A DNA stretch of 64,000 nucleotides from a virus. How positions within the stretch are numbered: the stretch's first letter is position 1; every line of letters begins with the position of its first letter. The position numbers and the translations under genes were made by a program. The notes beneath the pieces were generated by a model. The model did not search any database and was not told the origin of the DNA. It saw nothing but the letters and a program-made list of their open reading frames with translations. The stretch spans positions 32,001 through 96,000 of the IMG/VR virus record IMGVR_UViG_3300046168_000070; one strand, 5' to 3'. Positions 1-64,000 of the stretch are shown piece by piece.

Positions 1-3000
1 ATTGAATTCGTTATCATCAGCAGGTTCAAAATCTGGGTTATCTTTACCTATAAATACCTGTATAAAACCTATAGATTGAGTCTCTTCATATGCATTACCA
101 TTTGTATAGTTTCCAGATACTAATAATTTTATGGATTCAAATGCTGATAAGGTGTTACTTCCTATACCTTCTGGAATATTTTTTCTTAAAATTGTTTTAT
201 TAGTGTCATTAAAAATTACATCCTCAGTACCCCATTCACCTAACTCATTTATCATTTCTTTGTCGCTAATTTCTTCGGAGTGGGCGTAATGCACTAATGG
301 AAAATTTTCCCAGTGGGTATCGACTTGTTCGCCATATTTTGGATCTATATACTGATATTCTTCCCATGCTTCAGCAGCAAGCTTAATGTTATCATACGAT
401 ATATCTATATATATTGTTTGAGCATTGCCTCCTGTCCATCGACTTATTTTTCTACTTCGCGAATTAACAACATTAGAATTAATAGTATTATTTCTGATTT
501 CGTTCCATAATGTTTGAGCCTCCTCCAACGAATATATATTGGATGGGACGTTTGAATTTTTTGAAGCTTCTGCTACAAAATCAAATTTTGCGTTTTCAGG
601 TATTTTACCATGCTCAGATGTTTCTGATTGAGTTTCATTCCCCTCTTCATCCGTTAAGATGATTGATATTTTTTTATCTTTATTTAAATCATAAAAGATA
701 TCATCATGCGGAGTAAATCTTGGCACGAGTGTAGAGACTACAGGCGTGTATGAGATCGGAGGGTCGTACATAATAAAAGATTGCTTAGAGCTGTATTTTC
801 TAATGTTGCCCGCTCTTGCCACACCCTGAATAACTACAGCTATTCCTCTTTGATCTTGTAAATTGGCATATACAAAACTTTGAATTCCATTATCATCAAC
901 TGTTGTATTATACCGTAATTCATAATTAAAAGTATATTGCATTCTAGTCAATAAATTATTATTATCATAAATCCATTTTACATTATTAGTAAGAGGATTG
1001 CCAGCGCTACTTGCATTAGTTGATCCACCCCTATCAACGGGACACAAACCTACCCTGAATCCCTCAAAGAAAGGGCTATTAGTTTGTAAGTCAGCGATGT
1101 TGTCGTATATAGTTCTAGATGAATTTATATCTTGATATTTCCAACTTATATCAAAGCTTGCTCCAGCAGTCTCAACCACGCGATAATTACTTTTGGTTAC
1201 TCCATCTTCGTTTAATACTCCTACATCTGAAATTCCTGGCGGGCTATTACTATAACTTTCGTCAGATATAAGTTTTGATGCTATTCCAGCTCCAGATGTT
1301 TTAGATTGAGATGTAGAAGACTGTATACCTGTTGTTGTAACATAAATAGTCCATACTCCAGCAACTGAGCTAGAAGTTTTACTCACTCCAGTGTTTATTG
1401 TAAATTCTTTTGTTCCGCCACCATTTCTGCTTGAATTATTATATGTTGCTTGACTTCCAGATGGATCAGTTAAAATAATATTATTAGTTATACTATTAAA
1501 TTTGGATTCGTCAATAGTTGTTGAAAATTTAACTTTAAAAGAAAGATTTGATCCGCTAACAATGGAGAATTTTTCAATAATGGGTGGGGTAGCATTTGCT
1601 ATCTCAGTACTATCTCCTAGTGTTATTTCATAATTTGAAGATATTACTGGAAAACTTTGATCCATGGAAGAGATTTTTTCTTCGTCAAATAAGGTGGCTA
1701 TGATTTTATACTTACCTTCTCCTTCTTCTTCTATACCTACAATTCTGTATTTTCTTTCTTGCCAATCGTTAGCATATGTTCCACCATCAGTTGGATTAAC
1801 TAAAGCCCAATCTGTTCCTTTTGATACTACATTATATCCATTATCGTAGCTATCTAACAAAGAGCTAGTAAATTTTAAAATATTCCCATTAACGTCTTTA
1901 ACTTTAATTCTATTAGTAGTTATGCTTGATCCATCTGCAGGAAAAACTGACCCTTGTAATCTTTGAGCTTTATTTAAATTAGCAATATCTTGCCCAGTGA
2001 CTGATCCTTTATTGTCTAAAAAATCCATATTATAACTTGGGTCAATGTTACCTAATATTATATCATAATATTTATTTTGTCTTGTAGTTTGATTAAGGGT
2101 TTGTAAAGTAATAGGATGAGTTAATACTAAAATTTCATCACCCTCAACATCAACTATTTTACCTATTGATTGATTTGTATTTTTAAGAGAATCGCTTACT
2201 CCTATAATATTACCTGGTTTTAAAAATAAAGCTCTATAATCTGTAGAAAAAGTGATTGTCTCTGTATTGACAGAAGAGGTCAGGAAAAACCAACGCCCCA
2301 TTCTTCGCGCTTGACCTCTTGATGTACATCCTAGTGGCTCGATGTTTTTTCTTATTACTCCTAATTCTTTAACGCCTTGTTTATCTTCTACATATTCATA
2401 TTTTTTTCTGTAATCATCAGTTTTATCCATATAACCAACTCTAGCAACAGTGTATCTTGTGGATTTTGAACTTGTATAATATGCGAAAACACCTCCTTCA
2501 ACATTTGTGTTGGTGAAGTTAATCGCAGGTTCATCAATTTCAATCGCAGGAATTTTATTCCAGTATTTTTTCCAATCTTGATCTACTCCAGGCCTAATAC
2601 CAACACCACCATTTGTAATTTTTTCATATATATTAAAAGTGGAGTGAGGAAACTCTACTTTTGTTCCTATAACATAACTTGCAGAATTTGAAAAATTTTC
2701 GTATTTTATGGTATTACCTCCTCCATCTATAGAGACAGAAACCCCCCTTCCATCCCAATATGCTATCCCATGAAAAGTTTCTGCTATAGTTTTTAAAAGT
2801 TCATAAGCTTCTTCTTCTTCTGAAATTAGTACGTTCATTGAGTATCTAGGCTCTTTACCATTGTATGTATCATCAACCCCTACAAAGTTTCCATCATCAT
2901 CCACAGCATCACAATATCTACCTATTTTATATAATGTCCATTTATCAATTTTGTTAATATCTAAATAGGCTCCAATACCATATCTGTTATTTGTCATTAA

Positions 3001-4857
3001 ATCATATAAAACCCATGCAGGATTATCAGACCAAGCATACTTAAATGTACCATCCCAAGCTCCATCGTATACATTAGCTCCAACTGTTGATCTATTGTCT
3101 GGGGTATAGTTAGATGGTATTAAAATTTTCTTAAGTTTTAAATGATAAGTTCTCTCTGGTTTTTCTGTAAAATATCTAGAATTAAAAGATTGCTGTACAA
3201 TTGCCGAGTAAGGATAAGACATTTTTTCGTCTATAATTTCTGTGACACTCTCCAAGCTAATTTTTGAACCCATAATTGGAGATATTAATTCTCTTCCTGT
3301 TTTTGTCACTTTCAGATATCTTGCTTTAGATATTTTATCTCCATTAACAGTCACTATAGAAGGTGGTAGCTTGAAGCAATTAAAAGCGTTATTTGCGTCA
3401 TCTGTTGGCATAAAAAAAGTTTCCATTCCACTCTCGTAAACTTCTCTAATTGCGTCTGCTGATCCAAATTGTTGAAATCGATTAAGCCCTAAATTTGGTT
3501 CGGTTTGATCTGACGTGTAATTATGAGGAAGAGCTTGATCTTCCTTTAATGCCGTTAAGCCTTCAGCGTCAAAAACTTCTGCTGGGTTTCTTTTACTCTC
3601 AAGATCATCCATTCCTTCATCAAAATCGCTGTCTTCTCCAAAAATTACCTCTCCATCAACTCCGAAACTAGCTCTTCCCACATCTATTAAATATTTACTA
3701 CCTGCAACCAACCCCTGCACAAAATAATTTCGTGTGATCGATTTCCGAGGATTGGATGAGGATTGAGAAAGGCCATGATGTGCCAGCCACGCTCTAAACT
3801 CACTAGATTGAGCTTCTTCATCAGTTAGTCCGTTTATGCCTATTTCTATCGAGAATCCTACTTTATGCTCCCTGGCTGTTGTCATTAAACCAACCTTGCC
3901 AGCTCCTGCTCCATGGTCTACGGTATCTTTTAACTCATCTATAGATATTGTAGCGTATGCAAAATCAACTTCGCTATTTTTGATTGTATGAGAAACAGGA
4001 AATCCTCCTTCTGAAAATTCTGCATGGCCAGCACTCCAAGCAGTAAAGTCTCGAGTTGATGTATGTGTCCTAATGTCTGATCCATGCTCTACTTGACTTG
4101 CTGCATAACCGTAATCTATTGCTTTTTGCAAACCACTTGTGTCTCCTATAAAATAGCCTATATGCGATCCTTGTGTTTGAAACCAGGATGCAGTATTAAA
4201 TGTAGATCCAAGTTTTTTTCCGCCAAGTTGAAGAAGAAGTAATGCAAAAAAACCGAAGGGTCTTTTCGCCGCTTCTTGTAAGGTCTCTGTATTATATGCG
4301 CTTTGTTCCTCAAGCATAGTATCCGTTGTAGCCATATTTGGTCCTACAAGAGCTTGTTTAATTGACTGGGTATTATAAATTTTACTTCGAGCCCACTTTT
4401 CGTCCCGAGAATATGGGTTTATGCCTTTATGGCTTCCAACTGCATAATTTAAAGCTAGCCTTCTATAATTATAAGTGCTATTTTCGTTTTGGACTACTGT
4501 CCCGTTAAAATAAACACCTTTTGCGATATCAGTACCAGTAACTAAATTTCCATTACTGTCGCAAAAGCCTTCAATCGGGCCTTCGCATATTAAGTCAAGT
4601 GTTTCAGATTGAGAAAAGCTCTGTAAAGAATTTTCATCTGGAGCAGGAGGTTTCAGCAAAGGAGTGGGAGGTGATCCTTTCCCTTTTCCTCCCCCTTCTC
4701 CAGAAACTAATGGTAGGACTGCGTAGCTTTTTTTTTGCTCAATAATTTTACAAGGATATATATTATACTTTACAAAAAATTTTAATTCATCTAAATTTTT
4801 ATACTTCCTCTTCCCAAGCGTTTTATTGAGAATGCCATAAAATTTTACATTTATCAT
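1..4857 (-). CDS. Tail tip / host-specificity protein J-like (central tail fibre), runs off the window edge
   Basis: Translated by hand from ATG at 4857 (ATGA overlap with upstream gene): GGGKGKG..P...LDLICEGPIEG near N-term, WSDNPAWVLYDLMTNNRYGIG, EPRYSMN...AETFHGIAYW. Same frame still open at positions 1-60; not every codon between was checked. Absent from ORF track, presumably because no stop falls in the window. Confidence 0.93.
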   Translation of the reverse strand, partial: MINVKFYGILNKTLGKRKYKNLDELKFFVKYNIYPCKIIEQKKSYAVLPLVSGEGGGKGKGSPPTPLLKPPAPDENSLQSFSQSETLDLICEGPIEGFCDSNGNLVTGTDIAKGVYFNGTVVQNENSTYNYRRLALNYAVGSHKGINPYSRDEKWARSKIYNTQSIKQALVGPNMATTDTMLEEQSAYNTETLQEAAKRPFGFFALLLLQLGGKKLGSTFNTASWFQTQGSHIGYFIGDTSGLQKAIDYGYAASQVEHGSDIRTHTSTRDFTAWSAGHAEFSEGGFPVSHTIKNSEVDFAYATISIDELKDTVDHGAGAGKVGLMTTAREHKVGFSIEIGINGLTDEEAQSSEFRAWLAHHGLSQSSSNPRKSITRNYFVQGLVAGSKYLIDVGRASFGVDGEVIFGEDSDFDEGMDDLESKRNPAEVFDAEGLTALKEDQALPHNYTSDQTEPNLGLNRFQQFGSADAIREVYESGMETFFMPTDDANNAFNCFKLPPSIVTVNGDKISKARYLKVTKTGRELISPIMGSKISLESVTEIIDEKMSYPYSAIVQQSFNSRYFTEKPERTYHLKLKKILIPSNYTPDNRSTVGANVYDGAWDGTFKYAWSDNPAWVLYDLMTNNRYGIGAYLDINKIDKWTLYKIGRYCDAVDDDGNFVGVDDTYNGKEPRYSMNVLISEEEEAYELLKTIAETFHGIAYWDGRGVSVSIDGGGNTIKYENFSNSASYVIGTKVEFPHSTFNIYEKITNGGVGIRPGVDQDWKKYWNKIPAIEIDEPAINFTNTNVEGGVFAYYTSSKSTRYTVARVGYMDKTDDYRKKYEYVEDKQGVKELGVIRKNIEPLGCTSRGQARRMGRWFFLTSSVNTETITFSTDYRALFLKPGNIIGVSDSLKNTNQSIGKIVDVEGDEILVLTHPITLQTLNQTTRQNKYYDIILGNIDPSYNMDFLDNKGSVTGQDIANLNKAQRLQGSVFPADGSSITTNRIKVKDVNGNILKFTSSLLDSYDNGYNVVSKGTDWALVNPTDGGTYANDWQERKYRIVGIEEEGEGKYKIIATLFDEEKISSMDQSFPVISSNYEITLGDSTEIANATPPIIEKFSIVSGSNLSFKVKFSTTIDESKFNSITNNIILTDPSGSQATYNNSSRNGGGTKEFTINTGVSKTSSSVAGVWTIYVTTTGIQSSTSQSKTSGAGIASKLISDESYSNSPPGISDVGVLNEDGVTKSNYRVVETAGASFDISWKYQDINSSRTIYDNIADLQTNSPFFEGFRVGLCPVDRGGSTNASSAGNPLTNNVKWIYDNNNLLTRMQYTFNYELRYNTTVDDNGIQSFVYANLQDQRGIAVVIQGVARAGNIRKYSSKQSFIMYDPPISYTPVVSTLVPRFTPHDDIFYDLNKDKKISIILTDEEGNETQSETSEHGKIPENAKFDFVAEASKNSNVPSNIYSLEEAQTLWNEIRNNTINSNVVNSRSRKISRWTGGNAQTIYIDISYDNIKLAAEAWEEYQYIDPKYGEQVDTHWENFPLVHYAHSEEISDKEMINELGEWGTEDVIFNDTNKTILRKNIPEGIGSNTLSAFESIKLLVSGNYTNGNAYEETQSIGFIQVFIGKDNPDFEPADDNEFN

Positions 4858-5351
4858 CTAAACAAATTCCTATTCCATGTCTGATTGCCTATAACATTAC
4901 TACCAACCCTCAATCTACCATAACCTAAAGGAACAGGCTTTCCTTGACTTTCTACATTAGTTTCCCCGCGAAAAGAGTAAGAGGATGTTTTTGCTGATTG
5001 TGTTGATGCATTATCCATAGTTGGAGCCTGAACAGAATTAGCTGCCATTATAACACTTACTCCGATTGACACAACTAGCCCAACAATAAAAGTAAAAAGG
5101 AAGGCTCCTTTTGCTGCGGGTAAAATATCTATTCTTTTCATATCTTTTTTGTTAGCGTCTTCTAAAGATGCAACTTTTCCGTCAACTAGCATAGAAAATT
5201 CCATTTGGTCAAAATTTCGCGCTAAAAAAGTCATAAAATTTGACTCGACAGCATCAATAGCTTTCAATACATCACTTACAGACTCTAACTCAAATTCATA
5301 CTTTGACCGAAATTTTTCTTCAAATATACCATGTAAATATACTTCAACCAT
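4854..5351 (-). CDS. Tail assembly protein I-like (ubiquitin-like N-domain)
   Basis: V.V.LHG start, IDILPAAKGA end of Ubl fold, hydrophobic segment, QGKPVPLGYGRLRVGS motif; position between K and J. Confidence 0.88.
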   Translation of the reverse strand: MVEVYLHGIFEEKFRSKYEFELESVSDVLKAIDAVESNFMTFLARNFDQMEFSMLVDGKVASLEDANKKDMKRIDILPAAKGAFLFTFIVGLVVSIGVSVIMAANSVQAPTMDNASTQSAKTSSYSFRGETNVESQGKPVPLGYGRLRVGSNVIGNQTWNRNLFR

Positions 5352-5715
5352 CAATAATCTCCTTTATTTTTTCAATTTTATACTCTTTGCATAGATCTGG
5401 GTAAAAAGCTTCAAATTTATCCTTTTCGTTTATATATAAAATATTTGGCAAACAATTAATTCTAGATATTAATTTATCTGTTTCTGAAAAAGACTCTGAA
5501 TTTGGATGGCTATGATATATAGCTAAAATATCAGACTCTAATTTTGTTTGCAGATATGCTTCAGGATGTATCTCAAACCTGCTTTCAGGAGTTGTCGAAA
5601 TATTTTTACATTGCTTAATAAAAACTTCGCTATCTAGCTCAACAACAAAGCCGCAAACTTCTTCTTGAAGTTTACTTAAGGCGTGTATTTTTATATTTTT
5701 AAGAATTTGTGTCAT
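5344..5715 (-). CDS. Tail assembly protein K-like, JAB/MPN domain only
   Basis: EEVCG...IYHSHP..S.FSETD JAB motif; no NlpC/P60 domain; ATG at 5715. Confidence 0.85.
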   Translation of the reverse strand: MTQILKNIKIHALSKLQEEVCGFVVELDSEVFIKQCKNISTTPESRFEIHPEAYLQTKLESDILAIYHSHPNSESFSETDKLISRINCLPNILYINEKDKFEAFYPDLCKEYKIEKIKEIIDG

Positions 5716-6901
5716 AACCTTCTGTAGCTGGAAAGCCTCCAAATCTCAGCGTGTTGTTTTTTGTATAACCAGATCTAAATCTTAATCTGCAAGCATCTAC
5801 ACTTTTAGAGCATTGGTCAGCGACCCATTGGCCACCCTTTTTTTCTGGAGCATTATTTAAATTAGATAAGTGGTCTAGAACACAAACCCATATAGTTTTA
5901 TCATTTTGTTGAGAAAGGTTTCCGTTAGCAGTTAACTGAACCTGTTTAGTGCCAGCCACAAAACCTTCTCCAGCAGCAGCTGGAGGAGTTTTAACAACAT
6001 CACCTGCTTGATAGTTTACGTCTATAGTCCAATCGGAAATAGTAGCAGTATAATCGAACTCGCCGATTATAGAGCTGCCGCCTCTTTTTTTTGGTCTGGC
6101 TCCATTCAATCTGGACAATGCAGCTGAATTTTCATAAGAATCTTGAGGTCCTAGCATAAAGTTGGTTTCGTCTAACTCTGTAGCTACGGCTGGGCCAGTG
6201 AAATAACAACCTTCTCCCCTATAACACCATGAGCAATATCCCCCTAAAATGGTTCTGTTGGGTATAGTGACGTTTTCAACATCTAAAGATGATGTCAATT
6301 CATATTCAACAGATTCTTTCGTTTCATTAGCTTTTTTTGATATAAAATATAAGCTAGAAGAAAATTCATAAGCTGAATCTGCTGCTTGACCAGGGCCAGG
6401 AGGCCTTACTCCCCAAGGATTTACATTATTATTTTGAGGAAAGTTATCTCCATCTAAAAATTTAGCGAATACTTGCCTCCTCATAACCCTTGCGTTCGTC
6501 ATATCATTAAAATATTTATTATAAGTAGAAATAGTTTCTAAAACCGTACCTTTATGCCCAACTTGATTTATTAATGTAGATATGTTTTTATTTGATATAG
6601 TAATCAAAGGTCTAGGCAGGCCTTGAGAAGAAGATGAAAAATTTGCAGATTGAAGGCCTATAGGCATATATGAAAAGCCTGCCCATTTCAATCCATTTTC
6701 TTGTATATATTGAGCTGATTGAGCATCTATATTAGATAGGTTATCGGCTGAGCACAGGCGTAGCGCATAATTTCTGTTATCATAAACATCTACATCTTGA
6801 TATCCTTCTAAATAATATATCTCGTACAAAGAAATTAAAGCTGTGGGAGCTAGCCCAAAAGCTTGCTCCATATTTAATCCTTGTTTCTGGTAATCTTCCA
6901 T
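5699..6901 (-). CDS. Minor tail protein L-like
   Basis: RRQVFAKFLDGDNF, YELTSSLD, CSWCYRGEGC and DQCSKSVDACRLRF cysteine pattern of gpL; synteny L-K-I-J. Confidence 0.9.
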   Translation of the reverse strand: MEDYQKQGLNMEQAFGLAPTALISLYEIYYLEGYQDVDVYDNRNYALRLCSADNLSNIDAQSAQYIQENGLKWAGFSYMPIGLQSANFSSSSQGLPRPLITISNKNISTLINQVGHKGTVLETISTYNKYFNDMTNARVMRRQVFAKFLDGDNFPQNNNVNPWGVRPPGPGQAADSAYEFSSSLYFISKKANETKESVEYELTSSLDVENVTIPNRTILGGYCSWCYRGEGCYFTGPAVATELDETNFMLGPQDSYENSAALSRLNGARPKKRGGSSIIGEFDYTATISDWTIDVNYQAGDVVKTPPAAAGEGFVAGTKQVQLTANGNLSQQNDKTIWVCVLDHLSNLNNAPEKKGGQWVADQCSKSVDACRLRFRSGYTKNNTLRFGGFPATEGYDTNS

Positions 6902-6909
6902 ATAAGTAT

Positions 6910-6915
6910 TTACAC
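6910..6915 (-). promoter_or_regulatory. GTGTAA motif (putative late promoter) before tail L
   Basis: GTGTAA-8 nt-ATG(6901). Confidence 0.65.
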
Positions 6916-7661
6916 TATAGTTTAAAATTATAAGTTATTGAAATTCCTTGTTTTATATTATTTATTCTATGCCACCAAAACCTAGGTATATTTAAACTTT
7001 GGTTTTCATTTAATATTATTATATTTTGTTTTATATTATTTTTAATTAAAATTTTTGAAATCTCTGTCTTAGAATACATGGCTCCAGAATGATCTAAATC
7101 TAAATTTTCTATTAATTCATTGTATTGAGGGCTAATTAACAATACCTCTTTGCTGCCACTCACAACACTTAACAAAGAATGAGCTATTGGTTTTTTATAG
7201 AAGTTTTCTTTATGAATCTGCTTAAGGGTTCTGTCGATTTTATAGCTATAGGAATCGTAATGTAAAGGAGTGGTAGTACCTTTCCCTCCCCACCATAATG
7301 ATATATCTCCTACTTTACCAAAATTATACTTATTAATAATTTCTTTTTCTAATTTTAAAATTTTCTCAGGTTGTACAAATCCAAAAGGATTTTCTGAACG
7401 CAGGTAATATTTGTTATTTTTTTTGTTTATATATTCTTTAACATATTGTTCTATAGTTATCTCTATACGATTTATTTCTTGCAAATTTGATAACTGACCT
7501 CCCTCTACTATCTCTGGTACAATAACTTTAAGGTCTCCATAATCTTTTAATATTTTATCAACGTTGATAATTTCACTCAATCCAAAATCATGACTTAAAA
7601 CAAATGGTTGATTTTTTTTAAACAAATGTGTTATATTATCAGTATTTTTAACATTTAACAT
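6915..7661 (-). CDS. JmjC/cupin-like 2-oxoglutarate Fe(II) oxygenase
   Basis: LWWGGKGTTTPLHYD (HxD), SGSK, IPRFWWHRINN (distal His). Confidence 0.85.
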   Translation of the reverse strand: MLNVKNTDNITHLFKKNQPFVLSHDFGLSEIINVDKILKDYGDLKVIVPEIVEGGQLSNLQEINRIEITIEQYVKEYINKKNNKYYLRSENPFGFVQPEKILKLEKEIINKYNFGKVGDISLWWGGKGTTTPLHYDSYSYKIDRTLKQIHKENFYKKPIAHSLLSVVSGSKEVLLISPQYNELIENLDLDHSGAMYSKTEISKILIKNNIKQNIIILNENQSLNIPRFWWHRINNIKQGISITYNFKL

Positions 7662-7664
7662 ACT

Positions 7665-7976
7665 TTATGTTAATCTATTTAATATTTTCTTCAATACAAA
7701 AGATTGGTTATTGTAATTAATTAATTCTATCTTCAAGTTACTTTTTCGGCGCGGGCCTATATAAAAACCTTGAACTTCGTCTCTGCTTACTATAGCGTCA
7801 ACAAAATCATATGAATTATTTTGCTTCAGCCAAGACCAATACAAATCAATCTCCTCTTCTTGGCATTCTATTAATAAATTTTTATTTAAAAAACATTTTA
7901 CATATAAACTTAGGTCTCTAAAACAGTATACTTGACTAGGCGGAGCCGTCAAACTACCATCTACAATTAAATCCAT
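7665..7976 (-). CDS. Hypothetical protein
   Basis: 103 aa ORF preceded by GTGTAA-N8-ATG. Confidence 0.7.
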   Translation of the reverse strand: MDLIVDGSLTAPPSQVYCFRDLSLYVKCFLNKNLLIECQEEEIDLYWSWLKQNNSYDFVDAIVSRDEVQGFYIGPRRKSNLKIELINYNNQSFVLKKILNRLT

Positions 7977-7984
7977 ATTTTTTT

Positions 7985-7990
7985 TTACAC
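7985..7990 (-). promoter_or_regulatory. GTGTAA motif
   Basis: GTGTAA-8 nt-ATG(7976). Confidence 0.65.
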
Positions 7991-8056
7991 TTAAACAACT
8001 TAAAAATTTTTTCGAACAAATTTAAAATCATAGTGGACGATATACAAAAATAATAC

Positions 8057-8085
8057 TTGACAAATTACTTAATATGCATTATGAT
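8057..8085 (+). promoter_or_regulatory. sigma70 promoter (leaderless)
   Basis: TTGACA-17-TATGAT, ATG +7. Confidence 0.85.
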
Positions 8086-8092
8086 CATAAAC

Positions 8093-8398
8093 ATGAATAC
8101 TGAAAATAAATCAAAAACTTCTACTGAGTGGTCTTCCAGAGAAATGGGGGCACTTTGGCGCAAAAGCGGTAATACCGACTATTTAACAGGGCACTTCAAG
8201 ACTACAGAGCTTGGTCAAGAAGTCGTCCATAAAGTTGTTATTTTTGCTAACAAAAATAAAAAAGATAATGAAAGGGCTCCAGACTTAATCATCTATAAGT
8301 CTAAACCTAACAATGTTACAGAAAGTCAACAAGTTGAACCTCAAGCAGTAGCAGCTTCTGTAGGCTCTGAAGATGAAGTCCCTGATAACTTGTTTTAA
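8093..8398 (+). CDS. Conserved phage protein, DUF736-like with acidic tail
   Basis: GALW...YLTG...VVIFANK.KK..RAPDLIIY pattern; ATG 7 nt after a -10 box. Confidence 0.55.
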   Translation: MNTENKSKTSTEWSSREMGALWRKSGNTDYLTGHFKTTELGQEVVHKVVIFANKNKKDNERAPDLIIYKSKPNNVTESQQVEPQAVAASVGSEDEVPDNLF

Positions 8399-8399
8399 A

Positions 8400-8405
8400 G
8401 TGTAA
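8400..8405 (+). promoter_or_regulatory. GTGTAA motif
   Basis: GTGTAA-11 nt-ATG(8417). Confidence 0.5.
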
Positions 8406-8416
8406 ATACTTTTATT

Positions 8417-9520
8417 ATGAATACTTATGGTTTACTAAGCTCGAGCTCTACTTTATCTCAATCGTCTAGCGAAAACTCTTTTAGAAGTTTATCTAAGAAA
8501 GCTTTTAATGCAAAACCTTTGAATGAAGCTATCTCGGAGCTTAGCCAAATCATAATGCATAATGCAATATGTGCTCAAAACCATATTAAATTTTGTGCCC
8601 AAAATAACATTAAACTATATTCTATCTTCAACGACTTAATTCCTTTATTGCATGATGATTCGATCCCTTGCTCCATTAAAGATCTCGCTGATTATGAATC
8701 AATAATAAAAGAACTTAAAAAAATAGGAATTATAGCTAGAAAATTTAATGTTAAAATTTGTGTCGAGTTAAGAAAGCAAGTTCTATTATCAGGCACAGAA
8801 ACAACTATTAAAAAATCTTTAAATTTAATTAATTTATGGTCTACAATTTTTGATTTATTTGAGCTAGATCAAGGATTGGAATCACCGATTATTATACAGG
8901 TGAATAATTCTGTTAATGAGTCGGAAGAGCTAAAATTAAAAAACGTAATTGATAAATTTTATAATTCTTTTGAAAACCTACCAGAATCTTCTCAATCAAG
9001 AGTTTCAGTTACAAACGAAAAAGAAGGTTGCTGGAATTGTCAAAATTTATTTAAATGGCTTCATCTTTATTGTGGTGGAGAATATGGTAAGTTTTTTCCT
9101 TTAGTTTATAACAACTTAAATCACAAATTAAACCCTTCTGTTATTGGAGGGAAAGAAGTTTCTGATAAGCAGAATGTCGAAGCTTTTAAACACACTTGGC
9201 CAGAAAATAATACACCTTGCTTCTTTTGGGATGAAGAACCTTTAGATGATGCTTTTTCGAAAGAAATACCGTCTTTTGGAAAGGACATAGGGTGGATATG
9301 TTGCGGTATTAATAGCGATCAGAATATTTTTCAAATGAAAGGTGTCGTCATAAAAGATGAAAACCTTAATCTTAGCAGTTTTGATGACTTGCTCTCAGTT
9401 AAAGTTGAGATTGACGATAGCGAGATTAACGAAACAGAAATTGATATTGCTCATAAAAAGATTAAAGAAGCTCTTGAAACTAAAGGTGGTAGCGGCTTCA
9501 ACTCGATATACGGGTTCTAG
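8417..9520 (+). CDS. Degenerate UV-damage endonuclease (UvsE)-like TIM-barrel protein
   Basis: N...QNHIKFCAQNNIKLYSIFNDLIP and ELKKIGIIARKFNVK resemble UvsE, but the HP/H/D-HH/H metal ligands are missing. Confidence 0.6.
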   Translation: MNTYGLLSSSSTLSQSSSENSFRSLSKKAFNAKPLNEAISELSQIIMHNAICAQNHIKFCAQNNIKLYSIFNDLIPLLHDDSIPCSIKDLADYESIIKELKKIGIIARKFNVKICVELRKQVLLSGTETTIKKSLNLINLWSTIFDLFELDQGLESPIIIQVNNSVNESEELKLKNVIDKFYNSFENLPESSQSRVSVTNEKEGCWNCQNLFKWLHLYCGGEYGKFFPLVYNNLNHKLNPSVIGGKEVSDKQNVEAFKHTWPENNTPCFFWDEEPLDDAFSKEIPSFGKDIGWICCGINSDQNIFQMKGVVIKDENLNLSSFDDLLSVKVEIDDSEINETEIDIAHKKIKEALETKGGSGFNSIYGF

Positions 9521-9534
9521 ATAAGTTTTTGAAT

Positions 9535-10566
9535 ATGGCAAAACCTTTAATAGATTTTGATTTAATCAGATTAAAAATTTCCCTCAGAGATGAAAATTTG
9601 TCTCATGATTATCAAAAATTAGATCATCAAAAAATAGCTTCACTTATTACGCCTTATTGTATTCAGTTTAAAAATGACGACATTAAAAGAAGATATATAG
9701 AATTATTTAATCATCTTTGTGGGACTTTAGAATATTTATTTAAAGTTAAAGTTATTACGCCCCACAAGTTTTTGAAAATAACTGAAAAATATGTAGTTGA
9801 AGATTACAGACTTATTATAAATACTCCTGATCATTATGAAATTAGACATCTAAATCTGAACCCAAGAAATTATTTATTTTACCAAACTGGAAACAGACAA
9901 GAATTAATTAGTTGCCCCCAATCTGATAGTTTTATGCATGAAGAGTATCTAACAGACTTCCGACAATTATTTAATCAGCCTGACCAGATTACCTACTTTA
10001 CTTACTTACCTCAAAAAATTTCTTTGAATGAAATTTGCATAACAAAGAATTATGCAATTATATCCACGGCACTTGAGAAGCAATATAAAAACATAAAAAA
10101 AGAATTATCAGATTTTTTAAGATTAAAAATCATAACTTTTCGATCTCCCGATAATTCGACAGATATCACAAAGTATTTTAGGTCAATTGATTCCGCGCCA
10201 TCTCTAAATATTTCAGAATCTTTCAGCGTTAATAACAACAGTAAATTAATTTACGCAGAAACAGGAATACAAGACACAGATTCTAAAATTAAATTAGTTA
10301 TTGATGAAGTCAATAAAATAGATAATACAACTACAATAAAATTTAAAAACCCTCCAAATAATAAATTAATTAATTATTTAGACTTTTCTATGCTCGATGG
10401 AAGTTTTTTATTTCCGTTGTATGATGAGATTGCATATGAAAATAAATATTATCTTGCCGAACATTTCCCACAAAACTTTTTTCTCAGCGCAATGCATCCA
10501 GACCTTGACTTAGTGAACAAAAATGGTGTTAATTTTGCAAACATGATTTCTATATCAATGATATAA
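9535..10566 (+). CDS. Hypothetical protein
   Basis: ~343 aa ORF, no motif recognised. Confidence 0.7.
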   Translation: MAKPLIDFDLIRLKISLRDENLSHDYQKLDHQKIASLITPYCIQFKNDDIKRRYIELFNHLCGTLEYLFKVKVITPHKFLKITEKYVVEDYRLIINTPDHYEIRHLNLNPRNYLFYQTGNRQELISCPQSDSFMHEEYLTDFRQLFNQPDQITYFTYLPQKISLNEICITKNYAIISTALEKQYKNIKKELSDFLRLKIITFRSPDNSTDITKYFRSIDSAPSLNISESFSVNNNSKLIYAETGIQDTDSKIKLVIDEVNKIDNTTTIKFKNPPNNKLINYLDFSMLDGSFLFPLYDEIAYENKYYLAEHFPQNFFLSAMHPDLDLVNKNGVNFANMISISMI

Positions 10567-10579
10567 AATTATTTTTTTA

Positions 10580-10608
10580 TTGACATTTTAATACTTTTAA
10601 AATATAAT
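10580..10608 (+). promoter_or_regulatory. sigma70 promoter (leaderless)
   Basis: TTGACA-17-TATAAT, ATG +8. Confidence 0.9.
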
Positions 10609-10616
10609 CTATATAT

Positions 10617-10820
10617 ATGAAAATTGAAAACAACTCAAACTCTACTAAAAGAGGAAGAAAAAAAGGCTCTACATCTTTCACTCATTTAACTTATAAAGAC
10701 TTAGGTAAATTTGTTGGCGCCGAAACTTTGGTTCCTGTTCATAAGTCGTGGCTAGAACAATTAGGTTTTGATATCTATACTAAAGAACAAATCGAAAAGT
10801 ACACTCAAAAAAAGCTTTAA
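10617..10820 (+). CDS. Small basic protein with AT-hook-like RGRKKG; paralog of 37287..37508
   Basis: KRGRKKGSTSF..LTYKDL..FVG....V.V.KSWLE.L; own sigma70 promoter. Confidence 0.6.
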   Translation: MKIENNSNSTKRGRKKGSTSFTHLTYKDLGKFVGAETLVPVHKSWLEQLGFDIYTKEQIEKYTQKKL

Positions 10821-10825
10821 TAATT

Positions 10826-10831
10826 GTGTAA
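10826..10831 (+). promoter_or_regulatory. GTGTAA motif
   Basis: GTGTAA-12 nt-ATG(10844). Confidence 0.45.
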
Positions 10832-10843
10832 CAAATACTTACA

Positions 10844-11263
10844 ATGTCTAAAATTTTACTTGCAACAATCTTTTTTTATTCAATTGGCTGCTCCAGTTCA
10901 ATCACAAAAATCCATAAAGGGCAAAATAATGAACTCGTCAGAGAATTCGACCCGCCGATCATCAGAGAAATTGGAGAAGCTGGAGACGCTCTTAAAGAGT
11001 CGGTCCCTGTGCGAGTAAAGCTTTATCACATGCCTTTAGTCAGTGGTAGCAGACTTAAAATGATCAACAAGTGGGATCAGCCCCCACACATATATGAATA
11101 TGATTATGCCGAAGAACAGTATGTCGAAAATTATGTAACTTTCGATGTCGAAAATATTGAAAAATCTCAATCAATGAATATAATTGATTATATTAACTCA
11201 AACATAAAAGATCCTTCAGGCTTTCAACAAAATCATAAAAAACGATTTTTACTAGGCCTTTGA
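10844..11263 (+). CDS. Putative lipoprotein
   Basis: Short hydrophobic N-terminus ending SIGC. Confidence 0.5.
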   Translation: MSKILLATIFFYSIGCSSSITKIHKGQNNELVREFDPPIIREIGEAGDALKESVPVRVKLYHMPLVSGSRLKMINKWDQPPHIYEYDYAEEQYVENYVTFDVENIEKSQSMNIIDYINSNIKDPSGFQQNHKKRFLLGL

Positions 11264-11264
11264 T

Positions 11265-11747
11265 ATGGATAAAAACCCAACCCCATTCTCCGTGTTTCAA
11301 GATTTAGCAGAAAAAAAAGGATATAGACCTAAAAGAGCCACCACTTCTTTAAAAAAAGAAAATGTGCAATTTCTATTTCAAACGCCGACCCATAAAGATA
11401 TTGAGGTAGATTTAAAAACTAAAAAACGTTTTAAAAATAAATCTTTTGATAAATGGATTTGGATTGAATTTGCAGACAAGCATGGCAGAAAAGGATGGGT
11501 TTATGGTAGGGCGAAATTTATCGCTTTCGAAACAGCAGACTCTTTTATTCTAGTAAATAGATCTGAGCTTGCCGAATTTTTACAGAGAACAAATGTAGCT
11601 CGCTTTGATCTCCCTTTCGTAGATCAACCTTGGAAGGCTAAATATAGAGTCTTCAGAAGACCTCAGACAAAAGAAACTTTGACTCAAATCAAAACGCATG
11701 ATTTATTAAAATTAAAATCTGTACAAGTTTGGAAAAAATATGAGTAA
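11265..11747 (+). CDS. PD-(D/E)XK-like nuclease-fold phage protein; paralog of 33077..33529
   Basis: VDLK...WIWIEF...G.KGW..G.A.FIAFE....FILV.R.EL. Confidence 0.5.
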   Translation: MDKNPTPFSVFQDLAEKKGYRPKRATTSLKKENVQFLFQTPTHKDIEVDLKTKKRFKNKSFDKWIWIEFADKHGRKGWVYGRAKFIAFETADSFILVNRSELAEFLQRTNVARFDLPFVDQPWKAKYRVFRRPQTKETLTQIKTHDLLKLKSVQVWKKYE

Positions 11748-11913
11748 TTTATTAGAAGTCGCGCTTTTTAATGTGTGGCATTTTTTTGGAACTATTGTAT
11801 TAATTATTACTATTGGATTAGCAATATCATTACCAGTGAGTGTTTACTTTAGGAATAAACAGCTACAATCATCAAACTTATTAAAAATAATCAAATCAAA
11901 ACTATATGAATAA
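11740..11913 (+). CDS. Small membrane protein
   Basis: 57 aa hand-translated ORF with one hydrophobic helix, overlapping both neighbours. Confidence 0.5.
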   Translation: MSNLLEVALFNVWHFFGTIVLIITIGLAISLPVSVYFRNKQLQSSNLLKIIKSKLYE

Positions 11914-12094
11914 TCAAGATAAATTCTATGTTGTAACACGAAATGGTCGTAGAGTAGAAGAGAAAGACTATTGGACTAAAGACAGAGCGCTTAAGAGAGC
12001 AGATTCTCTTATAACTACTTTAAAAAAATGGAAAGATAAAGACAGGAATAAAGTAGAAGTAGTAGAAACTGAAAAGCCTCATTTAATTAAGTGA
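11906..12094 (+). CDS. Hypothetical protein
   Basis: 62 aa ORF in the operon. Confidence 0.6.
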   Translation: MNNQDKFYVVTRNGRRVEEKDYWTKDRALKRADSLITTLKKWKDKDRNKVEVVETEKPHLIK

Positions 12095-12633
12095 TTGGCG
12101 AATTTGATCCGTCAAATTCTCAAAAAACATATCAGCATAAAGGATTTAAAATCTCCCCATCAACATTGTGGGTAGATAATTTCTTAAAAGATTTAAGAGA
12201 CCTAGACAAAGAATCCAGAAAGCTTATGTTTTGGGATCAGACTGATGGAGAATTATTTTTTAAATTAAAATCTTTCACAACAAAAGGTTTCAGCTTCAGC
12301 AAAAACAATAATAAAATGTATTGGTTATTCAATAAACCTCAAGACTTCAACAATGCGTGGACATTAGATGTATTTAATCCCCCAAACTCAGGCATTAACG
12401 GAATAGAATTTATTAGAGCTGTGCCTACATATTTTTATTTAGTGGATAAATTCAGAGAAATTTTTCAATGCAAAAAATTAAGAGCTTTTGTCGTTAATGA
12501 TAATGTTCAATCATTAAGAATGTGTCATACTCTAGTTAAAAAAGGTTATTTAGAGGTAGAGTGTGAGCTCAAAAATGAGGTTAATATTCTAGGAAAAGAC
12601 AGAGATTTAACTCTCTTTCTAAGATCAAACTAA
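12091..12633 (+). CDS. GNAT (RimJ/RimL-like) acetyltransferase-like protein
   Basis: C-terminal LRAFVVNDNVQSLRMCHTL..KGY resembles GNAT motif B; motif A not evident. Confidence 0.4.
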   Translation: MIGEFDPSNSQKTYQHKGFKISPSTLWVDNFLKDLRDLDKESRKLMFWDQTDGELFFKLKSFTTKGFSFSKNNNKMYWLFNKPQDFNNAWTLDVFNPPNSGINGIEFIRAVPTYFYLVDKFREIFQCKKLRAFVVNDNVQSLRMCHTLVKKGYLEVECELKNEVNILGKDRDLTLFLRSN

Positions 12634-12640
12634 AAAAAAT

Positions 12641-13186
12641 ATGGAAATTATCGCTTTTATATCTATAATTATACTAATAGCAAGTTTATACTTTCAATCT
12701 CAATATAAAAACAACGTCAGTTTATTATCATCTGAAAATAAATTATTAAAAACTAGAGAGGATCAATTAAATACAACAATATCTGAACTTAACGCATCAT
12801 TAAAACGTGAACAAGAAATTATTCAAGAACGAAAAATTGAATTAGATAAAAAAGAGAAAGGTATAGTTTTAACTTTAAATGATTTAGAAATACAATTAGC
12901 TAAAGAAAAAGAAGCAAAAAAGAAAGTCACATCACAAAAAAAGAGTAGCGAAGTAAGGCTTGGCCATATCGCAGAAACTCTAGCTCCTTTCCTCGATCAA
13001 TTTGAATTCGATCCAGAAGCTTGTACATTTTTAGGAAAACCCATAGATTATATATCATTCGGCGAAGAAGAAATTACCTTTATAGAAGTAAAAAGCGGAA
13101 ACAGTCAATTAAACAATAATCAAAGAAGAGTAAGGGATTTAATCAAAGACAAAAAAGTAGGCTGGAAAGAAATTAGAATAAAATAA
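12641..13186 (+). CDS. Membrane-anchored Holliday junction resolvase-like endonuclease (Endonuc_Holl type)
   Basis: N-terminal TM, coiled coil, then G.IAE.LAPF...FLGKPIDYISF...ITFIEVKSGNSQL. Confidence 0.8.
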   Translation: MEIIAFISIIILIASLYFQSQYKNNVSLLSSENKLLKTREDQLNTTISELNASLKREQEIIQERKIELDKKEKGIVLTLNDLEIQLAKEKEAKKKVTSQKKSSEVRLGHIAETLAPFLDQFEFDPEACTFLGKPIDYISFGEEEITFIEVKSGNSQLNNNQRRVRDLIKDKKVGWKEIRIK

Positions 13187-13205
13187 ATTTAATTATAAAA
13201 AATAT

Positions 13206-13859
13206 ATGAAAACAAAAATCGTATCATTATTACTAGCCTTAGGGCTTACAACTAACGCCGCCTTTTCTGGCAACTCTGCGAAAGTAGGTTACGCATCTGA
13301 CTTCTTTTACAGAGGAGCTCAAAAGGCAGAACAATCAGTTCAATCTTCCGTAAAACTTGGTTCAGCGCTTGGAGGTGTGGATTTAAGCGCTCATGCTTGC
13401 ACGAACCAATCTGTTGATACAGGAGTAGATAGTTATAATCTTGGAGCAGGAGTAGGCAAATCTTTCTCGGACGGCTTGCTATCTGTTTATGCTGGAGTAA
13501 ATCATTTCGAAGATCGCCCTGGAGATGCTCTCTCTGAATTTCAGGTTAGAGTCTCTTCAAATGTAGCGCTAAATCCATCTGTTTCAGTCTATAGAGACTT
13601 TGATGAGTCTTTGTATACTGTAGAGCTAGGAGTAGGTCATTCTTTCGATCTGTCGATTGCCTCTCTCGACTTGTCAGCCGCAGTTGGTAATACAGATTTA
13701 ACAAACAGTACAGATCGAACATATTATGCCGCTGGAGCTGACATCTCCAAAAGTATTTCGGAAAATGCAGAATTCTCTGTCGGAGTAGATTATGTAGATG
13801 CAGATGACTTGGATGAGCGCGAATTTGTGTTCGGAACTGCTTTAACTGTTAAATTTTAA
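13206..13859 (+). CDS. Outer-membrane beta-barrel protein (TIGR02001/TorF-like)
   Basis: Signal peptide, YASDFFYRG, QSSV, alternating beta strands, terminal Phe (TVKF). Confidence 0.75.
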   Translation: MKTKIVSLLLALGLTTNAAFSGNSAKVGYASDFFYRGAQKAEQSVQSSVKLGSALGGVDLSAHACTNQSVDTGVDSYNLGAGVGKSFSDGLLSVYAGVNHFEDRPGDALSEFQVRVSSNVALNPSVSVYRDFDESLYTVELGVGHSFDLSIASLDLSAAVGNTDLTNSTDRTYYAAGADISKSISENAEFSVGVDYVDADDLDEREFVFGTALTVKF

Positions 13860-13864
13860 TTATT

Positions 13865-14107
13865 ATGAAAAATACGTTAGAAATAATCAAAACTTATGCT
13901 GGTGGAGTCACTAGCTTGTTATTAACGCTAATTGGGCTTCTTGTTGTCGCTCAAGTTGTATTCGGTACTGGAGCTCCAATTGATGTAATTGGAAACCTTC
14001 AAGAAGTAGTTACTGGATTTGTAGGACAAGGCGCAAGTCTTGCAGGAGTTATTACACTTTTGCTAATTGTTGCCTTATTCCAGAAATCTACAAGTCCTGA
14101 TAAGTAA
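13865..14107 (+). CDS. Small two-helix membrane protein
   Basis: Two hydrophobic Gly-rich helices; followed by a terminator. Confidence 0.7.
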   Translation: MKNTLEIIKTYAGGVTSLLLTLIGLLVVAQVVFGTGAPIDVIGNLQEVVTGFVGQGASLAGVITLLLIVALFQKSTSPDK

Positions 14108-14134
14108 CAACTAACTCTTTATTGAGTTTAATTT

Positions 14135-14157
14135 AGGGGCGCTTTGCGCCCCTTTTT
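14135..14157 (+). terminator. Intrinsic terminator
   Basis: AGGGGCGC-TTT-GCGCCCCT hairpin followed by T run. Confidence 0.85.
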
Positions 14158-14193
14158 CATGGATTTTTATCTAAGTTAATATATAATAATATA

Positions 14194-14949
14194 ATGTCAG
14201 ATTCAATAGCTATTCTAACTTCTTATTTTTCTAAAAAGAAACACCCAAATAGCCCAACTGATGCTTATGTCGTAGGAAGGGCTGCGGATGGTAAAGTGCA
14301 GAACAATGAAATTGAATACATTAAACCTTGGTATGAATCAGTTGATAAATTAAAATTAAAAGGTTTTATATTTCACGATAATCTTTCTGACGCTTTTGTT
14401 GAGCAATATACAACAGAAGATATAAAATTTATAAAAGTAGGAGACTTCGAATACTCAAATAATGATTATCGGTTTTTTTGTTTCAATGATTTTTTAAAAG
14501 AGAATAAATTTAATTACGTTTTTCATGCTGATGCTTCAGATGTAAAGGTTGTAAAGAACCCAGTGAACTTAATCAAGGATCATCCCGACATATCTTACTT
14601 CGCATGTAAAGACAGCATTAAGCTTAAGCATTTTGGCGATTATTTAAATGTTCATGACAAATTTAATTTCGAGGATAAAATGATGTTTATGCTAAACATT
14701 GATTCGTGGGATTTAATTAATATGGGAGTAGTTGGCGGAACTCATGAAGACATGTCTAACTTTTATTCTAAATTTGTAGAGGTTAGGGAATCTATGGGTG
14801 TTCCAGAATTTAATTCAGATATGTGGCTTTGCCAGTATTTACTTAGATCACAATTTAAAGATAAAAATTTTATTATGGGCGAACCTGTTTGTAGTGAATT
14901 TAAACAATACCAAAATGAAAGAGAAGATGTCTACTTTATCCACAAGTAA
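14194..14949 (+). CDS. Putative GT-A-fold glycosyltransferase-like protein
   Basis: VFHADASDV (DxD-like), LINMGVVGG; first gene of the glycan cluster. Confidence 0.45.
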   Translation: MSDSIAILTSYFSKKKHPNSPTDAYVVGRAADGKVQNNEIEYIKPWYESVDKLKLKGFIFHDNLSDAFVEQYTTEDIKFIKVGDFEYSNNDYRFFCFNDFLKENKFNYVFHADASDVKVVKNPVNLIKDHPDISYFACKDSIKLKHFGDYLNVHDKFNFEDKMMFMLNIDSWDLINMGVVGGTHEDMSNFYSKFVEVRESMGVPEFNSDMWLCQYLLRSQFKDKNFIMGEPVCSEFKQYQNEREDVYFIHK

Positions 14950-15583
14950 AATATTAGTGTGCATTTATACTTGCGCACAAGACGCTGAATCTGTCGCAGA
15001 ATTAAAGGACACGGATTGGTTTAAAGATGTGTCTTCTAGAGATAATTTTGAAATTATTGAAGTTCTGGCAGATCCCTCAATCAAAGAAGAGTATTCTTTT
15101 AAAAATAATATTTTAACTTTAAAAACTGAAGAATCTTACGATAATCTATGTATGAAAACATATAACATGATAGATGCATGCAGCAAACTCTTTGATTTTG
15201 ATCATTTACTTAAAATAGATAGTAATATAATTAAAAATCGCCATAATAAAACTAGCATGTTGTTTTCTTTTGAGTATTTTTTGAAAAAATTTTATAACGA
15301 AGGAGTTTTTGGTGAATATAATGGGTTGACTCCAATTCAAGGAAATACTGTCGAACAATTTAGAAATTGGGCTTCATCAAAAAAACTCTTTGTTATGCCA
15401 GAAGTTTTAATCTCTGAAATAGGAGAAAGCAAATGGGCTACGAACTATTGGGCTGGTGGTTGTTATTGTTTAGGGCAAAAATCTATACAAAAAGTTATTG
15501 CTCAAAAAAAATTATTTCAAAAATTTAAAAACTTAATGGGGGGCTGCGAGGACATGGCTGTCGCCTCAGCTTTAATAGGATAA
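14927..15583 (+). CDS. Galactosyltransferase-like (GT31-like) glycosyltransferase
   Basis: ESYDNLCMKT, LLKIDSN, YWAGGCYCL, EDMAV; start moved to an internal ATG (14915 also possible). Confidence 0.65.
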   Translation: MSTLSTSKILVCIYTCAQDAESVAELKDTDWFKDVSSRDNFEIIEVLADPSIKEEYSFKNNILTLKTEESYDNLCMKTYNMIDACSKLFDFDHLLKIDSNIIKNRHNKTSMLFSFEYFLKKFYNEGVFGEYNGLTPIQGNTVEQFRNWASSKKLFVMPEVLISEIGESKWATNYWAGGCYCLGQKSIQKVIAQKKLFQKFKNLMGGCEDMAVASALIG

Positions 15584-15584
15584 C

Positions 15585-16223
15585 ATGAAACTTATAAACC
15601 ATTGTTATTATATAAATCTTGATCACAGAACTGATAGGAATCAAGTGATGAAAGATAAGGTAATGCCTTTTTTCGGTTTCTCTAAGGAAGAGTATACTAG
15701 ATTTTCTGGAGTAAATACTTCGCACGAAAAAACTCTCTCTTCGAGGAGTGTTGGTTGCGCAAAGTCTCATCTAGGAGTGCTCGAAGAGGCTATAGCAAAA
15801 AACTATAATTATGTATTAATTTTAGAAGACGACTTTTATCCTTTGGTAGATTCTTTTGAATTTAATTCCAGGTGGAATTATTTCACTGAAAACTTTGCAG
15901 ATTTTAACTTATGTCAAATAAGCTATAATAATATAAAACCAGCCATCCAACTCGATGACTCAGGTTTAGTTTACTTTTGCGACAATTCTCAGACTGCATC
16001 CGCTTATATTATAAAAATTAATTTTGCAAAAAAAATTATAACTCACATCAAAGAGTCTATCGAGCAACTCTCCAAAGAAGGTTGTCATTCCTTATTTGCA
16101 TACGATCAAGCCTGGAAGAAATTTCAAACACAAGATAATAAATGGTTTCAATTAAAAAGATGCGGCTATCAGCGCGCAGATTATAGTGACTTAGAAAAAA
16201 GGTTCGTAAATTACCAATGTTAA
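15585..16223 (+). CDS. Glycosyltransferase family 25
   Basis: YYINLDHRTDR, GCAKSHL, LILEDD, TASAYII. Confidence 0.88.
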   Translation: MKLINHCYYINLDHRTDRNQVMKDKVMPFFGFSKEEYTRFSGVNTSHEKTLSSRSVGCAKSHLGVLEEAIAKNYNYVLILEDDFYPLVDSFEFNSRWNYFTENFADFNLCQISYNNIKPAIQLDDSGLVYFCDNSQTASAYIIKINFAKKIITHIKESIEQLSKEGCHSLFAYDQAWKKFQTQDNKWFQLKRCGYQRADYSDLEKRFVNYQC

Positions 16224-16840
16224 TAAAATTCAAAGATATAGTAGCTAAATACGGAAAGCCAAAAGGGATCATCCATATTGGCGCTCACAAAATGGAAGAG
16301 CGCGAAGATTATCTAGCGAGTGGCATTAAGGACATTATATGGATCGAAGCCAACCCTGAACTTGTTAAGCGCAATCAATCATTAACATCTCCTCTGGAAA
16401 GTGTTTTTGGATGTGCGGTCTCAGATGTAGATAATAAAATTTACGATTTCAATATAACTAATAATGGAGAATCTAGCTCAATACTAGATCTGGATTTACA
16501 CAAAACCCATCATCCGCATATACATGTGACTGAAACCATAAAAGTGAAATCAAGCAGAATCGACACTTTAATTAAAGAGAACTCTATTAACATTCAAGAT
16601 TATGATTTTGTTAATATCGATATCCAAGGCGCGGAACTTTTAGCATTAAAAGGTTTCGGTGATTGCTTGCGATCAGTCAAATATATTTACACAGAAGTAA
16701 ATACTAATTTTTTGTATAAAGATTGTGCGTTGGTTTCGCAAATAGATGAATATTTAGAAAAGTATGAATTTAAACGAGTTGCAACAGCAATGACTAAATA
16801 CGAATGGGGGGATGCTTTGTACATAAAACAAAATGATTAA
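16217..16840 (+). CDS. FkbM-family SAM methyltransferase
   Basis: IIHIGAH..EE, WIEANP, FVNIDIQGAEL..LKG, YTEVN, WGDALY. Confidence 0.9.
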   Translation: MLIKFKDIVAKYGKPKGIIHIGAHKMEEREDYLASGIKDIIWIEANPELVKRNQSLTSPLESVFGCAVSDVDNKIYDFNITNNGESSSILDLDLHKTHHPHIHVTETIKVKSSRIDTLIKENSINIQDYDFVNIDIQGAELLALKGFGDCLRSVKYIYTEVNTNFLYKDCALVSQIDEYLEKYEFKRVATAMTKYEWGDALYIKQND

Positions 16841-17675
16841 TCTTTGCTATAATCATTGCTCTATGGGCCCACAAAAAGTCTATAATAACCTACAAAAAGG
16901 TTTAGAATCCTTGGGGGTTAATTATTCTCACAATGATCCGAACCCAAAAAATGGGTTTGTTACAGTATTTTTAAATAAACACAATTCTATTCAATCGAAT
17001 CTAATAAACAATTCTTTTGTAGGGCCAAACATCTGTGTTCTACCTATTGATGACAGGATAATGATGGAACAGAAATATCAAAAAACTATCGTCCCCTCCA
17101 AATGGGTTAAAAATCTTTATTCAAAATGGATACCAGCAGAGAAAATATGCACTTGGGCGGTTGGTATAGATACCGACCTTTTTTCTGACAAATCTAATAA
17201 TGAAAAAACTAACGACTGTTTAATTTATTTCAAAAGAAGAAGTTCTGAAGAATTAAATATAATCAAAAATTTTTTAAAAGAAAAAAAACAATCTTTTGTT
17301 CTTGTGGAATACGGGAAATATAATGAGGCTCAATTTATAGACGTTATTACAAAAAGCAAATATGGAATAATTTTAGACAACACAGAAAGTCAGGGTATAG
17401 CAATTCAAGAAATGATGAGTTGTAATTTACCACTTTTAGTTTGGGATGTAACTCATTGGGTTGATAGAGGTGAAAAATACAAGATTAAGGCAACCTCAAT
17501 ACCTTACTGGGACGAAAGATGTGGTATTAATTTTGACAATGGCGAAGATTTAGAAAAAGCTTATAATGACTTAACCGAGAATCTGTCAAATTATAAACCA
17601 AGGGAATATGTGATGGAAAATTTATCAATAGAGAAAGCTACAAATAATATTTTAACAATAATGAACTTATTATGA
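16833..17675 (+). CDS. GT-B glycosyltransferase (GT4-like)
   Basis: AVGIDTD.F, TESQGIAIQEMMSCNLPLLV. Confidence 0.7.
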   Translation: MINLCYNHCSMGPQKVYNNLQKGLESLGVNYSHNDPNPKNGFVTVFLNKHNSIQSNLINNSFVGPNICVLPIDDRIMMEQKYQKTIVPSKWVKNLYSKWIPAEKICTWAVGIDTDLFSDKSNNEKTNDCLIYFKRRSSEELNIIKNFLKEKKQSFVLVEYGKYNEAQFIDVITKSKYGIILDNTESQGIAIQEMMSCNLPLLVWDVTHWVDRGEKYKIKATSIPYWDERCGINFDNGEDLEKAYNDLTENLSNYKPREYVMENLSIEKATNNILTIMNLL

Positions 17676-18598
17676 AGAATGTTTTAATAACAGGTATAAA
17701 CGGTTTTGTTGGGTCTTCGATAGCCAAACGAGAATTAGAAAGAGGTAACAATGTAATTGGAATCGTTAGGGATATCAACAGAAAGAGCCAAAAAGATATC
17801 TTAGATAAATGTACTATTATATATGGCGATATAACTAATACGCAACTCATTGATAGGGTTATTGCCGATTATGAGGTTGATTTAATCTATCACCTAGCTG
17901 CAATGTCAATTGTTAAGATTGCTGATAAGAATCCATTAAATTGTTATATGAGTAATGTCATAGGTACGATTAATATATTGGATGGAGTCAGAAAGATTAA
18001 TCCTTTAATTAAAGTGGTTATGGCTTCATCTGATAAAGCTTATGGTACTCACGATAAATTACCGTATACCGAGGATATGAAATTACAGCCAGATGACCCA
18101 TACTCAACATCCAAAGCATGTTCTGACTTAATCGCACAATCCTACAACAAAACATATAACTTAAACGTGAATGTGATTAGATGTGCTAACATCTACGGCC
18201 CTAGAGATATGAACTTATCTAGGATTATACCAAACACGATTAGAAATATTAAGAACGGAACGAAGCCTAGGATTTATTCTGGGGTATTAGAATTCAAACG
18301 TGAATTTGTTTTCATTGAAGATGTAGTTGACGCTTACCTATTAATGGCTGATAACGGTGTTCCAGGTGAGATTTACAATATTGGTGATTGTGAATTCTAT
18401 ACGATTCAAGAAGTAGTAGAAATTATCTCAGAAATAATGGAATATAAAGGTGGGTATGAAATTGCTGATAAGGACTTTATTGAGATTCCATTCCAATATA
18501 TGTCGGCTGATAAATTAAAAGGCTTAGGCTGGACTAAGACTCACACATTCAAAGAAGGTCTAAGTAAGACTATTGAATGGTATAAAGCGAGGTTATAA
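17672..18598 (+). CDS. NAD-dependent nucleotide-sugar epimerase/dehydratase (CDP-glucose 4,6-dehydratase-like)
   Basis: GINGFVG, HLAA, SSDKAYG, YSTSK, NIYGP. Confidence 0.88.
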   Translation: MKNVLITGINGFVGSSIAKRELERGNNVIGIVRDINRKSQKDILDKCTIIYGDITNTQLIDRVIADYEVDLIYHLAAMSIVKIADKNPLNCYMSNVIGTINILDGVRKINPLIKVVMASSDKAYGTHDKLPYTEDMKLQPDDPYSTSKACSDLIAQSYNKTYNLNVNVIRCANIYGPRDMNLSRIIPNTIRNIKNGTKPRIYSGVLEFKREFVFIEDVVDAYLLMADNGVPGEIYNIGDCEFYTIQEVVEIISEIMEYKGGYEIADKDFIEIPFQYMSADKLKGLGWTKTHTFKEGLSKTIEWYKARL

Positions 18599-19389
18599 TG
18601 AAAAATTTAGTAATAGGTTCTGGAGGTTTCTTAGGTACGCAGTTATGTAGGCACTTAAGAGACCTTGGGGATCAAGTTATAGAATATGATATAAAGAATA
18701 GTGTTACGCAAGACGCTAGGCTTGGAGAATTACCATTAGACGGTGTTAATAGAGTTTATTTCTTAGCGTGGGATGTTGGTGGTTCTAAATATCTTTACAA
18801 AGAGGGTAGTCAAGAAACACAAATGACATGGAATAATGAGTTAATGCTTAATGTGTTTAAACAAATCATGGATATTCCGTTTGTGTTTATTTCATCCCAA
18901 TTAGCAGATGTTACTGACACTGTTTATGGTGTACAGAAACAAATGGGTGAAGTGTGGACCAAACTATCAAAGCATGGTATAGCTGTTAGGCTATGGAACA
19001 TTTACGGTTATAATGAGGATTTCACAGAAAGAAGTCATGTAGTTTCTGACTTCATATTTCAAGCAATGACTAATAAGGAAATTAACATGCTCACAATGGG
19101 TGAAGAATTTAGACAATATATTCACATAGACGATGTGTGTAATGGGTTAGTTAAAGCATTTGACATTAAGGACAGGAGCAAGACATATGATCTATCAACT
19201 GGTGAGTGGGTTAAATTAATTGATTTAGCGCTTCTAATAAGTGAAATTACAGATTGTAAGGTTGTCAGGGGTGAAAAATTAGGTGATAGTCTATTAATCG
19301 ATAATAAAGACTTTGTTCCTGGTTGGGAGCCAAGTGTTTTCCTAAAAGAAGGCTTAACAAGAATGGTAAAAGAGTTTAAACATGAGTAG
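18598..19389 (+). CDS. NAD-dependent epimerase/dehydratase
   Basis: GSGGFLG, YGVQK (YxxxK), NIYG, RQYIHIDDV. Confidence 0.85.
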   Translation: MKNLVIGSGGFLGTQLCRHLRDLGDQVIEYDIKNSVTQDARLGELPLDGVNRVYFLAWDVGGSKYLYKEGSQETQMTWNNELMLNVFKQIMDIPFVFISSQLADVTDTVYGVQKQMGEVWTKLSKHGIAVRLWNIYGYNEDFTERSHVVSDFIFQAMTNKEINMLTMGEEFRQYIHIDDVCNGLVKAFDIKDRSKTYDLSTGEWVKLIDLALLISEITDCKVVRGEKLGDSLLIDNKDFVPGWEPSVFLKEGLTRMVKEFKHE

Positions 19390-19534
19390 CGGAGTTAAAA
19401 ACAGATTAGTAAAGTTAAGTAATCAAGGGTTTAAACCTAAGAAAATATTAGATATTGGTGCTAATGTTGGTGAGTTCCATGGACTATTTCAGAAAGGTGA
19501 AGTTTTTCAGAGGGACGTTTTGTTTTATAAATAA
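19382..19534 (+). pseudogene. Internally deleted FkbM-family methyltransferase remnant (50 aa)
   Basis: MSSGVKNRLVKLSNQGFKPKKILDIGANVGEF joined directly to a C-terminal-like GEVFQRDVLFYK*. Confidence 0.75.
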
Positions 19535-19540
19535 AAGAAT

Positions 19541-20347
19541 ATGAAAGTCAGTACAATTACACCATGCTATAAGATGGGAGAATATCTCCCAAAGTTCTTA
19601 GAAGAATTAGAACAACAAACACTATTCCCAAACTTCGAAGTTGTGTTAGATCATAACGACCCAGAAGATTGGGAAGTGGAACTGGTTCAATCATATATTG
19701 AGAAATACCCAGATGGTGTTATCAAACATATCATTACAAAACCAGTAGACCCAATCGGTGTTTCAATGAACACATGCATTAAGGAAGCTTCTGGCGAATA
19801 CTTAACGATTTGGAATATAGACGATTTAAGAACCCCAGAATCACTTGAAAGTCAAATGAAAGTGTTAGATGAAAATGAAGGTGTGGATATCGTCAACACC
19901 AATTTTCAAATAGTTAATTCATTTGGAGCTAAAGCTGGCAGACAGATTGACCATAGAAAATATGATGAATCAGAATATAAGAGAGGAATGGTTTTAGGGC
20001 CATTCTTTATGTTCAGAAAATCAATATGTCTCAAAGCTGGATACTTTGATGAGCAACTTAAATCTGGCGCTGATTTTGACTTCGCTATTAGATTAGCTCA
20101 TAATGGCGATGTGATGTTTTCGGAGGGTAATGGCGGTTATTATCTAGACGAAGGGAAAGGCGCTAGTACGAGCGGTGATTTACAACCAATAGAGAAGACA
20201 TTCATTTATGTTAGATATGGTATTCATGATAAAATAGATCGTGAAAGATGTCATATATTCATGGATAAAGCCATGGAATATGATGTTGAAAATATCACTA
20301 GTTTTCAAAAAAAAACCAAATACACTAATTACATCAATACCCAATAA
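19541..20347 (+). CDS. Glycosyltransferase family 2
   Basis: STITPCY, EVVLDHND, GEYLTIWNIDD, ADFDFAIR. Confidence 0.88.
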   Translation: MKVSTITPCYKMGEYLPKFLEELEQQTLFPNFEVVLDHNDPEDWEVELVQSYIEKYPDGVIKHIITKPVDPIGVSMNTCIKEASGEYLTIWNIDDLRTPESLESQMKVLDENEGVDIVNTNFQIVNSFGAKAGRQIDHRKYDESEYKRGMVLGPFFMFRKSICLKAGYFDEQLKSGADFDFAIRLAHNGDVMFSEGNGGYYLDEGKGASTSGDLQPIEKTFIYVRYGIHDKIDRERCHIFMDKAMEYDVENITSFQKKTKYTNYINTQ

Positions 20348-20373
20348 AAAGCCAATCCAAAAATACATACAAC

Positions 20374-21591
20374 ATGACAAACTTAAAAAATTTAATAGAA
20401 AAAACAAAAAACAATCCAACGATTAAATGGACGGCTCACAAGGAGCATTTAAATGCGATTGAACCCGCACTAAAGTCTTACCTAAACAATGAAACTTTTC
20501 CCAATAAAGGAAAGGTTCATGGCTATTTCACATTAATTCACAATGTAGTTAAAAGCCTACCAGATGATGCGATAATAGTTGAATTGGGCAACAGAGAGGG
20601 AATGAGCACGTTGGCCATATATGATGCCTTAAAGGATAATCAAAAATTCTATACAATAGATATAATAAAAGATCTTCGTGTTATGCCAAAATCTTTCTTT
20701 GATGATGGTAGAGTAAATGTCATTTATGGTGATTGTGTTAGTGATGGCATAGTTTCGTTATTTGAAAATGAGTCAATAGATTTTTTGTTTTCAGATACTA
20801 TTCATTATTACAAGCAAGTTGATAGTGAATTTAAAGCCTATAAAAATAAGTTAAAAAATAATTCTATAATCTTTATGGATGATATAAAATTAAATGATAA
20901 AGGAAGATTTTACGAAGAGTGGGAAGGAGAAAAGTATAGTATGGGAAATTGGTGCCATGAGACTGGTTTTGGATTGTTTAAATTTAAAAATAAAATGGCA
21001 AACGCTGATATTGTAATATGGTATAATCATGATAGAAAGTTAGGGTTTTTAGGAATACCCAAATGTGCATCAACTACATTAAGAGTTTTCACTGGGTGCA
21101 ACACTCTTTCAGATACAGATATACCAGAAGATTATAATGGTTTTACTGTAATAAGAGAGCCTGTAGAAAGATACGTTTCTGGCTTCATTGAAGTCATGTA
21201 CCCAGCTCCAGATTATCCAAAGTGTAGATATCATCATAATTTAAATTTGTCAAATGATGTAATAAACGATTTGGACAATATCAATAAAATATTAGATGAT
21301 ATAGAAAAGTTTAAGTCTTTTACCGAATATATTATAGAAAACGGCTTTTTTGAACCTCATACATTCCCTCAATCTTTTTATTTGAATAATGATGATAGGT
21401 TTAAGATTTATAAAATGGAAAATTTAGACCAATTATCTAAAGACCTTGGTCTTGGAAAGGCTCCTAATTTAAATCGAACAAGTAATAATGCTGTCAAAAA
21501 AAAGTTATTAAAATTTCTAAAAGAAGATAAGTTTGTGTCAAAGATTGAAGGGTTATATAAAGAAGATATAAAAATTTACAATTCATTATGA
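20374..21591 (+). CDS. Class I SAM methyltransferase fused to a sulfotransferase (Sulfotransfer_2-like)
   Basis: IVELGNREG, IDFLFSDT.H, FMDD; then FLGIPKCASTT (5'-PSB) and FTVIREPVERYVSGF (3'-PB). Confidence 0.78.
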   Translation: MTNLKNLIEKTKNNPTIKWTAHKEHLNAIEPALKSYLNNETFPNKGKVHGYFTLIHNVVKSLPDDAIIVELGNREGMSTLAIYDALKDNQKFYTIDIIKDLRVMPKSFFDDGRVNVIYGDCVSDGIVSLFENESIDFLFSDTIHYYKQVDSEFKAYKNKLKNNSIIFMDDIKLNDKGRFYEEWEGEKYSMGNWCHETGFGLFKFKNKMANADIVIWYNHDRKLGFLGIPKCASTTLRVFTGCNTLSDTDIPEDYNGFTVIREPVERYVSGFIEVMYPAPDYPKCRYHHNLNLSNDVINDLDNINKILDDIEKFKSFTEYIIENGFFEPHTFPQSFYLNNDDRFKIYKMENLDQLSKDLGLGKAPNLNRTSNNAVKKKLLKFLKEDKFVSKIEGLYKEDIKIYNSL

Positions 21592-22439
21592 AAATAGTTG
21601 GAATTACGCCAATAAAAAACGAATCAGCTTTTATTGATTCTTTTGCTTCATCAGCCACACAAGTTTGCGATAAAGTCATTGTTTTAGATGATGGCTCAAC
21701 TGATAATTCAGTAGAGTTATTAAAGAAATATGATAAAATAGAAATTGTAGAATTAAAGAATAATGATGGCTGGGGTTCTAAGAGGTCTCATTTGTTTAAT
21801 TTAGCTAGAGAATACTCTCCTACTCATATTGTAGGATTAGATGCTGACGAAGCTTTTACAGCAAATGCAATAAAAAATTTTGATATCATTGCATCATCAA
21901 TTAAACCAGGAGAGAGATGCACTTTACATTGGCTTCCAATGTGGAAATCTTTATACGAATACAGACAAGACAATAGTGCTTGGTCTAATAGTTTTAAGGA
22001 TTTTATAATTTGCGATGATGGTAAAATCAATTATTCAGGAAACTGGATTCATGAGCCTAGATTACCAATAGTAAAACCTACAAAACAAATTCCTACTGAT
22101 ATTGGGGGTGTTTTTCATTTTCAATTTTCTTCATGGGAAGCCTTTCAAATTAAACAATCTTGGTATAGATGTTTAGAAAGGGTCAGTAATCCAAATAAGT
22201 CTATAGGACAAATAAATAAAACTTATTCTATAACTCTTGATGATAAAAATTGTCATTTAAGAAAAGCGCCAGAAGAGTGGTACGAAGGAGTTGTTCTTCC
22301 TGATTTGGATAAAATATATCAAAACACATTATGGAGAATAAAAGAGATTGAAGAATGGATAAAACATCATGGTTTAGATTATTTTAAAGATTTAAACATT
22401 TGGCATGTTGCAGATATAAACAATTTGAGAAATGAATAA
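21588..22439 (+). CDS. Glycosyltransferase family 2-like
   Basis: KNES.FI, IVLDDGSTDNS, GLDADE, IHE, HFQF. Confidence 0.82.
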   Translation: MKIVGITPIKNESAFIDSFASSATQVCDKVIVLDDGSTDNSVELLKKYDKIEIVELKNNDGWGSKRSHLFNLAREYSPTHIVGLDADEAFTANAIKNFDIIASSIKPGERCTLHWLPMWKSLYEYRQDNSAWSNSFKDFIICDDGKINYSGNWIHEPRLPIVKPTKQIPTDIGGVFHFQFSSWEAFQIKQSWYRCLERVSNPNKSIGQINKTYSITLDDKNCHLRKAPEEWYEGVVLPDLDKIYQNTLWRIKEIEEWIKHHGLDYFKDLNIWHVADINNLRNE

Positions 22440-23544
22440 GATAAGAGTTGCATTTATAAAATTTGGTGGACTTTCTGCTGGTGGTACAGAAAGATTTTTA
22501 CATGCAATAGCTGGTAATTTACCACAAGATATATTTGAGGTTGATTACTACTATACAGATGCTGCACCATATTTGGGTTCTGACTGGCAACATCCAGATA
22601 CGGACCCAGATAGAAAGAAATATATGGAGAGTAAGAATGTTAACTTAATTAAGGTGGAAGTTGAATTCAAGGATGTTAGAGATAGGTTACATCCATGGGT
22701 TAACACTAACTTATGGGACTTATTTAGTGAAGATAATTACGATGTTGTTCTTGGGGGTAGAGCTGGCCACCCAGAGTTCCCATTTCACATGATAACTAAA
22801 ACACCATTAATCAATATCTTAGCGCTAAATGCTGGTGTAGATAATCAAAGGAATATATTTAAATCATTCCACATAACCAACTGGTGCGGTCAACAATGGA
22901 TTAAACAGGGTGGTGACGCTAGTAGATTAGAGATTGTGCCAGTTATCCAAGAAATGCCAGAACCACCATTCACGAATATGCGTGAGGAATTAGGCGTCAG
23001 TGATAAGTTCGTCTACGGATTTCACCAACGTAATTCAAGTGGCTTGTTCTCAGAAGTACCTCTTAATGCGTATAAGCAAATCGAAACTGATGATACTTGC
23101 TTCATCTTATTAGGCGGGCATGACGATTATAATAATCAAGCTAAAGAATTGTGTTTAAAAAATTTCATATCATTACCGCATACAGGTGATTCTGATGCGA
23201 TACATTCGTTTTTAGAAACGATAGATGTTTTTAGTCACGGCAGAAACGATGGAGAAACCTTTGGCGCTGTTTTTACAGAAGCCATGTATCACAAAAAACC
23301 TTGCATAAGTCACACGTCTTTCGCAAATGGACATGTTGAAGTCATAGGTGATTCTGGGAAATGTTTTTCTAGGTCCGATATAGAAGGTTATTCTTTAGAA
23401 ATGTTGAAATTAAAAAATGAAAAAAAATATTATTGCGAAAAATCAAAGTTAGCCTACGAAAGATATAAAAAAGAATACTCTCTAGATTCTCAAATAGAAA
23501 AAATTATTAAAATATTACAAGATGCTTCAAAAAAAATCTTTTAA
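22432..23544 (+). CDS. Glycosyltransferase family 4 (GT-B)
   Basis: GGTERF, DVFSH...GETFGAVFTEAMYHKKP.I. Confidence 0.82.
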   Translation: MNKIRVAFIKFGGLSAGGTERFLHAIAGNLPQDIFEVDYYYTDAAPYLGSDWQHPDTDPDRKKYMESKNVNLIKVEVEFKDVRDRLHPWVNTNLWDLFSEDNYDVVLGGRAGHPEFPFHMITKTPLINILALNAGVDNQRNIFKSFHITNWCGQQWIKQGGDASRLEIVPVIQEMPEPPFTNMREELGVSDKFVYGFHQRNSSGLFSEVPLNAYKQIETDDTCFILLGGHDDYNNQAKELCLKNFISLPHTGDSDAIHSFLETIDVFSHGRNDGETFGAVFTEAMYHKKPCISHTSFANGHVEVIGDSGKCFSRSDIEGYSLEMLKLKNEKKYYCEKSKLAYERYKKEYSLDSQIEKIIKILQDASKKIF

Positions 23545-23546
23545 AA

Positions 23547-24347
23547 ATGATTATTATAAAAATGCAAGGTGGCCTTTGTAATCAATTATTTCAATGGGCT
23601 TTTGGCCGCTCATTATCTAAAAGATTTGGTGTTAAAGATTATTATGATATTAGTTTTTATACTAGCGGAGCTAATCGCGTGGGATATACAGATGCTAGAG
23701 AGTTTTGTTTGCCTGACTTATTAAATATAAAAATTCCAATACTAACTCAAGATGCAATAGATCAATTTCATTCTAAAGCGTATCGAGACGGGGCTCAAAA
23801 ATTTATACAAGAACCGTCCAATGGGTCTTTTATACAAATTGAATATGATAAAAAATTTTTTTATTATTTTGATGGTTATTGGCAGAACGAAAAATACATA
23901 AAAGATTATAGAAGCGAAATTATATCTTGCTTAGATTTAGATTTAAATCATAATCTTGACTTTACAGACTCCTGTTCTTTACATGTCAGGAGAGGAGACT
24001 ATTTAAAATCGAATGGCTATCATCCTGTTTTAGATATTACATATTATCAAAAAGCTTTAGAGATAATAAAACCTAAAGGTAATTTATTTGTATTTTCTGA
24101 TGATATCGCGTGGTGCAAGCAAAACCTTGAATTTGAAAATATGATTTTTATGGAAAACAATTCGAATATAGATGATTTAAAACTAATGACTATGTGCCAC
24201 AATAACATAATAGCTAATAGTTCTTTCAGTTGGATGGGGGCGTGGCTCAATCAAAATCCACAAAAAAAAGTCGTCTCACCAAAAGTTTGGTATGGGAATA
24301 ATGTCGATTATCAAACAGTTAGGCCTGAAGAATGGATTGTTATTTAA
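23547..24347 (+). CDS. Alpha-1,2-fucosyltransferase (GT11)
   Basis: GGLCNQLFQ, GYWQNEKY, LHVRRGDY, FSDD..WC, ANSSFSWMGAWL. Confidence 0.93.
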   Translation: MIIIKMQGGLCNQLFQWAFGRSLSKRFGVKDYYDISFYTSGANRVGYTDAREFCLPDLLNIKIPILTQDAIDQFHSKAYRDGAQKFIQEPSNGSFIQIEYDKKFFYYFDGYWQNEKYIKDYRSEIISCLDLDLNHNLDFTDSCSLHVRRGDYLKSNGYHPVLDITYYQKALEIIKPKGNLFVFSDDIAWCKQNLEFENMIFMENNSNIDDLKLMTMCHNNIIANSSFSWMGAWLNQNPQKKVVSPKVWYGNNVDYQTVRPEEWIVI

Positions 24348-24375
24348 TTTTTTAAACATCAAGATATAATATTAT

Positions 24376-25437
24376 ATGAAAAAAATCGTTGTAACAGGAG
24401 TCACAGGACAAGATGGTAGTCATATGGTAGACTATCTTTTAAAATTGTTTAAACAAGAATTTGGTAAAACTGATTTCATGCTTTACGGCACTGCGCGCAG
24501 GCTTAGTGTTAAAAATCATGAAAATATTTTGCATTTAGAAGATGAGCCTAGATTTCAACTAATTAATATGGATTTAAACGACGCCCATAGTATTCGAGAT
24601 GTAGTCATTGACATTCAGCCAGATTATTTTATTAACTTTGCAGCTCAATCTTTCGTTGCAGGTAGTTGGGAATACCCTATTCAAACATGGGATACAGACG
24701 CAAGCTCGGTGTTGCATATACTTGAATCTATTCGTAGATTTGCTCCTCATTGCCGATTTTATAACGCAGGTTCTTCTGAGGAGTTTGGCGATGTCGTATA
24801 TACGCCACAAGATGAAAATCATCCGCTACTACCTCAGTCTCCATATGGTGCAGCCAAGTGTGCCGCAAGGCATATCGTTAGAGTTTATAGAGAGTCATAT
24901 GGCTTATATGCAGTGCAAGGCTGGTTGTTTAACCATGAAGGTTCGAGAAGAGGGTTGGATTTTGTTACTCGTAAAATCACCCATACAATTGCCAAGATAA
25001 AAATTGCCCTCGAAAATAATAAACCTCTACCGATTCTTAAACTTGGCAACTTAGAAGCTCAGAGAGACTGGAGCGATGCAGAAGATTTTATGGAAGGAGT
25101 TTGGTTAATGTTAAATCAAGATAAGCCAGAGAATTATGTTTTAGGGAGCGGAGAAATGTTTACGGTGAGACATTTCTTAAATACATGCCTAAGTCATGCT
25201 GATATTAAATTTTATTCTGAAGGAGAAAGTGACTCAGAAAAATATTATACCGAATCTGGACAGTTATTTTTTGAAGTTGACCCGAAGTTTTATCGACCAG
25301 CAGAAGTCCACAAACTTTGCGGAGACCCATCTAAAGCAGAATCTGAGTTAGGTTGGAAGCGAAAGACTTCATTTAAAGATTTAGTGCTTAAAATGTATAA
25401 TAACGATTACTCAATTTTAAATGGACAAAAAATCTAA
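24376..25437 (+). CDS. gmd: GDP-mannose 4,6-dehydratase
   Basis: GVTGQDGS, AAQSFV, FYNAGSSEEFG, SPYGAAK, LFNHE, FVTRKI, LGNLEAQRDW, FYRPAEV. Confidence 0.96.
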   Translation: MKKIVVTGVTGQDGSHMVDYLLKLFKQEFGKTDFMLYGTARRLSVKNHENILHLEDEPRFQLINMDLNDAHSIRDVVIDIQPDYFINFAAQSFVAGSWEYPIQTWDTDASSVLHILESIRRFAPHCRFYNAGSSEEFGDVVYTPQDENHPLLPQSPYGAAKCAARHIVRVYRESYGLYAVQGWLFNHEGSRRGLDFVTRKITHTIAKIKIALENNKPLPILKLGNLEAQRDWSDAEDFMEGVWLMLNQDKPENYVLGSGEMFTVRHFLNTCLSHADIKFYSEGESDSEKYYTESGQLFFEVDPKFYRPAEVHKLCGDPSKAESELGWKRKTSFKDLVLKMYNNDYSILNGQKI

Positions 25438-26368
25438 AATTTTTATTGCAGGGCATAAAGGCATGGTAGGTTCCGCAGTCCTTGATTTGCTCAAAAAATC
25501 TGGTTATGAAAATATCATTACCCGATCCAGAAGAGAACTGGATTTAAGAGATCAAAGTAAAGTTCACTCCTTTTTTAAAAATAATTCAATTGACGCAGTG
25601 ATTTTATGCGCCGCAAAAGTTGGAGGAATTGAATCTAATAATGTTTATAGAGCGGATTATATATATGATAATTTACAAATTGCCACAAATATAATTAAAT
25701 CAGCTCACAATTCCTCAGTTAAAAAATTAATTAATTTAGGATCTTCTTGCATTTACCCCAAAAGCCCAAAACTGCCTATAACAGAAGAGCAGTTACTGAC
25801 TGGACCTCTAGAGAAAACGAACGAGCCTTATGCCGTTGCAAAAATTGCAGCTCTCAAAATGTGCGAAGCCTACTATCACCAATATGGAGACAATTTTTAC
25901 TCCATAATGCCATGCAACCTTTATGGCGAGAATGATAATTTCGACCTATACAGCTCTCATGTTTTACCTGCGTTAATCAATAAGTTTCACGCAGCGAAGC
26001 AAGATGAATTGGGATTTGTTAAGATTTGGGGCTCAGGCAAACCAAGAAGAGAGTTTCTTCATGTCAGAGACTTAGCGAGTGCAATTTTGTTATGCCTTCA
26101 GAAAATTAACGCCGAAGATATTTATAAATATAATATTTCTCATTTAAATTGTGGATCTTATCAAGAATTTTCTATACTTGAATTAGCTAATATAATTAAA
26201 TCTATAGTAGGGTTTCGTGGGGAAATCAGATATGACAAAACGAAGCCAGATGGAACTTTTAGAAAATTAATGAACAGCAATCGTATGTTCAAATTTGGCT
26301 TTACTCCATCAATAGCCTTAACAGAAGGTATTCGCCAAACATACAACTGGTATCTTAAAAATGTCTGA
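25421..26368 (+). CDS. fcl: GDP-L-fucose synthase
   Basis: GHKGMVGS, AAKVGGI, LGSSCIYPK, YAVAK, PCNLYG, SHVLPALI, WGSGKPRREF. Confidence 0.96.
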   Translation: MDKKSKIFIAGHKGMVGSAVLDLLKKSGYENIITRSRRELDLRDQSKVHSFFKNNSIDAVILCAAKVGGIESNNVYRADYIYDNLQIATNIIKSAHNSSVKKLINLGSSCIYPKSPKLPITEEQLLTGPLEKTNEPYAVAKIAALKMCEAYYHQYGDNFYSIMPCNLYGENDNFDLYSSHVLPALINKFHAAKQDELGFVKIWGSGKPRREFLHVRDLASAILLCLQKINAEDIYKYNISHLNCGSYQEFSILELANIIKSIVGFRGEIRYDKTKPDGTFRKLMNSNRMFKFGFTPSIALTEGIRQTYNWYLKNV

Positions 26369-26600
26369 CAAATATACTGGCCCAAGAGATTTTGATGAGC
26401 AAACCGATGCATTTCGTTTTGATCTTGATGATATGTGTGATAGATATTTAGAAGAGTTTGACATTAATGTTTTTACAATAGCTGGAGCTTTGATGGAAAA
26501 AATTAAAGAGTTACTTGGAGACGATATAGTTTTTAATTTAGATGAGCCAGATGAAGAAGAAGATGATGAAAACCTTGACGATTTTAATCTAGATGGATAG
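26361..26600 (+). CDS. Small acidic hypothetical protein
   Basis: 79 aa ORF with Asp/Glu-rich tail. Confidence 0.6.
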   Translation: MSDKYTGPRDFDEQTDAFRFDLDDMCDRYLEEFDINVFTIAGALMEKIKELLGDDIVFNLDEPDEEEDDENLDDFNLDG

Positions 26601-26757
26601 AAATAAAAAATACCAACAAACAGATAAAGGGAAAGAATCATTATCTAGAGCTAGAAAAAAATATGATGAAGCAGACAAGGAAAAACGTAGGCAACAGAAG
26701 CGAGATTACATGCGTCGCAAAAGAGAAGAAGACCCGAATTATTGCAAGTGGAAATAA
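26593..26757 (+). CDS. Small basic hypothetical protein
   Basis: 54 aa hand-translated ORF MDRNKKYQQTDKGK...YMRRKREEDPNYCKWK. Confidence 0.5.
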   Translation: MDRNKKYQQTDKGKESLSRARKKYDEADKEKRRQQKRDYMRRKREEDPNYCKWK

Positions 26758-26762
26758 AAACG

Positions 26763-26768
26763 GTGTAA
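26763..26768 (+). promoter_or_regulatory. GTGTAA motif before DUF1549 gene
   Basis: Intergenic; ATG 27 nt downstream. Confidence 0.45.
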
Positions 26769-26795
26769 TTTAATCATAATTGTCTATTGATTGTT

Positions 26796-29066
26796 ATGAA
26801 AATTTTAATCTTATTGTTTTTATCTTCAATTCTCTGTTTTGGGGATACGCTATATTTTAATAACGGAAAAAATTTGAAAGGCGATATTGTAGAGGCGAAT
26901 GCTACACATGCGTTAATTAAAAGATCAAGTGATCTGCAATTATTCAGGATTTCAATTGATTCTTTAACAAAAGACAACCAAGCTTATATTAAAAATAATT
27001 TTCCACCGAGTCATGAAGCTTTGCCTAAATTTAAAAGACCATTATCTGATAGAGATTTAAAAACTCATGCTTATTATATTGATAGCTTAATTGAAGCAAA
27101 ACTCAGAGGGTATAATCTTAGGCCAAATAAGGAGGTCGATGATGCTATATATTTACGTAGAGCATATCTTAAAATTATCGGGAGGACGCCTTCTTTAGCA
27201 GAAGTAAACTCTTTTTTTGATGATAAAGATAAAAATAAAAGATCAAAATTAGTTGATCAGTTATTAGGTAGTGAAGGATATGTAAGTCACTGGTTTAATT
27301 TTTGGGCGGATATATTAAGAATTAAAGATAGGTTAACCAATAGAATATCTGGAGTGCCTTATAAGAATTATGTAAAAGAGTTTATATCAAATAACAGACC
27401 ATACGATGAATGGGTTAGAGAAATGTTATCCTCATCAGGCTCTCTATGGATTAAAGGCAACGAAGGAGTAAGTTATTTTGCTCGTGATGTCAATATGCCT
27501 CTTGATAGCATGGCTAACACAGTACGTATTTTTTTAGGCACAAGCCTCGAGTGCGCCCAATGCCATGACCATCCTTTTGATCGTTGGACTCAAAAACAAT
27601 TTTACGAAATGGCTGCATTCACAAGTGGCTCGACTAATTTGAGAACAAAAAGTCCAGAAAATTTAAGCGTCTTAAATAGATTAGCGAGAGATGAAAGAAG
27701 AAAATTAGAGCAGTCCGATCAACCTCAAAAATCTAGACAGCTACAAAATAGCATAAGAGATATCCAAGATATTTTGCAAACTGGATTAACGAGTTTAGGT
27801 AACGGAAAGATCAGTTTGCCTAAAGATTATCAGTATGATAATGCAAAACCTAATGAAGCTTTACTAGGGAAAACGATTTTCGGTAAAGAGGTAGATATTA
27901 AAACTGTTGCTCCAAATGCAGGTTCTAGGGAAATTTATGCTAATTGGTTGGCGTCTGAATCAAATCCAAGATTTACAGCTGTTATTGTAAATCGCTTGTG
28001 GAAGGAAGTTTTTGGATTAGCTTTAATAGAGCCAATTGATAATATGTTCGATGACACTCTTGCTACCGACCCAAAATTGCAATTACATCTCGAAAAAGTC
28101 ATGGTTGCCTTAAATTATGATTTAAGAGAGTTTTTAAGAATATTGTATAACACTAAAACATTCCAAAAAGAGTCTGTAACCAGAGATGTAATACCTAAGG
28201 ATAATAAAGATCAATCTATGCCTGTAGAAGTTGAGTGGATTATCGCAGGGCCAAATACCAAAGCTCAGTCTAAAGGAGCTGTCCCTTATTTTTATCAAGG
28301 GCCGATATTAGAAAGAATGAGTGGGGAGCAAATTTGGGATTCTTTAGTAAATTTAACATTTGATAATATAGATTCTAGAAAATTAGAGCAAAATACAAAA
28401 GGTTACGATCAATTTCAAACTCTTTCAGCCATGAGTGGAGAAGAATTATTTGAAGATATAATGGCTAAAATCAATAAAACCGAAAAGCCTAAAGCTGCAA
28501 GTAAATCAAAATTTGGTGAGCCGATAAATACTGATTGCCCTATCAAGCCTGGAAGAGCAATCGACCCAACATTATTAGCTCTCAATGAGAACGGTGAAAC
28601 TTTGGCATTTTGCTGTGAATCTTGTGTTGATAAATACAAATCTCAAAAGAAAGCTAGAGAGCAAGAGTACAAGCAGAATTTTGTCAAAGATAGAAATTCA
28701 GTTAGAGCTTCCGAACTATCTTCTCCCGCTCCGATTGGTCATTTAATCAGAGAGTTTGGCGGCTCAGATAGAGAGCAGATCGAAAACGCAAACAAAAGCG
28801 CTTCAGCGACACAAGTATTAAATTTATTAAATGGGTTCGTTGAAACAAGGTTATTGAAAAATAAAAACTTTGAAGTTATTAAAGCAATTGAATCTCAAAA
28901 GTCGTTAAGTGATAAAATAACAGTAGGTTATAAATATATATTAAACCGAGAGCCTACTTCTAAAGAATTAAGGATATTTACTGATAATTTAAAAAATACG
29001 AAAGATGCATATAAAGAAATAATATGGGTATTAATTAATAGTCATGAATTTATGTTTGTTAGGTAA
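26796..29066 (+). CDS. Secreted DUF1549/DUF1553 (PSD1/PSCyt2-type) protein with SHD1-like N-domain and YHS-like insert
   Basis: Signal peptide; YLRRAYLKIIGRTPS, W.D.LR, FLGTSLECAQCHDHPFDRWTQKQFYEMAAF, NPRFTAVIVNRLWKEVFG..L.EP.D, Q.L.LLNG, WVLINSHEF. Confidence 0.9.
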   Translation: MKILILLFLSSILCFGDTLYFNNGKNLKGDIVEANATHALIKRSSDLQLFRISIDSLTKDNQAYIKNNFPPSHEALPKFKRPLSDRDLKTHAYYIDSLIEAKLRGYNLRPNKEVDDAIYLRRAYLKIIGRTPSLAEVNSFFDDKDKNKRSKLVDQLLGSEGYVSHWFNFWADILRIKDRLTNRISGVPYKNYVKEFISNNRPYDEWVREMLSSSGSLWIKGNEGVSYFARDVNMPLDSMANTVRIFLGTSLECAQCHDHPFDRWTQKQFYEMAAFTSGSTNLRTKSPENLSVLNRLARDERRKLEQSDQPQKSRQLQNSIRDIQDILQTGLTSLGNGKISLPKDYQYDNAKPNEALLGKTIFGKEVDIKTVAPNAGSREIYANWLASESNPRFTAVIVNRLWKEVFGLALIEPIDNMFDDTLATDPKLQLHLEKVMVALNYDLREFLRILYNTKTFQKESVTRDVIPKDNKDQSMPVEVEWIIAGPNTKAQSKGAVPYFYQGPILERMSGEQIWDSLVNLTFDNIDSRKLEQNTKGYDQFQTLSAMSGEELFEDIMAKINKTEKPKAASKSKFGEPINTDCPIKPGRAIDPTLLALNENGETLAFCCESCVDKYKSQKKAREQEYKQNFVKDRNSVRASELSSPAPIGHLIREFGGSDREQIENANKSASATQVLNLLNGFVETRLLKNKNFEVIKAIESQKSLSDKITVGYKYILNREPTSKELRIFTDNLKNTKDAYKEIIWVLINSHEFMFVR

Positions 29067-29428
29067 TCCCATCTATTATATTTAAAAAAATAAATCATAT
29101 CATCTTTTATATAAATCCAACCCCATTTCTCTGTATAAAAATACCCTTTATAGCTTGGAGCATTATATATCCATCCTAATTTTTCAGAATACAACCAACT
29201 TCTAGAAATAGATTTTTTGTAAGTTCCATAAACTCTCCCCAAAGTTTTCATTGTGAACCACAAGCCTTTCGGTTTTTTACCGCATCTTGCCATCCATTCG
29301 CCAAGATCTAACGGTTGAGTAGATTTAGCTTGATTTTTGCACCAATCGCAATTATCTAGAAAATCTTTTCTTTCCACCCTTGCTTCTAGACAAATATATA
29401 TTAATATAAAAAGAAGCGAAAACCTCAT
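29042..29428 (-). CDS. Small putative secreted protein with W.Y....GW.Y repeats
   Basis: Hydrophobic N-terminus, WLYSEKLGWIY / YFYTEKWGWIY; preceded by GTGTAA-N8-ATG. Confidence 0.6.
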   Translation of the reverse strand: MRFSLLFILIYICLEARVERKDFLDNCDWCKNQAKSTQPLDLGEWMARCGKKPKGLWFTMKTLGRVYGTYKKSISRSWLYSEKLGWIYNAPSYKGYFYTEKWGWIYIKDDMIYFFKYNRWDYLTNINS

Positions 29429-29436
29429 ATATTGTA

Positions 29437-29442
29437 TTACAC
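29437..29442 (-). promoter_or_regulatory. GTGTAA motif
   Basis: GTGTAA-8 nt-ATG(29428). Confidence 0.65.
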
Positions 29443-29465
29443 TTGTGTTGATTTTTCTTTAAAAT

Positions 29466-29471
29466 GTGTAA
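29466..29471 (+). promoter_or_regulatory. GTGTAA motif before DUF1501 gene
   Basis: GTGTAA-10 nt-ATG(29482). Confidence 0.55.
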
Positions 29472-29481
29472 TAATAATATT

Positions 29482-30774
29482 ATGAACTTAAATACAATTG
29501 ATGAATTAGGGAGAAGAGAATTTATAGCGCATGCCGCAAAAGCATGCTTCGGAGTAGGGCTTATGCCGATGGCAGGAGCTTATATTAACAATACAGTGAG
29601 CGCTCTTGAGCCTAGTACTAGAGTTCCGACAGCTAGGCATGTCATTTATTTAAATATGTCAGGAGCGATGTCGCATCTTGACACATTTGCCCCAAAGCCT
29701 GACGCTCCTGATATTCAAGGGCCTACTAAATCAATTGCAACAAGCGCTGATGGAGTTATTTTATCCGAAAATCTACCAAAAACAGCGAAACTAATGCATC
29801 TTGGGTCAATTATCAAAACAATGAATACTAGTCAAGGAGCCCACATGCAAGCAAGTTATTTAATGCACACTAGTTATCTTAAGAGGGGCACAATTGTGCA
29901 TCCTACATTCGGGAGTTGGGTGTCAAAGCTTTCAGGTTCAATGAATAAAACAATACCTAGCAATGTTAAGATTGGAGGTGGAGGAGGCGGAGCTGGCTTT
30001 CTAGAGTCTAAATACGGCGCTCTTCCTATTAACAACCCTTCCTCAGGTCTAGCTAATAGTAAAATGGCTTCGTATTTAGATCATGAGCATTTTCAAAGCA
30101 GAATATCTATTGCCGAGCAATTGAATCAAAATTTTTCTACAGAATTTCCATTAAAACAAGTAAGAGCTTACAGTGACTTATATAAAGACGCAATAAAATT
30201 AATGAATAGTAATGATCTAAATGCTTTTGATATCACTAAAGAGCCAGCATCTGCAAGTGATCTTTATGGAAACACTAACTTCGGTAAAGGTTGCTTGTTA
30301 GCTAAAAGGCTAGTTGAGCATGGTGTTAGGTATGTAGAAGTTACGCGAGGAGGTTGGGATACTCATGATAATAACTTTGAAAGAGTTGCTGCAAATTGTG
30401 CTGATATCGATCAAGCTTTAAGCGGACTTCTTATTGATTTAGACAGAAGAGGGCTTTTATCAGAGACTTTGGTTGTATTAACCTCTGAATTTGGCAGAAC
30501 GCCAAACATAAATGGAAGAGACGGGAGAGACCATTGGCCTTATTGCTTCACAGCTTTTCTCGCAGGAGGTGGAGTGAAAGGTGGATTTACTTATGGTGAG
30601 ACAGACAAAACAGGCAGATCTCCTGTTGAAGGAAAACCTATCAAGCCAGAAGATTTGAATGCTACTATAGCTCATACCCTTGGTTTATCTTTAAATAATT
30701 ATCAATATTCCCCGTCAGGAAGACCTTTTACTATAGCCCATAAAGGCGAGCCTTTGTTTGATATTTTATCTTGA
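29482..30774 (+). CDS. DUF1501 protein with twin-arginine signal
   Basis: GRREF Tat motif, VIYLNMSGAMSHLDTF.PKP, FGKGCLLAKRLVEHGVRYVEV, GGWDTH, SEFGRTP, GRDHWP, AGGGVKGG, SGRP. Confidence 0.93.
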   Translation: MNLNTIDELGRREFIAHAAKACFGVGLMPMAGAYINNTVSALEPSTRVPTARHVIYLNMSGAMSHLDTFAPKPDAPDIQGPTKSIATSADGVILSENLPKTAKLMHLGSIIKTMNTSQGAHMQASYLMHTSYLKRGTIVHPTFGSWVSKLSGSMNKTIPSNVKIGGGGGGAGFLESKYGALPINNPSSGLANSKMASYLDHEHFQSRISIAEQLNQNFSTEFPLKQVRAYSDLYKDAIKLMNSNDLNAFDITKEPASASDLYGNTNFGKGCLLAKRLVEHGVRYVEVTRGGWDTHDNNFERVAANCADIDQALSGLLIDLDRRGLLSETLVVLTSEFGRTPNINGRDGRDHWPYCFTAFLAGGGVKGGFTYGETDKTGRSPVEGKPIKPEDLNATIAHTLGLSLNNYQYSPSGRPFTIAHKGEPLFDILS

Positions 30775-30799
30775 CAAATAATTTAAATTCATCTATAAT
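30771..30799 (+). promoter_or_regulatory. sigma70 promoter (leaderless)
   Basis: TTGACA-17-TATAAT, ATG +6. Confidence 0.9.
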
Positions 30800-30805
30800 C
30801 ATTAG

Positions 30806-31381
30806 ATGAATAAATTACCCAAAATTATTGGATTAACAGGATTCGCTAGAAGTGGTAAAGATACTTTTTTTACCGCCATTAACATGCTTTCAAGAGAGAT
30901 GGGCCTACCAGATTTTCGAAGATTCGCTTTTGCTGATGAATTAAAAAAAGAATGCGACCCTTTTTTGCTTGATAACATAGGAATATCTGCTTGGACTCAA
31001 GAAAATGAATCTAAAGAATTAATCCGCCCTTTTTTAGTGACTTATGGGACTCATATAAGAAGAAAGTTAGATCAAAATTGCTGGATCAATAAAATAAAAG
31101 ATTCAGTTGAATATTGTTCTGCTAACAGCGAAATACCTGTTATTACAGATGTTAGATATGAAAATGAGGCTGCATGGATTAAAGAAAATGATGGAGTTAT
31201 CGTGGAGATTATTAGACAGTCTGTTGCTCCTGCTAATGAAGAAGAAAAGAGAGAGTCATTAAAGCTTATGAATTATAGAGATTTTGTTGTTTCTTGGCCT
31301 ACGTTTGGCGATGACAGCATGGCAGAGTGCGTAGGTTTTGCTCGCTCTTTTTTGTCTGATATTCAATGCGTTTTAGCATAA
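30806..31381 (+). CDS. Deoxynucleoside monophosphate kinase (T4 gp1-like)
   Basis: IIGLTGFARSGKDT, FAFADELK, YGT..RR, VITDVRYENEA. Confidence 0.85.
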   Translation: MNKLPKIIGLTGFARSGKDTFFTAINMLSREMGLPDFRRFAFADELKKECDPFLLDNIGISAWTQENESKELIRPFLVTYGTHIRRKLDQNCWINKIKDSVEYCSANSEIPVITDVRYENEAAWIKENDGVIVEIIRQSVAPANEEEKRESLKLMNYRDFVVSWPTFGDDSMAECVGFARSFLSDIQCVLA

Positions 31382-32019
31382 TGAATCAAATTAAATATAA
31401 ACTTGATCTATATAGCAAGTATTTTTTTAATTTAAATTCAAACCTATCTATTGAAGAAAATTTATTTATTAGTAAATGTATTTCAAATATAGATGAAAAA
31501 GATATTTTCATAAATGAGCATATCTCTGCGTATACCTTTTGTCCATCAGTTGATAACTCAGGATTAATTAATTATGGAAGATTTGCTTTTGGTAAAAAGA
31601 CTAAAAATAAATACTTCTACAACTTAGTCGAGCAGCTGTTCAACTTCTTAAATATAAATATTCATAATTCAAAAGTTAATTTTTTTTATTATGGAGTAGG
31701 TTGGGATTATTTAAATCATTTAATAAAGTTTTATCAATTAAGCTCAGATTATCGCAATATTTACTGCGAAGAGTTTTTGGTAGATCGCGCGAACTTCAAA
31801 AATAACTATATGGTAAAATCTAAAGAATATTCCGTAGGGATCGACAACACAATCATGAACAAAGATGACGCAAATGTTAATCAAATTAACTTAAATAATA
31901 ATTCTAAAGTCTTTGATAATTCTTATGCTAATGATTTGTGTGACAAAATGAAATCTTTAGATTTTTTGTTAGACACTTATAGTATATACAATAATAAAAC
32001 TACTTTATATTTTGACTAA
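31381..32019 (+). CDS. Hypothetical protein
   Basis: TAATG-coupled ORF, no motif recognised. Confidence 0.6.
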   Translation: MNQIKYKLDLYSKYFFNLNSNLSIEENLFISKCISNIDEKDIFINEHISAYTFCPSVDNSGLINYGRFAFGKKTKNKYFYNLVEQLFNFLNINIHNSKVNFFYYGVGWDYLNHLIKFYQLSSDYRNIYCEEFLVDRANFKNNYMVKSKEYSVGIDNTIMNKDDANVNQINLNNNSKVFDNSYANDLCDKMKSLDFLLDTYSIYNNKTTLYFD

Positions 32020-32026
32020 TTTTTTC

Positions 32027-32055
32027 TTGACATTTCGCAAATAAACACTTATAAT
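32027..32055 (+). promoter_or_regulatory. sigma70 promoter (leaderless)
   Basis: TTGACA-17-TATAAT, ATG +7. Confidence 0.9.
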
Positions 32056-32062
32056 TTATAAC

Positions 32063-33076
32063 ATGAACAATAAATTCCTATCTATTCTTGAATATTCTTT
32101 AAATAAGTTTATGCCATATGTTTTAATTAGTTTTTTAGTATTTTTTGAATTTGGATTTTATAAAGTTCAGCCATATATAATTATGGGGCTTTTGTGTTTT
32201 TTAGACAAACATTCTTTTAGAGTAGGTTATGCCGTAGCTCTTTGCGAAGAAAGGGGAGTTGATCTTGAGAAATGGGACAAATAAAAGTGTAATCTTATTT
32301 GTGCAAGAGAGAATAATAAATTTGCTATTAACTATAATCGGGTGTTGTGTAGTTTTTTATATTTTTAAACAGAATCACGAAATAACATATTTAAAAGATA
32401 CCATTAAAATACAGCATGAAGCAATAGAAAGACAAAATGTTTTAATTGATTTTCAAAAAAGAATCATGTATCCAAATAATCCGCAAAATGAATTTCAGCC
32501 AACTTATAAATAAGCAATCTTACAAAAAGATATTTAATAAACTATATTCCAGCCAACTTAAATACGAAGAACCTAAAAGTATTAGAGAAATCGATGTAGA
32601 AGCTAGAAGTGCATGGGATTTCTTATTACAAGCTCAACCCCAAAGATCAAAGCACGAAATCCATGTTGGATTCTGTAAAGATTTCCAAAGCGAAGATTTT
32701 CCTTGTGCAGAGCTTCGTGATACCAAAAGCAAGCTTTTTCATAATTTCAATGAAGCTCCTTGGCAAGAAGTCTTGGGATCAAATATAGTAAATTCGTCAA
32801 GTTTGTCAGATGAAGAAGTTTGTGCTACAATTTTTTGGTTCTTGACTATGAACTCTTTTAAGCCAAATAAAGAACTTAATCATGCTTAGAAAATTTTGGC
32901 TTATATGGGCTAGAACTCTCGATCATAGAGTGGGAAGAACAGACAATGATGAACCTGATATACCTATATTATCATTAAGAGACGCTCAAATAAGTCTTTT
33001 ATTAAGAAGTTTAATTGTAATAGTTAATTTAATAACTTGTTTTTTCATAGTCGCAAATATAATAAAAAATTGGTAA
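32063..33076 (+). other. Run of four small hypothetical genes (32063..32284, 32301..32513, 32488..32889, 32882..33076), several with TM helices
   Basis: ORF track, with starts adjusted to promoter context. Confidence 0.6.
32287..32292 (+). promoter_or_regulatory. GTGTAA motif
   Basis: GTGTAA-8 nt-GTG(32301). Confidence 0.6.
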
Positions 33077-33529
33077 ATGAATAGTAGTGAAAAAAGGTTC
33101 TACGACATGTGTGTGTCCAGAAATTGGAGTGTCGAAAAAGCCTCAAAAAATCAGGACATGCACGAACATTGGGATTTTAAAGTTAGAGATTCTTTAATTG
33201 ATGTAAAAGGATTCAAGAAAACCTCTAGGTCTGATGCCTTTTTTAATCACGATGAAATTTGGATAGAGTTGCAAAATGTGCGAGGCAATAAAGGTTGGTT
33301 GCGTGGAAAAGCTGATTACATAGCTTTTGAGCATTCAAAACATTTTTTGATAGTAAGTCGCCAAGATTTACTAGATTGGTGCAAATCTAAAATTACAAAT
33401 CGATCTTTTGTTTCAAGTCCGAAAGAAGCTTTGTATAGACTTTATCAGCGTAAAAATAGAAAAGACATTATATCTATAATTAAAACAGAAGATTTTGTGA
33501 AGGATGTAAAAACTTGGGTTTTAAAATGA
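33077..33529 (+). CDS. PD-(D/E)XK-like nuclease-fold phage protein; paralog of 11265..11747
   Basis: HWDF.V...IDVKG...IWIEL.NV.G.KGWL.GKADYIAFE. Confidence 0.55.
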   Translation: MNSSEKRFYDMCVSRNWSVEKASKNQDMHEHWDFKVRDSLIDVKGFKKTSRSDAFFNHDEIWIELQNVRGNKGWLRGKADYIAFEHSKHFLIVSRQDLLDWCKSKITNRSFVSSPKEALYRLYQRKNRKDIISIIKTEDFVKDVKTWVLK

Positions 33530-33532
33530 ATC

Positions 33533-33790
33533 ATGTATGACAGCGGCTTAAATAATGAATTCGAAAAAGCTCATCAGAAAGGTTTGCATAGAGGATTTGA
33601 TTTAGGCTGGTCATATAAAGGAAAGTTTGACAGGCAAATAATACAAGACAAAATCATAGAGCTTGAAAAGAAATATGAGGCTAGAAAATCTAAAAAAACT
33701 TTGAATGAAATAAATATTCTACGAACTGTTTTAACGCAAATAAAAGACCATAAATGTAACAGAGAAAACATCACTTTAAACTTTTGGTAA
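33533..33790 (+). CDS. Hypothetical protein
   Basis: 85 aa ORF in the operon. Confidence 0.6.
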   Translation: MYDSGLNNEFEKAHQKGLHRGFDLGWSYKGKFDRQIIQDKIIELEKKYEARKSKKTLNEINILRTVLTQIKDHKCNRENITLNFW

Positions 33791-33796
33791 GTGTAA
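33791..33796 (+). promoter_or_regulatory. GTGTAA motif before SpeD-like/Ate-like operon
   Basis: GTGTAA-8 nt-GTG(33805). Confidence 0.6.
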
Positions 33797-33804
33797 TATA
33801 TTTT

Positions 33805-34194
33805 GTGGAACATAAACATCTTTTAGTTAATGCTACTTTCGAGCAGACCCCATTTACGAATACAGATTTCACAAATAAATGGCTTTTAAAAATTGTTAAA
33901 TTAATTGACATGGAAGTTTTGCATGAACCTGTCTCGGTGAGATGTGATGAAAAAAATAACGAGGGCGTTAGTGGGTTCTGTTTAATAACAACAAGTCATT
34001 TATCTTTGCATTCTTGGGAGAAAAAAACTCCGAATTTATTACAACTTGATGTCTATAGTTGTAAAGATTTTGACCCTCATTTAATTGAGTATGAAATTAA
34101 AAAATTTCATCCAATATCTCTTGGGTTAAAATTCCTAGATAGAAGAGTACGAAATACTAAAGGATGGTCAATGTTTGATGAAAGCAAGGCATGA
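33805..34194 (+). CDS. Pyruvoyl-dependent decarboxylase proenzyme, SpeD-like (variant cleavage site TTSH)
   Basis: GVSGFCLITTSHLSLHSWE...LQLDVYSCK.F; GTG start 8 nt after GTGTAA. Confidence 0.85.
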   Translation: MEHKHLLVNATFEQTPFTNTDFTNKWLLKIVKLIDMEVLHEPVSVRCDEKNNEGVSGFCLITTSHLSLHSWEKKTPNLLQLDVYSCKDFDPHLIEYEIKKFHPISLGLKFLDRRVRNTKGWSMFDESKA

Positions 34195-34955
34195 GAATAT
34201 ATTTTAGGCATTACTCAGGAGCAATCACTGAATACGATTATTTATTTTTTGATTGCATGGCAGAAGTTCCGTTAGACGAAGAAGAGCGAGCTTTGCAGGA
34301 AGGATGGTTACCTGATGACTATTTTGCTCCTAAAAATGCAGTAAAATCCCATTGGTATCAAGCTCGACAAACAAGAATTGATTTAAGCAAATTTATTGAT
34401 ACTCGCAGTAGTCGAAAGGCTAGAAAAAAATGCAAAGATATTGTGGTCAAATATACGAAAGCGAATAAAGCAAATATAGAAATTTTAAAAGATATATTTA
34501 ATAAATATTTTGAATACAGAAACTTTAAGCCTTGGAAGCTAGAGCCTCTACTAAGTTTAGAGATTGAGAGAAAACATTTTTTAATTTATTATTTAAATGA
34601 CGAACCTATTGCTTTTACATTTTTGAGAGATGTCGGAGAGAATAGTGTTTTCTCAACGCAGTTTGCGTGGAATTATGAAAATCCAAAATTATATTTAGGC
34701 AAATATGCAAACCTTGCAGAAATAGACTATTGTATTGCAAATAATAAAGATTATATGTATACAGGAGTAGGGTATGAAAAAGCTTGTATATATAAGTCTG
34801 ACTACCAAGGGTTTCAATTTTGGAACGGAGAAGCGTGGTCGAATAACACAGAAGATTATAAATGGTTATGCGAGAGAGATTCTAAAATTGAAAAAACAAA
34901 AGATTTAGATAAAATAAAAAGATACGATGATAAAAATTTTTTTATAAATGATTAA
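34191..34955 (+). CDS. Ate/Bpt-like aminoacyl-tRNA-protein transferase
   Basis: LQEGW, WYQARQTRIDL, YYLNDEPIAF, WNYENPKLYLGKYANLAEI, YMYTG...C.YK..YQGFQFW.G..W, resembling ATE_N/ATE_C. Confidence 0.65.
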   Translation: MRIYFRHYSGAITEYDYLFFDCMAEVPLDEEERALQEGWLPDDYFAPKNAVKSHWYQARQTRIDLSKFIDTRSSRKARKKCKDIVVKYTKANKANIEILKDIFNKYFEYRNFKPWKLEPLLSLEIERKHFLIYYLNDEPIAFTFLRDVGENSVFSTQFAWNYENPKLYLGKYANLAEIDYCIANNKDYMYTGVGYEKACIYKSDYQGFQFWNGEAWSNNTEDYKWLCERDSKIEKTKDLDKIKRYDDKNFFIND

Positions 34956-35400
34956 AGATTATATTGATTATATTTCCCTGCAAAGAAAAAAGATTGGCGG
35001 TCATGCGATATGCCCTTTTGCTAAAGCTTTTTTGGATAAAGTGCAAATAATAGAGTCCACAAACTTTTGGATTGACGCTACAGAATGTATGGAAAATGAA
35101 GAGCATCCAATGCTTTACCTTATATATGGAGACAAGGATAAATATAGCACAGAATGGCTTGAAAAATTTTGCCAAATAAATAAAAAGTATTCACGCAGTA
35201 AAGATCTTTGGTTAATATGGGATCATCCTGATCAAATAAATAAAATAAATGGAATTGAGACAAATAATAAAGAATATGCTATTCTGTTAATACAAAAATT
35301 ATCTGAATTAAATAAATATTCTGAAAAATTACATAAAACAAATTATTATGAATTTTGGGATAAGGAATATTATAATAAAATAGTAAAAAGTCGATCATGA
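34948..35400 (+). CDS. DUF1415-like protein
   Basis: GGHAICPFAK, WDHP motifs. Confidence 0.4.
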   Translation: MIKDYIDYISLQRKKIGGHAICPFAKAFLDKVQIIESTNFWIDATECMENEEHPMLYLIYGDKDKYSTEWLEKFCQINKKYSRSKDLWLIWDHPDQINKINGIETNNKEYAILLIQKLSELNKYSEKLHKTNYYEFWDKEYYNKIVKSRS

Positions 35401-35795
35401 GCAAGAAAGACTTGCCTGATAATTATGTACCAAATGCTTATGCGTTACCTTATGCAAGCAATCTGTCTGCTCCTGTCATAAAACCCAATCATAGCCTCGG
35501 AGGTTGGAAAGTTGGAGCGGTTCACTCTGCAAATAAGCATTATGAAGAGCGATTTGATAAATTAAAAAAAGAGCTTGAAGATTTGACGGAAGATGTCAAG
35601 TGGAACGAAATAATATTTAATGCAGAAATGAAGATGAAACCTGTCATTGGAAATATATATCATTTATACCAAAAAGATAATGGGAAATATTTTATGAGTT
35701 TATTTGCTCCAAATGAATGCACATGGGGAGATAAACATAAAGGTAGTTTTAAACTTAATTATGACAACAGATGGGATAAAGTAATTTTTTCTTGA
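35397..35795 (+). CDS. DUF2452-like protein
   Basis: YASNLSAPVIKP, KPVIGNIYHLY, SLFAPNE. Confidence 0.6.
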   Translation: MSKKDLPDNYVPNAYALPYASNLSAPVIKPNHSLGGWKVGAVHSANKHYEERFDKLKKELEDLTEDVKWNEIIFNAEMKMKPVIGNIYHLYQKDNGKYFMSLFAPNECTWGDKHKGSFKLNYDNRWDKVIFS

Positions 35796-35820
35796 CTTTT
35801 CTCAAATAATATGATATATT
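35792..35820 (+). promoter_or_regulatory. sigma70 promoter (leaderless, speD)
   Basis: TTGACT-17-TATATT, ATG +7. Confidence 0.8.
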
Positions 35821-35827
35821 TATACCT

Positions 35828-36232
35828 ATGCACTTAGGCAGTCACGAATTAGTTGAATTTTATAATTGCGATGAAGATATTTTAAAAAATTCTAATTTGA
35901 TAAAAAAAATATTTATTAAATCTGCTAAACTAGGTAATGCAAATATAGTCAATAGTCTATTTCATTCTTTTAGTCCGTATGGAGTCACAGGAGTCTTAGT
36001 GATCGCAGAAAGTCATATGAGTATTCATACATGGCATGAGTTTAATTATTGTGCCGTTGATATATTTTCTTGTTGCGATAAATTAAATAATAAAATTGTT
36101 TTAGACAACTTGAAATACGAACTCTTTAGCGACAAATATACATCAAAATTAATTAACAGAGGGGACAAAAATTTTATCAAGCAAATTGCAAATAATAACT
36201 TGACAAATAAACAAAAATCTGTCAGAATATAA
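35828..36232 (+). CDS. speD: S-adenosylmethionine decarboxylase proenzyme
   Basis: HSFSPYGVTGVLVIAESHMSIHTW.E..YCAVDIFSC. Confidence 0.9.
   Translation: MHLGSHELVEFYNCDEDILKNSNLIKKIFIKSAKLGNANIVNSLFHSFSPYGVTGVLVIAESHMSIHTWHEFNYCAVDIFSCCDKLNNKIVLDNLKYELFSDKYTSKLINRGDKNFIKQIANNNLTNKQKSVRI
36200..36228 (+). promoter_or_regulatory. sigma70 promoter (leaderless)
   Basis: TTGACA-17-CAGAAT, ATG +6. Confidence 0.7.
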
Positions 36233-36234
36233 AT

Positions 36235-37300
36235 ATGGAGATTAAAAAAGAATTAAAAAACGCAACTTTTATATATGATGACGAGAAAAAAGTATTCACC
36301 ATTATGGAAGCTGATGGCTTTAATGGTTATATTGAATTAAATAAAATTTATGCTTTTTCTTTTATGCGTTTTGTAATCAGAATGGCTCAAAGAAATTGGC
36401 TTAAAAGTGCAGATTCTTTTAATAAAACTGAAGAACTTTTAGAATCTATTGAAGAGGAAGAAGATGATCCAAATCAACTAGAGCTTTTTAATTAATAAAT
36501 AATAAATAATATGAATAATAAATCATTCGATATAGTTTGTGCGTCTGAAGTAGAAGAATTTTTCTATGAAGACTCTAATATGCCCGTACCCGAAGGCGAG
36601 CCTGTTGGTGTAGAATTCCATTCTCCAACCAATTCAAACCTAGTTTTATCTAAAGGAGTTTATTTTTCTCACGAAAATCTATTCTTAGATTAATTTTTGT
36701 TTGACAAGCTGATCGTTGTGTGCAATGCTTATTACATGATGAAAACAGAATATATCAAACTAACAGACTTGTGGAACGAAGGCGAATACGCTGAAGTAGG
36801 AAATATCATTAACGAAGAAAATTGGAGTGCGTCAAGGGTTGCTGAATTTTGTGCGTACTTTAATAAATACCTTGGAGTTAATCAATTAAATCTTTTATAT
36901 AAGTTTCTATAATATGGATGATTTAAGTAATGAAATAGCTTGGGATAGCTATGAATTCTATACCGAGCAATTATTTAATCTCGAACAGGATCATTTATCA
37001 AATATGGACAAAGTAACAAATGTTTTGCAAGGCGGGTCGTACTGCAACAAGCAAGATCACTTAGAAATATTTAATAAATCCCTTGAAGTAACTGCTCAAT
37101 TAATAGTATTATATAATAAACAACTATCATCTATTCAAGATATGCTAATAACTTTATCTGACGAAAAAGATGAGCAGTTGAAAAATCGAACAATTAATTC
37201 TTTAAATGTTTTGACTCAATGGACAAACGATCTCCGAGATGATACAAATAAGTATAGGCAAGATTTAAATAAACTAATAAAAGAATATGAAGAGAGGTAG
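36235..37300 (+). other. Four small hypothetical genes (36235..36495, 36511..36693, 36736..36912, 36914..37300)
   Basis: ORF track; two have their own sigma70 promoter. Confidence 0.6.
36701..36729 (+). promoter_or_regulatory. sigma70 promoter (leaderless)
   Basis: TTGACA-17-AATGCT, ATG +6. Confidence 0.6.
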
Positions 37301-37508
37301 ACCAAAAGGATATACTCCTTATGTAGAAATTTCCTATGAGGAATTAGCTGATTGGGTTGGCAGGAAAGCTAAAGTAGTTGTCTGTAAAAAATGGCTAGAA
37401 TCGTTAATGGGCAAAGAAATTCATATTGGATCAGCAGAAGAGTCTATCGCAGAAAAAGAAGATCAAGAAGAAACTCCAAAGATCGAATATGAAATAACTC
37501 ATTTTTAA
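37287..37508 (+). CDS. Small AT-hook (RGRPKG) protein; paralog of 10617..10820
   Basis: MKRGRPKGYTPY..ISYEEL..WVG....V.V.KKWLE.L. Confidence 0.6.
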   Translation: MKRGRPKGYTPYVEISYEELADWVGRKAKVVVCKKWLESLMGKEIHIGSAEESIAEKEDQEETPKIEYEITHF

Positions 37509-37510
37509 TC

Positions 37511-37539
37511 TTGACAATTACTAATTTTAACTTTAGATT
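37511..37539 (+). promoter_or_regulatory. sigma70 promoter (leaderless, ruvB)
   Basis: TTGACA-17-TAGATT, ATG +6. Confidence 0.8.
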
Positions 37540-37545
37540 TATATT

Positions 37546-38478
37546 ATGGACAACAATTATTTCGATGGCTTGATCGGGCAAGAGTGCGTTAAGAAGAAAC
37601 TATCTTTTTATTTAGATGCGTTTCACAAAACAAGCGTTTGCCCATTTCTTAATCTAGTTGGTGCAAAAGGTTTAGGTAAGACTGAATTTGCTAAAGCATT
37701 CGCCAAGAATCTGTATAATAGAAACGGAGGCAAGCGTTCGTTCTTAGAATTGAATTGCTCTACAATTAAAAACAATGAGCAATTTTTTGAGCAAATTTTT
37801 CTGCCTTTAGTAGCGGATAATGAGATCACAATTCTTTTTGACGAATGCCATGCTTTGCCGAAAGATTTAACAATGGCATTTTTAACTATTTTCAATACTG
37901 AAACAAATACAAGAAAGCGTTTTGAGTGGAATGAAATGACATTTGAGTTTGACTTCAGAAAGCAAACCTTTATTTTCGCAACAACAGAGAGTGACAAAAT
38001 ATTTCCGCCACTTAAAGATAGATTAACAACAATAGATTTCGATCCGTACTCCCAAGAGGAGATTGGCGAAATTATTAAAATTTGTTGCGGTAATATTTCT
38101 TTCTCTGATGAATGTATAAATGAAGTAGCCTCGACAATTAGAAGTAATGCTAGGAGTGCTGTAATGCGTTCAAGAGAAATCATGTTATATTGCGAATCTA
38201 AAGAGATCGAAAGATTTGAGTCTCATCACTTTAAAGACTTGCGTGACGCTATCGGTATTTTGCCTCTAGGTATTTCTCGGACAGAGAAACAAATTTTGCA
38301 AATATTAAAAGAGTGCGGATCAATTAGCCTCACAGGTCTTTCTGCTAAGTTAGGGTTGAGCAAAACATCTCTGCAAAGAGATCACGAACTTTATTTGCTA
38401 GGTAAAAATCTAATTGAAATTGATGGTAAGCGTAGAATCACTTCAAATGGAATCAAACTTTGTGAGGATTTAGTATGA
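37546..38478 (+). CDS. ruvB: RuvB-like Holliday junction branch-migration AAA+ ATPase
   Basis: FDGLIGQE, GAKGLGKT (Walker A), LFDECHAL (Walker B), IFATTE, PLKDR, C-terminal winged helix with ELYLL...LIE..G.R. Confidence 0.88.
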   Translation: MDNNYFDGLIGQECVKKKLSFYLDAFHKTSVCPFLNLVGAKGLGKTEFAKAFAKNLYNRNGGKRSFLELNCSTIKNNEQFFEQIFLPLVADNEITILFDECHALPKDLTMAFLTIFNTETNTRKRFEWNEMTFEFDFRKQTFIFATTESDKIFPPLKDRLTTIDFDPYSQEEIGEIIKICCGNISFSDECINEVASTIRSNARSAVMRSREIMLYCESKEIERFESHHFKDLRDAIGILPLGISRTEKQILQILKECGSISLTGLSAKLGLSKTSLQRDHELYLLGKNLIEIDGKRRITSNGIKLCEDLV

Positions 38479-38671
38479 CAAGAGACGAACTTTCACATTT
38501 AAGGCAAGAAGTTTATTCTTTATGGTATAACGCAAAAAATCGCTCCGAAGATAAAAAAACTTATGCTCAGATATTAGAATTGATAGATTATACTTTAGAA
38601 TTAAAATCCGCAGTAAAGTCAATCAGAAATCTATACGAAGGATTAGTATGATAAAAATCATAATTGGGGGC

Positions 38672-38700
38672 TTGACATTATTGCTTCTTTTGATTATAAT
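38672..38700 (+). promoter_or_regulatory. sigma70 promoter
   Basis: TTGACA-17-TATAAT. Confidence 0.85.
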
Positions 38701-38722
38701 ATATATTTTATGGGAGTAGAAA

Positions 38723-39821
38723 ATGTTCGAATATAAAATAACTTACAAAAGAAGAGGAGATATGCTATCAAATTCTCATTACTACATGGCTTCAGACGCT
38801 AACGAAGCACTAGGTTATCAAATGGAAATGATTGAGCATAAAAATTGGAACATAGATATATTAAAAATAGAAAAATTTTGTAAATATTCTGAAAAATGGA
38901 TAGACGAAAGTGAAATACTAAAAGAAGAAAACAAACAATGAAATACTCAAACCTAATCGTAATATTATCATTAATAATGACATTTGGATTTTATAGTCCG
39001 AGCGTTTCCATAAACCCCAAGAATAAATTTCTTGCTAAAGTCGATGTCAAGCCTCAACAGGTAGAAGTTGATCCCTTTTTTGATAAAGAAATTGATCTTA
39101 GTGAGCATCAAGGTCATATACAAATAAACCCTGTCCCTCACCCTTTTAGCATTTCGGGAGAATATGTAGTTTGGGTTAATGGTAAAAGAGTGAATTTAAA
39201 TAGGCAAGAAGTTAAAAATCTTGCCGAATCCTTGAACTTACCACTTACGAAACCTCAAGATACTGCGGAAATTCATTCGGGAATGGGTTGGCAAACTCCA
39301 TTTGCAATTAAATAATATGTGGAATTATAGAATAATACAATCAAGCGATCAATTATATGGTTTATATGAAACTATATATAACGATGATGGAGAAATATCT
39401 GCTCACGCAGAAGAGCCAGAAGCGATAGGTTCTAGCGTTAAAGACTTATTAGATACTTTAAGATTAATGCTTGACGATGCACAAAAATCATCTTACAATA
39501 TATTAGAAATGGATAAAATAAAATTTGCCTCTTTAATAGATGAAAATGAAAAAGAGGAAGCTATCGAGATAGAAGATTTTACTAAACTTATGGGCTTAGA
39601 CCCAAATAAATATAAAAATAATGATTCAGATAGAGGACTCAAATAATGAAAATTACCACATAAATCCAAATAATGTGGTTTATGTTAAAGCAAGAATCGA
39701 TCCTGTTAAGGGGGAAAAGTGGTGGAAAATTACTTTTGTTAATGGTGAGCAATTACATACTCGCAATGAAGCGGGAGTTAATTCCATAGTAAATGCAATT
39801 AAACTCAAAATCAGAGGTTGA
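38723..39821 (+). other. Four small hypothetical genes (38723..38941, 38938..39315 with signal/TM, 39317..39646, 39621..39821)
   Basis: ORF track, overlapping stops and starts. Confidence 0.6.
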
Positions 39822-39929
39822 TTAAAAAGCTAATTAGTAAAAATGTTACATCGACTATAATTTCTCTTTCTAAGAAAAATAAAGTTAGTCCAATAATTAC
39901 ATACAAATTTTTCTCTAACTCGTTGCTCA

Positions 39930-40163
39930 CTATTGGTTTATTTTCTCAAATATTTTAACTACATCTTGTCTTCTATCTTCTAAAAGTCTGCTAGTTTGAA
40001 CCCATCTTTCAGCATCCCTCGCCCCATTCTTTGCTAAATCGACCTCAATGTCTCTTAATTTGTTAGACATTTTTTCTAATTTCATGCTTTCCCTTTTCAA
40101 AAAGAAAGCGATCACAGATACCATAACTCCCATTGCGATCATCAATATTTCGTTTATTTCCAT
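39930..40163 (-). CDS. Single-TM coiled-coil protein, holin/XhlA-like architecture
   Basis: MEINEILMIAMGVMVSVIAFFLKR + coiled coil; GTGTAT-N8-ATG upstream. Confidence 0.45.
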   Translation of the reverse strand: MEINEILMIAMGVMVSVIAFFLKRESMKLEKMSNKLRDIEVDLAKNGARDAERWVQTSRLLEDRRQDVVKIFEKINQ

Positions 40164-40171
40164 ACTAAGGA

Positions 40172-40177
40172 ATACAC
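40172..40177 (-). promoter_or_regulatory. GTGTAT variant motif
   Basis: GTGTAT-8 nt-ATG(40163). Confidence 0.55.
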
Positions 40178-40184
40178 AAAAAAC

Positions 40185-40213
40185 TTGACAGGTTAGATCA
40201 TGTCCCTTATAGT
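40185..40213 (+). promoter_or_regulatory. sigma70 promoter (leaderless, uvsE)
   Basis: TTGACA-17-TATAGT, ATG +6. Confidence 0.85.
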
Positions 40214-40219
40214 TATAAT

Positions 40220-41230
40220 ATGTCACAACAAATACTAGGCTTAACTTGCATTAGCGAGCAACTCAAAGAGAAAGACAAAGTTAAATATTCCTTTAGGACT
40301 ATGACTCGCAAAAGATTTAATGACTTGTGTAGTTCTCAAGGCAGGGATGAAGCTATCAATCAATTATCTGAAAGAATTTTGCACAATGTTGTTGTTACTC
40401 AATATATTGTCAATCATTGCCATGCCTCGGACATTAGGCATTATCGTCTTAGCTCTGCTCTTTTCCCTCTCCTTACCGATCAGACTTTGGAAATTTCTAT
40501 GGCAGAATTGCCTCACAAAGCAAGAATCGAAAAAGGGTTAGAGTTTATAGGTTTAATCGCCAAACGCTTTAATATATCAATAGGATCGCATCCCGATCAG
40601 TTTAATGTTCTTGCGTCTCCCGATAGGGATAAAGTTAATCGCACAATAAATGAACTGAATTTTCAAGCAAGAGTTCTCGATATGGTCGGATTACCTCAAG
40701 ACCATACTGCTCCAATGAATATACATATTAATTATTCGCCCAAAGCGGATGAGACGCTAGAAGTTGTTGCTACTAGATTCTTTCGCAATCTTTCTATGTG
40801 CGATAGAGGTGTTTACAATCGAATAACTATTGAGAACGAAGACAAAGGTTTCTTTAATGTAGATAACTGCATTAAATTTAGCGAGTATTTATTTGAAACA
40901 TTCAACGCAAATATTCCTGTTTGTTTTGACAATTTACATCATACTTGCAATCCATCAGAGGAATCATCTATTAAATGGCAAGCCGAGCGTTGTGCATATA
41001 CATGGGTTAATAATGGAGAAGGAGACAATCATTTTATTTCTCCTGTCTTTCATTGGTCAGAGGGTAAACCCGAAAAGCCTCGTTCTCATGCAGACTATGT
41101 CGCATTCGGTAATTTTCCACCACATATTGCTATTGACCCTCAATATCCTGCAATTTTCGAGGTAGAAACAAAGGCAAAGGATAAAGCTATTAAACTCTTA
41201 CAAAAACAAATGGCAGGGGGGTTAAGCTAA
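40220..41230 (+). CDS. uvsE: UV-damage endonuclease UvsE/UvdE
   Basis: LGLTCIS, HYRLSSALFP, SHPDQFNVLAS, MNIH, IENED, FDNLHH, FHWSE, HADY, EVETKAKDKA. Confidence 0.93.
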   Translation: MSQQILGLTCISEQLKEKDKVKYSFRTMTRKRFNDLCSSQGRDEAINQLSERILHNVVVTQYIVNHCHASDIRHYRLSSALFPLLTDQTLEISMAELPHKARIEKGLEFIGLIAKRFNISIGSHPDQFNVLASPDRDKVNRTINELNFQARVLDMVGLPQDHTAPMNIHINYSPKADETLEVVATRFFRNLSMCDRGVYNRITIENEDKGFFNVDNCIKFSEYLFETFNANIPVCFDNLHHTCNPSEESSIKWQAERCAYTWVNNGEGDNHFISPVFHWSEGKPEKPRSHADYVAFGNFPPHIAIDPQYPAIFEVETKAKDKAIKLLQKQMAGGLS

Positions 41231-41239
41231 AATCTTGTC

Positions 41240-41947
41240 ATGCCTTGTGATTGTAAAAAATGTCTCGATTGTGGAGAATTAAAATCCTTAGATCAATTCA
41301 CTAAAGATTCTTCTAAAAAAGATGGCAAAAATATTTATTGCATTCCTTGTAGAAACAAAAGGACTGCAAAATGGAAAGCTGAAACTAACTACAATGAAGA
41401 ACGATTAATTAAAAGCATATCAAAGCAATATCGTAAAAAATACTTACGAATTATTAACGAAAACTTGACGCACTTTTTTTATTTAAAACAATACCTTGAT
41501 TTATTTTTTTTTATCTTGCTTTGTGTTTTAAAAAATCATAATGATGTAATTAATAAAAGACGCAGAACTCAAAGAGTCTACAATAAAGAAAAAAGAAGAC
41601 CAATCGATCCTGCTTTAAAAGCTCACCATGAGCAGTTAAGAAGGTGTAGGAAAAAATCCGCCATTTTACTATCTTCTGATAATTTAATAATCAAACAAAT
41701 AATCAATAATAGAATTGCCCTTGATAGTTATGGAGAAACTAAATGGTCTGTCGATCATTTAATACCGATCTCGAAGGGCGGCTCACATCATCAAGATAAT
41801 TTACAAATCATCAAACTTTCTGAAAACATAGCAAAAAATAATCATAGTTATGAGCGATACGCCTATATAAAAACTCGTTGGGCTATAAATAAAGAGTCTT
41901 TTAAAAATCCGTTGTCTCCTTATTTTAAAATAACCCTTGACAAATAA
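41240..41947 (+). CDS. HNH homing endonuclease with N-terminal CxxC...CxxC zinc finger
   Basis: CLDCGELK.LDQF...DG...YCIPC; VDHLIPISKGGSHHQDNLQI....N..K. Confidence 0.8.
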   Translation: MPCDCKKCLDCGELKSLDQFTKDSSKKDGKNIYCIPCRNKRTAKWKAETNYNEERLIKSISKQYRKKYLRIINENLTHFFYLKQYLDLFFFILLCVLKNHNDVINKRRRTQRVYNKEKRRPIDPALKAHHEQLRRCRKKSAILLSSDNLIIKQIINNRIALDSYGETKWSVDHLIPISKGGSHHQDNLQIIKLSENIAKNNHSYERYAYIKTRWAINKESFKNPLSPYFKITLDK

Positions 41948-41964
41948 TAAAAAACCTACATAAT
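41937..41964 (+). promoter_or_regulatory. sigma70 promoter (leaderless)
   Basis: TTGACA-16-CATAAT, ATG +8. Confidence 0.7.
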
Positions 41965-42792
41965 TAAATACTATGAATAGATTTGAATTAGAAGATGCAA
42001 TGAGTGATGTTCACCAAGTAGGTGAAGATATAGAAACAATGATATATGCGATTGGAGATTCTCCAATCAAACATACCGAAGACCAATTATTAAATATGCT
42101 TATCGGCATAAAACAACTGCATGAGACTCGTTATCAAAAAATGTGGAATGTCTTTGAGCAGTTAATTAAAAAAGGAATTATATCAAATAAAGAAGGAGAC
42201 ATAGAATAATGATCGAAGTAGGAAAACTTTGGAGAGTTGACGAAAAAGTTGCGTTAGAAATAATTGATTTAGCGATAACTCATATTAAAAAAGTTGAGCT
42301 TAATCCCGAAGTCGAAACTGAAGGTGACAATTTTGACTATTGGAATAGTTACAAGCTAGAAGATGGCACTTTTGTAGATTACAATATCCATTGTGGTGAA
42401 GACATAGGGAGAATAAATGCTGAAACAGGTGAGTTTGAGTATTCTGATCCTAGTGAATGGTCATGGGATGTCGCTTGTTATGCAGTTGATCCGCCAAATA
42501 AAGATAATCCTTATCATCAAATTGATACAGATAGGGAACATTATTTATTTAATTATAATAAAGATGGAAATGGAGAAATTGTATATGAACATTGAGTCTC
42601 AAATATTGAAAGGCATTGAAAATTTTTTAAAAGAAAATGGTTATGAAACATCATTCTCTCCAAACTTGCAATCAAAACAAACTCAAATAGAGCTTGCTAG
42701 GGCAATCAAAAAAGAAATGAATTTTTATTTAAAAGGTAAAAGCTAATATGTATAATTGGATATTTTTATTTGAATTATTTTTTATAATAGGG

Positions 42793-42821
42793 TTGACAAT
42801 ATTAATAATTATAGCTAGTCT
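42793..42821 (+). promoter_or_regulatory. sigma70 promoter (leaderless)
   Basis: TTGACA-17-TAGTCT, ATG +6. Confidence 0.75.
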
Positions 42822-43891
42822 TTAAGTATGAGCGGAGAAGGTTTATCAGTTAGTTTTAGAAGAACATCCTTTACGGATAAGTCTAATGCAGAACTCCTTG
42901 AGGAGTTTCAAAAGATCATCTACAATAGTAGAGTTATGAGGCACATGAAATGGTATGGCAAACTTAATAGTGTTGACATACTAGAGCATGGTGACGACAA
43001 CCCGACCAAAATTTCAACAAGAATATGTTGCAATTAAAGACACTTTTCAATTTGAGATTAGTGTTTATGAGTCTTGGTACGAAGATGCTGATCTTTATGA
43101 GTCGTATGAAGTAGAAGATAGTTTTGTGTCTCTTGCTTTTAAGTTCGCCAAAGATAACAACTTGATGTATTTTTCCCAAGGTTTTCCTGCGGAATGGATA
43201 GAGACAGAAACTGCTGATGGAGAAAGATGTTGGAATCATTATAATGTAAAACCCGATGATAAAAACATTGACAAGATATGCAAGATATGGCATGATTATA
43301 GTATGAATATGGTTAAAGCAGGACAATGTGGTCAAACTGACGAAATGAAAAGTCATTATTGGAAATCAGCAAGAGATCAAATAAAAGAATTAATGGAATA
43401 TGAATATGCAAAATAGATCAGATAATTATTTAACAGAGCAATACAATCGAAATCGTCCACCATCAGAACATATCTCAAATGTGGATCAAATATCAAACGC
43501 TTACTCGCAAAGTTGGTTGACAATCAGACGAGAAGATAATACGGACGATTGGTCTGCTCCGATTATGTGGTTAGATGACGAATCGGAATATGATCTTTTT
43601 GCATTTAATGACCTAAATATAGATTGGGTGGAAGAAATGGATAAAGAGGGTGCTCCAATTATAGATGGCGATCATTTAGGCAGAGATATTTGCATTGAAG
43701 TAACCTGCCCATCCAAGGGTTGGAATAAAAGAAGGGCAATAGGATACAACATAGATTTTGATTGGAACTAATGAAGAAAAAATCAAGCGGAAATGGCAAA
43801 GGCGATTCGCCTAGAAACAATGCTTCAAAAAAATTTAGAGATAACTATTCTGAAATAAATTGGAGAAAAGTTCGCAAGGCTAAAAAACTTC

Positions 43892-43920
43892 TTGACAAAA
43901 ACAAGAATAAATAATATCAT
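43892..43920 (+). promoter_or_regulatory. sigma70 promoter (leaderless)
   Basis: TTGACA-17-TATCAT, ATG +7. Confidence 0.8.
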
Positions 43921-44459
43921 TATATACATGATAGAAGATAATACAAAAATTAGTAAACACATTCTCATTAATACTTTAGCAAAACCGCCTTATGCTTATT
44001 TAGGTCATGCTGATCTATCCAAATTTGAAGCGAACACAAAGAATCGTGCATTTAAGATGAATAGAGTTAATAAAAAATATATATTAGAGGAAGATTGGAA
44101 ATGAAAATACAAGTAACTAACTACGGGAAAACATATACCATTGAATCTGATGAAGACCATGATGTTGAGAGTGTCGCAGATATGTTCAAGAGCTTGCTTG
44201 TAAGTATGGGATACCATCCATGCAATGTAGACGCATTATTTAATACAGAGTATAAATGGTTTACTGAAGAAGAATTAGAGCAGAATCTGCAAGGTCATCA
44301 AAGTGGCTCAAATGCGATAGTGAACAAATGGCACAACGAATGTTTGCATGAATCTAAAGAGTCTTTTTCAGAAAGAAAAAAGAGGGTAGAGGAATGGCAA
44401 AATAATCTTTATCGTCCCGAAGATGATGATTTCGATGAATACGATATGTTTAAATAGAT

Positions 44460-44750
44460 ATGACAGAATACGAGATAGAATTAAAAGAAACTCCCGAAGG
44501 TGAATTATTTTTTCGCATACCCGATGATGCTCTTGGTCGATTAGGTTGGGAAGAAGGTGATGAGTTAAAGTTTGAAGAAAGGGATGGTGCAGTTCTGATT
44601 CGCAAAATTAAATACGAAAGCGTTGAGCTAGAATTTGACGATGAAGAACTTCTTAAATATATGAAGTTTGCACATGAATCGGGGATTACATTTAATCAAC
44701 TTTGCGAAGACGCAATTAGATCAAAATTAGATGAAATTAATTCTGAGTAA
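44460..44750 (+). CDS. AbrB/SpoVT-type DNA-binding protein
   Basis: GELFFRIPDDALGRLGWEEGDELKFEERDGAVLIRK. Confidence 0.7.
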   Translation: MTEYEIELKETPEGELFFRIPDDALGRLGWEEGDELKFEERDGAVLIRKIKYESVELEFDDEELLKYMKFAHESGITFNQLCEDAIRSKLDEINSE

Positions 44751-44958
44751 ATTTTTATATTATTGTGGAGATTTGGTTAGTCGGCTTTTGTATTTTAATT
44801 GTCTTAGTTGGTTGTATCCATTTTATAACAAAATAATGTTGCTAAGTTCTAAGCTAGATAAAGAAGGCGAGGTATGGAAATATCATGCCCCAAAATTATC
44901 TGATGAACAATTAAAAGAATTAACTAAAGAAGTTAAAAAAAGAAAACTACATGAATAA
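44731..44958 (+). CDS. Hypothetical protein
   Basis: 75 aa ORF overlapping both neighbours. Confidence 0.5.
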   Translation: MKLILSKFLYYCGDLVSRLLYFNCLSWLYPFYNKIMLLSSKLDKEGEVWKYHAPKLSDEQLKELTKEVKKRKLHE

Positions 44959-45579
44959 TGAAGTGGAATTATTAGGTCACTATGGTAGTGATGAAATTAT
45001 TGCCTGTTCAGCGTGGACAAGCACAAGCAGGAATTTAACTGAAGAAAAAAAACAACGCATTCCCAAGCTTATTAATATGCTTTGGAGTAATGGTCACGAA
45101 ACTCCCTTTGAAAAAGGTGTTGTTCATTTTTTAGTCGATACAGAAATTGCTAGTCATATACATTTACTGAAGCATAGAATTGCTTCGATTAATGCAGAGT
45201 CAGCAAGGTATAAAGAATTAAAAGAGGATAAAATATTTATCCCCGATGATTTCCCAAATAAATGGAAACAAAAATTAATTGATTATAGTGATGAAGGTAA
45301 TAACTTATATCATTCATGCTAGAAGAACTTGAGCCAATCTTAGGCAGGAAAAGAGCGAAAGAGTCTGCTAGATTCTTCAAGACTTACAATTCTCGGATAC
45401 AAGCAGATGTGATGTTCAATATGCGTAGCTTTGCAAATTTTTTAAATCTTAGAAATAGTGAACACGCACAAAAAGAAATTAGAGAAATAGCCTTGACAAT
45501 GTTAGAGTTAGTAACTAATATCGAAGGACAACCATTCAAATATACATTAGAAGCATTCAATGAATCAAGAAAAAAGTGA
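44951..45579 (+). CDS. thyX: Flavin-dependent thymidylate synthase, split by a frameshift at ~45318
   Basis: HETPFE, KHRIASINAESARY (RHRX7SXR-type) in ORF 44951..45322; AKESARFF, FNMRSF.NFL.LR..EHAQ.EIRE.A in ORF 45316..45579. Confidence 0.9.
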
Positions 45580-45720
45580 ATACATTATTATTGATTGGAA
45601 TCGCCCACATGGTCACGAAAGATTGCCAACGAATAAAAAAATTCTCTTGACAAAAGATGAGGCTTATGATTTAAATAAGTTGCTTACATTAAATGGCGAA
45701 AATAAAAGATATGTTAAATT

Positions 45721-46374
45721 ATGAATGAATACATTTATATACTTAGAGAGAGCAACAAAAGATCAAAAAATTATTTCAAGATAGGAAAAGGTTGTGGTTC
45801 TAAAAGAAAATATGATGCAGGAAGGTATAGACATATACAAATAGGTAACCCAAGAAAATTATATTTAATTGAAAAAATATATGATGCAAATGCCGACAAG
45901 CTAGAACCCTTTTTTCATAAAAATCTTATGGAATTTCATTATAGAGGTGAATGGTTTTATCTTAACGAAGAATTATTTTTGAATAAAATAAAAGAAATTA
46001 AAAACTCATTTAAAAATTTAAATTCTACTGAAATCAAAAAAATTAAAAGTCCATTAAAATTTTTATCTAATAACGAGCAAGCTAAATTACTTGGGCAAAA
46101 AAGTGCTACGAAGAGAAGGCAATATGCAATAAATTGGGCTAAAGAAGTAAATCTATTTGGTTTAATACAAGAAGCTATTGACACTTTAGAAAACCCAAAT
46201 CTTAAAAATGTCGCCAAATTTCTTAATAATAAAGGAGTAAAAACAAGAAGTGGTCATTGCTTTAGTGGATCAAACTTACATAAACAACTTACTCGCTTCA
46301 ATGAGGTTAATCTAAGGCAACAAATTAATCGCTTGGGTGTTAATTGGAAAGAATTAAAAAATCAACATAAATGA
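45721..46374 (+). CDS. T5orf172/GIY-YIG-like nuclease with recombinase-type DNA-binding tail
   Basis: YIYIL...YFKIG...RY..IQIGNP, E..FH....EFHYRGEWF; C-term VAKFLN.KGVKTRSG. Confidence 0.65.
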   Translation: MNEYIYILRESNKRSKNYFKIGKGCGSKRKYDAGRYRHIQIGNPRKLYLIEKIYDANADKLEPFFHKNLMEFHYRGEWFYLNEELFLNKIKEIKNSFKNLNSTEIKKIKSPLKFLSNNEQAKLLGQKSATKRRQYAINWAKEVNLFGLIQEAIDTLENPNLKNVAKFLNNKGVKTRSGHCFSGSNLHKQLTRFNEVNLRQQINRLGVNWKELKNQHK

Positions 46375-47041
46375 AAACAATACATAATACTAAAAACTGC
46401 AATTACAGAAGGTTCTTGCACAAAAAACTAAAGAATGGAAAAATTAGTGGTCGCTTTTATAAGTTTCTTTGCAGAAGTCATCCGTATCGCATTACAACTC
46501 GTAACATCGAGTTAATTGTAAGAGAGATTCTTGATGGTAAGATGACAGAAGACAAAGGTATTCGCCTACTAAAACAAGATACTAGCGAGCTAAAGATGCA
46601 GAAAGAGATGTATAAATCAAATATAGAGTATGCTAAAAAAGTTAAAACATAAATTAAAACAAATATACGAACTCTTCGCTTGTATTGGAATTTTCATGAT
46701 CATTATGTATTTATTAGTAGTGTATATATTAACAGGAAAAGATTAAATAATGAAAGAAATAATAATTAAAGTTTTAAAAAATTTTGCTGACTTACAAGTA
46801 AACCTAGAATCAGATTCGGCAAGAGAAATAATTGCGTCAGAGATAGAACTTAATTTAATAAAAAATAATGTTAATTTAAGTATTGATTCGTTGGAGCAAA
46901 TTTGCGAGGATAAAGGTACTGATGATTGTTGTGGGGGCAACTGCCATCAATGATCTGCTTAAACTATAAAGGCTTGAAGATTATAGAAGACCTTCACAAG
47001 TTGCGAGCAGAAACAAAAATCCATAAGCAGAAAAAAAAGTC

Positions 47042-47070
47042 TTGACATATCACTTTTGTTGGTTCATACT
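47042..47070 (+). promoter_or_regulatory. sigma70 promoter (leaderless)
   Basis: TTGACA-17-CATACT, ATG +6. Confidence 0.8.
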
Positions 47071-47331
47071 TAAATCATGAACGAAAACAGAAGAAAAGAG
47101 TTGCTTGAAGAAATTAAAGAAATGAATCCCGAAGCAATGTTTGCCGATGGGTTTGATGATTCTATTCTTGGTCATGATACTAAAGGTAGAGTTGTATACT
47201 CTGTTGATTCTATTCTTGAGACTCTCACAGAAAGAGACAATATGAGCGTGGAAGAAGCTCAAGAATATTTTTATTTTAATATTGATGGAGCGTATGTCGG
47301 TGAATACACTCCAATTTATATCTATTAATAC

Positions 47332-47360
47332 TTGACAATAACAAAAAACTAAATTAGGAT
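47332..47360 (+). promoter_or_regulatory. sigma70 promoter (leaderless)
   Basis: TTGACA-17-TAGGAT, ATG +6. Confidence 0.8.
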
Positions 47361-49051
47361 TATAACATGAAAACATACGAAGTAGAAATGGCAAGTACGA
47401 CATATCGTACTTTTGAGGTTGAAGCAGATTCGCCCGAAGATGCTCAAAATAAAGCGTTCCTTGAACTAGATGCTGATTCGGAGATTAGTAAAGCGTGGAG
47501 ACAAAATGCAGAAGTTGTTTTCTGCGAACCTCAAGGTGGAACATCGCACATGGATGACGATGAGTTTGGTGCTTATATTAGAGGCGAGAGCGTAGACGCT
47601 GACACAATGGATTATGATGGCATGGGAAATCACAAAAGATAATAAAATGAAAGAGATCATAGGAGACGATTATCCAACTTACGAAGAATCTGCAAATCTT
47701 ACTCTTGCAGAGAAACAAAAGGCTGAGGCTTTGACTTATCTCACAGAAGTAGAGAGCGAAATCAATAAGCAAAACATTGAAAGATTAATGAAAGAAAATC
47801 TTGAGCTTAGACATCGCTTGTCTTGTATTGCTGATGACATTGAAATTATTGATAGGCACATTAAAAATAATTGCAACAAAAGATTTAAAAGACCAAGCTT
47901 GAATAAAGATGGCAGTATCTATGCAGATGAAGCATGGCACAATGTTACAAATATAGAAATTGCTTGTGATTTAAATGATGACGAGCCATTATATTGGGGA
48001 AGTAAAATCAAAGGAGAACTCACCCAAGACCAAATCATGGAAATGGAACAACAAATGCGATGAACATCGACTATTCTTTATTAGAAAAACAAAGAGATCA
48101 TTTGCTCGCAATCTTGTGGCATGACTCCAAACCTTCACAAGAAAGAGAAGATGAGCCTGTCCCACTAGATAGAGAATTAGGTTGGGGCATTGTACATTTA
48201 CTAGACGATTTACTAGATCAAGACTATTACAAAAATAAAAAAGCATGAGTAAGAAAAGAGAATATTGCGTTGGGGTTAAAATAATTAATTGCTTTTATGT
48301 TGAAGCAGAAAGTCGAGATGAAGCAGAGCAAATAGTAAGAGAGTATGATCCGTACAAGACTCTTGATGATTGTGATTTTAATATTGAGTATGCTGATCCT
48401 ACGAATGGAGAAATTGCTTGGAAAATAAAAGCGGATGAAGTTGATTGGAAAAAACTCGATGAACAATAAAGCATTAAGTGGATTAAAATTAGAAGCAGAA
48501 TCAATTCAAGAATTAAAAGATACTCATAATTTTATTGACGAATTAGAAGAAGAGCTTGAATGGTATTGTCGCAATGCTTCAGATGAAGAAGAACATATTA
48601 TACATTTAGAAAACTCGTTAGATAAATTATATAGAAAATTAGAATTATTAGAAAAATTATGAAATTAACTAAATATCAAAAAGCTAGATTACTTGAACAT
48701 GAATGGGATGTAATTTCTAACGATCATGGAAATTGTGCTTGGATCAGTATCGCTCCCGAAGATGGTGCTATTTTTGGACAAGTTGCTAAAGAATTAGGCT
48801 TGACAGGAGATGGTGAAGATATTAAGCTATTGATAGTAGGAACACAGGAAGGAGAATAAATATGAGAACAACTGAAAGACAATCTAGGGAAGGAGAACCA
48901 TCTATTGATGATATGCGTTATGATCTTGCCGAAGCAGATGCAATGAACATGAATGTTGGTCAAATCATAGAGATGCTATTGGATGGTGTTCAAGGTTTAA
49001 ATGAAATTCCCGACATTGAAATAAAAGATGAATGGAATCAAATTTTTGGGG

Positions 49052-49080
49052 TTGACAAATAATCCAATTGCCACTATTGT
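49052..49080 (+). promoter_or_regulatory. sigma70 promoter (leaderless)
   Basis: TTGACA-17-TATTGT, ATG +6. Confidence 0.8.
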
Positions 49081-49475
49081 TTTATCATGGACTATACAAG
49101 AGAAATAATATATGGATTTAAACTAATAGATCGTCTAATATCTAATTCAATAGATGATTTATCGAAAGAATGTGCGAGTGAAATTGACGATAGATACAAT
49201 TTGCTCTTAGAATACGAAGAATTTTTTAAATATGACGAGAAAAGATTTAATTATGAAATCAGAAACTTTCTTATATGGATGTGCGATGTAATTTTACTTG
49301 ATACTTTATAATATGAAATTAAAAGAAGCAATCGAATTAGTCTTAAATGAAGCAGAATCTTCAGCTTTAGGAGAAAATAACCAAGAGGTGCTTGACGCAG
49401 TAGAGATGGTTAATAAATTCTATCGAGTTTTCGGGCATCATTTTCAAAATTTTACTTTGCCCGAAGAATTAAATC

Positions 49476-49504
49476 TTGACAAAGATTAAAAAACCTGTCA
49501 GTAT
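49476..49504 (+). promoter_or_regulatory. sigma70 promoter (leadered)
   Basis: TTGACA-17-CAGTAT, AAAGGA leader, ATG 49536. Confidence 0.7.
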
Positions 49505-50260
49505 TAAATAATTAACAATTAACAAAGGAAGAAAAATGAATTATTTTACAAATACAAATGTCCGTTGGAAAACATGGTCACCCGAAAATGTTATTTTAAA
49601 AGCAATCAATTGGTAAAGAAGGTTTTACCCTCTGAACATATTTTGTCATGGAAGAGTAAAGGTGATCGTGACCGAAAAATGTGCGAGATGACAGGTTGCG
49701 AGGCAACTCAAGCGAATCAATTTGGTGGACAACCATATACATATTATACCAAAGAAAACTATAAAGGAATCATGGTTCAATTAAAAGATGTAAAAGATGA
49801 TTTTCCATCTGCTAATATTGACTTTATTGATTGGACAGAGAGAAAAGATAGTGTCGGCAACATGAAAGGTCATCTTGATATATTAGTTTATCTAAATGCT
49901 TTTCATCAACCTTGGCAATATGTTAAATGTCCTCAAACAGGAAATTGGGTCAGAAAAAGCACAGGTAATACTGCTCCATTACGAGAAGGTTATCGTATGT
50001 GTTATGGTGGACAAGGTGATGCCAATGCTTTAGACTTTGACGAATTCCATGAGATGATTCAAATAACAGAAATGATCAGAGATTTTCTTGTTGATGTTAT
50101 TATCCCCACAAAGAATGGCGAATTAGTTGAAGAAGATTTATTAGTAGCATGACTAATTTACCCGAAATTTTTTATGTTTTAAATATAGTAACAGGATGCG
50201 TTTTCGTTTTACTTTTTCTCTTTTTTGTGATGAGTGGAGAATAATTATATAAAATTATAT

Positions 50261-50266
50261 GTGTAA
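50261..50266 (+). promoter_or_regulatory. GTGTAA motif
   Basis: GTGTAA-8 nt-ATG(50275). Confidence 0.65.
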
Positions 50267-50822
50267 TTATATATATGGAAGAGCGAGAAAAGGAGCTTAA
50301 AAATAAATTACATTTAGCGTGTAGACAGATTCAAGACCAACTGATTGGCTTTGAGGCACTAAAAGAATATTGTGATATAGATGAATTTCACATCAATAAG
50401 CTTAATGAAATTTTACTTGAATTAAATTTTGCTTATGATAGCTTACTTGAAAATAAAAATATTGATAAATTTCACTTATTTCAAAATAAATTTAAGAAAC
50501 TTTAGTAAGACATTATTATGTCTGCATTAGTTTATTTTTTACTCACTTTATATTTAATCAATTTAATATTTGCATTTATATCCGCCCTTATAGTTGTCAA
50601 GCAGGACGATAACCCAAACAAGAATAAAATGTCATCAAACAATAAAATAATAATGGACGATTACGATGCAGGTTTTGCAGATGCAACAAAACTAATGCAA
50701 GAAAAATTAGATGCAATGCTCTTTAAATACGAACTAATTCTCAAGGAATATGATTACATCGAAGAAGCAAGAGATGTTGCGTTGCTTGAAGAGGTTAAAC
50801 AAAAACTTTTCGAAAAATAGTG

Positions 50823-50851
50823 TTGACAAGTTGGTAGAACTTCATCATAAT
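50823..50851 (+). promoter_or_regulatory. sigma70 promoter (leaderless)
   Basis: TTGACA-17-CATAAT, ATG +7. Confidence 0.85.
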
Positions 50852-51842
50852 TATAGTCATGAAGTATCAAGCCGAAGCAAATGCAGTTTATGAAATGTTA
50901 TTTGATCTTGAGGATTTGGTTGATTTGCATCAAAGCAGGTTTTCGACCAATCAATTACGAGATATAATTTCATTTAAAAATAAAGTCAATCATTATCTTG
51001 GTCGGAGATTGCCATTGAAAGCCAAGAAGCAAGTAAAAGACTTAGACAAGTACATTCAACAATGTTTATATTATGCAAACTGAAATTATAGTTAAAGAAA
51101 AAAAATACAAGAACAGAAAGATAGTTTATGGGTTGTCGTCTCTGACCATGCCGAAAATCTTAATTTATTAACCCGCAGAAAAAGCCTTGATAGGGTTGAT
51201 CTCTTATGCTTGACTGATCTTGGTTTTAAAATAAAATACTTATGATAACAGAAACAGAAATACAAAATTTTCTTTATGAAATAGACGATCAACTAAGTGA
51301 CGATCAAATAAATTCGTTGGCACAAAAAATATTTAATAATCAAAAAATATTATTTAGTTTATTTGACAAAGTTTCGGATAAACCTTGCGTTTGTGGATTT
51401 TGGGGGGATAAATAATGAAAATACAACTAGGAATAAGAGGCAGTTCAGATAGCATAAATCATATCTTAATTAAAATAGATGATCTTATTTTAATGAATAA
51501 AGATAATTTATTTCTAGTAGGAAACGAAGGCAGAGATAATACAGGAAAAAATTTAGTTCAGTTATTAAATACTCTATCAAAAGATCACGAAATATCTGTA
51601 AGCGAGAATGTTGCAGAACAGATAGAGAGCGAATTGGACATAAAAAATAATCAAATTAAAAAATATATAAATTAAATAAATATGAAAAGAGGACAATCAG
51701 TTAATAAAGAAAAGATTTTATTGCAAATAATAGATCATTGCAAGGAACTTTTAAAAGACGAAAAATTTCTCATAAATAACGATTGGGAGACTGATGTTTT
51801 ATTACTTCACTCAGAGAAGTTTCTCAAACAAGAGAAAAAAAC

Positions 51843-51871
51843 TTGACATAAATTCTTGTCTCGTTTAGTAT
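51843..51871 (+). promoter_or_regulatory. sigma70 promoter (leaderless)
   Basis: TTGACA-17-TAGTAT, ATG +6. Confidence 0.8.
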
Positions 51872-52186
51872 TATACCATGAACACAACAGAAGCATTTCT
51901 AGCAAGTATTGAACAATCAATCTCTCATGCAGAGAAGATAGCGAACTCAATCCCCAAGAAGGGTCTTAATGTTTATCTTGACAAATCTACTATGGTCATG
52001 CAGACATTCAGCGATCCTAGTGCGTTTGAGTATGCCAAGAAGGTTACTGCAAGAGCAGGGCAATCAAGTTGTCTTCGCAATGTATTAGATGCAGGGGGCA
52101 GATTACAATAAAAGCATGATAAAAGACGCAGAATAATAGTTTTGACACTCAAATACTAACTTTTTATCAATAACACAATAAAATGC

Positions 52187-52215
52187 TTGACATATCATGC
52201 AAAATGAACTTGAAT
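52187..52215 (+). promoter_or_regulatory. sigma70 promoter (leaderless)
   Basis: TTGACA-17-TTGAAT, ATG +6. Confidence 0.6.
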
Positions 52216-52849
52216 AACGACATGGAAAAATTACCAACATACGAAGAATGGACAAAGGACATGGACTTAGAATCTCAAATAAAATTCTATTATGATGTTG
52301 ACATTGATAATTATTTAGGTGATCCTTGGCAAATAGTAGCAGAGATTGCAGAGGAATGTCCTAATTGGTTATCAGAGTTTAAAGCTAATTTTAAAGAATA
52401 TTTACAAGAGAGAGAATACATACAATGAAAGAATTGAAAGAAAAATTAAATAAAGTTATCTCCAAACAAGTTGAGATGGTAAATAAATATGGGTCAAATA
52501 CATTTCTCTACTTGCGACCATTATAGTTGGGATAAGGATATTTGGAATCATAGACATTCTATTGTTGACAAACTAATTGATCTAGGCTTTAATGTCGATA
52601 CTCAAATGAATTGGGGAGTATTAGATGTAACAATCACAAAGGAATTAAAACTATGAAAGTAACAAGTATTAGATATTTTGAAACAAACAAGGGAGTTGGT
52701 TATCAATGCAAAACTAATATTAAAGATGTGGAAATATGCAATGATGGCACAGGTGGAGCAACTTATGTAGATGGAGATTTAAAAAAATTAATTAAAGAAT
52801 ATACTGAATGGGATTTAGAAGATTTAATTGATCAATACGAAAATAACTC

Positions 52850-52878
52850 TTGACATCGCAACAAAAACACTTTAGATT
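52850..52878 (+). promoter_or_regulatory. sigma70 promoter (leaderless)
   Basis: TTGACA-17-TAGATT, ATG +6. Confidence 0.8.
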
Positions 52879-53311
52879 TATAGCATGAACATTAATTATA
52901 TATACGAAGATAATACTATTGAAGAAAAATTTTGGTACGATTCCTACACAGGAACTTATTGCTTGCATGATGAGAGTGGGAAGAGCCAATGGAGTTTACA
53001 GAAGATGAATTAATTACAGAAGGAATTTATTTAAATGAATATTGCTAAAGAATATAATGTAGAAATAGGTTTGACTCCAAGTGATATTCAAGCTATTCTC
53101 GATGGAGAAATGTCAACGCTTCACTTTTTACCAACTGATGATACCGATTACGAAGATAAGATTAGCGTTCATCTAAAGCCAATTAGTGAAGATGCAACTT
53201 TATCAGAGCAAATGAATTTAGTTGTTGACACATGGAATAAACCTGTTTAGAGCATCAACATATTAACAACTATATGTTTATAAAAAAGAAAAATATCGAC
53301 ATAACTTATTA

Positions 53312-53317
53312 GTGTAA
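53312..53317 (+). promoter_or_regulatory. GTGTAA motif
   Basis: GTGTAA-8 nt-GTG(53326). Confidence 0.65.
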
Positions 53318-53325
53318 TTAAATAT

Positions 53326-54135
53326 GTGAGTAGTGATCCAAATTTTCCATCTTCTTTACCTATTGCTCCTGCGAGAAATAGTTCTCTAGGATTTAATTAT
53401 GTATGGGATACTTTAAATTTACATTGGACTCCTAAACCCGAAAGTCAATATGACTTAGCTATTGGTCAAGCAAAAGAAAGTGTGAACAAGTTCGGTGCTT
53501 TACCTCAAATCACAGATAAGTCAGCAATTCAAACTATATGGGATGGAGTAACAGAATATGTATTTCCTAGTAATAGTGGCGAATCATTAATAATCACCTC
53601 TTCCAACGGAACGGATAATCAGTCTGTAATAGTTATGGGGTTGGATGAAAATTTTGAACAGCAATCTCAAGAAGTTAATCTTTCGGGCACAAGCGATGTA
53701 AATATACCAAGTACATGGACTAGAGTTTTTAGAGCTTATAATAATGGTTCTAGCGATTTCACAGGAGATGTCTCAATTAAAAGTAGTAATGGGGTTAATA
53801 CTTACGCAAAAATTTTATCAAATAATAATCAAACCTTAATGTGTGTTTATACGATACCTGCCAATTACACAGGAAAATTAGTGAAGTTTAATATATCTGC
53901 ACACAATGTTTCTTCATCAAATTCATTAAGTGCAGTCGTGCATTTAAAAACTAGAGAGTATGGAAAAGTGTTTAGGACTCGTAATGTTACAAGTTTTAGC
54001 GATATTTCTCCGACATCCAACCAATTGACTTTCCCTCTTGTTTTACAACCTAAAACTGATATTATTTTTAATAAAGTAAGTGCGAGTGCAACTTCGGGTA
54101 AAATAAATTGCGATTTTGACATCGCATTGAGTTAA
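53326..54135 (+). CDS. Conserved beta-rich phage protein, possibly virion-associated
   Basis: VNKFG...TIWDG, VFRAY, QTLMCVYTIPA, PKTDI motifs; GTGTAA-N8-GTG start. Confidence 0.5.
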   Translation: MSSDPNFPSSLPIAPARNSSLGFNYVWDTLNLHWTPKPESQYDLAIGQAKESVNKFGALPQITDKSAIQTIWDGVTEYVFPSNSGESLIITSSNGTDNQSVIVMGLDENFEQQSQEVNLSGTSDVNIPSTWTRVFRAYNNGSSDFTGDVSIKSSNGVNTYAKILSNNNQTLMCVYTIPANYTGKLVKFNISAHNVSSSNSLSAVVHLKTREYGKVFRTRNVTSFSDISPTSNQLTFPLVLQPKTDIIFNKVSASATSGKINCDFDIALS

Positions 54136-54141
54136 TTTTTC

Positions 54142-54170
54142 TTGACATAAAGAGCAATATGCTCTATGTT
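54142..54170 (+). promoter_or_regulatory. sigma70 promoter (leaderless)
   Basis: TTGACA-17-TATGTT, ATG +7. Confidence 0.8.
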
Positions 54171-54177
54171 TATTAAC

Positions 54178-54408
54178 ATGAATTATATCACAGAGAAAAT
54201 TAGTTTTAATGTTCCGCAAAATGGTGGAGATCAATATCGCTTGTATGAGTGCGTAGATCAAATCGCAGATTTAATTGATATGTATTTTCATACCGCAATA
54301 GAAGACACGACCAAAATTCACAATTTAATTGAAGAAGAAATTAAAGCAAGTAAACTTAGAGAAGTGGAATATAATAAACTAGAAAATATAAATGGGGGTT
54401 CAATATAA
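54178..54408 (+). CDS. Hypothetical protein
   Basis: ATG 7 nt after a -10 box. Confidence 0.55.
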   Translation: MNYITEKISFNVPQNGGDQYRLYECVDQIADLIDMYFHTAIEDTTKIHNLIEEEIKASKLREVEYNKLENINGGSI

Positions 54409-54741
54409 TTTAACAAAAAAAATAATCAAATAATATTATGAGTAAAAAAGCAATAGATAAAGCACAAAATTCGCCAATGGGCAAGAAAACCTCTCATACA
54501 GGAAATCAACCTCTTGTGGAGTCTCTAACAAACAAGGGTTGTATGGTTCGACCAAAAGTCAGAAAAGCTCAAGAAAGGAGATTAGCCAAGTGAACGAGGT
54601 TATAGAGCTTATTGAACAAAAAATTTTAGACATTAAGAATTATCCTATTAGCACACAAGAGGAAGAGCAAATGCACATACTAGAAATTGGTTGCTTAAAT
54701 CAGTTGCTTAGAGTAGCGAATGAACTTTCTTAAAAAAAGTG

Positions 54742-54770
54742 TTGACATCTCGATCAGCATACTCTAGTAT
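54742..54770 (+). promoter_or_regulatory. sigma70 promoter of rIIA (leadered)
   Basis: TTGACA-17-TAGTAT, AAGGA leader. Confidence 0.8.
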
Positions 54771-54803
54771 TTTATCATAGTTTAATTTAACACAAGGAAA
54801 AAA

Positions 54804-57092
54804 ATGATTATCACACAAAACAAATCTAAAGAAGTAGTTAGTTCTCACGATTTCGAGCAAGTAAATTGCACGATTGATGCCGAAGATATGCGTTATGTTG
54901 CATCTCTTCTTCGCAACAATTATTCCAATACTCGTCTTGCAGTCGTTCGTGAGATTAGTGCTAACGCACTCGATGCCAATGCTGAAGCAGGAGTAAATCG
55001 CCCAATCGAAATTAAGTTGCCGACCGCCATGAATCCAACATTTGCAGTTCGTGATTTCGGGGGTGGACTTAGTCAAGAAGATGTTTTCGGTCTTTACTCC
55101 AAGTATGGTAAATCAACCAAGCGTACATCTAACAATTATATCGGTGCTTTCGGTATCGGTAAATTTGCTCCACTTTCTTATGGTGACAACTTTACTTGCG
55201 TTTCTTTTCATAATGGAACAAAAACTTCTTACAATGTATTTGTCGATGAAAATGATGATACCAAAATCACAAAGTTGTTTGAAGAACCAAGTAATGAACC
55301 AACAGGTTTAAGTATCGAAGTTGCAGTATCTGAAGAAGATCGTAACGAATTTAGAAATGTTGTGCAAAATTTCTTTCGTTTCTTTTCTGATTCTGATATG
55401 CCAAAATTTCTCGGAGTTGAAGAAGACTTTATACAAACTCCTAAAAAAGTTTTATCAAGTAAAACTGACGAATGGTTCTTTGCGGAAGACGAGAATCGTG
55501 GATATGGTTATCATTATTACTCTCATGTTCTTATGGGTAGAGTTGCTTATCCTATTGACCCAAATGCAATAAATGTAGAAAATTTTGTGTCCAATGAAAG
55601 TTCTCGCAGAATAGTTCAACAACTTTTACAACAAGGTAATTTCTACTTTCGTGTGCCTCTTGGTTCAGTAAGATTGCATCATAGTCGTGAGTCGCTAGAA
55701 TACAACAAAGCAACTCAAAAAGAAATTTGTGCGATTCTTTACAAAGTTAGTCAAGATATTCAAACTATTGCAAAAGAAAAACTTGCCGATAGTGAAGATT
55801 TGTGGGATGCAAAGAGAAACTATGCTCAAGTTATTAATGCTTTACCTTATCAAGTAAGAGGAGTATTCGAGAATAGTTTTGAGTGGAATGGCATCAAAAT
55901 TACAGACTCTACATTTCAAAGAGATTATCAATTGCAAGATGATCTTATTATTACTGATTACGAGAAAATTGAAGATAAAGATTCTCGCAATGGTTTCAAG
56001 GTAAGAGCTACTAAAACAAATCGCATTTATTGTCAAGACAATTATCTTGTAATGATGCAAGACATTGATTCATCTCATGGTAACAATCTTAGAGTTCGCA
56101 CATTGATGAATGATTTACCCGACCTCAAAGGTGTTTATGTTGTCCATGCAACATCCGAATGTGGTAAGTCAGAAGTTTACGATAATTGGCAATTCGATCT
56201 TGTTGACGCAAAACACAAGAGATATTCCTCTCAAGTAGATAAAGAAAAAATTGTTCGCAATAAAGTTTCGGGCACAAGTCGTGCTTCTATTCCATTGTTC
56301 AAGATGAGGGCTGATAAAGGGTATGGTAGTCGTAATGCAGATTATTGGCAAAATGTCAATGAACCAATCAATTCGCTTGAGCTAAACGAAGTTGAAGGTT
56401 CTGTCAATGGTAAAATCATTTATGTTCCAATCAAGAACTACAAAGTTGATAGTGAATCTTATGATCTTGACAGAGTTTACAAAATCACTAGAGGTATTCG
56501 CCAAAAAGCTGAAGATAATTCAGACGAAAAAAATCTTCAATTATTCGGTGTTCGTGCAGGTGATGTAAAGAAATTGGATAAAAGTACATGGGTATCATTC
56601 TTTGATTTTTATCTTGACTATTGCAAAAACATCATTCGTGACAATAAGAAAGAATGTCAATCAGCATACAAGATAATTCAATTCCAAAAATCTTCTGATA
56701 ATAACTTTAGTGAATATCGTTGGAATTATGGTCAATTGTTTATTAATAATACATTTGATATTTCTACGCTCGATGATAATCATTTATTTGCTCGTTGTGC
56801 AGAGAATTGGAATCTTTTTATGCAAGAGTCTACAACTGATCGTAAATTTAATGTTGCAATCAATGTAGTTAGTCTAGGTGATCAAGCGTGGTTAGATGAT
56901 GTATTGGATACAAAAGTTGATGCTGAATCAGTTATGCGAGACTTCAAATTACTCGATAAAAATTATCCTTTACTTAAAGTTGTAGCGAATCAAGCTACTT
57001 CTTGGATAAATCTAAAGCAAGATAACGACAAGAATGTGACTAACCAAATTATTTTAGAATACATTTCCTTGTGTGATGGGGTTGGGGCTTAA
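54804..57092 (+). CDS. rIIA: rIIA-like protein (N-terminal GHKL/HATPase domain)
   Basis: YSN...AVVREISANALDA, VRDFGGGLS, YGKSTK...IGAFGIG; directly upstream of rIIB. Confidence 0.88.
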   Translation: MIITQNKSKEVVSSHDFEQVNCTIDAEDMRYVASLLRNNYSNTRLAVVREISANALDANAEAGVNRPIEIKLPTAMNPTFAVRDFGGGLSQEDVFGLYSKYGKSTKRTSNNYIGAFGIGKFAPLSYGDNFTCVSFHNGTKTSYNVFVDENDDTKITKLFEEPSNEPTGLSIEVAVSEEDRNEFRNVVQNFFRFFSDSDMPKFLGVEEDFIQTPKKVLSSKTDEWFFAEDENRGYGYHYYSHVLMGRVAYPIDPNAINVENFVSNESSRRIVQQLLQQGNFYFRVPLGSVRLHHSRESLEYNKATQKEICAILYKVSQDIQTIAKEKLADSEDLWDAKRNYAQVINALPYQVRGVFENSFEWNGIKITDSTFQRDYQLQDDLIITDYEKIEDKDSRNGFKVRATKTNRIYCQDNYLVMMQDIDSSHGNNLRVRTLMNDLPDLKGVYVVHATSECGKSEVYDNWQFDLVDAKHKRYSSQVDKEKIVRNKVSGTSRASIPLFKMRADKGYGSRNADYWQNVNEPINSLELNEVEGSVNGKIIYVPIKNYKVDSESYDLDRVYKITRGIRQKAEDNSDEKNLQLFGVRAGDVKKLDKSTWVSFFDFYLDYCKNIIRDNKKECQSAYKIIQFQKSSDNNFSEYRWNYGQLFINNTFDISTLDDNHLFARCAENWNLFMQESTTDRKFNVAINVVSLGDQAWLDDVLDTKVDAESVMRDFKLLDKNYPLLKVVANQATSWINLKQDNDKNVTNQIILEYISLCDGVGA

Positions 57093-57124
57093 ATGCCTCT
57101 TCCCCATTTATTTTAAGAAAAAAC

Positions 57125-57153
57125 TTGACAATATCTGTAAATTTAATTAGTAT
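57125..57153 (+). promoter_or_regulatory. sigma70 promoter of rIIB (leadered)
   Basis: TTGACA-17-TAGTAT, AAGGA leader. Confidence 0.8.
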
Positions 57154-57186
57154 TATATATATTAACAATTCAAAAAGGAAAAAATT

Positions 57187-58308
57187 ATGAATCAAGTACC
57201 ATATCAACTCACAGAAAATTCACTCACTATCTTTTGGGAAGGCAAACCATATACCTTGCGTAAAGATCATGTAAACTTTAAACTTGCCAAGCAAGCAATC
57301 TTGGAAGCAAGATATGATGATCTCGGAGATTTGATTGATATTACCAAGGCAGTTGAGAATTTTGTCGAGGGTGATATTGAAGTCAGAGATGAAGTTGTTT
57401 TCTACAAAGGACATCGCTTGCATGGTGTTGTTGTTGAAAAACTACTCGAAATGCTTCGTGCAGGAATGAGGGATTCTGCTCCTCTTACAAACTTTATTAC
57501 TCGCTTGCAGTCAAATCCAAGTGCAAATTCAGTTAATGAGTTGTATTCTTTTATGAGCTACAAGTCATTGCCAAACACTCCCGAAGGTAAGGTCTTGGGT
57601 TACAAAGGTGTTCAGAAAGACTTTTGGAGTTCAACAGGCAATGCCGATACAATCGTATTGCAAGGCAAAACCAATGATCGTCACCAAATTCTCAATGAGG
57701 TTGGTGCAACTATCGAGGTCGCTCGTAGATGTGTAGATGATAATAAGGACAACCATTGTTCTTTCGGTCTTCATGTCGGCTCGTATGATTATGCTGATGG
57801 TTGGGCAGGAGCAGATGGTAGGTTGCTCGTTGTTGAATTTGATCCTGCTGATGCAGTATCAGTGCCAACTGATTGCGATTTTCAGAAATTGCGTGTTTCT
57901 AAGTACAAGGTTATATCTGATATTACCGACACTCGTAAAGAGTTAAATAAACCTATCTACGAGGCTAATAAGCCTATTTATGGGTCAAATGACGATTGTT
58001 ATGATAATGAAGATTATGATGATGATGATGAATCTGATTTTGTCGATCAAGGTGTATGGGAAGACGATGAAATGGATAATGAAGATGATCTTGTATTTAA
58101 AGTCAGTTCATATATCAGTAATAAACTATTGAATGGAGAAAAAGTTTTAATTAAAAATATTGCTGATTTAAGGTTCTGTAAAGATCAAAGACTGACCTGT
58201 GCAGATATTGCAGACATCATTGATGTAATGGATGATTATGAAATTCATGAATCAGATGTCGGGCGAAATGTTCCTGTTAGCCTCAAGAGAGTCGTGAGGA
58301 ACTCTTAA
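57187..58308 (+). CDS. rIIB: rIIB-like protein
   Basis: NPS..SV.ELYSF, EGKVLGYKGV, CSFGLHVGSYDYA, VEFDPADAVSVP.D...KLRVSKY.V. Confidence 0.9.
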   Translation: MNQVPYQLTENSLTIFWEGKPYTLRKDHVNFKLAKQAILEARYDDLGDLIDITKAVENFVEGDIEVRDEVVFYKGHRLHGVVVEKLLEMLRAGMRDSAPLTNFITRLQSNPSANSVNELYSFMSYKSLPNTPEGKVLGYKGVQKDFWSSTGNADTIVLQGKTNDRHQILNEVGATIEVARRCVDDNKDNHCSFGLHVGSYDYADGWAGADGRLLVVEFDPADAVSVPTDCDFQKLRVSKYKVISDITDTRKELNKPIYEANKPIYGSNDDCYDNEDYDDDDESDFVDQGVWEDDEMDNEDDLVFKVSSYISNKLLNGEKVLIKNIADLRFCKDQRLTCADIADIIDVMDDYEIHESDVGRNVPVSLKRVVRNS

Positions 58309-58677
58309 TTGAAAAAAAAATTTAAAGAATTTTCCTTCCTATCGTTATTGTTAATGCTATCGGGTTGCTTGACTCCCTCTATGGTTTCCGTAGGGGGAGT
58401 CTTCGATGGGGATGATATACTTTATTCTCACATATCAGAATTAACAACCAATCCAACTCAACCTTGGTTAATCAATACTCCAACAGGAGTCTTAGTTTAC
58501 AAACAGGCTTTTATTATAGATATATCGCATGATAGACAAGATTTTTTATTGCGAAGAAAAGGAGACATGGCAGAGTTTTGGGTTGAGTACGATATGTTCA
58601 ATAAAAGAGATAAAAATTTTATTACAAAATTACTAAAACAAATAGACAAGGAAAATGTATATGTCGGAAGCAAATAA
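58309..58677 (+). CDS. Putative lipoprotein with SHD1-like domain
   Basis: LLLMLSGC lipobox; PW....TG....A......FLLRRKGD.AEFWV.....KRDKNFI. Confidence 0.5.
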   Translation: MKKKFKEFSFLSLLLMLSGCLTPSMVSVGGVFDGDDILYSHISELTTNPTQPWLINTPTGVLVYKQAFIIDISHDRQDFLLRRKGDMAEFWVEYDMFNKRDKNFITKLLKQIDKENVYVGSK

Positions 58678-58840
58678 GAGTAAAAACAAGATCGAAGTTT
58701 TGGGGCATACTGAAGGTTATTCCATCATTGAGGGTTGCATCAAGCAATCGTTAAGCGAGTCAAAACAGGAAGCTGAAGAGATCACAATGGAAGAGTTCTT
58801 AAATAGCATAAAGCAAGATATTTCTGATAATTCCAAATAA

Positions 58841-59380
58841 TTTCAAATACAATTAACAATATAATCCCTTTACCCATACATATTAATAAACTATATACTT
58901 ATATACTAGATCATAATAGCAAATATATACAATAAAAAGATAAACGAATTTTATCTAAATAATTGATTAATAAAGGTTTAAATAAAAAATACAGAGAAGT
59001 GGGTTGAAGTGGGGGAAAGTGGGTAAGCGTGGTACGCGACTTAAATATATAAAAATATAAGTTAAATTAAAATATTGTAAATTGCGTCAAAAATAATAGA
59101 AACAAATAAACTAAATTTTTTTTGATATAGCCAAATAACTTAATAAGAAAAATAATAAAGTATAATGAACAAACTACAAATAAATTTTAATCAAATAATT
59201 GCAAATAACAATATGAAAGATAGCCGACTTAATTTAATAAATTTTTTTATACATTTTTGCGTTTTAGTTAAATAAAAGTTTGAATGAAATAAAGCGAAAT
59301 AAGATGAAAAAAAATAGAATAAAATATAATAATTAATTATACTAAATTTTTTGTTGAATTCGGGCGAAATAAAAATGCAC
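58841..59380. other. Very AT-rich non-coding region containing phased AAGTGGG repeats
   Basis: No credible ORF; AAGTGGG at 58997, 59007, 59017. Confidence 0.7.
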
Positions 59381-59409
59381 TTGACACAAATAAGGCTTTA
59401 AATTATAAT
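59381..59409 (+). promoter_or_regulatory. sigma70 promoter
   Basis: TTGACA-17-TATAAT. Confidence 0.85.
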
Positions 59410-59684
59410 TATGGTATTGATGAGCGAGAAAGATAATAGTGTTAGTTACCTTCAGCACCATATAGACTTCACATTCCCCGAAATAATGATGCAGGAGCAA
59501 ATAAATGATGTCGGATGGATAGATCAGCCCCAAATAACAGGCGAGCCGCAAATAAGAGCGTTTGCGAGCTTTGAGGGGTCGAATCTGATTACCCTATTCC
59601 CCTTCTTTAATCCAACAGGGAATTACCCTGTGCAGGAAGATTGAATAAAAAATTTTATAAAATAAAGAAAAATATAATTAATAC

Positions 59685-59713
59685 TTGACTTGTTTTATAT
59701 TCTATACTATACT
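59685..59713 (+). promoter_or_regulatory. sigma70 promoter
   Basis: TTGACT-17-TATACT. Confidence 0.8.
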
Positions 59714-60082
59714 TATATACATCATGACAATAGCAAAAGAGATAAATAATAAACTTGATACAATATTAAATATTAGATCAGAAATAAAAAAGATGCGGGC
59801 GGAACTGAGTGCCGACTCCGAGTTAGTCAACCCGAATACGGGCGACAAGATGCTTCGGGATGACGCAATAAATATAGCCGAGGAAGTAATAAATAAAGTA
59901 CAAAATGATATAAATCAAATAACAAATAATGGGCAGAATGTACGAAATATTTTTAATAATCAATACTATATAAATGATATGCTACAAGATAAACAAATTG
60001 CAAACGAAAATTTATCAAATATAAAAGCATTTATACAAGAAAGTGAGGATAAGATTAAATAAAAAATTTTATTAATTTATTT

Positions 60083-60144
60083 GGAGGCATAGAGTCCGTC
60101 GATGAGGCGGGACGAGGTAAGTCATCACCTGCATTGAACACTCC
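60083..60144 (+). ncRNA. Compact structured RNA-like element (three-way junction with complementary loops); strand uncertain
   Basis: GGAG/CTCC outer stem; hairpin with loop GATGA; AGGT/ACCT hairpin with TCATC in its loop. Confidence 0.45.
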
Positions 60145-60157
60145 TTAATCTTTTTTC

Positions 60158-60186
60158 TTGACAAAACGAAGACAACCAACTAGACT
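60158..60186 (+). promoter_or_regulatory. sigma70 promoter (leadered)
   Basis: TTGACA-17-TAGACT, AAGGAGG leader. Confidence 0.8.
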
Positions 60187-60668
60187 TATAGCATAACAAT
60201 CAAACAAGGAGGAAAAAATTATGGGTAATATAGCTAAATGTGCAAGAGCAACTTCAATTATGAATAATGTAAAAAGAGGGGCATATGTGGGCATGAGTAA
60301 ATTTGCCAACTATGGTTCTATTGTCGAGGATAGCATCTTCGCCCAACAAAGAGAGGCAGACAGGCGACTCAAAGAGATTCAAGCCAAGCGTCTCAAGCAA
60401 GCAAAGGGGGTAGCATAATGGATGCAACAATCAAACCTCTTAGTGATAAAGTTAGTATGTTCGCAACTGATGAAGAATTATATGAACAATTAACTGCAAA
60501 AGAATTAATGTTAATTAAATTAGTTAAGGTAGAAGAATATGTAGATGATCTATATAGAGCACATGATTCTGATACAAATAAAAAATTATTTCCGCCTGAG
60601 AAGAGTTGGTTTAAAATAAAAGACTTATTAAGAGAGTGCAGAAAAATTAATAAAAATAAAATTAATAC

Positions 60669-60697
60669 TTGACAAATAAGACTAAATATACTATAAT
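60669..60697 (+). promoter_or_regulatory. sigma70 promoter driving the ncRNA candidate
   Basis: TTGACA-17-TATAAT, no ATG following. Confidence 0.9.
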
Positions 60698-60703
60698 TAT
60701 ATA

Positions 60704-61036
60704 CATAAATTGAGAAACAAACTCAAATAAATAAAATAAATCGATCTTTAAAATTTTTAACACTTTGGAAGGGCTTATAATCCTTCCTGTGGGTGACTGA
60801 ACAAGCTTGTCGTGAGCGAGCTAAAGTATGCAGATCCCTGTGGTGGGGATGACAGAGTCCAATCGGATGAGTCAAATGGCAAATACCACGCCTAGTCTGT
60901 AGTTCAAAGTAGGAAACTCGAAACTGAAAGTTTACGCCGAAACGATGGAGGTATCTCAGAACCCTCCCCCACACATATTTCCCCATCCCCCGCCCCTGCC
61001 CCTTCTAGAGAAATTCTAGGAGGGGCTTTTTGTTTT
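60704..61036 (+). ncRNA. Unidentified ~330 nt structured non-coding RNA
   Basis: Consensus promoter 60669-60697, no plus-strand ORF, many hairpins, long-range TGTGGG/CCCACA helix, loop-loop pairing, terminator 60998-61036. Confidence 0.75.
60998..61036 (+). terminator. Intrinsic terminator
   Basis: GCCCCTTCTAG/CTAGGAGGGGC 11-bp stem followed by TTTTTGTTTT. Confidence 0.9.
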
Positions 61037-61062
61037 GACATTCCCAAAAAACCTGCCATACT
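61035..61062 (+). promoter_or_regulatory. sigma70 promoter (leaderless)
   Basis: TTGACA-16-CATACT, ATG +7. Confidence 0.75.
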
Positions 61063-61069
61063 TATTATT

Positions 61070-61324
61070 ATGAAAACATTAAAAGACATATTATCAAACT
61101 ACGGATACATCACGAAACCTCAGCTTGCCGAGATCGTAGATTATTTCCCGCACATGAAGGTCGTCATTAAATGGGGCGGACTGCCCCGTGAACGGGTTCA
61201 TGCCTGGGAGGCAATCCAACGCATCGATAAAGTAGAGAGCGAGGATATTGACTACTGCCGAGAAGTTTTTCTCTGTGGCAAAGATTGCGAGAATCTTAGA
61301 ATAGCACTACATATAGCAAATTAA
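61070..61324 (+). CDS. Hypothetical protein
   Basis: ATG 7 nt after a -10 box. Confidence 0.6.
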   Translation: MKTLKDILSNYGYITKPQLAEIVDYFPHMKVVIKWGGLPRERVHAWEAIQRIDKVESEDIDYCREVFLCGKDCENLRIALHIAN

Positions 61325-61420
61325 GTGGAAATTATTCTAGGAGCACTAGTCATCACAATTTGTCTCGTTTTTAAACAAGATTAAATTCTTTATTCAATTC
61401 AATCATATCATATAATGACA

Positions 61421-61477
61421 TAGCAAATATACATACAACAAATATATAAGTAGCAAATATACAACAAATATATAAAG
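61421..61477 (+). repeat. Imperfect tandem repeat TAGCAAATATAC(ATAC)AACAAATATATAA x2
   Basis: Copies at 61421 and 61451; TAGCAAATATA also at 58917. Confidence 0.6.
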
Positions 61478-61518
61478 CTATAATTTAAACAAAAATTTAT
61501 AAAATTAAAATTCAATTC

Positions 61519-61648
61519 GTAAAGGGTTGAGCATCAGTATTTTGCGGGATCGCCCTGCCAACTTTTGCAATTATATGATATTCAACAACTTACAGCAAGA
61601 AAAGAGTTTTTGGCGATTTTCGCAATTATATGATAACCAACGAGTTAC
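61519..61648. repeat. Three 27-bp imperfect palindromes G(T/C)AA-N5-TGA-N3-(T/C)CA-N5-TT(A/G)C
   Basis: 61519..61545, 61567..61593, 61622..61648. Confidence 0.65.
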
Positions 61649-61666
61649 AACTATTTCAAAAAAAGC

Positions 61667-61694
61667 TTGACTTGCGGTAGTTTTCTGTCATAAT
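61667..61694 (+). promoter_or_regulatory. sigma70 promoter (leaderless)
   Basis: TTGACT-16-CATAAT, ATG +7. Confidence 0.75.
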
Positions 61695-61701
61695 TGTATA
61701 C

Positions 61702-62079
61702 ATGATCAGAACAAAAAGCGACAAAAGATACGACATCGACTTCAGCAAGAAGGTGTTCGTATATAAGAATCTTCACAAGGACTGTTGGTCAGTCAAGCAG
61801 GGCGGGCTTGTTAAAGCACACGCAGATAGCTTAGAGATGTGGGATTGCAGTTTCCAAGTAAACCAAAAGGGGCGGGCGAAAGTTATCCAAGAAAAGCGTA
61901 AGAATGTTCATGCGGGCATTTTAGGCAGGATAGACGACCTTGGCGGGACAGTTGCAATTGGTACAGAAATTACATACAACCCGTACAAGTATAGCTCTTT
62001 TGTAGAAAAAGACACAGAAAATCCTGTATATTATTCAGGATTTGCATCGTTAACCCATAACAGAGTATTAGCAGCATGA
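61702..62079 (+). CDS. Conserved phage hypothetical protein
   Basis: VFVYKNLHKDCWSV...EKRKNVHA...ITYNPYK pattern; own promoter. Confidence 0.6.
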   Translation: MIRTKSDKRYDIDFSKKVFVYKNLHKDCWSVKQGGLVKAHADSLEMWDCSFQVNQKGRAKVIQEKRKNVHAGILGRIDDLGGTVAIGTEITYNPYKYSSFVEKDTENPVYYSGFASLTHNRVLAA

Positions 62080-63511
62080 AAGAAGAATTAAAAGGAATTA
62101 AACATGCCATTGACGGATTGTCAGATGAAATGTTAGAGCATCGTCGTCATGGAAACATGGCGGATCTACTCAGAGTTATGCGTGACATTAATGAAAATCT
62201 ATGCACCATCAGCTATGAGCTCAAAGAATTAGTTAATCAGAGAAAAAACCTTGACATTGAACAAAAAATTTCATAGTATTATATCATGCAAGAAACAATA
62301 GACATCACACCAACATGGTCAGCACTCGTTCCTATTATGATCGAGGTGTTGAAAAACCCAAAAGCAAACAACACAGCAAAAGCAGAAGTAACCCAAGAAT
62401 TACTTCGCCTCGCAAAGATTGCAGACGACCAAAATGAAAGGGCAAAACAATGACATTATCAGAATCAATTATGGATATAGTAAGAGGCAACCTTGCATGG
62501 TCAGATCCCATGTCAACAGTTTGTCTTGACCAACATGAGCGTCACCCCGAAAAGTTTCCAAAGGGGAGTGCGTTTCAAAGTGAAGATGAAACTTTAGACG
62601 ACATCATTCGGGACTTGACATTATTACGAGATGAGCGTAGAATAGAATCATCTTTTCAATCAGCAGAACTATAACACAAGGAAAAATTATGACAGCAGTA
62701 TTAGACAAACCCGAACAAATCGAAATGTTTCGCTACAAAACACTCCTTAAAGGATTAAGGCTTGAGACGCTAGGAATGCAAATGAGTAGGGGCAGGTCTT
62801 GCTATTCTATCATCAAGCAAGAGTTTGGTCTTAAAGGTAGCAAGCAAAAAGTTTTTGATCAATTTAAATTAATGTTAGAACAAGTAAATGAAAGGGCAGT
62901 ATAATGACATCATCACAAGTAGAAGCACAAGTAGAATCCTGGAATTGGAATCTCAACATATTTGAAATTTATGATGAGATTAGAGATTATGCCGAACGAG
63001 ACAAAAAGCAATTACTCGCATTTGCTTATGACTTTTTCGGTAAAGATAAAGCGATGAAAGAGCTTGCATCTCACTTCGGAATCGACATTGCCTAATGAAC
63101 GACTTAGCCATTACCTATATTAAAAAAATCCAAGACCTTTTGGATGCCGACGAAGAAATCTTAATTGATAAAAATTCTTTTGAACTTAAAGAAAAAGACG
63201 GAGAAATTGATTTTGATGTTGACATGATCAAAGAAATGTACGATAATTAAACCATGACAAACACAACTATGAACACCTATATCGATGCAGTATGCGAAGG
63301 CAAACCTCTTGACCTTCCTAATTTTAATGAAGACACTGAGCAGTGGGAGCTAGCCTTTGAGGAATCAGAGACGCCATGGCACCCATACGATAGTGCAAAA
63401 GACATCTTATTTGTAAGTTTTGAGTCAGCTGAAGAAGTCACTGACGCTTACAATTATTACAACCAAAACCCTGCGATGGGTTTACAAGAAGTAGAAGGAG
63501 AACAATCCTAA
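62076..63511 (+). other. Small hypothetical genes (62076..62276, 62286..62453, 62450..62674, 62689..62904, 62904..63095, 63254..63511)
   Basis: ORF track plus hand translation; coupled stops and starts. Confidence 0.6.
62251..62279 (+). promoter_or_regulatory. sigma70 promoter (leaderless)
   Basis: TTGACA-17-TAGTAT, ATG +6. Confidence 0.8.
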
Positions 63512-63747
63512 TGTTAAGGAAACTCAAAAACAAGTTAGCTGCTTTGTTCAGCTCAACCTATAATGTCGTGTATACTACCGAAGATGGTAGAACACAAATG
63601 TATACAATCTCTAAACCTACGCATAAGCGTGAGTTTGGTAACGCTCGCGAGGGCAAGAGAGTCGTAGGCTTTCGTGCTCATTGCTTTAACCGCAACGGAA
63701 TTCGTTCTTTCCGTTATGATCGCATCATCTCTTTAGTAAGGGGGTAG
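63511..63747 (+). CDS. Stand-alone WYL-like small domain protein
   Basis: FRAHCFNRNGIRSFRYDRIISL matches the WYL C-terminal R.FR.DRI signature. Confidence 0.55.
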   Translation: MLRKLKNKLAALFSSTYNVVYTTEDGRTQMYTISKPTHKREFGNAREGKRVVGFRAHCFNRNGIRSFRYDRIISLVRG

Positions 63748-63940
63748 AATATGAAGAAACGCATTGAACATTTACGAGCACAAGTTCGCGAGCTAGCCCA
63801 TATGTTAGCCTGCGAAGAATCAGAAGGTATTTATTTATCAGAGCACAATGAGCGTCGGTCTCAGCATAATGCATTACTCGAGGAGCTCTATCATCTAGAG
63901 AAGCGTGTGTTCTGACCTTTCATGGTCATCGGTTAATCCA

Positions 63941-63972
63941 AGCCCCTCTCCAATCGGAGAGGGGTTTTTTGT
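63941..63972 (+). terminator. Intrinsic terminator
   Basis: CCCCTCTCC-AATC-GGAGAGGGG followed by T run. Confidence 0.9.
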
Positions 63973-64000
63973 TGATAATCAACGTTTTATGGAATTTCCC

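Follow-up and report, generated by a model that had tools for sequence, protein, structure and literature searches.

What does a short box that recurs at a fixed distance before start codons do in a phage genome, and which protein reads it? The question is raised by the window, the whole stretch of 64,000 nt analyzed here, which belongs to the 194-kb (193,844-bp) genome of an uncultured marine phage and in which GTGTAA repeatedly stands 8 nt before a gene. We give a probability of roughly 0.78 to the reading that a phage-specific class of promoters has GTGTA(A>T>C) as its core, -10-type element, and that a phage sigma factor would redirect the host core polymerase to them.

Distribution and conservation of the box

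The original prediction proposed a genome-wide count at fixed spacing, and this count reveals a clear enrichment. Thirteen of the 58 copies of GTGTAA are followed by N8-ATG and five by N8-GTG, i.e. 18 starts at this spacing compared to a mean of 0.72 at each other spacing (Poisson P = 1.2e-12). Eleven scrambled hexamers gave no comparable N8 peak, which is limited to GTGTAA, GTGTAT and GTGTAC and absent from all other single-base variants. GTGTA is also the top-enriched 5-mer in the 30 nt upstream of starts (31 observed versus 2.2 expected, the gene calls behind the counts being crude, with a greedy choice of the longest ORF), and the Shine-Dalgarno-like (SD-like) word AAGGA forms a separate class. 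The orientation of the box matches that of its gene at every site. A short conserved box, a fixed spacing and an orientation set by the gene, as in -10-type phage promoters, are thus all present. The box also corrects start codons: it predicts five GTG starts and several extended ORFs.

In the window, 12 of the 28 copies of GTGTAW lie just upstream of start codons. This word is rarer than in shuffled sequence (46.7 copies); depletion outside promoters was set aside as evidence, since scrambled words with an identical base composition reach comparable totals. The sites predicted at exactly 8 nt were all confirmed. On the minus strand, GTGTAA at 6910-6915 precedes ATG 6901 of the gene for a minor tail protein of 400 aa (5699-6901; phrog_18, E 3.6e-43), GTGTAA at 7985-7990 precedes ATG 7976 of a 103-aa ORF and heads the minus-strand unit of a divergent junction, GTGTAA at 29437-29442 precedes ATG 29428 (128 aa), and the variant GTGTAT at 40172-40177 precedes ATG 40163 (77 aa). 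On the plus strand, GTGTAA is found at 32287-32292 before GTG 32301 (70 aa, in frame with a longer ORF, 32259-32513), at 33791-33796 before GTG 33805, at 50261-50266 before ATG 50275 (76 aa) and at 53312-53317 before GTG 53326 (269 aa, phrog_8198). The box at 33791-33796 directly follows the upstream stop codon, and its AdoMet decarboxylase-like gene is the first of a four-gene overlapping set.

Three further plus-strand boxes are present, as predicted, at slightly larger distances: the one at 8400-8405 ends 11 nt before ATG 8417 (367 aa, UvdE-like, with T-A at box+13/+14), the one at 10826-10831 ends 12 nt before ATG 10844 (139 aa), and the one at 29466-29471 ends 10 nt before ATG 29482 (DUF1501, 430 aa). 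The copy announced before the DUF1549 gene was located at 26763-26768 (+), 27 nt before ATG 26796 and 18 nt before TTG 26787, and Pfam identifies the gene as DUF1549/DUF1553. GTGTAT at 46720-46725 (+), 24 nt before ATG 46750, is a possible site with an SD-like AGGAAAAG in its predicted leader. Two back-to-back arrangements of boxes had been proposed. The first holds, two GTGTAA boxes (29437 and 29466) sharing a 53-bp gap. The second does not, as GTGTAT at 40172-40177 (-) faces a sigma70-type promoter, TTGACA-N17-TATAGT, which has its TTGACA at 40185 (+) and serves the gene at 40220.

The same N8 peak is found in relatives, with 11 of 50 copies in G002 and 9 of 46 in G003. Across a set of 80 related viral loci carrying a homologue of the candidate sigma factor sigma1 (see below), 114 boxes are at N8 compared to 15.6 per control spacing; this homologue is carried by at least 127 IMG/VR stretches. 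In orthologues GTGTA(A/T/C) is retained and the flanks have diverged, and in three orthologues a TTGACA/TATAAT promoter takes the place of the box at the same position. No cultured relative emerged when 20 kb of the window (megablast) and sigma1 (tblastn) were compared with 50,697 cultured-phage records.

Transcription start and level of action

The predicted start of transcription is the purine at the ninth base after the box, so that the box would span about -14 to -9. At most sites this purine is the A or the G of the start codon and the mRNA would be leaderless; the remaining sites would have leaders of 1-19 nt, and the longer ones carry an AAGGA Shine-Dalgarno. We infer the exact start at box-led genes, and the leaderless state of their mRNAs, from the geometry: the box lies 8 nt, and the -10 box of sigma70-type promoters 6-7 nt, before the start codon. 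Thirty sigma70-type promoters of this phage have an ATG at that distance and, since host-type promoters also abut ATGs, the leaderless design would be general in this phage.

The bases around the predicted start point in the same direction. A pyrimidine stands just before it at all 18 N8 sites and at 96 of the 106 non-redundant sites of the clade. At sigma70-leaderless sites a pyrimidine is found at -1 in 27 of 30 cases, compared to 35% for genes with an SD and 51% for the remaining genes. A T occupies box+13 at 29 of 33 sites overall and, where the ATG is not at N8, still at 11 of 15 (P = 0.0016).

The constant 8-nt distance between box and start codon is like that of a Shine-Dalgarno, which box-led genes lack. 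The box could then act in RNA, either as a translation enhancer replacing the SD or as an endoribonuclease site cut 8 nt downstream to give leaderless mRNAs; a processing enzyme could also make the 5' end of the G003 tmRNA. Several observations make this explanation extremely improbable. The box precedes a non-coding gene: the tmRNA gene (RF00023, 130 bits) starts 26 nt after a box in this phage, and in G003 box and N8 are followed by the first G of the mature tmRNA. The T at box+13 stays in place where the ATG is elsewhere. Boxes also sit at operon heads and right behind terminators, places into which no transcript should come from upstream. Two opposed boxes are present in divergent gaps of 39-67 bp, and one such pair makes up the palindrome TTACAC-TA-GTGTAA; at genome position 148007 a box stands 3 nt behind a terminator T-run, and 23 nt behind a second terminator there is a GTGTAT with an SD-bearing leader downstream (the terminators come from a crude scan that found only 17 hairpins). 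At distal sites a normal SD is added: the one at genome position 144288 (N27) has AAGGAAAGG in its leader, an arrangement kept in G002 and G003. In the three orthologues mentioned above a sigma70 promoter substitutes for the box. Inspection shows no complementarity between GUGUAA and the anti-SD CCUCC. On this sequence evidence the box works at the level of DNA and transcription, not in translation. The original proposal of a single-box phage promoter giving leaderless or near-leaderless mRNAs draws its support from the same observations, and the box is very probably a phage-specific promoter.

Candidate readers of the box

A phage sigma factor or RNA polymerase had been predicted outside the window. 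Two genes of the sigma-70 family were found there, both behind host-type TTGACA/TATAAT promoters: sigma1 (genome 108622-109338, +), ECF-like with a four-cysteine insert between regions 2 and 4, and sigma2 (genome 175586-176182, -; 198 aa). The candidates match PF04542 (24.4 bits in one search, 21.9 in another), and TIGR02937 spans regions 2 and 4 of both with 40.7 and 35.9 bits, scores below the curated cut-offs (42.9 for TIGR02937). Predicted folds agree with the profiles, sigma1 matching ECF sigmas and sigma2 matching sigma32/SigA, and we take both as phage-encoded sigma factors. PDB sequence searches with sigma1, single and profile, gave only weak matches to ECF region 2, and Sigma70_r4 (PF04545) has no match in the genome.

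No RNA polymerase was detected. Many large phage proteins have no family match, and some phage polymerases typically use short single-box promoters, so that a polymerase of a family that escapes Pfam and PHROGs could in principle read the box. We consider this very unlikely. The Rpb1 catalytic domain (domain 2, PF00623), i.e. a multisubunit polymerase, has no match in the genome, and T7-type RNA_pol (PF00940) has none either, a weak negative since the control for this search matched nothing anywhere. The pyrimidine at -1, the purine at +1 and the position of the box are moreover those of the genome's own sigma70-type promoters, and the genome holds two sigma genes. The box is probably read, together with the host core enzyme, by one of the two phage-encoded sigmas. 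Presence and absence among complete relatives failed to assign the box to one of them, because G001-G003, in which the motif also occurs, all keep both genes. Neither inspection by eye nor k-mer enrichment pointed to a third promoter class that the second sigma might serve; the enriched words were GTGTA, AAGGA and A/T-rich ones only.

A conserved -35 element was sought twice and not found; there is only A/T richness directly upstream of the box. Aligned on the box, the 106 sites show no conserved position from -45 to -8 (at most 0.12 bits per position); essential -35 contacts of the gp36 type could not be seen, nor could an ECF -35, whose AAC core would lie some 16-17 bp before the -10. Contacts at -35 are a normal requirement of ECF sigmas and of phiEco32 gp36. 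Region 4 is conserved in both sigma candidates, yet the box comes without a -35.

This last feature would suit a box that is the site of a phage activator or sigma-appropriation factor, of which T4 MotA/AsiA and phiEco32 gp79 are models, or a box read by a host sigma, primary or alternative, the phage sigma-like proteins serving otherwise. Shifted by one base the box becomes TGTAAT, one mismatch from TATAAT, and the failed presence/absence assignment leaves room for such a reader. However, the box occupies the required -10 place, and no other -10-like hexamer fits before the start. The A at -11 of TATAAT is essential in sigma70 promoters, and the box has a G at this position. No N8 peak appears in contigs of Opitutales, the putative host (136 kb, a small sample), and the two phage sigma genes would otherwise be left with no promoter class. 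We regard an activator or host sigma as unlikely and retain a phage sigma acting on the host core polymerase as the reading to be preferred.

Under a phage sigma, gene expression may follow a cascade in which the host sigma serves the phage sigma gene and the phage sigma then serves the GTGTAA units, with tail, fibre and virion genes, tmRNA and auxiliary genes. The tail, fibre and virion targets suggest late timing for these units; it is only suggested, since other targets are non-structural or lie in the early region (AdoMet decarboxylase-like, UvdE-like, PhoH, RNR, ClpB-like and small early-region ORFs). With such rules, transcription units and temporal classes become predictable from sequence alone.

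In the few contigs of the putative host that were inspected, genes have AAGGA-type Shine-Dalgarno sites. A wider picture can be offered tentatively: a marine phage clade of about 180-205 kb, probably infecting Opitutales (Verrucomicrobiota), might make almost all its units leaderless in an SD-using host through two promoter classes, the second of which would depend on an unusual ECF-like sigma with a module of four cysteines (zinc-type), have no -35, and start transcription exactly on the initiation codon. For this large, uncultured and apparently widespread clade the box provides a testable promoter grammar. The strict coupling that two promoter classes would impose between start site and start codon also leads one to ask what favours leaderless translation in the infected cell. 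A short box with no -35, combined with small phage sigmas, could in addition yield orthogonal parts for synthetic biology.

Relation to known phage promoters

As a promoter, GTGTAA represents a new sequence in a familiar type of phage gene control; in the literature we found no description of the motif as a phage promoter or in connection with leaderless late promoters. The closest known case is phiEco32, whose middle and late promoters are read by the phage sigma gp36 and have AATGTA as their consensus, with its centre at -11.5; the contacts of gp36 at -35 (-37G, -34A) are essential, and gp79 is a required co-factor (PMC12276001). Both systems have a single conserved hexamer with a TGTA core at a phage-specific promoter, and GTGTAA, which spans -14 to -9 if the start is at box+9, has its centre at -11.5 too. 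For the present phage we likewise propose a small, divergent sigma with sigma2- and sigma4-like domains that works with the host core after early transcription by host sigma70. The register is shifted by one base, TGTA occupying -13 to -10 in this phage and -12 to -9 in phiEco32, and no -35 conservation is seen in this phage. The phiEco32 literature consulted describes no leaderless design. In the fold search with sigma1 the gp36 complex (9m7y) ranks only 29th, so that homology with gp36 is unproven.

T4 late promoters carry TATAAATA at -10 and are read by gp55 with gp33 and the sliding clamp. They share with GTGTAA a -10-only box with no -35, scattered before many late or structural genes and also within same-strand clusters, and, as proposed here, a phage sigma on the host core polymerase. 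Their sequence is different, their mRNAs have leaders and Shine-Dalgarno sites, and gp55 has no region 4, unlike both sigmas of this phage.

ECF (group 4) sigmas such as sigmaE recognize a -10 element GTC/GTCAAA with a strong -35 (AAC). Sigma1 has an ECF-like region 2. For a start at box+9, positions -12 to -7 would read GTAAWW, made up of the final four bases of the box and the two A/T that follow, and would so agree in location and shape with an ECF -10; PDB entry 5or5, met in the sigma1 fold search, is entitled as an engineered sigmaE region 2 bound to GTAAAA. Here, in contrast, no -35 is seen, two more invariant bases (GT at -14/-13) are needed, and the four-cysteine insert separates regions 2 and 4 of sigma1.

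Middle and late transcripts of the Thermus phage P23-45 and the lambda cI PRM transcript are leaderless, their promoters being placed, as proposed here, for transcription from the start codon. Phage transcripts are described as "often leaderless" (PMC5312081). What distinguishes the present phage from P23-45 and lambda PRM is that two promoter classes, host-type and GTGTAA, would follow this rule before dozens of genes of a 194-kb genome.

Occurrence and spacing of the GTGTAA box

The distribution of GTGTAA, a candidate phage-specific promoter element, was analyzed in the window, which covers bases 32001-96000, and over the whole 193,844-bp record (34% GC, rated complete by IMG/VR). Every coordinate of the original prediction was correct. 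In the window GTGTAW is rarer than in shuffled sequence (28 words vs 46.7), and 12 of the 28 are found shortly before start codons. The whole genome has 58 copies of GTGTAA: 13 are followed by N8-ATG (8 nt between the end of the box and the start codon), 5 by N8-GTG and 12 by N9-12-ATG. The anticipated enrichment at fixed spacing is clear over the whole genome, since the mean for other spacings is 0.72 (Poisson P 1.2e-12), and scrambled hexamers gave no spacing peak. About 35 of the 58 copies (60%) are within 27 nt upstream of a gene; such positions represent ~1.8% of the sequence. The gene calls used here are crude. All five N8 GTG codons are in frame with a long ORF, which each extends or matches, and they are therefore real starts. 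One of them is the box-predicted start of an AdoMet decarboxylase-like (pyruvoyl) gene (window 33805-34191, + strand), the first of four overlapping genes.

An unbiased count of 5-mers in the 30 nt before starts placed GTGTA at the top (31 vs 2.2 expected) and AAGGA, which is Shine-Dalgarno-like, in a separate enriched class (25 vs 6.4). Over three genomes the N8 peak is limited to GTGTAA (33 vs a background of 2.4), GTGTAT (10 vs 2.3) and GTGTAC (3 vs 0.4), i.e. the box is very specific.

Transcriptional context and start signature

Judging from its sequence contexts, the box works in transcription, not in translation. A tmRNA gene (RF00023, 130 bits, full length) is found 26 nt after a box, and in the relative G003 the box is followed, after exactly 8 nt, by the first G of the mature tmRNA, where a translation signal has no role. 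The tmRNA gene (genome 29003-29400, i.e. 9003-9400 of stretch L012, + strand; Rfam RF00023) lies outside the window, which begins about 2.6 kb after it. In the relatives G002 and G003 a tmRNA is accompanied by tRNA-Thr(TGT). The ARAGORN tag peptide of this genome looks atypical and ends in LLA, those of the relatives in ALAA.

A divergent junction requires promoters. Five such junctions, 39-67 bp wide, hold either a pair of opposed boxes or a single box with little else, and one opposed pair forms the palindrome TTACAC-TA-GTGTAA; the other divergent junctions between real genes mostly contain TTGACA/TATAAT promoters. One box begins 3 nt past the T-run of a strong terminator behind a 395-aa gene, and a second terminator is followed 23 nt later by a GTGTAT, behind which the leader contains AAGGAAAGG. 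At a far site (genome 144288, N27) the leader includes an AAGGA-type Shine-Dalgarno, an arrangement kept in G002 and G003. Orthologues in these two relatives retain GTGTA(A/T/C) while the flanks diverge, and in three orthologues (RNR large subunit, UvdE-like gene and a 64-aa gene) a TTGACA/TATAAT promoter replaces the box at the same place.

Bacterial RNA polymerase start sites prefer a pyrimidine at -1 and a purine at +1. In box-aligned sites, T occupies box+13 in 29/33 cases, among them 11 of the 15 that have their ATG outside N8 (P 0.0016), and purines predominate at box+14: it is the box, not the start codon, that this signature follows. A pyrimidine immediately precedes the start codon of 18/18 N8 genes and of 27/30 genes whose ATG is abutted by a sigma70 promoter; the share is only 35% for Shine-Dalgarno-led genes, 50% for box genes with a far ATG and 51% for other genes. 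Across the whole clade, 96 of 106 non-redundant sites have a pyrimidine before the predicted start, which is placed at box+9 (box+14 in the numbering of the box-aligned count). If transcription starts there, the box would span -14 to -9, and GTAAWW, made up of its final four bases and two A/T positions, would lie at -12 to -7; TG follows in 5 of the 7 sites with G at +1. No conserved -35 element was found upstream of the box, only A/T richness directly upstream.

Only the tail, fibre and virion targets suggest the "late" timing originally proposed; other box targets are not structural, among them those of four boxes that lie in the window's early-type region.

For TTGACA-N16-18-TATAAT matches, the next ATG most often lies 6 nt (18 sites) or 7 nt (12 sites) past the -10 box, likewise in G002 and G003. 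About 30 near-consensus TTGACA-N17-TATAAT promoters, present genome-wide, have an ATG 6-7 nt past the -10 box (for example, within window 30771-62300, the promoter with TTGACA at 40185 and ATG at 40220), and their genes would be leaderless. Since these host-type promoters are placed in the same way, the leaderless design appears general; compared with a -10 hexamer, the GTGTAA box is shifted upstream by one to two bases. A few host-type promoters, e.g. those of the RIIA (window 54804) and RIIB (57187) homologues, have ~33-nt leaders and an AAGGA Shine-Dalgarno.

Candidate sigma factors and known systems

A phage sigma factor or RNA polymerase had been expected outside the window. Two sigma-70-family genes are present there; a T7-like or multisubunit polymerase domain was found neither in the genome nor in the large unannotated proteins scanned. 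Sigma1 (genome 108622-109338, 238 aa counted from a conserved Met) combines an ECF-like region 2 and a conserved region 4 (TIGR02937, 40.7 bits; PF04542, 21.9-24.4 bits), and between the two it has four invariant cysteines; its predicted fold matches SigH, SigL, SigW and SigE. Its gene overlaps (ATGA) the end of a ~114-aa zinc-ribbon ORF with two CxxC pairs, for which a leaderless start is predicted from a TTGAAT-N16-TATAAT promoter (both genes: genome 108286-109338, i.e. 12286-13338 of stretch L013, + strand). In many sigma1 homologues no ATG occurs close to the conserved N-terminus, suggestive of non-ATG starts. Sigma2 (genome 175586-176182, 198 aa) is similar to RpoD, sigma32 and sporulation sigmas in their regions 2 and 4, and belongs to an operon headed by a predicted leaderless promoter of sigma70 type. 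At least 127 IMG/VR stretches encode a sigma1 homologue (50-99% identity), and in 80 fetched loci (1.03 Mb) GTGTAW-N8-RTG was counted 114 times vs 15.6 per control spacing. All three complete relatives encode both sigmas, so the box is assignable to neither.

Phage sigma-directed promoters without a -35 element are a kind already known (T4 late, phiEco32 middle/late), and no published description of a GTGTAA box was found in the literature that could be searched. The phiEco32 gp36 promoters carry AATGTA centred at -11.5, with -11G as the first unpaired base (PMC12276001). With GTGTAA they have the TGTA core in common and, only under the inferred start, the centre; the likeness is one of box sequence and position, whereas gp36 depends on -35 contacts and on gp79 as a co-factor.

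Host and genome content

No cultured phage is similar to this one by DNA or by sigma protein. Its DUF1501 protein shares 71-79% identity with genes located on contigs (up to 282 kb) of marine Opitutales/Opitutia MAGs, and the host is likely a member of the Verrucomicrobiota. These contigs (40-47% GC) have no N8 peak, and an AAGGA-type Shine-Dalgarno precedes the homologous DUF1501 gene. The phage DUF1549/DUF1553 and DUF1501 genes (window 26787-30771) are Pfam-confirmed.

The record ends repeat each other imperfectly over about 840 bp (genome 1-843 and 193002-193844), which points to either a terminal repeat or the assembly overlap of a circular/permuted genome; the IMG/VR label is linear. DNA polymerase, RNR, RIIA/RIIB, PhoH, a ClpB-like ATPase, terminase, and tail and fibre proteins are encoded. 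A 1020-aa protein with an FGE-sulfatase (sulfatase-modifying factor) domain is encoded at genome 3569-6631 (same coordinates in stretch L011, + strand).

What the first reader, a model, noticed from the sequence alone, without database searches (positions are those of the whole stretch)
34191..34955. Phage-encoded Ate/Bpt-like aminoacyl-tRNA-protein transferase: possible hijack of N-degron proteolysis
Seen: motif order of the Ate/Bpt family (GW...R..RI.L; Y....LG.Y..L.EI; Y.Y.G...C.YK..Y...W), though the N-terminal Cys cluster is not evident. Known: bacterial Bpt adds Leu to N-terminal Asp/Glu to create ClpS-ClpAP degrons, and eukaryotic ATE1 adds Arg. Inference: the phage could tag host proteins (including defence proteins) or its own scaffolds for degradation; as a tRNA-dependent GNAT-fold enzyme it could instead aminoacylate lipids or small molecules.
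Basis: partly seen in the sequence, partly recalled or inferred. Interest (0 to 1): 0.75.

Follow-up and report, generated by a model that had tools for sequence, protein, structure and literature searches.

The report
Phage tRNA-transferase paired with haem-like protein
This uncultured 194-kb marine phage encodes a real but remodelled relative of the enzymes that move an amino acid from charged tRNA onto protein ends; it lacks the residue those enzymes use to pick acidic protein ends and is locked to a small haem-oxygenase-like gene, so it more likely builds a modified arginine/polyamine-type compound than tags host proteins for destruction.

Summary
ORF 34191-34955 (+, 254 aa) is a full-length, divergent member of the ATE1/Bpt superfamily: Pfam ATE_C is above its cut-off, a profile-profile match to canonical two-domain Bpt-like proteins gives 99.3% (E 2e-20), and the AF2 model matches human ATE1 best (Z 16.6, 235 residues).

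It is not a canonical Bpt/ATE1:
- The Cys cluster is gone.
- The Arg of the GxRRxG motif, which binds acidic N-termini, is Leu here and never basic in 75 relatives.
- NCBIfam equivalog scores are far below cut-off.

The catalytic Tyr-Lys, the basic tRNA helix and a Glu at ATE1's arginine-pocket position are kept.

The family is almost entirely viral: 269 IMG/VR contigs, 8 MAG contigs, no cultured phage. Its downstream gene (34948-35400) is a DUF6875/YqcI-like protein with an invariant Cys-Pro. In 79 of 80 viral loci that gene sits next to an ATE-like gene, in three different arrangements.

This mirrors the argolaphos pair AglC (Arg-tRNA-dependent GNAT) and AglA (thiolate-haem hydroxylase). Here the pair is co-translated with an arginine-decarboxylase-like SpeD paralogue.

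The N-degron reading is therefore weakened, and a tRNA-dependent small-molecule pathway is favoured but unproven. The scan has met this module before in other phage genomes.

The parts
33805..34194 (+). Divergent SpeD/AdoMetDC-like pyruvoyl decarboxylase. It is probably neofunctionalised and of the arginine-decarboxylase type. The listed ORF begins at TTG 33784; the likely start is GTG 33805, 8 nt after a GTGTAA motif.
   Evidence: Pfam AdoMet_dc scores 48.3 bits; TIGR03330 scores only 40 against a cut-off of 75.65. The processing-site motif reads TSH instead of ESH. The best cultured relatives are pelagiphage 'AdoMetDC' genes, including HTVC201P at 34% identity, E 3e-19. That protein was shown to be a pyruvoyl arginine decarboxylase (PMC9992855). 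The gene lies directly upstream of the ATE-like gene in the 18 close loci (L006-L023) and 2.4 kb downstream of it in L030 and L031, 20 loci in all.
34191..34955 (+). ATE1/Bpt-like, Cys-less aminoacyl-tRNA transferase homologue (254 aa); this is the finding.
   Evidence: Y201-K202 align with klAte1 Y303-K304. E177 aligns with klAte1 E277. L40 aligns with the conserved Arg of canonical GxRRxG. Residues 66-84 hold 8 Lys/Arg.
34948..35400 (+). Conserved partner: a 150-aa DUF6875/DUF1415/YqcI-like protein (phrog_10325) with an invariant Cys22-Pro23; a candidate thiolate-haem protein.
   Evidence: phrog_10325 matches at E 6e-24. Of 25 diverse relatives, 16 hit Pfam DUF6875 (best E 3e-5), 2 hit DUF1415 and 1 hits YqcI_YcgG. 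The AF2 model has pLDDT 84.5 with a 4-stranded sheet and flanking helices. The only PDB match at Z>=5 is AglA, Z 6.6 over 138 of 150 residues. The gene is next to an ATE-like gene in 79 of 80 viral loci.
35397..35795 (+). DUF2452 protein (132 aa), translationally coupled to the partner gene (ATGA overlap).
   Evidence: Pfam DUF2452 matches at E 6e-13. It is present within 6 kb of the ATE-like gene in 10 close relatives. Its function is unknown.
35828..36232 (+). Canonical class-1b AdoMetDC (SpeD/SpeH-like), the second SpeD homologue of the cluster.
   Evidence: Pfam AdoMet_dc scores 113 bits and TIGR03330 scores 116 bits against a cut-off of 75.65. The ESH...HTW motif is kept. Both copies were confirmed in the genome.

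Best explanation
ORF 34191-34955 encodes a divergent, cysteine-free member of the ATE1/Bpt branch of GNAT-fold aminoacyl-tRNA transferases.

Shown here: it keeps the fold and the catalytic Tyr-Lys pair. It also keeps a basic helix at the position of ATE1's tRNA-binding helix and a Glu at the position that binds the arginine side chain of Arg-tRNA in ATE1.

Inferred: it takes an aminoacyl group, most likely arginyl or another basic residue, from charged host tRNA and puts it on an amine acceptor that is not an acidic protein N-terminus.

It works as one half of a conserved two-gene viral module. The other half is the DUF6875/YqcI-like Cys-Pro protein encoded just downstream, probably a thiolate-haem oxygenase.

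By analogy with the argolaphos enzymes, the pair most likely makes and oxidises an aminoacyl-amide small molecule. In that pathway AglC uses Arg-tRNA to arginylate aminomethylphosphonate, and AglA N-hydroxylates the product.

In this phage lineage the module is co-translated with an arginine-decarboxylase-like SpeD paralogue and followed by a true AdoMetDC. The acceptor may therefore be agmatine or a polyamine. This last step is the most speculative.
For: Family and fold:
- Pfam ATE_C is above its cut-off.
- hhalign of 75 relatives against canonical ATE_N+ATE_C proteins gives 99.3%, E 2e-20.
- The AF2 model has pLDDT 86. Its best full-length structural match is ATE1 (Z 16.6 and 15.2), followed by other tRNA-dependent transferases: MprF, FemX, L-PGS, LFTR and Sbb17.

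Residues kept:
- K202 is kept in 74/75 relatives and Y201 in 65/75 (W in 8 more); E177 in 59/75, mapped onto klAte1 Y303, K304 and E277 (PMC9351520).
- Residues 66-84 hold 8 Lys/Arg.

Acceptor site changed:
- Canonical GxR46RxG aligns to G38-W39-L40-P41. Position 40 is never basic in 75 sequences.
- The Cys cluster is lost.
- 43 of 80 partner-linked relatives are GNAT-core-only proteins of about 140 aa that lack the N-terminal part.

Module:
- The partner gene is adjacent in 31 of 82 ATE-like loci. Conversely, 79 of 80 partner loci hold an ATE-like gene (69 within 100 nt).
- There are three arrangements: 22 co-directional, 14 convergent and 43 partner-first. They occur on siphovirus-like and T4-like backbones.

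Partner identity:
- C22-P23 is invariant.
- There are sub-threshold Pfam hits to DUF6875, DUF1415 and YqcI.
- AglA is the only PDB match at Z>=5.
- DUF6875 ('cytochrome P422') and AglA are both Cys-ligated haem enzymes acting on amino acids (bioRxiv 10.64898/2025.12.11.692455; PMC12866846).

Precedent:
- AglC + ArgRS + tRNA make AMPn-Arg, the substrate of AglA (PMC12866846).
- The argolaphos cluster's two GNAT-superfamily proteins, AlpF and AlpO, are read as aminoacyl-tRNA peptide ligases, and AlpF hits PF13480 (PMC8976061); that AlpF is AglC is my own inference from gene order. 13 of 75 ATE-like relatives also hit PF13480.
- VlmA, DhpH, PacB and Orf11 are further small-molecule tRNA-dependent GNATs (PMC12945691).

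Context: the upstream SpeD paralogue is closest to the pelagiphage HTVC201P type, a proven arginine decarboxylase (PMC9992855).
Against: No activity, haem binding or product has been measured for any member.
- The window's own partner protein has no Pfam hit; only its relatives do, below threshold.
- The AglA match (Z 6.6) is in the range where common folds occur.
- The P422 motif RxGxVCP is only partly kept (GGHAICP), and its substrate motifs are not seen.
- No ferredoxin was found in the phage genome to feed a haem oxygenase, so host partners would be needed.
- The ATE-like protein is closer to the protein-modifying ATE1/Bpt than to FemX-type small-molecule enzymes.
- A family-specific invariant Arg (R59, 74/75) could still bind a carboxylate, including an acidic N-terminus.
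- 51 of 82 ATE-like loci lack the partner; 36 loci carry an unrelated 66-aa neighbour and 10 an unrelated 216-aa neighbour.
- The decarboxylase link is confined to one lineage (20 loci).
Confidence: 0.42

Rival explanations
1. Protein N-terminal aminoacyl transferase with a new specificity. The enzyme still modifies protein or peptide N-termini of host, defence or phage proteins, creating degrons or altering function, but it recognises something other than Asp/Glu. The haem-like partner would act as a redox/O2 or haem sensor, or as a specificity subunit, echoing the haem and Fe-S control of ATE1.
For: - The nearest sequence and structure relatives over the full length are the protein-modifying ATE1 and Bpt.
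- Invariant R59 and R62 lie in the former acceptor domain.
- An Arg-type donor pocket (E177) would give N-terminal Arg, a secondary destabilising residue in bacteria that have Aat (established N-degron knowledge; PMC11441550).
- The same phage carries a true tmRNA (Rfam 130 bits), so tagging of proteins for proteolysis is in its repertoire.
- In T4-like phages the module sits among virion genes.
Against: - The acidic-N-terminus Arg is missing family-wide.
- 43 of 80 partner-linked forms lack the acceptor domain altogether.
- The phage genome has no ClpS, ClpP or Aat-type partner gene.
- The tight link to an amino-acid-oxygenase-like protein and to amino-acid decarboxylases is typical of metabolite pathways.
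Confidence: 0.3
2. The protein is a GNAT that no longer uses tRNA. It would be an acyl-CoA-dependent acyltransferase (for example a polyamine acetylase), or a non-catalytic scaffold for the partner protein.
For: - GNAT acetyltransferases, including polyamine acetyltransferases, appear in the fold list at Z 11-14.
- 4 of 75 relatives hit Acetyltransf_1.
- Polyamine genes flank the ORF.
- Phage spermidine N-acetyltransferases are known (PMC9992855).
Against: - The best profile and fold matches are tRNA-dependent enzymes over the whole length; acetyl-CoA GNATs match only 125-145 residues.
- The protein contains no [QR]xxGx[GA] CoA-pyrophosphate motif anywhere.
- The FemX/ATE1-type catalytic Lys is kept in 74/75 relatives, and the basic helix is present.
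Confidence: 0.1
3. The gene neighbourhood is inherited synteny without functional coupling. The ATE-like enzyme would act alone on an unknown acceptor such as lipid, cell-wall precursor or nucleic acid, and the Cys-Pro protein would do something unrelated.
For: - 51 of 82 ATE-like loci have no Cys-Pro partner.
- More distant Cys-Pro homologues in the cultured HMO-2011-type phages (Puniceispirillum phage HMO-2011, Roseobacter phage CRP-810) have no ATE-like neighbour within about 3 kb.
- MprF and FemX (lipid and cell-wall acceptors) are equally good fold matches for the GNAT core.
Against: 79 of 80 partner loci keep the pairing through three gene orders, through strand inversions with overlapping 3' ends, and on different phage backbones, while both proteins diverge to about 25-30% identity.
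Confidence: 0.13

Closest known systems
Eukaryotic arginyltransferase ATE1 (K. lactis 7WFX, S. cerevisiae 7TIF/8E3S, human 8TZV)
   Same: It is the best structural match over the whole protein (Z 16.6 and 15.2; 235 and 227 residues). The GNAT core is shared. Y201-K202 correspond to Y303-K304, W160 to W260, S155 to S255, and E177 to the Arg-pocket E277. A basic helix follows the conserved R-I-x-L motif (PMC9351520).
   Different: The phage protein is half the size (254 vs about 500 aa). It has no Zn/Fe-S Cys cluster, no R80-type Arg for acidic N-termini and no C-terminal extension. Sequence identity is 12-16%. It is viral and is paired with a haem-like protein.
Bacterial Bpt (Asp/Glu leucyltransferase; Pfam ATE_N + ATE_C; NCBIfam PRK01305 models)
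   Same: Size is similar (about 230-250 aa) and the domain order is collinear. hhalign gives 99.3% over 197 columns, and the NCBIfam models reach from residue 25 to 222.
   Different: Scores are 15-34 bits against equivalog cut-offs of 170-358. No Pfam ATE_N hit. The Cys motif and the GxRRxG Arg are lost. The donor pocket has Glu as in ATE1, where V. vulnificus Bpt has Gln (PMC9351520). No ClpS context.
Argolaphos pair AglC (Arg-tRNA-dependent GNAT ligase; I infer it to be AlpF, which hits PF13480) + AglA (YqcI/YcgG thiolate-haem N-hydroxylase) of Streptomyces monomycini
   Same: It has the same two-part logic: a tRNA-dependent aminoacyl transferase encoded beside a small Cys-ligated haem 'sandwich' protein that acts on an arginine derivative. 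AglA is the only PDB match to the partner model at Z>=5 (Z 6.6). 13 of 75 ATE-like relatives hit PF13480 (PMC12866846, PMC8976061).
   Different: The phage transferase belongs to the ATE/Bpt branch, not the double-GNAT FemX-like branch. The partner is 150 aa against 274 aa and only remotely similar. There are no phosphonate genes, and the product is unknown.
Cytochrome P422 (Pfam DUF6875) tryptophan hydroxylases
   Same: The partner family gives sub-threshold DUF6875 hits in 16 of 25 members. It has an invariant Cys-Pro in an N-terminal loop, like the haem ligand in RxGxVCP, and a 4-stranded sheet with flanking helices (bioRxiv 10.64898/2025.12.11.692455).
   Different: It is shorter (150-180 vs 180-300 aa). 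The Arg/Gly of the motif and the three Trp-binding motifs are not recognisable. The window's own protein has no Pfam hit.
Valanimycin early steps (valine decarboxylase, N-hydroxylase, VlmA seryl-tRNA transferase)
   Same: The gene logic of decarboxylase + N-oxygenase + tRNA-dependent GNAT acting on an amine is the same. The VlmA role is from PMC12945691; the decarboxylase and hydroxylase steps are from my own knowledge of the pathway.
   Different: All three proteins come from different families. This is an analogy only.

Membership tests
ATE1/Bpt aminoacyl-tRNA-protein transferases | ATE_C (PF04377) GNAT domain above Pfam gathering score | tested here: met
   29.8 bits against a cut-off of 25, residues 126-210. 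57 of 75 relatives also match.
ATE1/Bpt aminoacyl-tRNA-protein transferases | ATE_N (PF04376) domain | tested here: not met
   No PF04376 hit at E<=1, although hhalign aligns the N-terminal region (from residue 10) collinearly with canonical ATE_N.
ATE1/Bpt aminoacyl-tRNA-protein transferases | N-terminal Cys cluster (CxxC + CC) binding Zn or Fe-S | tested here: not met
   Canonical Cys57/59/62 align to K52/W55/A58. The protein's Cys residues are at 22, 81, 181, 199 and 227.
ATE1/Bpt aminoacyl-tRNA-protein transferases | Conserved Arg of GxRRxG (klAte1 R80) that binds acidic N-terminal residues | tested here: not met
   It aligns to L40. That column is L/I/A/C/T/S and never K/R in 75 relatives. 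The role of R80 is from PMC9351520; equating it with the first Arg of the motif is my inference from its invariance.
ATE1/Bpt aminoacyl-tRNA-protein transferases | Catalytic Tyr-Lys (klAte1 Y303-K304; FemX K305) | tested here: met
   Y201-K202 are present. K is kept in 74/75 relatives and Y/W in 73/75.
ATE1/Bpt aminoacyl-tRNA-protein transferases | Basic helix after the R-I-x-L motif for the tRNA acceptor stem | tested here: inconclusive
   Residues 66-84 of this protein hold 8 Lys/Arg, but the family median is only 4 and the minimum is 0.
ATE1/Bpt aminoacyl-tRNA-protein transferases | NCBIfam arginyltransferase equivalog score | tested here: not met
   The best score is 34.2 bits against a cut-off of 170.
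ATE1/Bpt aminoacyl-tRNA-protein transferases | Overall ATE1 fold | tested here: met
   8tzv_A gives Z 16.6, rmsd 4.2, 235 aligned. 7wfx_A gives Z 15.2, 227 aligned. Foldseek gives E 1e-9.
ATE1/Bpt aminoacyl-tRNA-protein transferases | Transfer of Arg/Leu from aminoacyl-tRNA to a protein N-terminus | not testable with these tools
   This needs an in vitro assay.
Acetyl-CoA-dependent GNAT acetyltransferases | [QR]xxGx[GA] CoA-binding motif and best match to acetyltransferase profiles | tested here: not met
   The motif does not occur in the protein. The protein has no Acetyltransf_1 hit. Acetyltransferases match only 125-145 residues at Z<=14.
FemABX / MprF (LPG_synthase_C) / LFTR tRNA-dependent transferases | Family profile match and double-GNAT or family-specific architecture | tested here: inconclusive
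   Fold matches reach Z 15-16 over 157-168 residues. This protein has no Pfam hit to those families. 13 of 75 relatives hit PF13480 and 1 hits LPG_synthase_C.
DUF6875 / cytochrome P422 (partner gene 34948-35400) | Pfam PF21780 match and RxGxVCP haem-ligand motif | tested here: inconclusive
   The window's protein has no Pfam hit. 16 of 25 relatives hit PF21780 at E 3e-5 or weaker. Cys-Pro is invariant, but the Arg and Gly of the motif are not in register.
YqcI/YcgG haem N-hydroxylases (AglA) | Sandwich fold with N-terminal Cys haem ligand | tested here: inconclusive
   9ub3_A gives Z 6.6, rmsd 3.9, 138 of 150 residues, and is the only match at Z>=5. One relative hits PF08892 at E 0.047. Haem binding was not tested.

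The most novel reading that the evidence does not exclude
Aquatic phages carry a widespread, virus-only pathway in which a stripped-down ATE-like enzyme diverts charged host tRNA (probably Arg-tRNA) to aminoacylate a small amine such as agmatine or a polyamine. A small thiolate-haem partner then oxidises the substrate or the product. This would give a phage-made N-hydroxy/arginyl-polyamine-type metabolite used during infection. It would be the first tRNA-dependent 'natural product' pathway of a virus.
Probability: 0.3. Interest if true: 0.85.

Novelty: new variant of a known kind. Interest (0 to 1): 0.66.

Why it matters
Aminoacyl-tRNA transferases outside translation are few and each has opened a field: N-degron pathways, cell-wall cross-bridges, lipid aminoacylation and tRNA-dependent antibiotics.

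Here a compact, cysteine-free branch occurs almost only in uncultured aquatic phages: 269 IMG/VR contigs, with more than 3,000 relatives of its partner protein in metagenomes. It is locked to a candidate haem oxygenase. No cultured phage carries the transferase, and no paper in the searched library mentions it.

If the module makes a modified arginine or polyamine compound, it would be a new kind of phage auxiliary metabolism that taps the host's charged tRNA pool. If instead it tags proteins, it would be an N-terminal tagging enzyme with a new specificity.

Either answer can be tested with two small soluble proteins.

Tried and rejected
- Complex prediction of the ATE-like protein with the Cys-Pro partner (alignments A1 + A3) gave no verdict: score 0.00, controls not run. 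It counts neither for nor against binding.
- tblastn of the ATE-like protein, of a short form and of 10 kb of DNA against 50,697 phage records found nothing. There was no PHROG hit either, so no cultured phage offers an annotation or a host.
- I looked for phage-encoded N-degron parts and helpers. The whole phage genome has no ClpS, ClpP, 2Fe-2S ferredoxin or tRNA gene.
- I tested whether the alternative neighbours of ATE-like genes (a 66-aa and a 216-aa protein family) are hidden relatives of the Cys-Pro partner or of each other. hhalign probabilities were 0.1-0.2%, there were no Pfam hits, and the Atlas gave nothing.
- A genome-contig scan to find a host through prophages returned only 8 MAG contigs from unrelated phyla, most likely binned phage DNA. 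The host stays unknown.
- Model coordinates are not exposed, so I could not measure whether R59/R62 face the K202 active site.
Full report
**What is there**

The window is bases 32001-96000 of a 193,844-bp IMG/VR virus record rated complete. It has low G+C (about 32%), a lambda-type tail protein L, glycan-synthesis genes and two UvdE homologues.

ORF 34191-34955 (+) encodes 254 aa. It is the second of four translationally coupled genes:
- a SpeD-like gene (33805-34194), whose stop overlaps the ATG as ATGA;
- the ORF itself;
- a 150-aa gene that starts 8 nt before the ORF's stop;
- a DUF2452 gene (35397-35795).

A second, canonical AdoMetDC gene follows after 32 nt. No terminator-like site lies within 32800-36600.

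**Is it an ATE/Bpt relative?**

Yes.
- Pfam ATE_C passes its gathering score (29.8 vs 25 bits).
- Seven NCBIfam arginyltransferase (Bpt) models match at E 1.8e-8 to 0.013 between residues 25 and 222, but at 15-34 bits against cut-offs of 170-358.
- Single-sequence PDB search is only marginal. A profile of 75 relatives hits yeast and K. lactis ATE1 at E about 1e-8.
- hhalign of that profile against four proteins carrying both Pfam ATE_N and ATE_C (P0224 and relatives) gives 99.3% probability, E 2e-20, over 197 collinear columns that include the N-terminal region.
- The AlphaFold model (pLDDT 86, pTM 0.84) matches human ATE1 best (Z 16.6, 235 residues) and K. lactis Ate1 (Z 15.2, 227 residues). 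The next matches are all tRNA-dependent transferases over the GNAT core: MprF, L-PGS, FemX, FemA, LFTR and Sbb17. Acetyl-CoA GNATs follow at lower Z and shorter coverage.

**What is kept and what is lost**

I used the ATE1 alignment and the mutagenesis in PMC9351520.

Kept:
- Y201-K202 correspond to the catalytic Y303-K304. K is present in 74/75 relatives.
- W160 corresponds to W260 and S155 to S255.
- E177 corresponds to E277, the acidic residue that binds the Arg side chain of Arg-tRNA. Per PMC9351520 V. vulnificus Bpt has Gln189 at this position; P0286, one of my four canonical sequences, also has Gln here. E177 is Glu in 59/75 relatives.
- Residues 66-84 carry 8 Lys/Arg at the position of ATE1's basic tRNA helix.

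Lost:
- The three aligned Cys of the metal cluster.
- The conserved Arg of GxRRxG. It aligns to L40 and is never basic in 75 relatives. I equate this Arg with klAte1 R80, whose charge is essential for Asp/Glu substrates.

R59 (74/75) is a new family-specific Arg; R62 (75/75) corresponds to an Arg that is also invariant in the four canonical sequences (R66 of P0224).

So the chemistry and the donor side look intact, and perhaps Arg-specific, while the acceptor side has been rebuilt.

**Distribution**

- 87 close relatives and 234 representative clusters exist in metagenome protein sets, many on contigs of 190-217 kb.
- 269 IMG/VR contigs encode a relative.
- Among 185,579 species genomes only 8 MAG contigs do.
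- No record among 50,697 deposited phage genomes does, and PHROGs has no family for it.
- I found no paper on phage arginyltransferase-like genes.

**The conserved partner**

Neighbour clustering over 82 loci showed the following:
- the downstream 150-aa gene (phrog_10325) in 31 loci;
- a 66-aa gene in 36 loci;
- a 216-aa gene in 10 loci;
- the divergent SpeD only in the close lineage plus two others (20 loci).

The reverse test is the strong one. Of the 80 best viral loci for the 150-aa protein, 79 hold an ATE-like gene, and the exception ends at the contig edge. In 69 loci the two matches are within 100 nt of each other.

Three arrangements occur:
- ATE then partner: 22 loci, on this phage's siphovirus-like backbone.
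- Convergent, with overlapping 3' ends: 14 loci, on T4-like backbones.
- Partner followed by a GNAT-core-only ATE-like protein of about 140 aa that lacks both the N-terminal 55 residues and the C-terminal W-rich segment: 43 loci.

Both proteins diverge to 23-30% identity across these classes. More distant homologues of the partner in the cultured phages HMO-2011 and CRP-810 have no ATE-like gene within the fetched 3-kb flanks. The link therefore holds for this subfamily, not for the whole superfamily.

**What the partner is**

- Its invariant residues are C22, P23, A25, D92, H93, P94, Q116, Y134, W137 and R149.
- The window's copy has no Pfam hit. Of 25 diverse relatives, 16 hit DUF6875 (best E 3e-5; 1e-6 in another set), 2 hit DUF1415 and 1 hits YqcI/YcgG.
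- A profile search finds 3,110 relatives, mostly unannotated proteins of 166-168 aa.
- DUF6875 has been renamed cytochrome P422. These are Cys-ligated haem enzymes with a four-stranded sheet between helices and the ligand in an RxGxVCP motif, and they hydroxylate tryptophan (bioRxiv 10.64898/2025.12.11.692455).
- The AF2 model of the partner (pLDDT 84.5) has four strands and flanking helices.
- Its only PDB match at Z>=5 is AglA (Z 6.6, 138 of 150 residues). AglA is a YqcI/YcgG 'sandwich' haem enzyme ligated by Cys44 (PMC12866846). Foldseek found nothing significant.

I therefore read the partner as a probable small thiolate-haem protein, with moderate confidence.

**Why a small-molecule pathway is favoured**

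AglA's substrate, AMPn-Arg, is made by AglC from Arg-tRNA (ArgRS + tRNA + ATP in the preparative reaction, PMC12866846). The argolaphos cluster encodes a PF13480 GNAT, AlpF, two genes from the YqcI gene, and PMC8976061 reads AlpF and a second GNAT, AlpO, as aminoacyl-tRNA peptide ligases; equating AlpF with AglC is my own inference from gene order. PF13480 is also hit by 13 of 75 ATE-like relatives. Other tRNA-dependent GNATs act on small amines or hydroxylamines: VlmA, DhpH/K, PacB and Orf11 (PMC12945691).

The phage pair reproduces this 'tRNA-dependent aminoacyl transferase + thiolate-haem oxygenase' logic. It also has an ATE1-like acidic donor pocket that suggests arginine.

In this lineage the upstream SpeD paralogue has a TSH rather than ESH processing motif and fails the AdoMetDC equivalog cut-off. 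It is closest to the pelagiphage HTVC201P type (34%, E 3e-19), which was shown to be a pyruvoyl arginine decarboxylase with no AdoMetDC activity (PMC9992855). A genome with one canonical and one neofunctionalised SpeD is a known pattern (PMC10407285).

All the named genes of the operon thus concern arginine or polyamine chemistry. The specific acceptor (agmatine or a polyamine) is my inference, not a result.

**Why the N-degron reading is weaker, but not excluded**

- The acidic-N-terminus Arg is absent.
- Most partner-linked forms lack the acceptor domain.
- The phage encodes no ClpS or ClpP and no tRNA.

Against dismissing it: ATE1 and Bpt remain the closest full-length relatives, R59/R62 could form a new acceptor pocket, and the phage does encode a genuine tmRNA (Rfam 130 bits, E 2e-52). 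Manipulating proteolytic tagging is therefore within its repertoire.

I give protein N-terminal modification with a new specificity 0.30. The small-molecule module gets 0.42, a tRNA-independent GNAT 0.10, and uncoupled neighbours 0.13.

**Earlier notes of this scan**

I looked at these after forming the reading above. They describe the same module in other phage genomes, with follow-up reports reaching compatible conclusions: a haem-oxygenase-like partner, minimal GNAT-only forms, the argolaphos analogy, and in one case an arginine-type amidinotransferase next to the pair. I verified the pairing, the minimal forms and the argolaphos papers myself. I did not check the amidinotransferase case.

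**Verdict**

The N-degron-hijack interpretation is only partly supported. The object is a new viral variant of the ATE/Bpt aminoacyl-tRNA transferases that works with a haem-like partner, and its product is unknown.

Noticed in passing
G000:C1:29003-29400 (+), about 2.6 kb before the window's first base; locus L179:304-701: The phage genome carries a full-length one-piece tmRNA. Rfam RF00023 scores 130 bits against a gathering score of 47, E 2e-52. ARAGORN reads the tag peptide as ANNYMATKTVLKLLA. No tRNA gene was found anywhere in the 194-kb genome.
   Followed up: partly
window 33784-33810: A GTGTAA motif lies exactly 8 nt before GTG 33805, the likely true start of the divergent SpeD gene. 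Relatives begin MEHK..., matching this start rather than the TTG at 33784. This fits the motif that other readers noted before several genes of this phage.
   Followed up: partly
window 26787-30774: Phage-borne PSCyt2/PSD1 (DUF1549/DUF1553) and DUF1501 genes give strong Pfam matches (E 2e-45 and 4e-108). This pair is typical of Planctomycetes and Verrucomicrobia, whereas the SpeD paralogue points to pelagiphage relatives. The host signals conflict.
   Followed up: no
window 8417-9520 and 40220-41230: There are two UvdE-type UV-damage endonuclease homologues in one phage: one strong (E 1e-34) and one divergent (E 3e-10).
   Followed up: no
L059:5170-5370, L003:261-566 and 34 other loci: ATE-like genes that lack the Cys-Pro partner are instead flanked by a conserved protein of about 66 aa (core motif G-x-I-W-L-V-T-D-Y-G), upstream or downstream and on either strand. 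It has no Pfam match and no detectable relation to the Cys-Pro family.
   Followed up: partly
L034:6756-7406, L024:142-777 and 8 other loci: A third alternative neighbour of ATE-like genes is a 216-aa protein with conserved Cys/His motifs (W-T-R-R-P-I-H-A-F-C-W and E-H-K-C-A-H). It has no Pfam or Atlas match.
   Followed up: partly
L173:5939-6274 and L174:2697-3032: In T4-like freshwater phage contigs, the partner + short ATE-like pair is followed by a DUF6614 gene and sits between the baseplate and portal genes and a radical-SAM/SMC-like block.
   Followed up: no
window 35397-35795: A DUF2452 protein, a family I recall as mainly eukaryotic, is translationally coupled to the Cys-Pro gene. It recurs near the module in 10 related phage contigs.
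   Followed up: no

Follow-up and report, generated by a model that had tools for sequence, protein, structure and literature searches.

Genomic locus and identity of the RNA

The stretch of viral DNA analysed here (the window, 64,000 nucleotides; positions 32,001 to 96,000 of the IMG/VR record IMGVR_UViG_3300046168_000070) carries on its plus strand a compact transcription unit, which consists of an early promoter, an untranslated leader, a structured RNA core, a C-rich spacer and an intrinsic terminator, and which is followed by the promoter and the coding sequence of a conserved 84-aa protein. Scanning of the whole window against Rfam 15 returned a single match, the manA RNA (RF01745) at 60767..60977 on the plus strand, which defines a core of 211 nt. 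The match reaches 79.3 bits against a gathering score of 55.2 (E = 1.5e-18), and it covers positions 1-192 of the 192 in the model without truncation. A search of the whole genome gives the same match, and manA is present in one copy only in the 193,844-bp virus record. Any other Rfam family is absent from the window even at E up to 1, as are tRNA and tmRNA, and no tRNA-like element (tRNA-like RNA ends) was detected in the window by ARAGORN and Rfam.

An earlier reading of the letters alone (the sequence-only reading) had proposed a dedicated transcription unit for an unidentified, highly structured RNA of ~330 nt and had considered it a new class of phage ncRNA. The unit is real: 26 distinct related loci preserve its promoter, leader and terminator, no plus-strand open reading frame of at least 30 aa lies between 60673 and 61069, and the lack of other known RNA signatures that had been noted agrees with the scans above. 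However, the core belongs to an already catalogued phage RNA family, and the idea of a new RNA class falls because of the strong match to RF01745; a hit of this kind had been named beforehand as the result speaking against novelty, and it was obtained at full length and above threshold.

The manA RNA was described in 2010 as a riboswitch candidate, with sources in marine metagenomes, T4-like cyanophages and two gamma-proteobacteria, where it commonly lies in potential 5' UTRs (Weinberg et al., 2010; PMC2864571). Its functional class in Rfam is cis-regulatory, and the label "putative cis-regulatory" is still used in a recent structural preprint (Ren et al., 2026; bioRxiv 10.64898/2026.07.01.735769).

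A divergent manA subfamily and its phages

A core-pattern scan of IMG/VR collected 120 loci of the common cyanophage type, and those copies that were scanned with Rfam score 169-192 bits. A search with the 84-aa open reading frame retrieved 27 loci at 59-99% identity; in every one of the 26 whose upstream DNA is long enough, manA precedes the reading frame, scoring 61-93 bits and ending about 95-160 nt before it. Since these scores stand against ~170-192 bits for the cyanophage copies, the window copy is assigned to a divergent manA subfamily. A DNA pattern specific to this subfamily added 5 more loci. Four stretches from bacterial genomes also matched that pattern; none of them is manA by Rfam, and they were discarded as chance matches.

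The phages that carry this subfamily form an uncultured clade with genomes of ~190-215 kb and are not T4-like cyanophages, given the lack of psbA and gp23 and a terminase identity of only ~24%. The genome under study has a G+C content of 34%, and related contigs reach 194-214 kb. Searches of this genome for psbA (PF00124) and gp23 (PF07068) gave no match, the latter being a weak absence as the same search matched no control genome either. The terminase is 23-25% identical to the nearest isolates, and searches with rIIA and TerL found only distant relatives (23-27% identity). Isolate phages gave no match by blastn of 60400-61400 or by tblastn of the 84-aa reading frame. The genome also encodes rIIA/rIIB-like proteins, a lambda-J-like tail fibre and minor tail proteins, and has no tRNA genes and one tmRNA gene.

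Promoter and leader

The unit starts with a sigma-70-type early promoter, TTGACA-17-TATAAT, at 60669..60697 on the plus strand. As the sequence-only reading had stated, it is perfect, matching at 12/12 positions. The window contains six such perfect sites, every one of them in plus orientation, whereas shuffled sequences would be expected to give 0.07. A promoter matching at 10 or more of the 12 positions lies upstream of manA in 26/26 related loci. The distance from the end of the -10 element to manA is 66-73 nt in 18 of the 26, and the remaining loci carry a hairpin-forming insert of 50-150 nt between leader and P1, the first helix of manA. Judged from the promoter position, transcription would start near 60704, and the leader between this putative start and P1 would be 62 nt long; it is conserved, and two leader types can be distinguished among the relatives.

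Within the leader, the hairpin UUGAG-AAACAAA-CUCAA (60710..60726, plus strand; stem strands 60710-14 and 60722-26), which had already been noticed, appears in both the MFE and the centroid fold and occupies the position of boxB in an rrn leader. It was found by regular expression in 24/26 loci; L135 has a CUGAG variant and L156 has no hairpin. The stem is preserved whereas the loop differs between the two leader types (AAACAAA versus AAGGAUAAA), and one compensatory change, UUAAG/CUUAA, is seen in L144, L146 and L148. Many relatives could form a further hairpin in the leader, AUCAA...UUGAU; it is unpaired in the window copy and is not claimed here.

A boxA-like element, CGAUCUUUAAAAU, follows at 60742..60754 on the plus strand of the untranslated leader. 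The motif YG(A/U)UCUUU(A/U)A is kept in 26/26 loci at 14-19 nt 3' of the leader hairpin and in both leader types. In most relatives the element reads UGAUCUUUAACAUUUUA, which is identical at 15/17 positions to the boxA-spacer sequence ugcucuuuaacaauuua of Escherichia coli rrn (PMC2724277, Table 1). The window copy is weaker and matches 7/9 of the core. The short boxA-like 10-mer is not rare in this AT-rich genome (12 seen versus about 10 expected), so the case for the element rests on its position and conservation. A similar sequence, AGUUCUUUGAAAA, lies just 5' of the phage tmRNA gene. In rRNA leaders, NusB/NusE bind boxA and RNA polymerase becomes resistant to Rho (PMC3177189; PMC4807359). 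By analogy, the leader, with its hairpin and boxA-like element, is a plausible candidate for an rRNA-type antitermination leader.

Conserved structure of the core

The transcript of 333 nt (~60704-61036) folds with -90.2 kcal/mol (z = -2.7 against shuffles), and its centroid structure includes the leader hairpin, P1 and the terminator. Conservation was assessed on a MAFFT alignment of the 26 subfamily sequences, onto which the Rfam structure was transferred from the window row. Standard pairs occupy 91.7% of the cells, compared with 40-54% after a shift of the 3' partners by 1-3 columns; both sides change in 22/50 pairs versus 2-10 in the shifted controls, and the covariation score is 0.32 versus 0.07-0.13. 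As the structure is derived from one row, the paired percentage is somewhat favoured, and the double-change counts are the stronger evidence.

The helices listed by the sequence-only reading are largely those of manA. Its GGAAGG/CCTTCC hairpin (60767-72/60782-87) is manA P1, in which 96.6% of cells pair and both sides change in 4/6 pairs. The long-range helix closing the whole domain is present as GUGGG/CCCAC (60789-93/60968-72); it is invariant and hence uninformative for covariation. The proposed stems GCUUGU/GCGAGC, UCC-AAUC-GGA, GGC/GCC and GGAGG/CCUCC exist, and in the last of these (60947-51/60963-67) 100% of cells pair and 3/5 pairs change on both sides. The ATCCC/GGGAT stem overlaps the CCU/GGG hairpin of Rfam but had been placed in a slightly shifted register. 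The GAAA motifs, which had been described as tetraloop-like, are located elsewhere: they belong either to a UGAAA pentaloop or to CGCCGAAA, which is single-stranded and conserved.

Conservation also extends to unpaired positions. The junction GUGACUGAA(Y)AA ... UAA(R)GU surrounds the second hairpin, its GUGAC and UAA.GUA being invariant in the 26 sequences and matching the Rfam consensus, and many unpaired nucleotides are invariant across the subfamily.

Loop-loop contacts and probable self-assembly

Recently, cryo-EM structures of five manA members were reported as RNA-only oligomers (Ren et al., 2026; bioRxiv 10.64898/2026.07.01.735769). According to that preprint, one member assembles into an icosahedral (T=1) cage of 60 subunits with a diameter of ~430 Å, another three give decamers, and one gives octamers as well as decamers, all of them built from a pentamer that is held together by intermolecular kissing loops. 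One group uses the contacts L5-L7' and L8-L9' (L8-L9' in manA_A0F1), and the other uses L5-L7', L3-L8' and a GNRA (L6)-receptor contact; the members share a common core and differ in their peripheral helices. This assembly was seen in vitro only, at millimolar Mg2+ and high RNA concentration, and for members other than the window copy.

These loops were mapped onto the window copy by the order of hairpins along the Rfam consensus and by its GNRA (GAAA) loop at the middle hairpin, the position of L6. The mapping suggests that L5 corresponds to the GUGGUG loop (60840..60845), L7 to the ACCA loop (AUACCAC, 60883..60889), L8 to the ACUG-containing hairpin (AAAC-UGAAA-GUUU, 60921..60933; P8/L8) and L9 to the loop of the terminal GGAGG/CCUCC hairpin (UAUCUCAGAAC, 60952..60962), all on the plus strand. 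The complementarity between GUGGU (60840-44) and ACCAC (60885-89), pointed out before, is confirmed, and CUGA at 60924-27 is complementary to UCAG of the last loop. Contacts were scored as runs of complementarity within each sequence, as shifts of register caused by variable loop lengths make column-wise counts on the MAFFT alignment unreliable, including the pair count for the L8 hairpin itself.

The UGG/CCA core of L5/L7 is kept in nearly all 26 sequences, with one U-A to C-G exchange (GUGGC/GCCA) in L123 and L126; these loops are too invariant for a permutation test. The L8/L9 complement is retained in 26/26 subfamily sequences with a minimum of 4 Watson-Crick pairs even though the loops vary, reading ACUG(A)/(U)CAGU in most, ACUAAA/UUUAGU in L131 and L133, and CUGA/UCAG in the window copy. 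Cyanophage-type copies show CUGUA/UACAG against AUGUA/UACAU. In both the subfamily and 103 cyanophage-type copies, the loops of the same sequence paired better than permuted ones in 2000/2000 trials, a result inflated by kinship among the sequences.

Pairing between the loops of the first and third hairpins (GUGGUG and ACCA) was drawn as a pseudoknot in the original description (Weinberg et al., 2010; PMC2864571), and the loop complements could indeed be intramolecular pseudoknots, as intra- and intermolecular pairing look alike at the level of sequence. By comparison with the solved structures, the GUGGU/ACCAC pair very likely corresponds to a contact by which manA oligomers are stabilised. 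At the L6 position, the window copy has a longer hairpin whose loop is AAUC instead of a GNRA, and at least one interface of one solved variant is therefore missing; this deviation agrees with the common core and the variable peripheral helices described in the preprint. By homology with the solved members, the manA RNA of the window would most likely self-assemble into pentamer-based closed oligomers.

Alternatively, the RNA may act in trans as a monomer, that is, as a sponge or decoy titrating a host or phage protein, possibly in a ribonucleoprotein with the 84-aa protein, with oligomers confined to the test tube. The stand-alone early unit and the many invariant unpaired nucleotides are in line with this idea, and so is the constant synteny with the 84-aa reading frame (61070..61324, plus strand), whose product has invariant K, W and R residues. 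The protein itself, however, resembles no known RNA-binding fold or family: Pfam and PHROG gave no match, and its AF2 model (pLDDT 93.4) retrieved nothing at E 0.001 or better with Foldseek against the PDB, a best Z of 4.3 with VIA-align and, in the ESM Atlas, its own viral cluster only (0.76). Furthermore, manA copies of the cyanophage type have no constant protein neighbour, and RNA-RNA contacts account better for the covariation of the complementary loops. A monomeric sponge or decoy therefore seems unlikely, although it keeps some chance of being right, and a self-assembling RNA is preferred.

Terminator, downstream gene and the riboswitch model

The core is followed by a C-rich spacer (60978..60997, plus strand) and by an intrinsic terminator (60998..61036, plus strand). 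The terminator hairpin at 60998-61026 comprises 13 pairs including G-U, where 11 bp had been counted before, with 7 G-C pairs and a 3-nt loop; it is followed by TTTTTGTTTT and has an energy of -20.9 kcal/mol (RNAfold). A hairpin abutting a T-run is found in 26/26 distinct loci (-10.6 to -26.1 kcal/mol), and yet its stem differs from locus to locus, as in GCCCCUUCUAGAG, GCCCACCCAAG, CCUACUCAAGG and CCCGAUCAAGG; it is thus the hairpin that is conserved and not the sequence of its stem. The spacer is conserved in neither sequence nor length, ranging from 6 to over 160 nt across loci, and the T-run begins 28-195 nt after manA in the relatives, mostly at 48-70 nt.

Directly 3' of the T-run lies a promoter that serves the next gene, TTGACA-16-CATACT with an upstream TG (61035..61062, plus strand; 10/12 match), which marks the boundary of the RNA gene and lies outside it. 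In the alignment, TTGAC at this place is invariant in 23/23 loci linked to the reading frame, and a promoter was scored there in 19 loci. In the relatives it has a 16-17-nt spacer, a CATACT-type -10 element and often an upstream TG. As the -10 element ends 6-7 nt before the ATG in most loci (the ATG is at 61070 in the window), the start of the 84-aa reading frame is apparently leaderless, and no Shine-Dalgarno sequence is present that would serve read-through transcripts.

These features bear on the established label of the family, according to which manA would be a riboswitch or another cis-acting leader, with a ligand or factor on the core setting read-through past the terminator into the 84-aa reading frame and beyond. 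The proposal has several points on its side. The family was put forward as a riboswitch candidate and commonly lies in 5' UTRs (PMC2864571), and transcriptional riboswitches usually consist of an aptamer with a terminator behind it. The pairing of manA with the 84-aa reading frame is very constant, being found in 26/26 loci and in 3/4 of the new loci that were found from the RNA first. In addition, the start of a reading frame lies within 40 nt of manA in 56/104 cyanophage-type copies, for which reason the 5'-UTR picture is not wrong for all members of the family.

Nevertheless, most of the evidence from the subfamily points in the other direction. No alternative pairing between core and terminator is seen: the terminator hairpin forms undisturbed in the MFE structure of the full-length RNA in 26/26 loci and likewise after removal of the 5' 150 nt, and since it is never displaced, no competing antiterminator is predicted. 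The terminator stems are unrelated in sequence while the 3' strand of manA is invariant, the spacer varies widely, and the 84-aa reading frame has its own conserved promoter. In locus L156 no such reading frame is found, yet the promoter, manA and the terminator are all there. In some family members a tRNA gene comes next; tRNA-Asn lies within 2-13 nt 3' of manA in 5 cyanophage-type copies, and in the raw alignment of Weinberg et al. some members are accompanied by a predicted terminator and by adjacent tRNAs (PMC2864571). The manA structures solved so far are homo-oligomers (10.64898/2026.07.01.735769).

Besides, we know of no ligand reported for manA in 16 years. Taken together, the conserved promoter, the variable terminator stems and spacer, the promoter of the next gene and L156 speak against the terminator as a riboswitch expression platform and support a stand-alone RNA gene. 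The same direction is indicated by those cyanophage-type copies that have a near-consensus promoter adjoining manA (43/101), a tRNA-Asn (5) or a terminator-like hairpin (16) behind it. This conclusion concerns the functional label and not the membership of the RNA family. A riboswitch at this locus can be regarded as very unlikely.

Protein coding on the minus strand, with an incidental RNA structure, is vanishingly improbable: an 87-aa reading frame does exist at 60723-60986, but as a gene it is effectively refuted by indels that would shift the frame (2 nt in the loop of P1, and gaps of a single base in alignment columns 34 and 39) and by a longest open frame that varies from 55 to 127 codons between loci, and it is further opposed by compensatory stem substitutions and by the full-length Rfam match on the plus strand.

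Proposed function and significance

The explanation that we consider moderately probable is that a manA-family RNA is encoded here by an independent gene, which has a promoter and a terminator of its own and whose product is probably an early, self-assembling structural RNA. Host RNA polymerase would start at the consensus promoter, near 60704, and transcribe the 62-nt leader with its hairpin and boxA-like element. By analogy with rRNA leaders, this leader would probably load Nus factors and thereby protect the untranslated RNA from Rho. Transcription would then continue through the 211-nt manA core and end at the constitutive intrinsic terminator, yielding a product of ~330 nt. The core is expected to fold into the conserved multi-helix structure of manA, and copies would most likely join into pentamer-based closed oligomers, as suggested by homology with the manA RNAs seen by cryo-EM; their contacts would be the loop-loop pairs GUGGU/ACCAC and CUGA/UCAG. 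Whatever part such an RNA may play in infection, the evidence speaks more for a structural or trans-acting RNA than for a switch. The tight linkage of manA with the 84-aa reading frame is left unexplained by a stand-alone gene and would fit a cis or partner relationship.

A bolder extension, which we hold to be quite unlikely, is that the transcript, made early and protected by Nus factors, reaches high levels in infected cells and forms cages or decamers of RNA alone, which would surround or scaffold some further component, with the 84-aa protein as cargo or partner. If the cage reading were true, manA RNAs as a whole would be structural RNAs of phages and not riboswitches.

For 16 years manA has been an orphan "riboswitch candidate", and the 2026 preprint provides in vitro cages without a biological context. 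The locus and its relatives supply such a context for one lineage, namely an RNA gene of its own with a consensus early promoter, an rRNA-like leader and a constitutive terminator, in which the loops responsible for the cage contacts are retained and one pair of them covaries. What is added is therefore context: a divergent subfamily outside the cyanophages, an independent transcription unit, conserved assembly loops and a conserved 84-aa neighbour. The manA family is thereby extended beyond T4-like cyanophages, and the locus offers a compact, well-bounded construct for assembly and expression tests (60704-61036 or 60767-60977).

Comparison with known systems

The sequence-only reading had compared the RNA with GOLLD and ROOL. 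The comparison holds for the sort of RNA, as GOLLD and ROOL are phage-associated and self-assembling, but not for family membership, as neither model matched the window at E up to 1. ROOL, GOLLD and OLE are structured, often associated with phages or prophages, transcribed separately and without a known ligand, and they form RNA-only symmetric homo-oligomers through loop-loop contacts (bioRxiv 10.1101/2024.12.08.627333). The manA RNA is alike in kind, but has no match to them in sequence or structure at E up to 1 and is much smaller, with a core of 211 nt. A further difference is the pentameric block from which, according to the manA preprint, the manA assemblies are built (10.64898/2026.07.01.735769).

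The leader resembles an rrn antitermination leader in its order of promoter, hairpin, boxA-like element (UGAUCUUUAACAUUUUA in most relatives) and a long untranslated structured RNA (PMC2724277; PMC3177189). It differs in the weaker boxA-like copy of the window, at 7/9 of the core, and the boxA of the host itself may be different.

Relative to the manA RNAs described so far, the window copy departs in several respects. Its middle hairpin, at the L6 position, is extended and ends in a UCC-AAUC-GGA tip in place of the GAAA tetraloop of Rfam, and the 7-bp helix at model positions of about 135-160 has shrunk to 2 pairs. Its leader is 62 nt long, whereas cyanophage copies with an adjacent promoter (43/101, against a control rate of 2.3%) start at nucleotide 1, the -10 element ending mostly 5-6 nt before it. 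Subfamily members are always followed by a strong terminator, unlike the cyanophage type, in which a terminator-like conserved hairpin with a T-run lies 3' of manA in 16 copies. The features shared with RF01745 are the 5' hairpin, the long-range closing helix, the junction GUGACUGAA...UAAAGU, the three-hairpin domain with its GUGGUG and ACCA loops, the terminal GGAGG/CCUCC hairpin and the L8/L9 loop complement, together with the phage origin and the early-promoter context.

Flanks of the manA RNA

The manA unit of the window (promoter, boxA-like leader, manA RNA core and terminator; 60669-61036, + strand) has relatives in which hairpin-forming inserts of 50-150 nt separate the boxA-like leader from P1, the 5' hairpin of manA. 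These inserts differ among the relatives (IMG/VR loci L122, L138/L139, L135, L156, L162, L167, L140, L143 and L125), and the insertion point, immediately 5' of CACTTTGG, is common to all that bear them. The ~60-nt insert of L122, a locus whose neighbouring ORF is 99% identical to that of the window, also occurs in L138/L139. The insertion point could be a hot spot for additional RNA modules or small mobile hairpins.

Of 103 loci with manA of the common, cyanophage type, 16 share a two-tier hairpin directly 3' of the RNA, conserved as AGACCUAAGAUGCAACUC...GAGUSGGGCAGAUGGUCU and followed by a U-run (L015, L017, L019, L030, L051, L056, L058, L062, L064, L068, L083, L091, L098, L104, L110 and L113). 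Three of the 16 (L015, L030 and L051) were scanned and gave no Rfam match at the gathering score. In L006, L038, L055, L071 and L095, tRNA-Asn begins 2-13 nt past the 3' end of cyanophage-type manA, so that RNase P cleavage would set this end.

Promoters and the downstream ORF

Perfect TTGACA-N17-TATAAT promoters were found at six window sites (10580, 30771, 32027, 38672, 59381 and 60669), all on the + strand, against 0.07 expected by chance. In nearly all related loci the manA unit is followed by an 84-aa ORF (window 61070-61324, + strand), the start of which is apparently leaderless, from a promoter of its own. Its AlphaFold model is confident (pLDDT 93.4) and the motifs VVIKWGG.PR.R and DYCREVF are invariant, while Pfam, PHROG and PDB fold searches returned no match.

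tmRNA gene and phage affiliation

A tmRNA gene was detected by ARAGORN and Rfam (RF00023, 130 bits) at 29003-29400 of the phage's own genome (L171:504-901), about 2.6-3.0 kb ahead of window position 1, with the tag ANNYMATKTVLKLLA according to ARAGORN. tRNA genes were not found in the phage genome, the tmRNA gene notwithstanding. A boxA-like AGTTCTTTGAAAA is located ~10 nt 5' of the tmRNA gene.

This phage belongs to an uncultured clade without a close isolate. Although rIIA/rIIB are present in its 193,844-bp record, psbA and gp23 were not detected, the gp23 profile also finding no match in control genomes. The longest ORFs reach 2,949 aa, lambda-J-like tail genes occur, and the terminase shares ~24% identity with those of large Firmicute phages.
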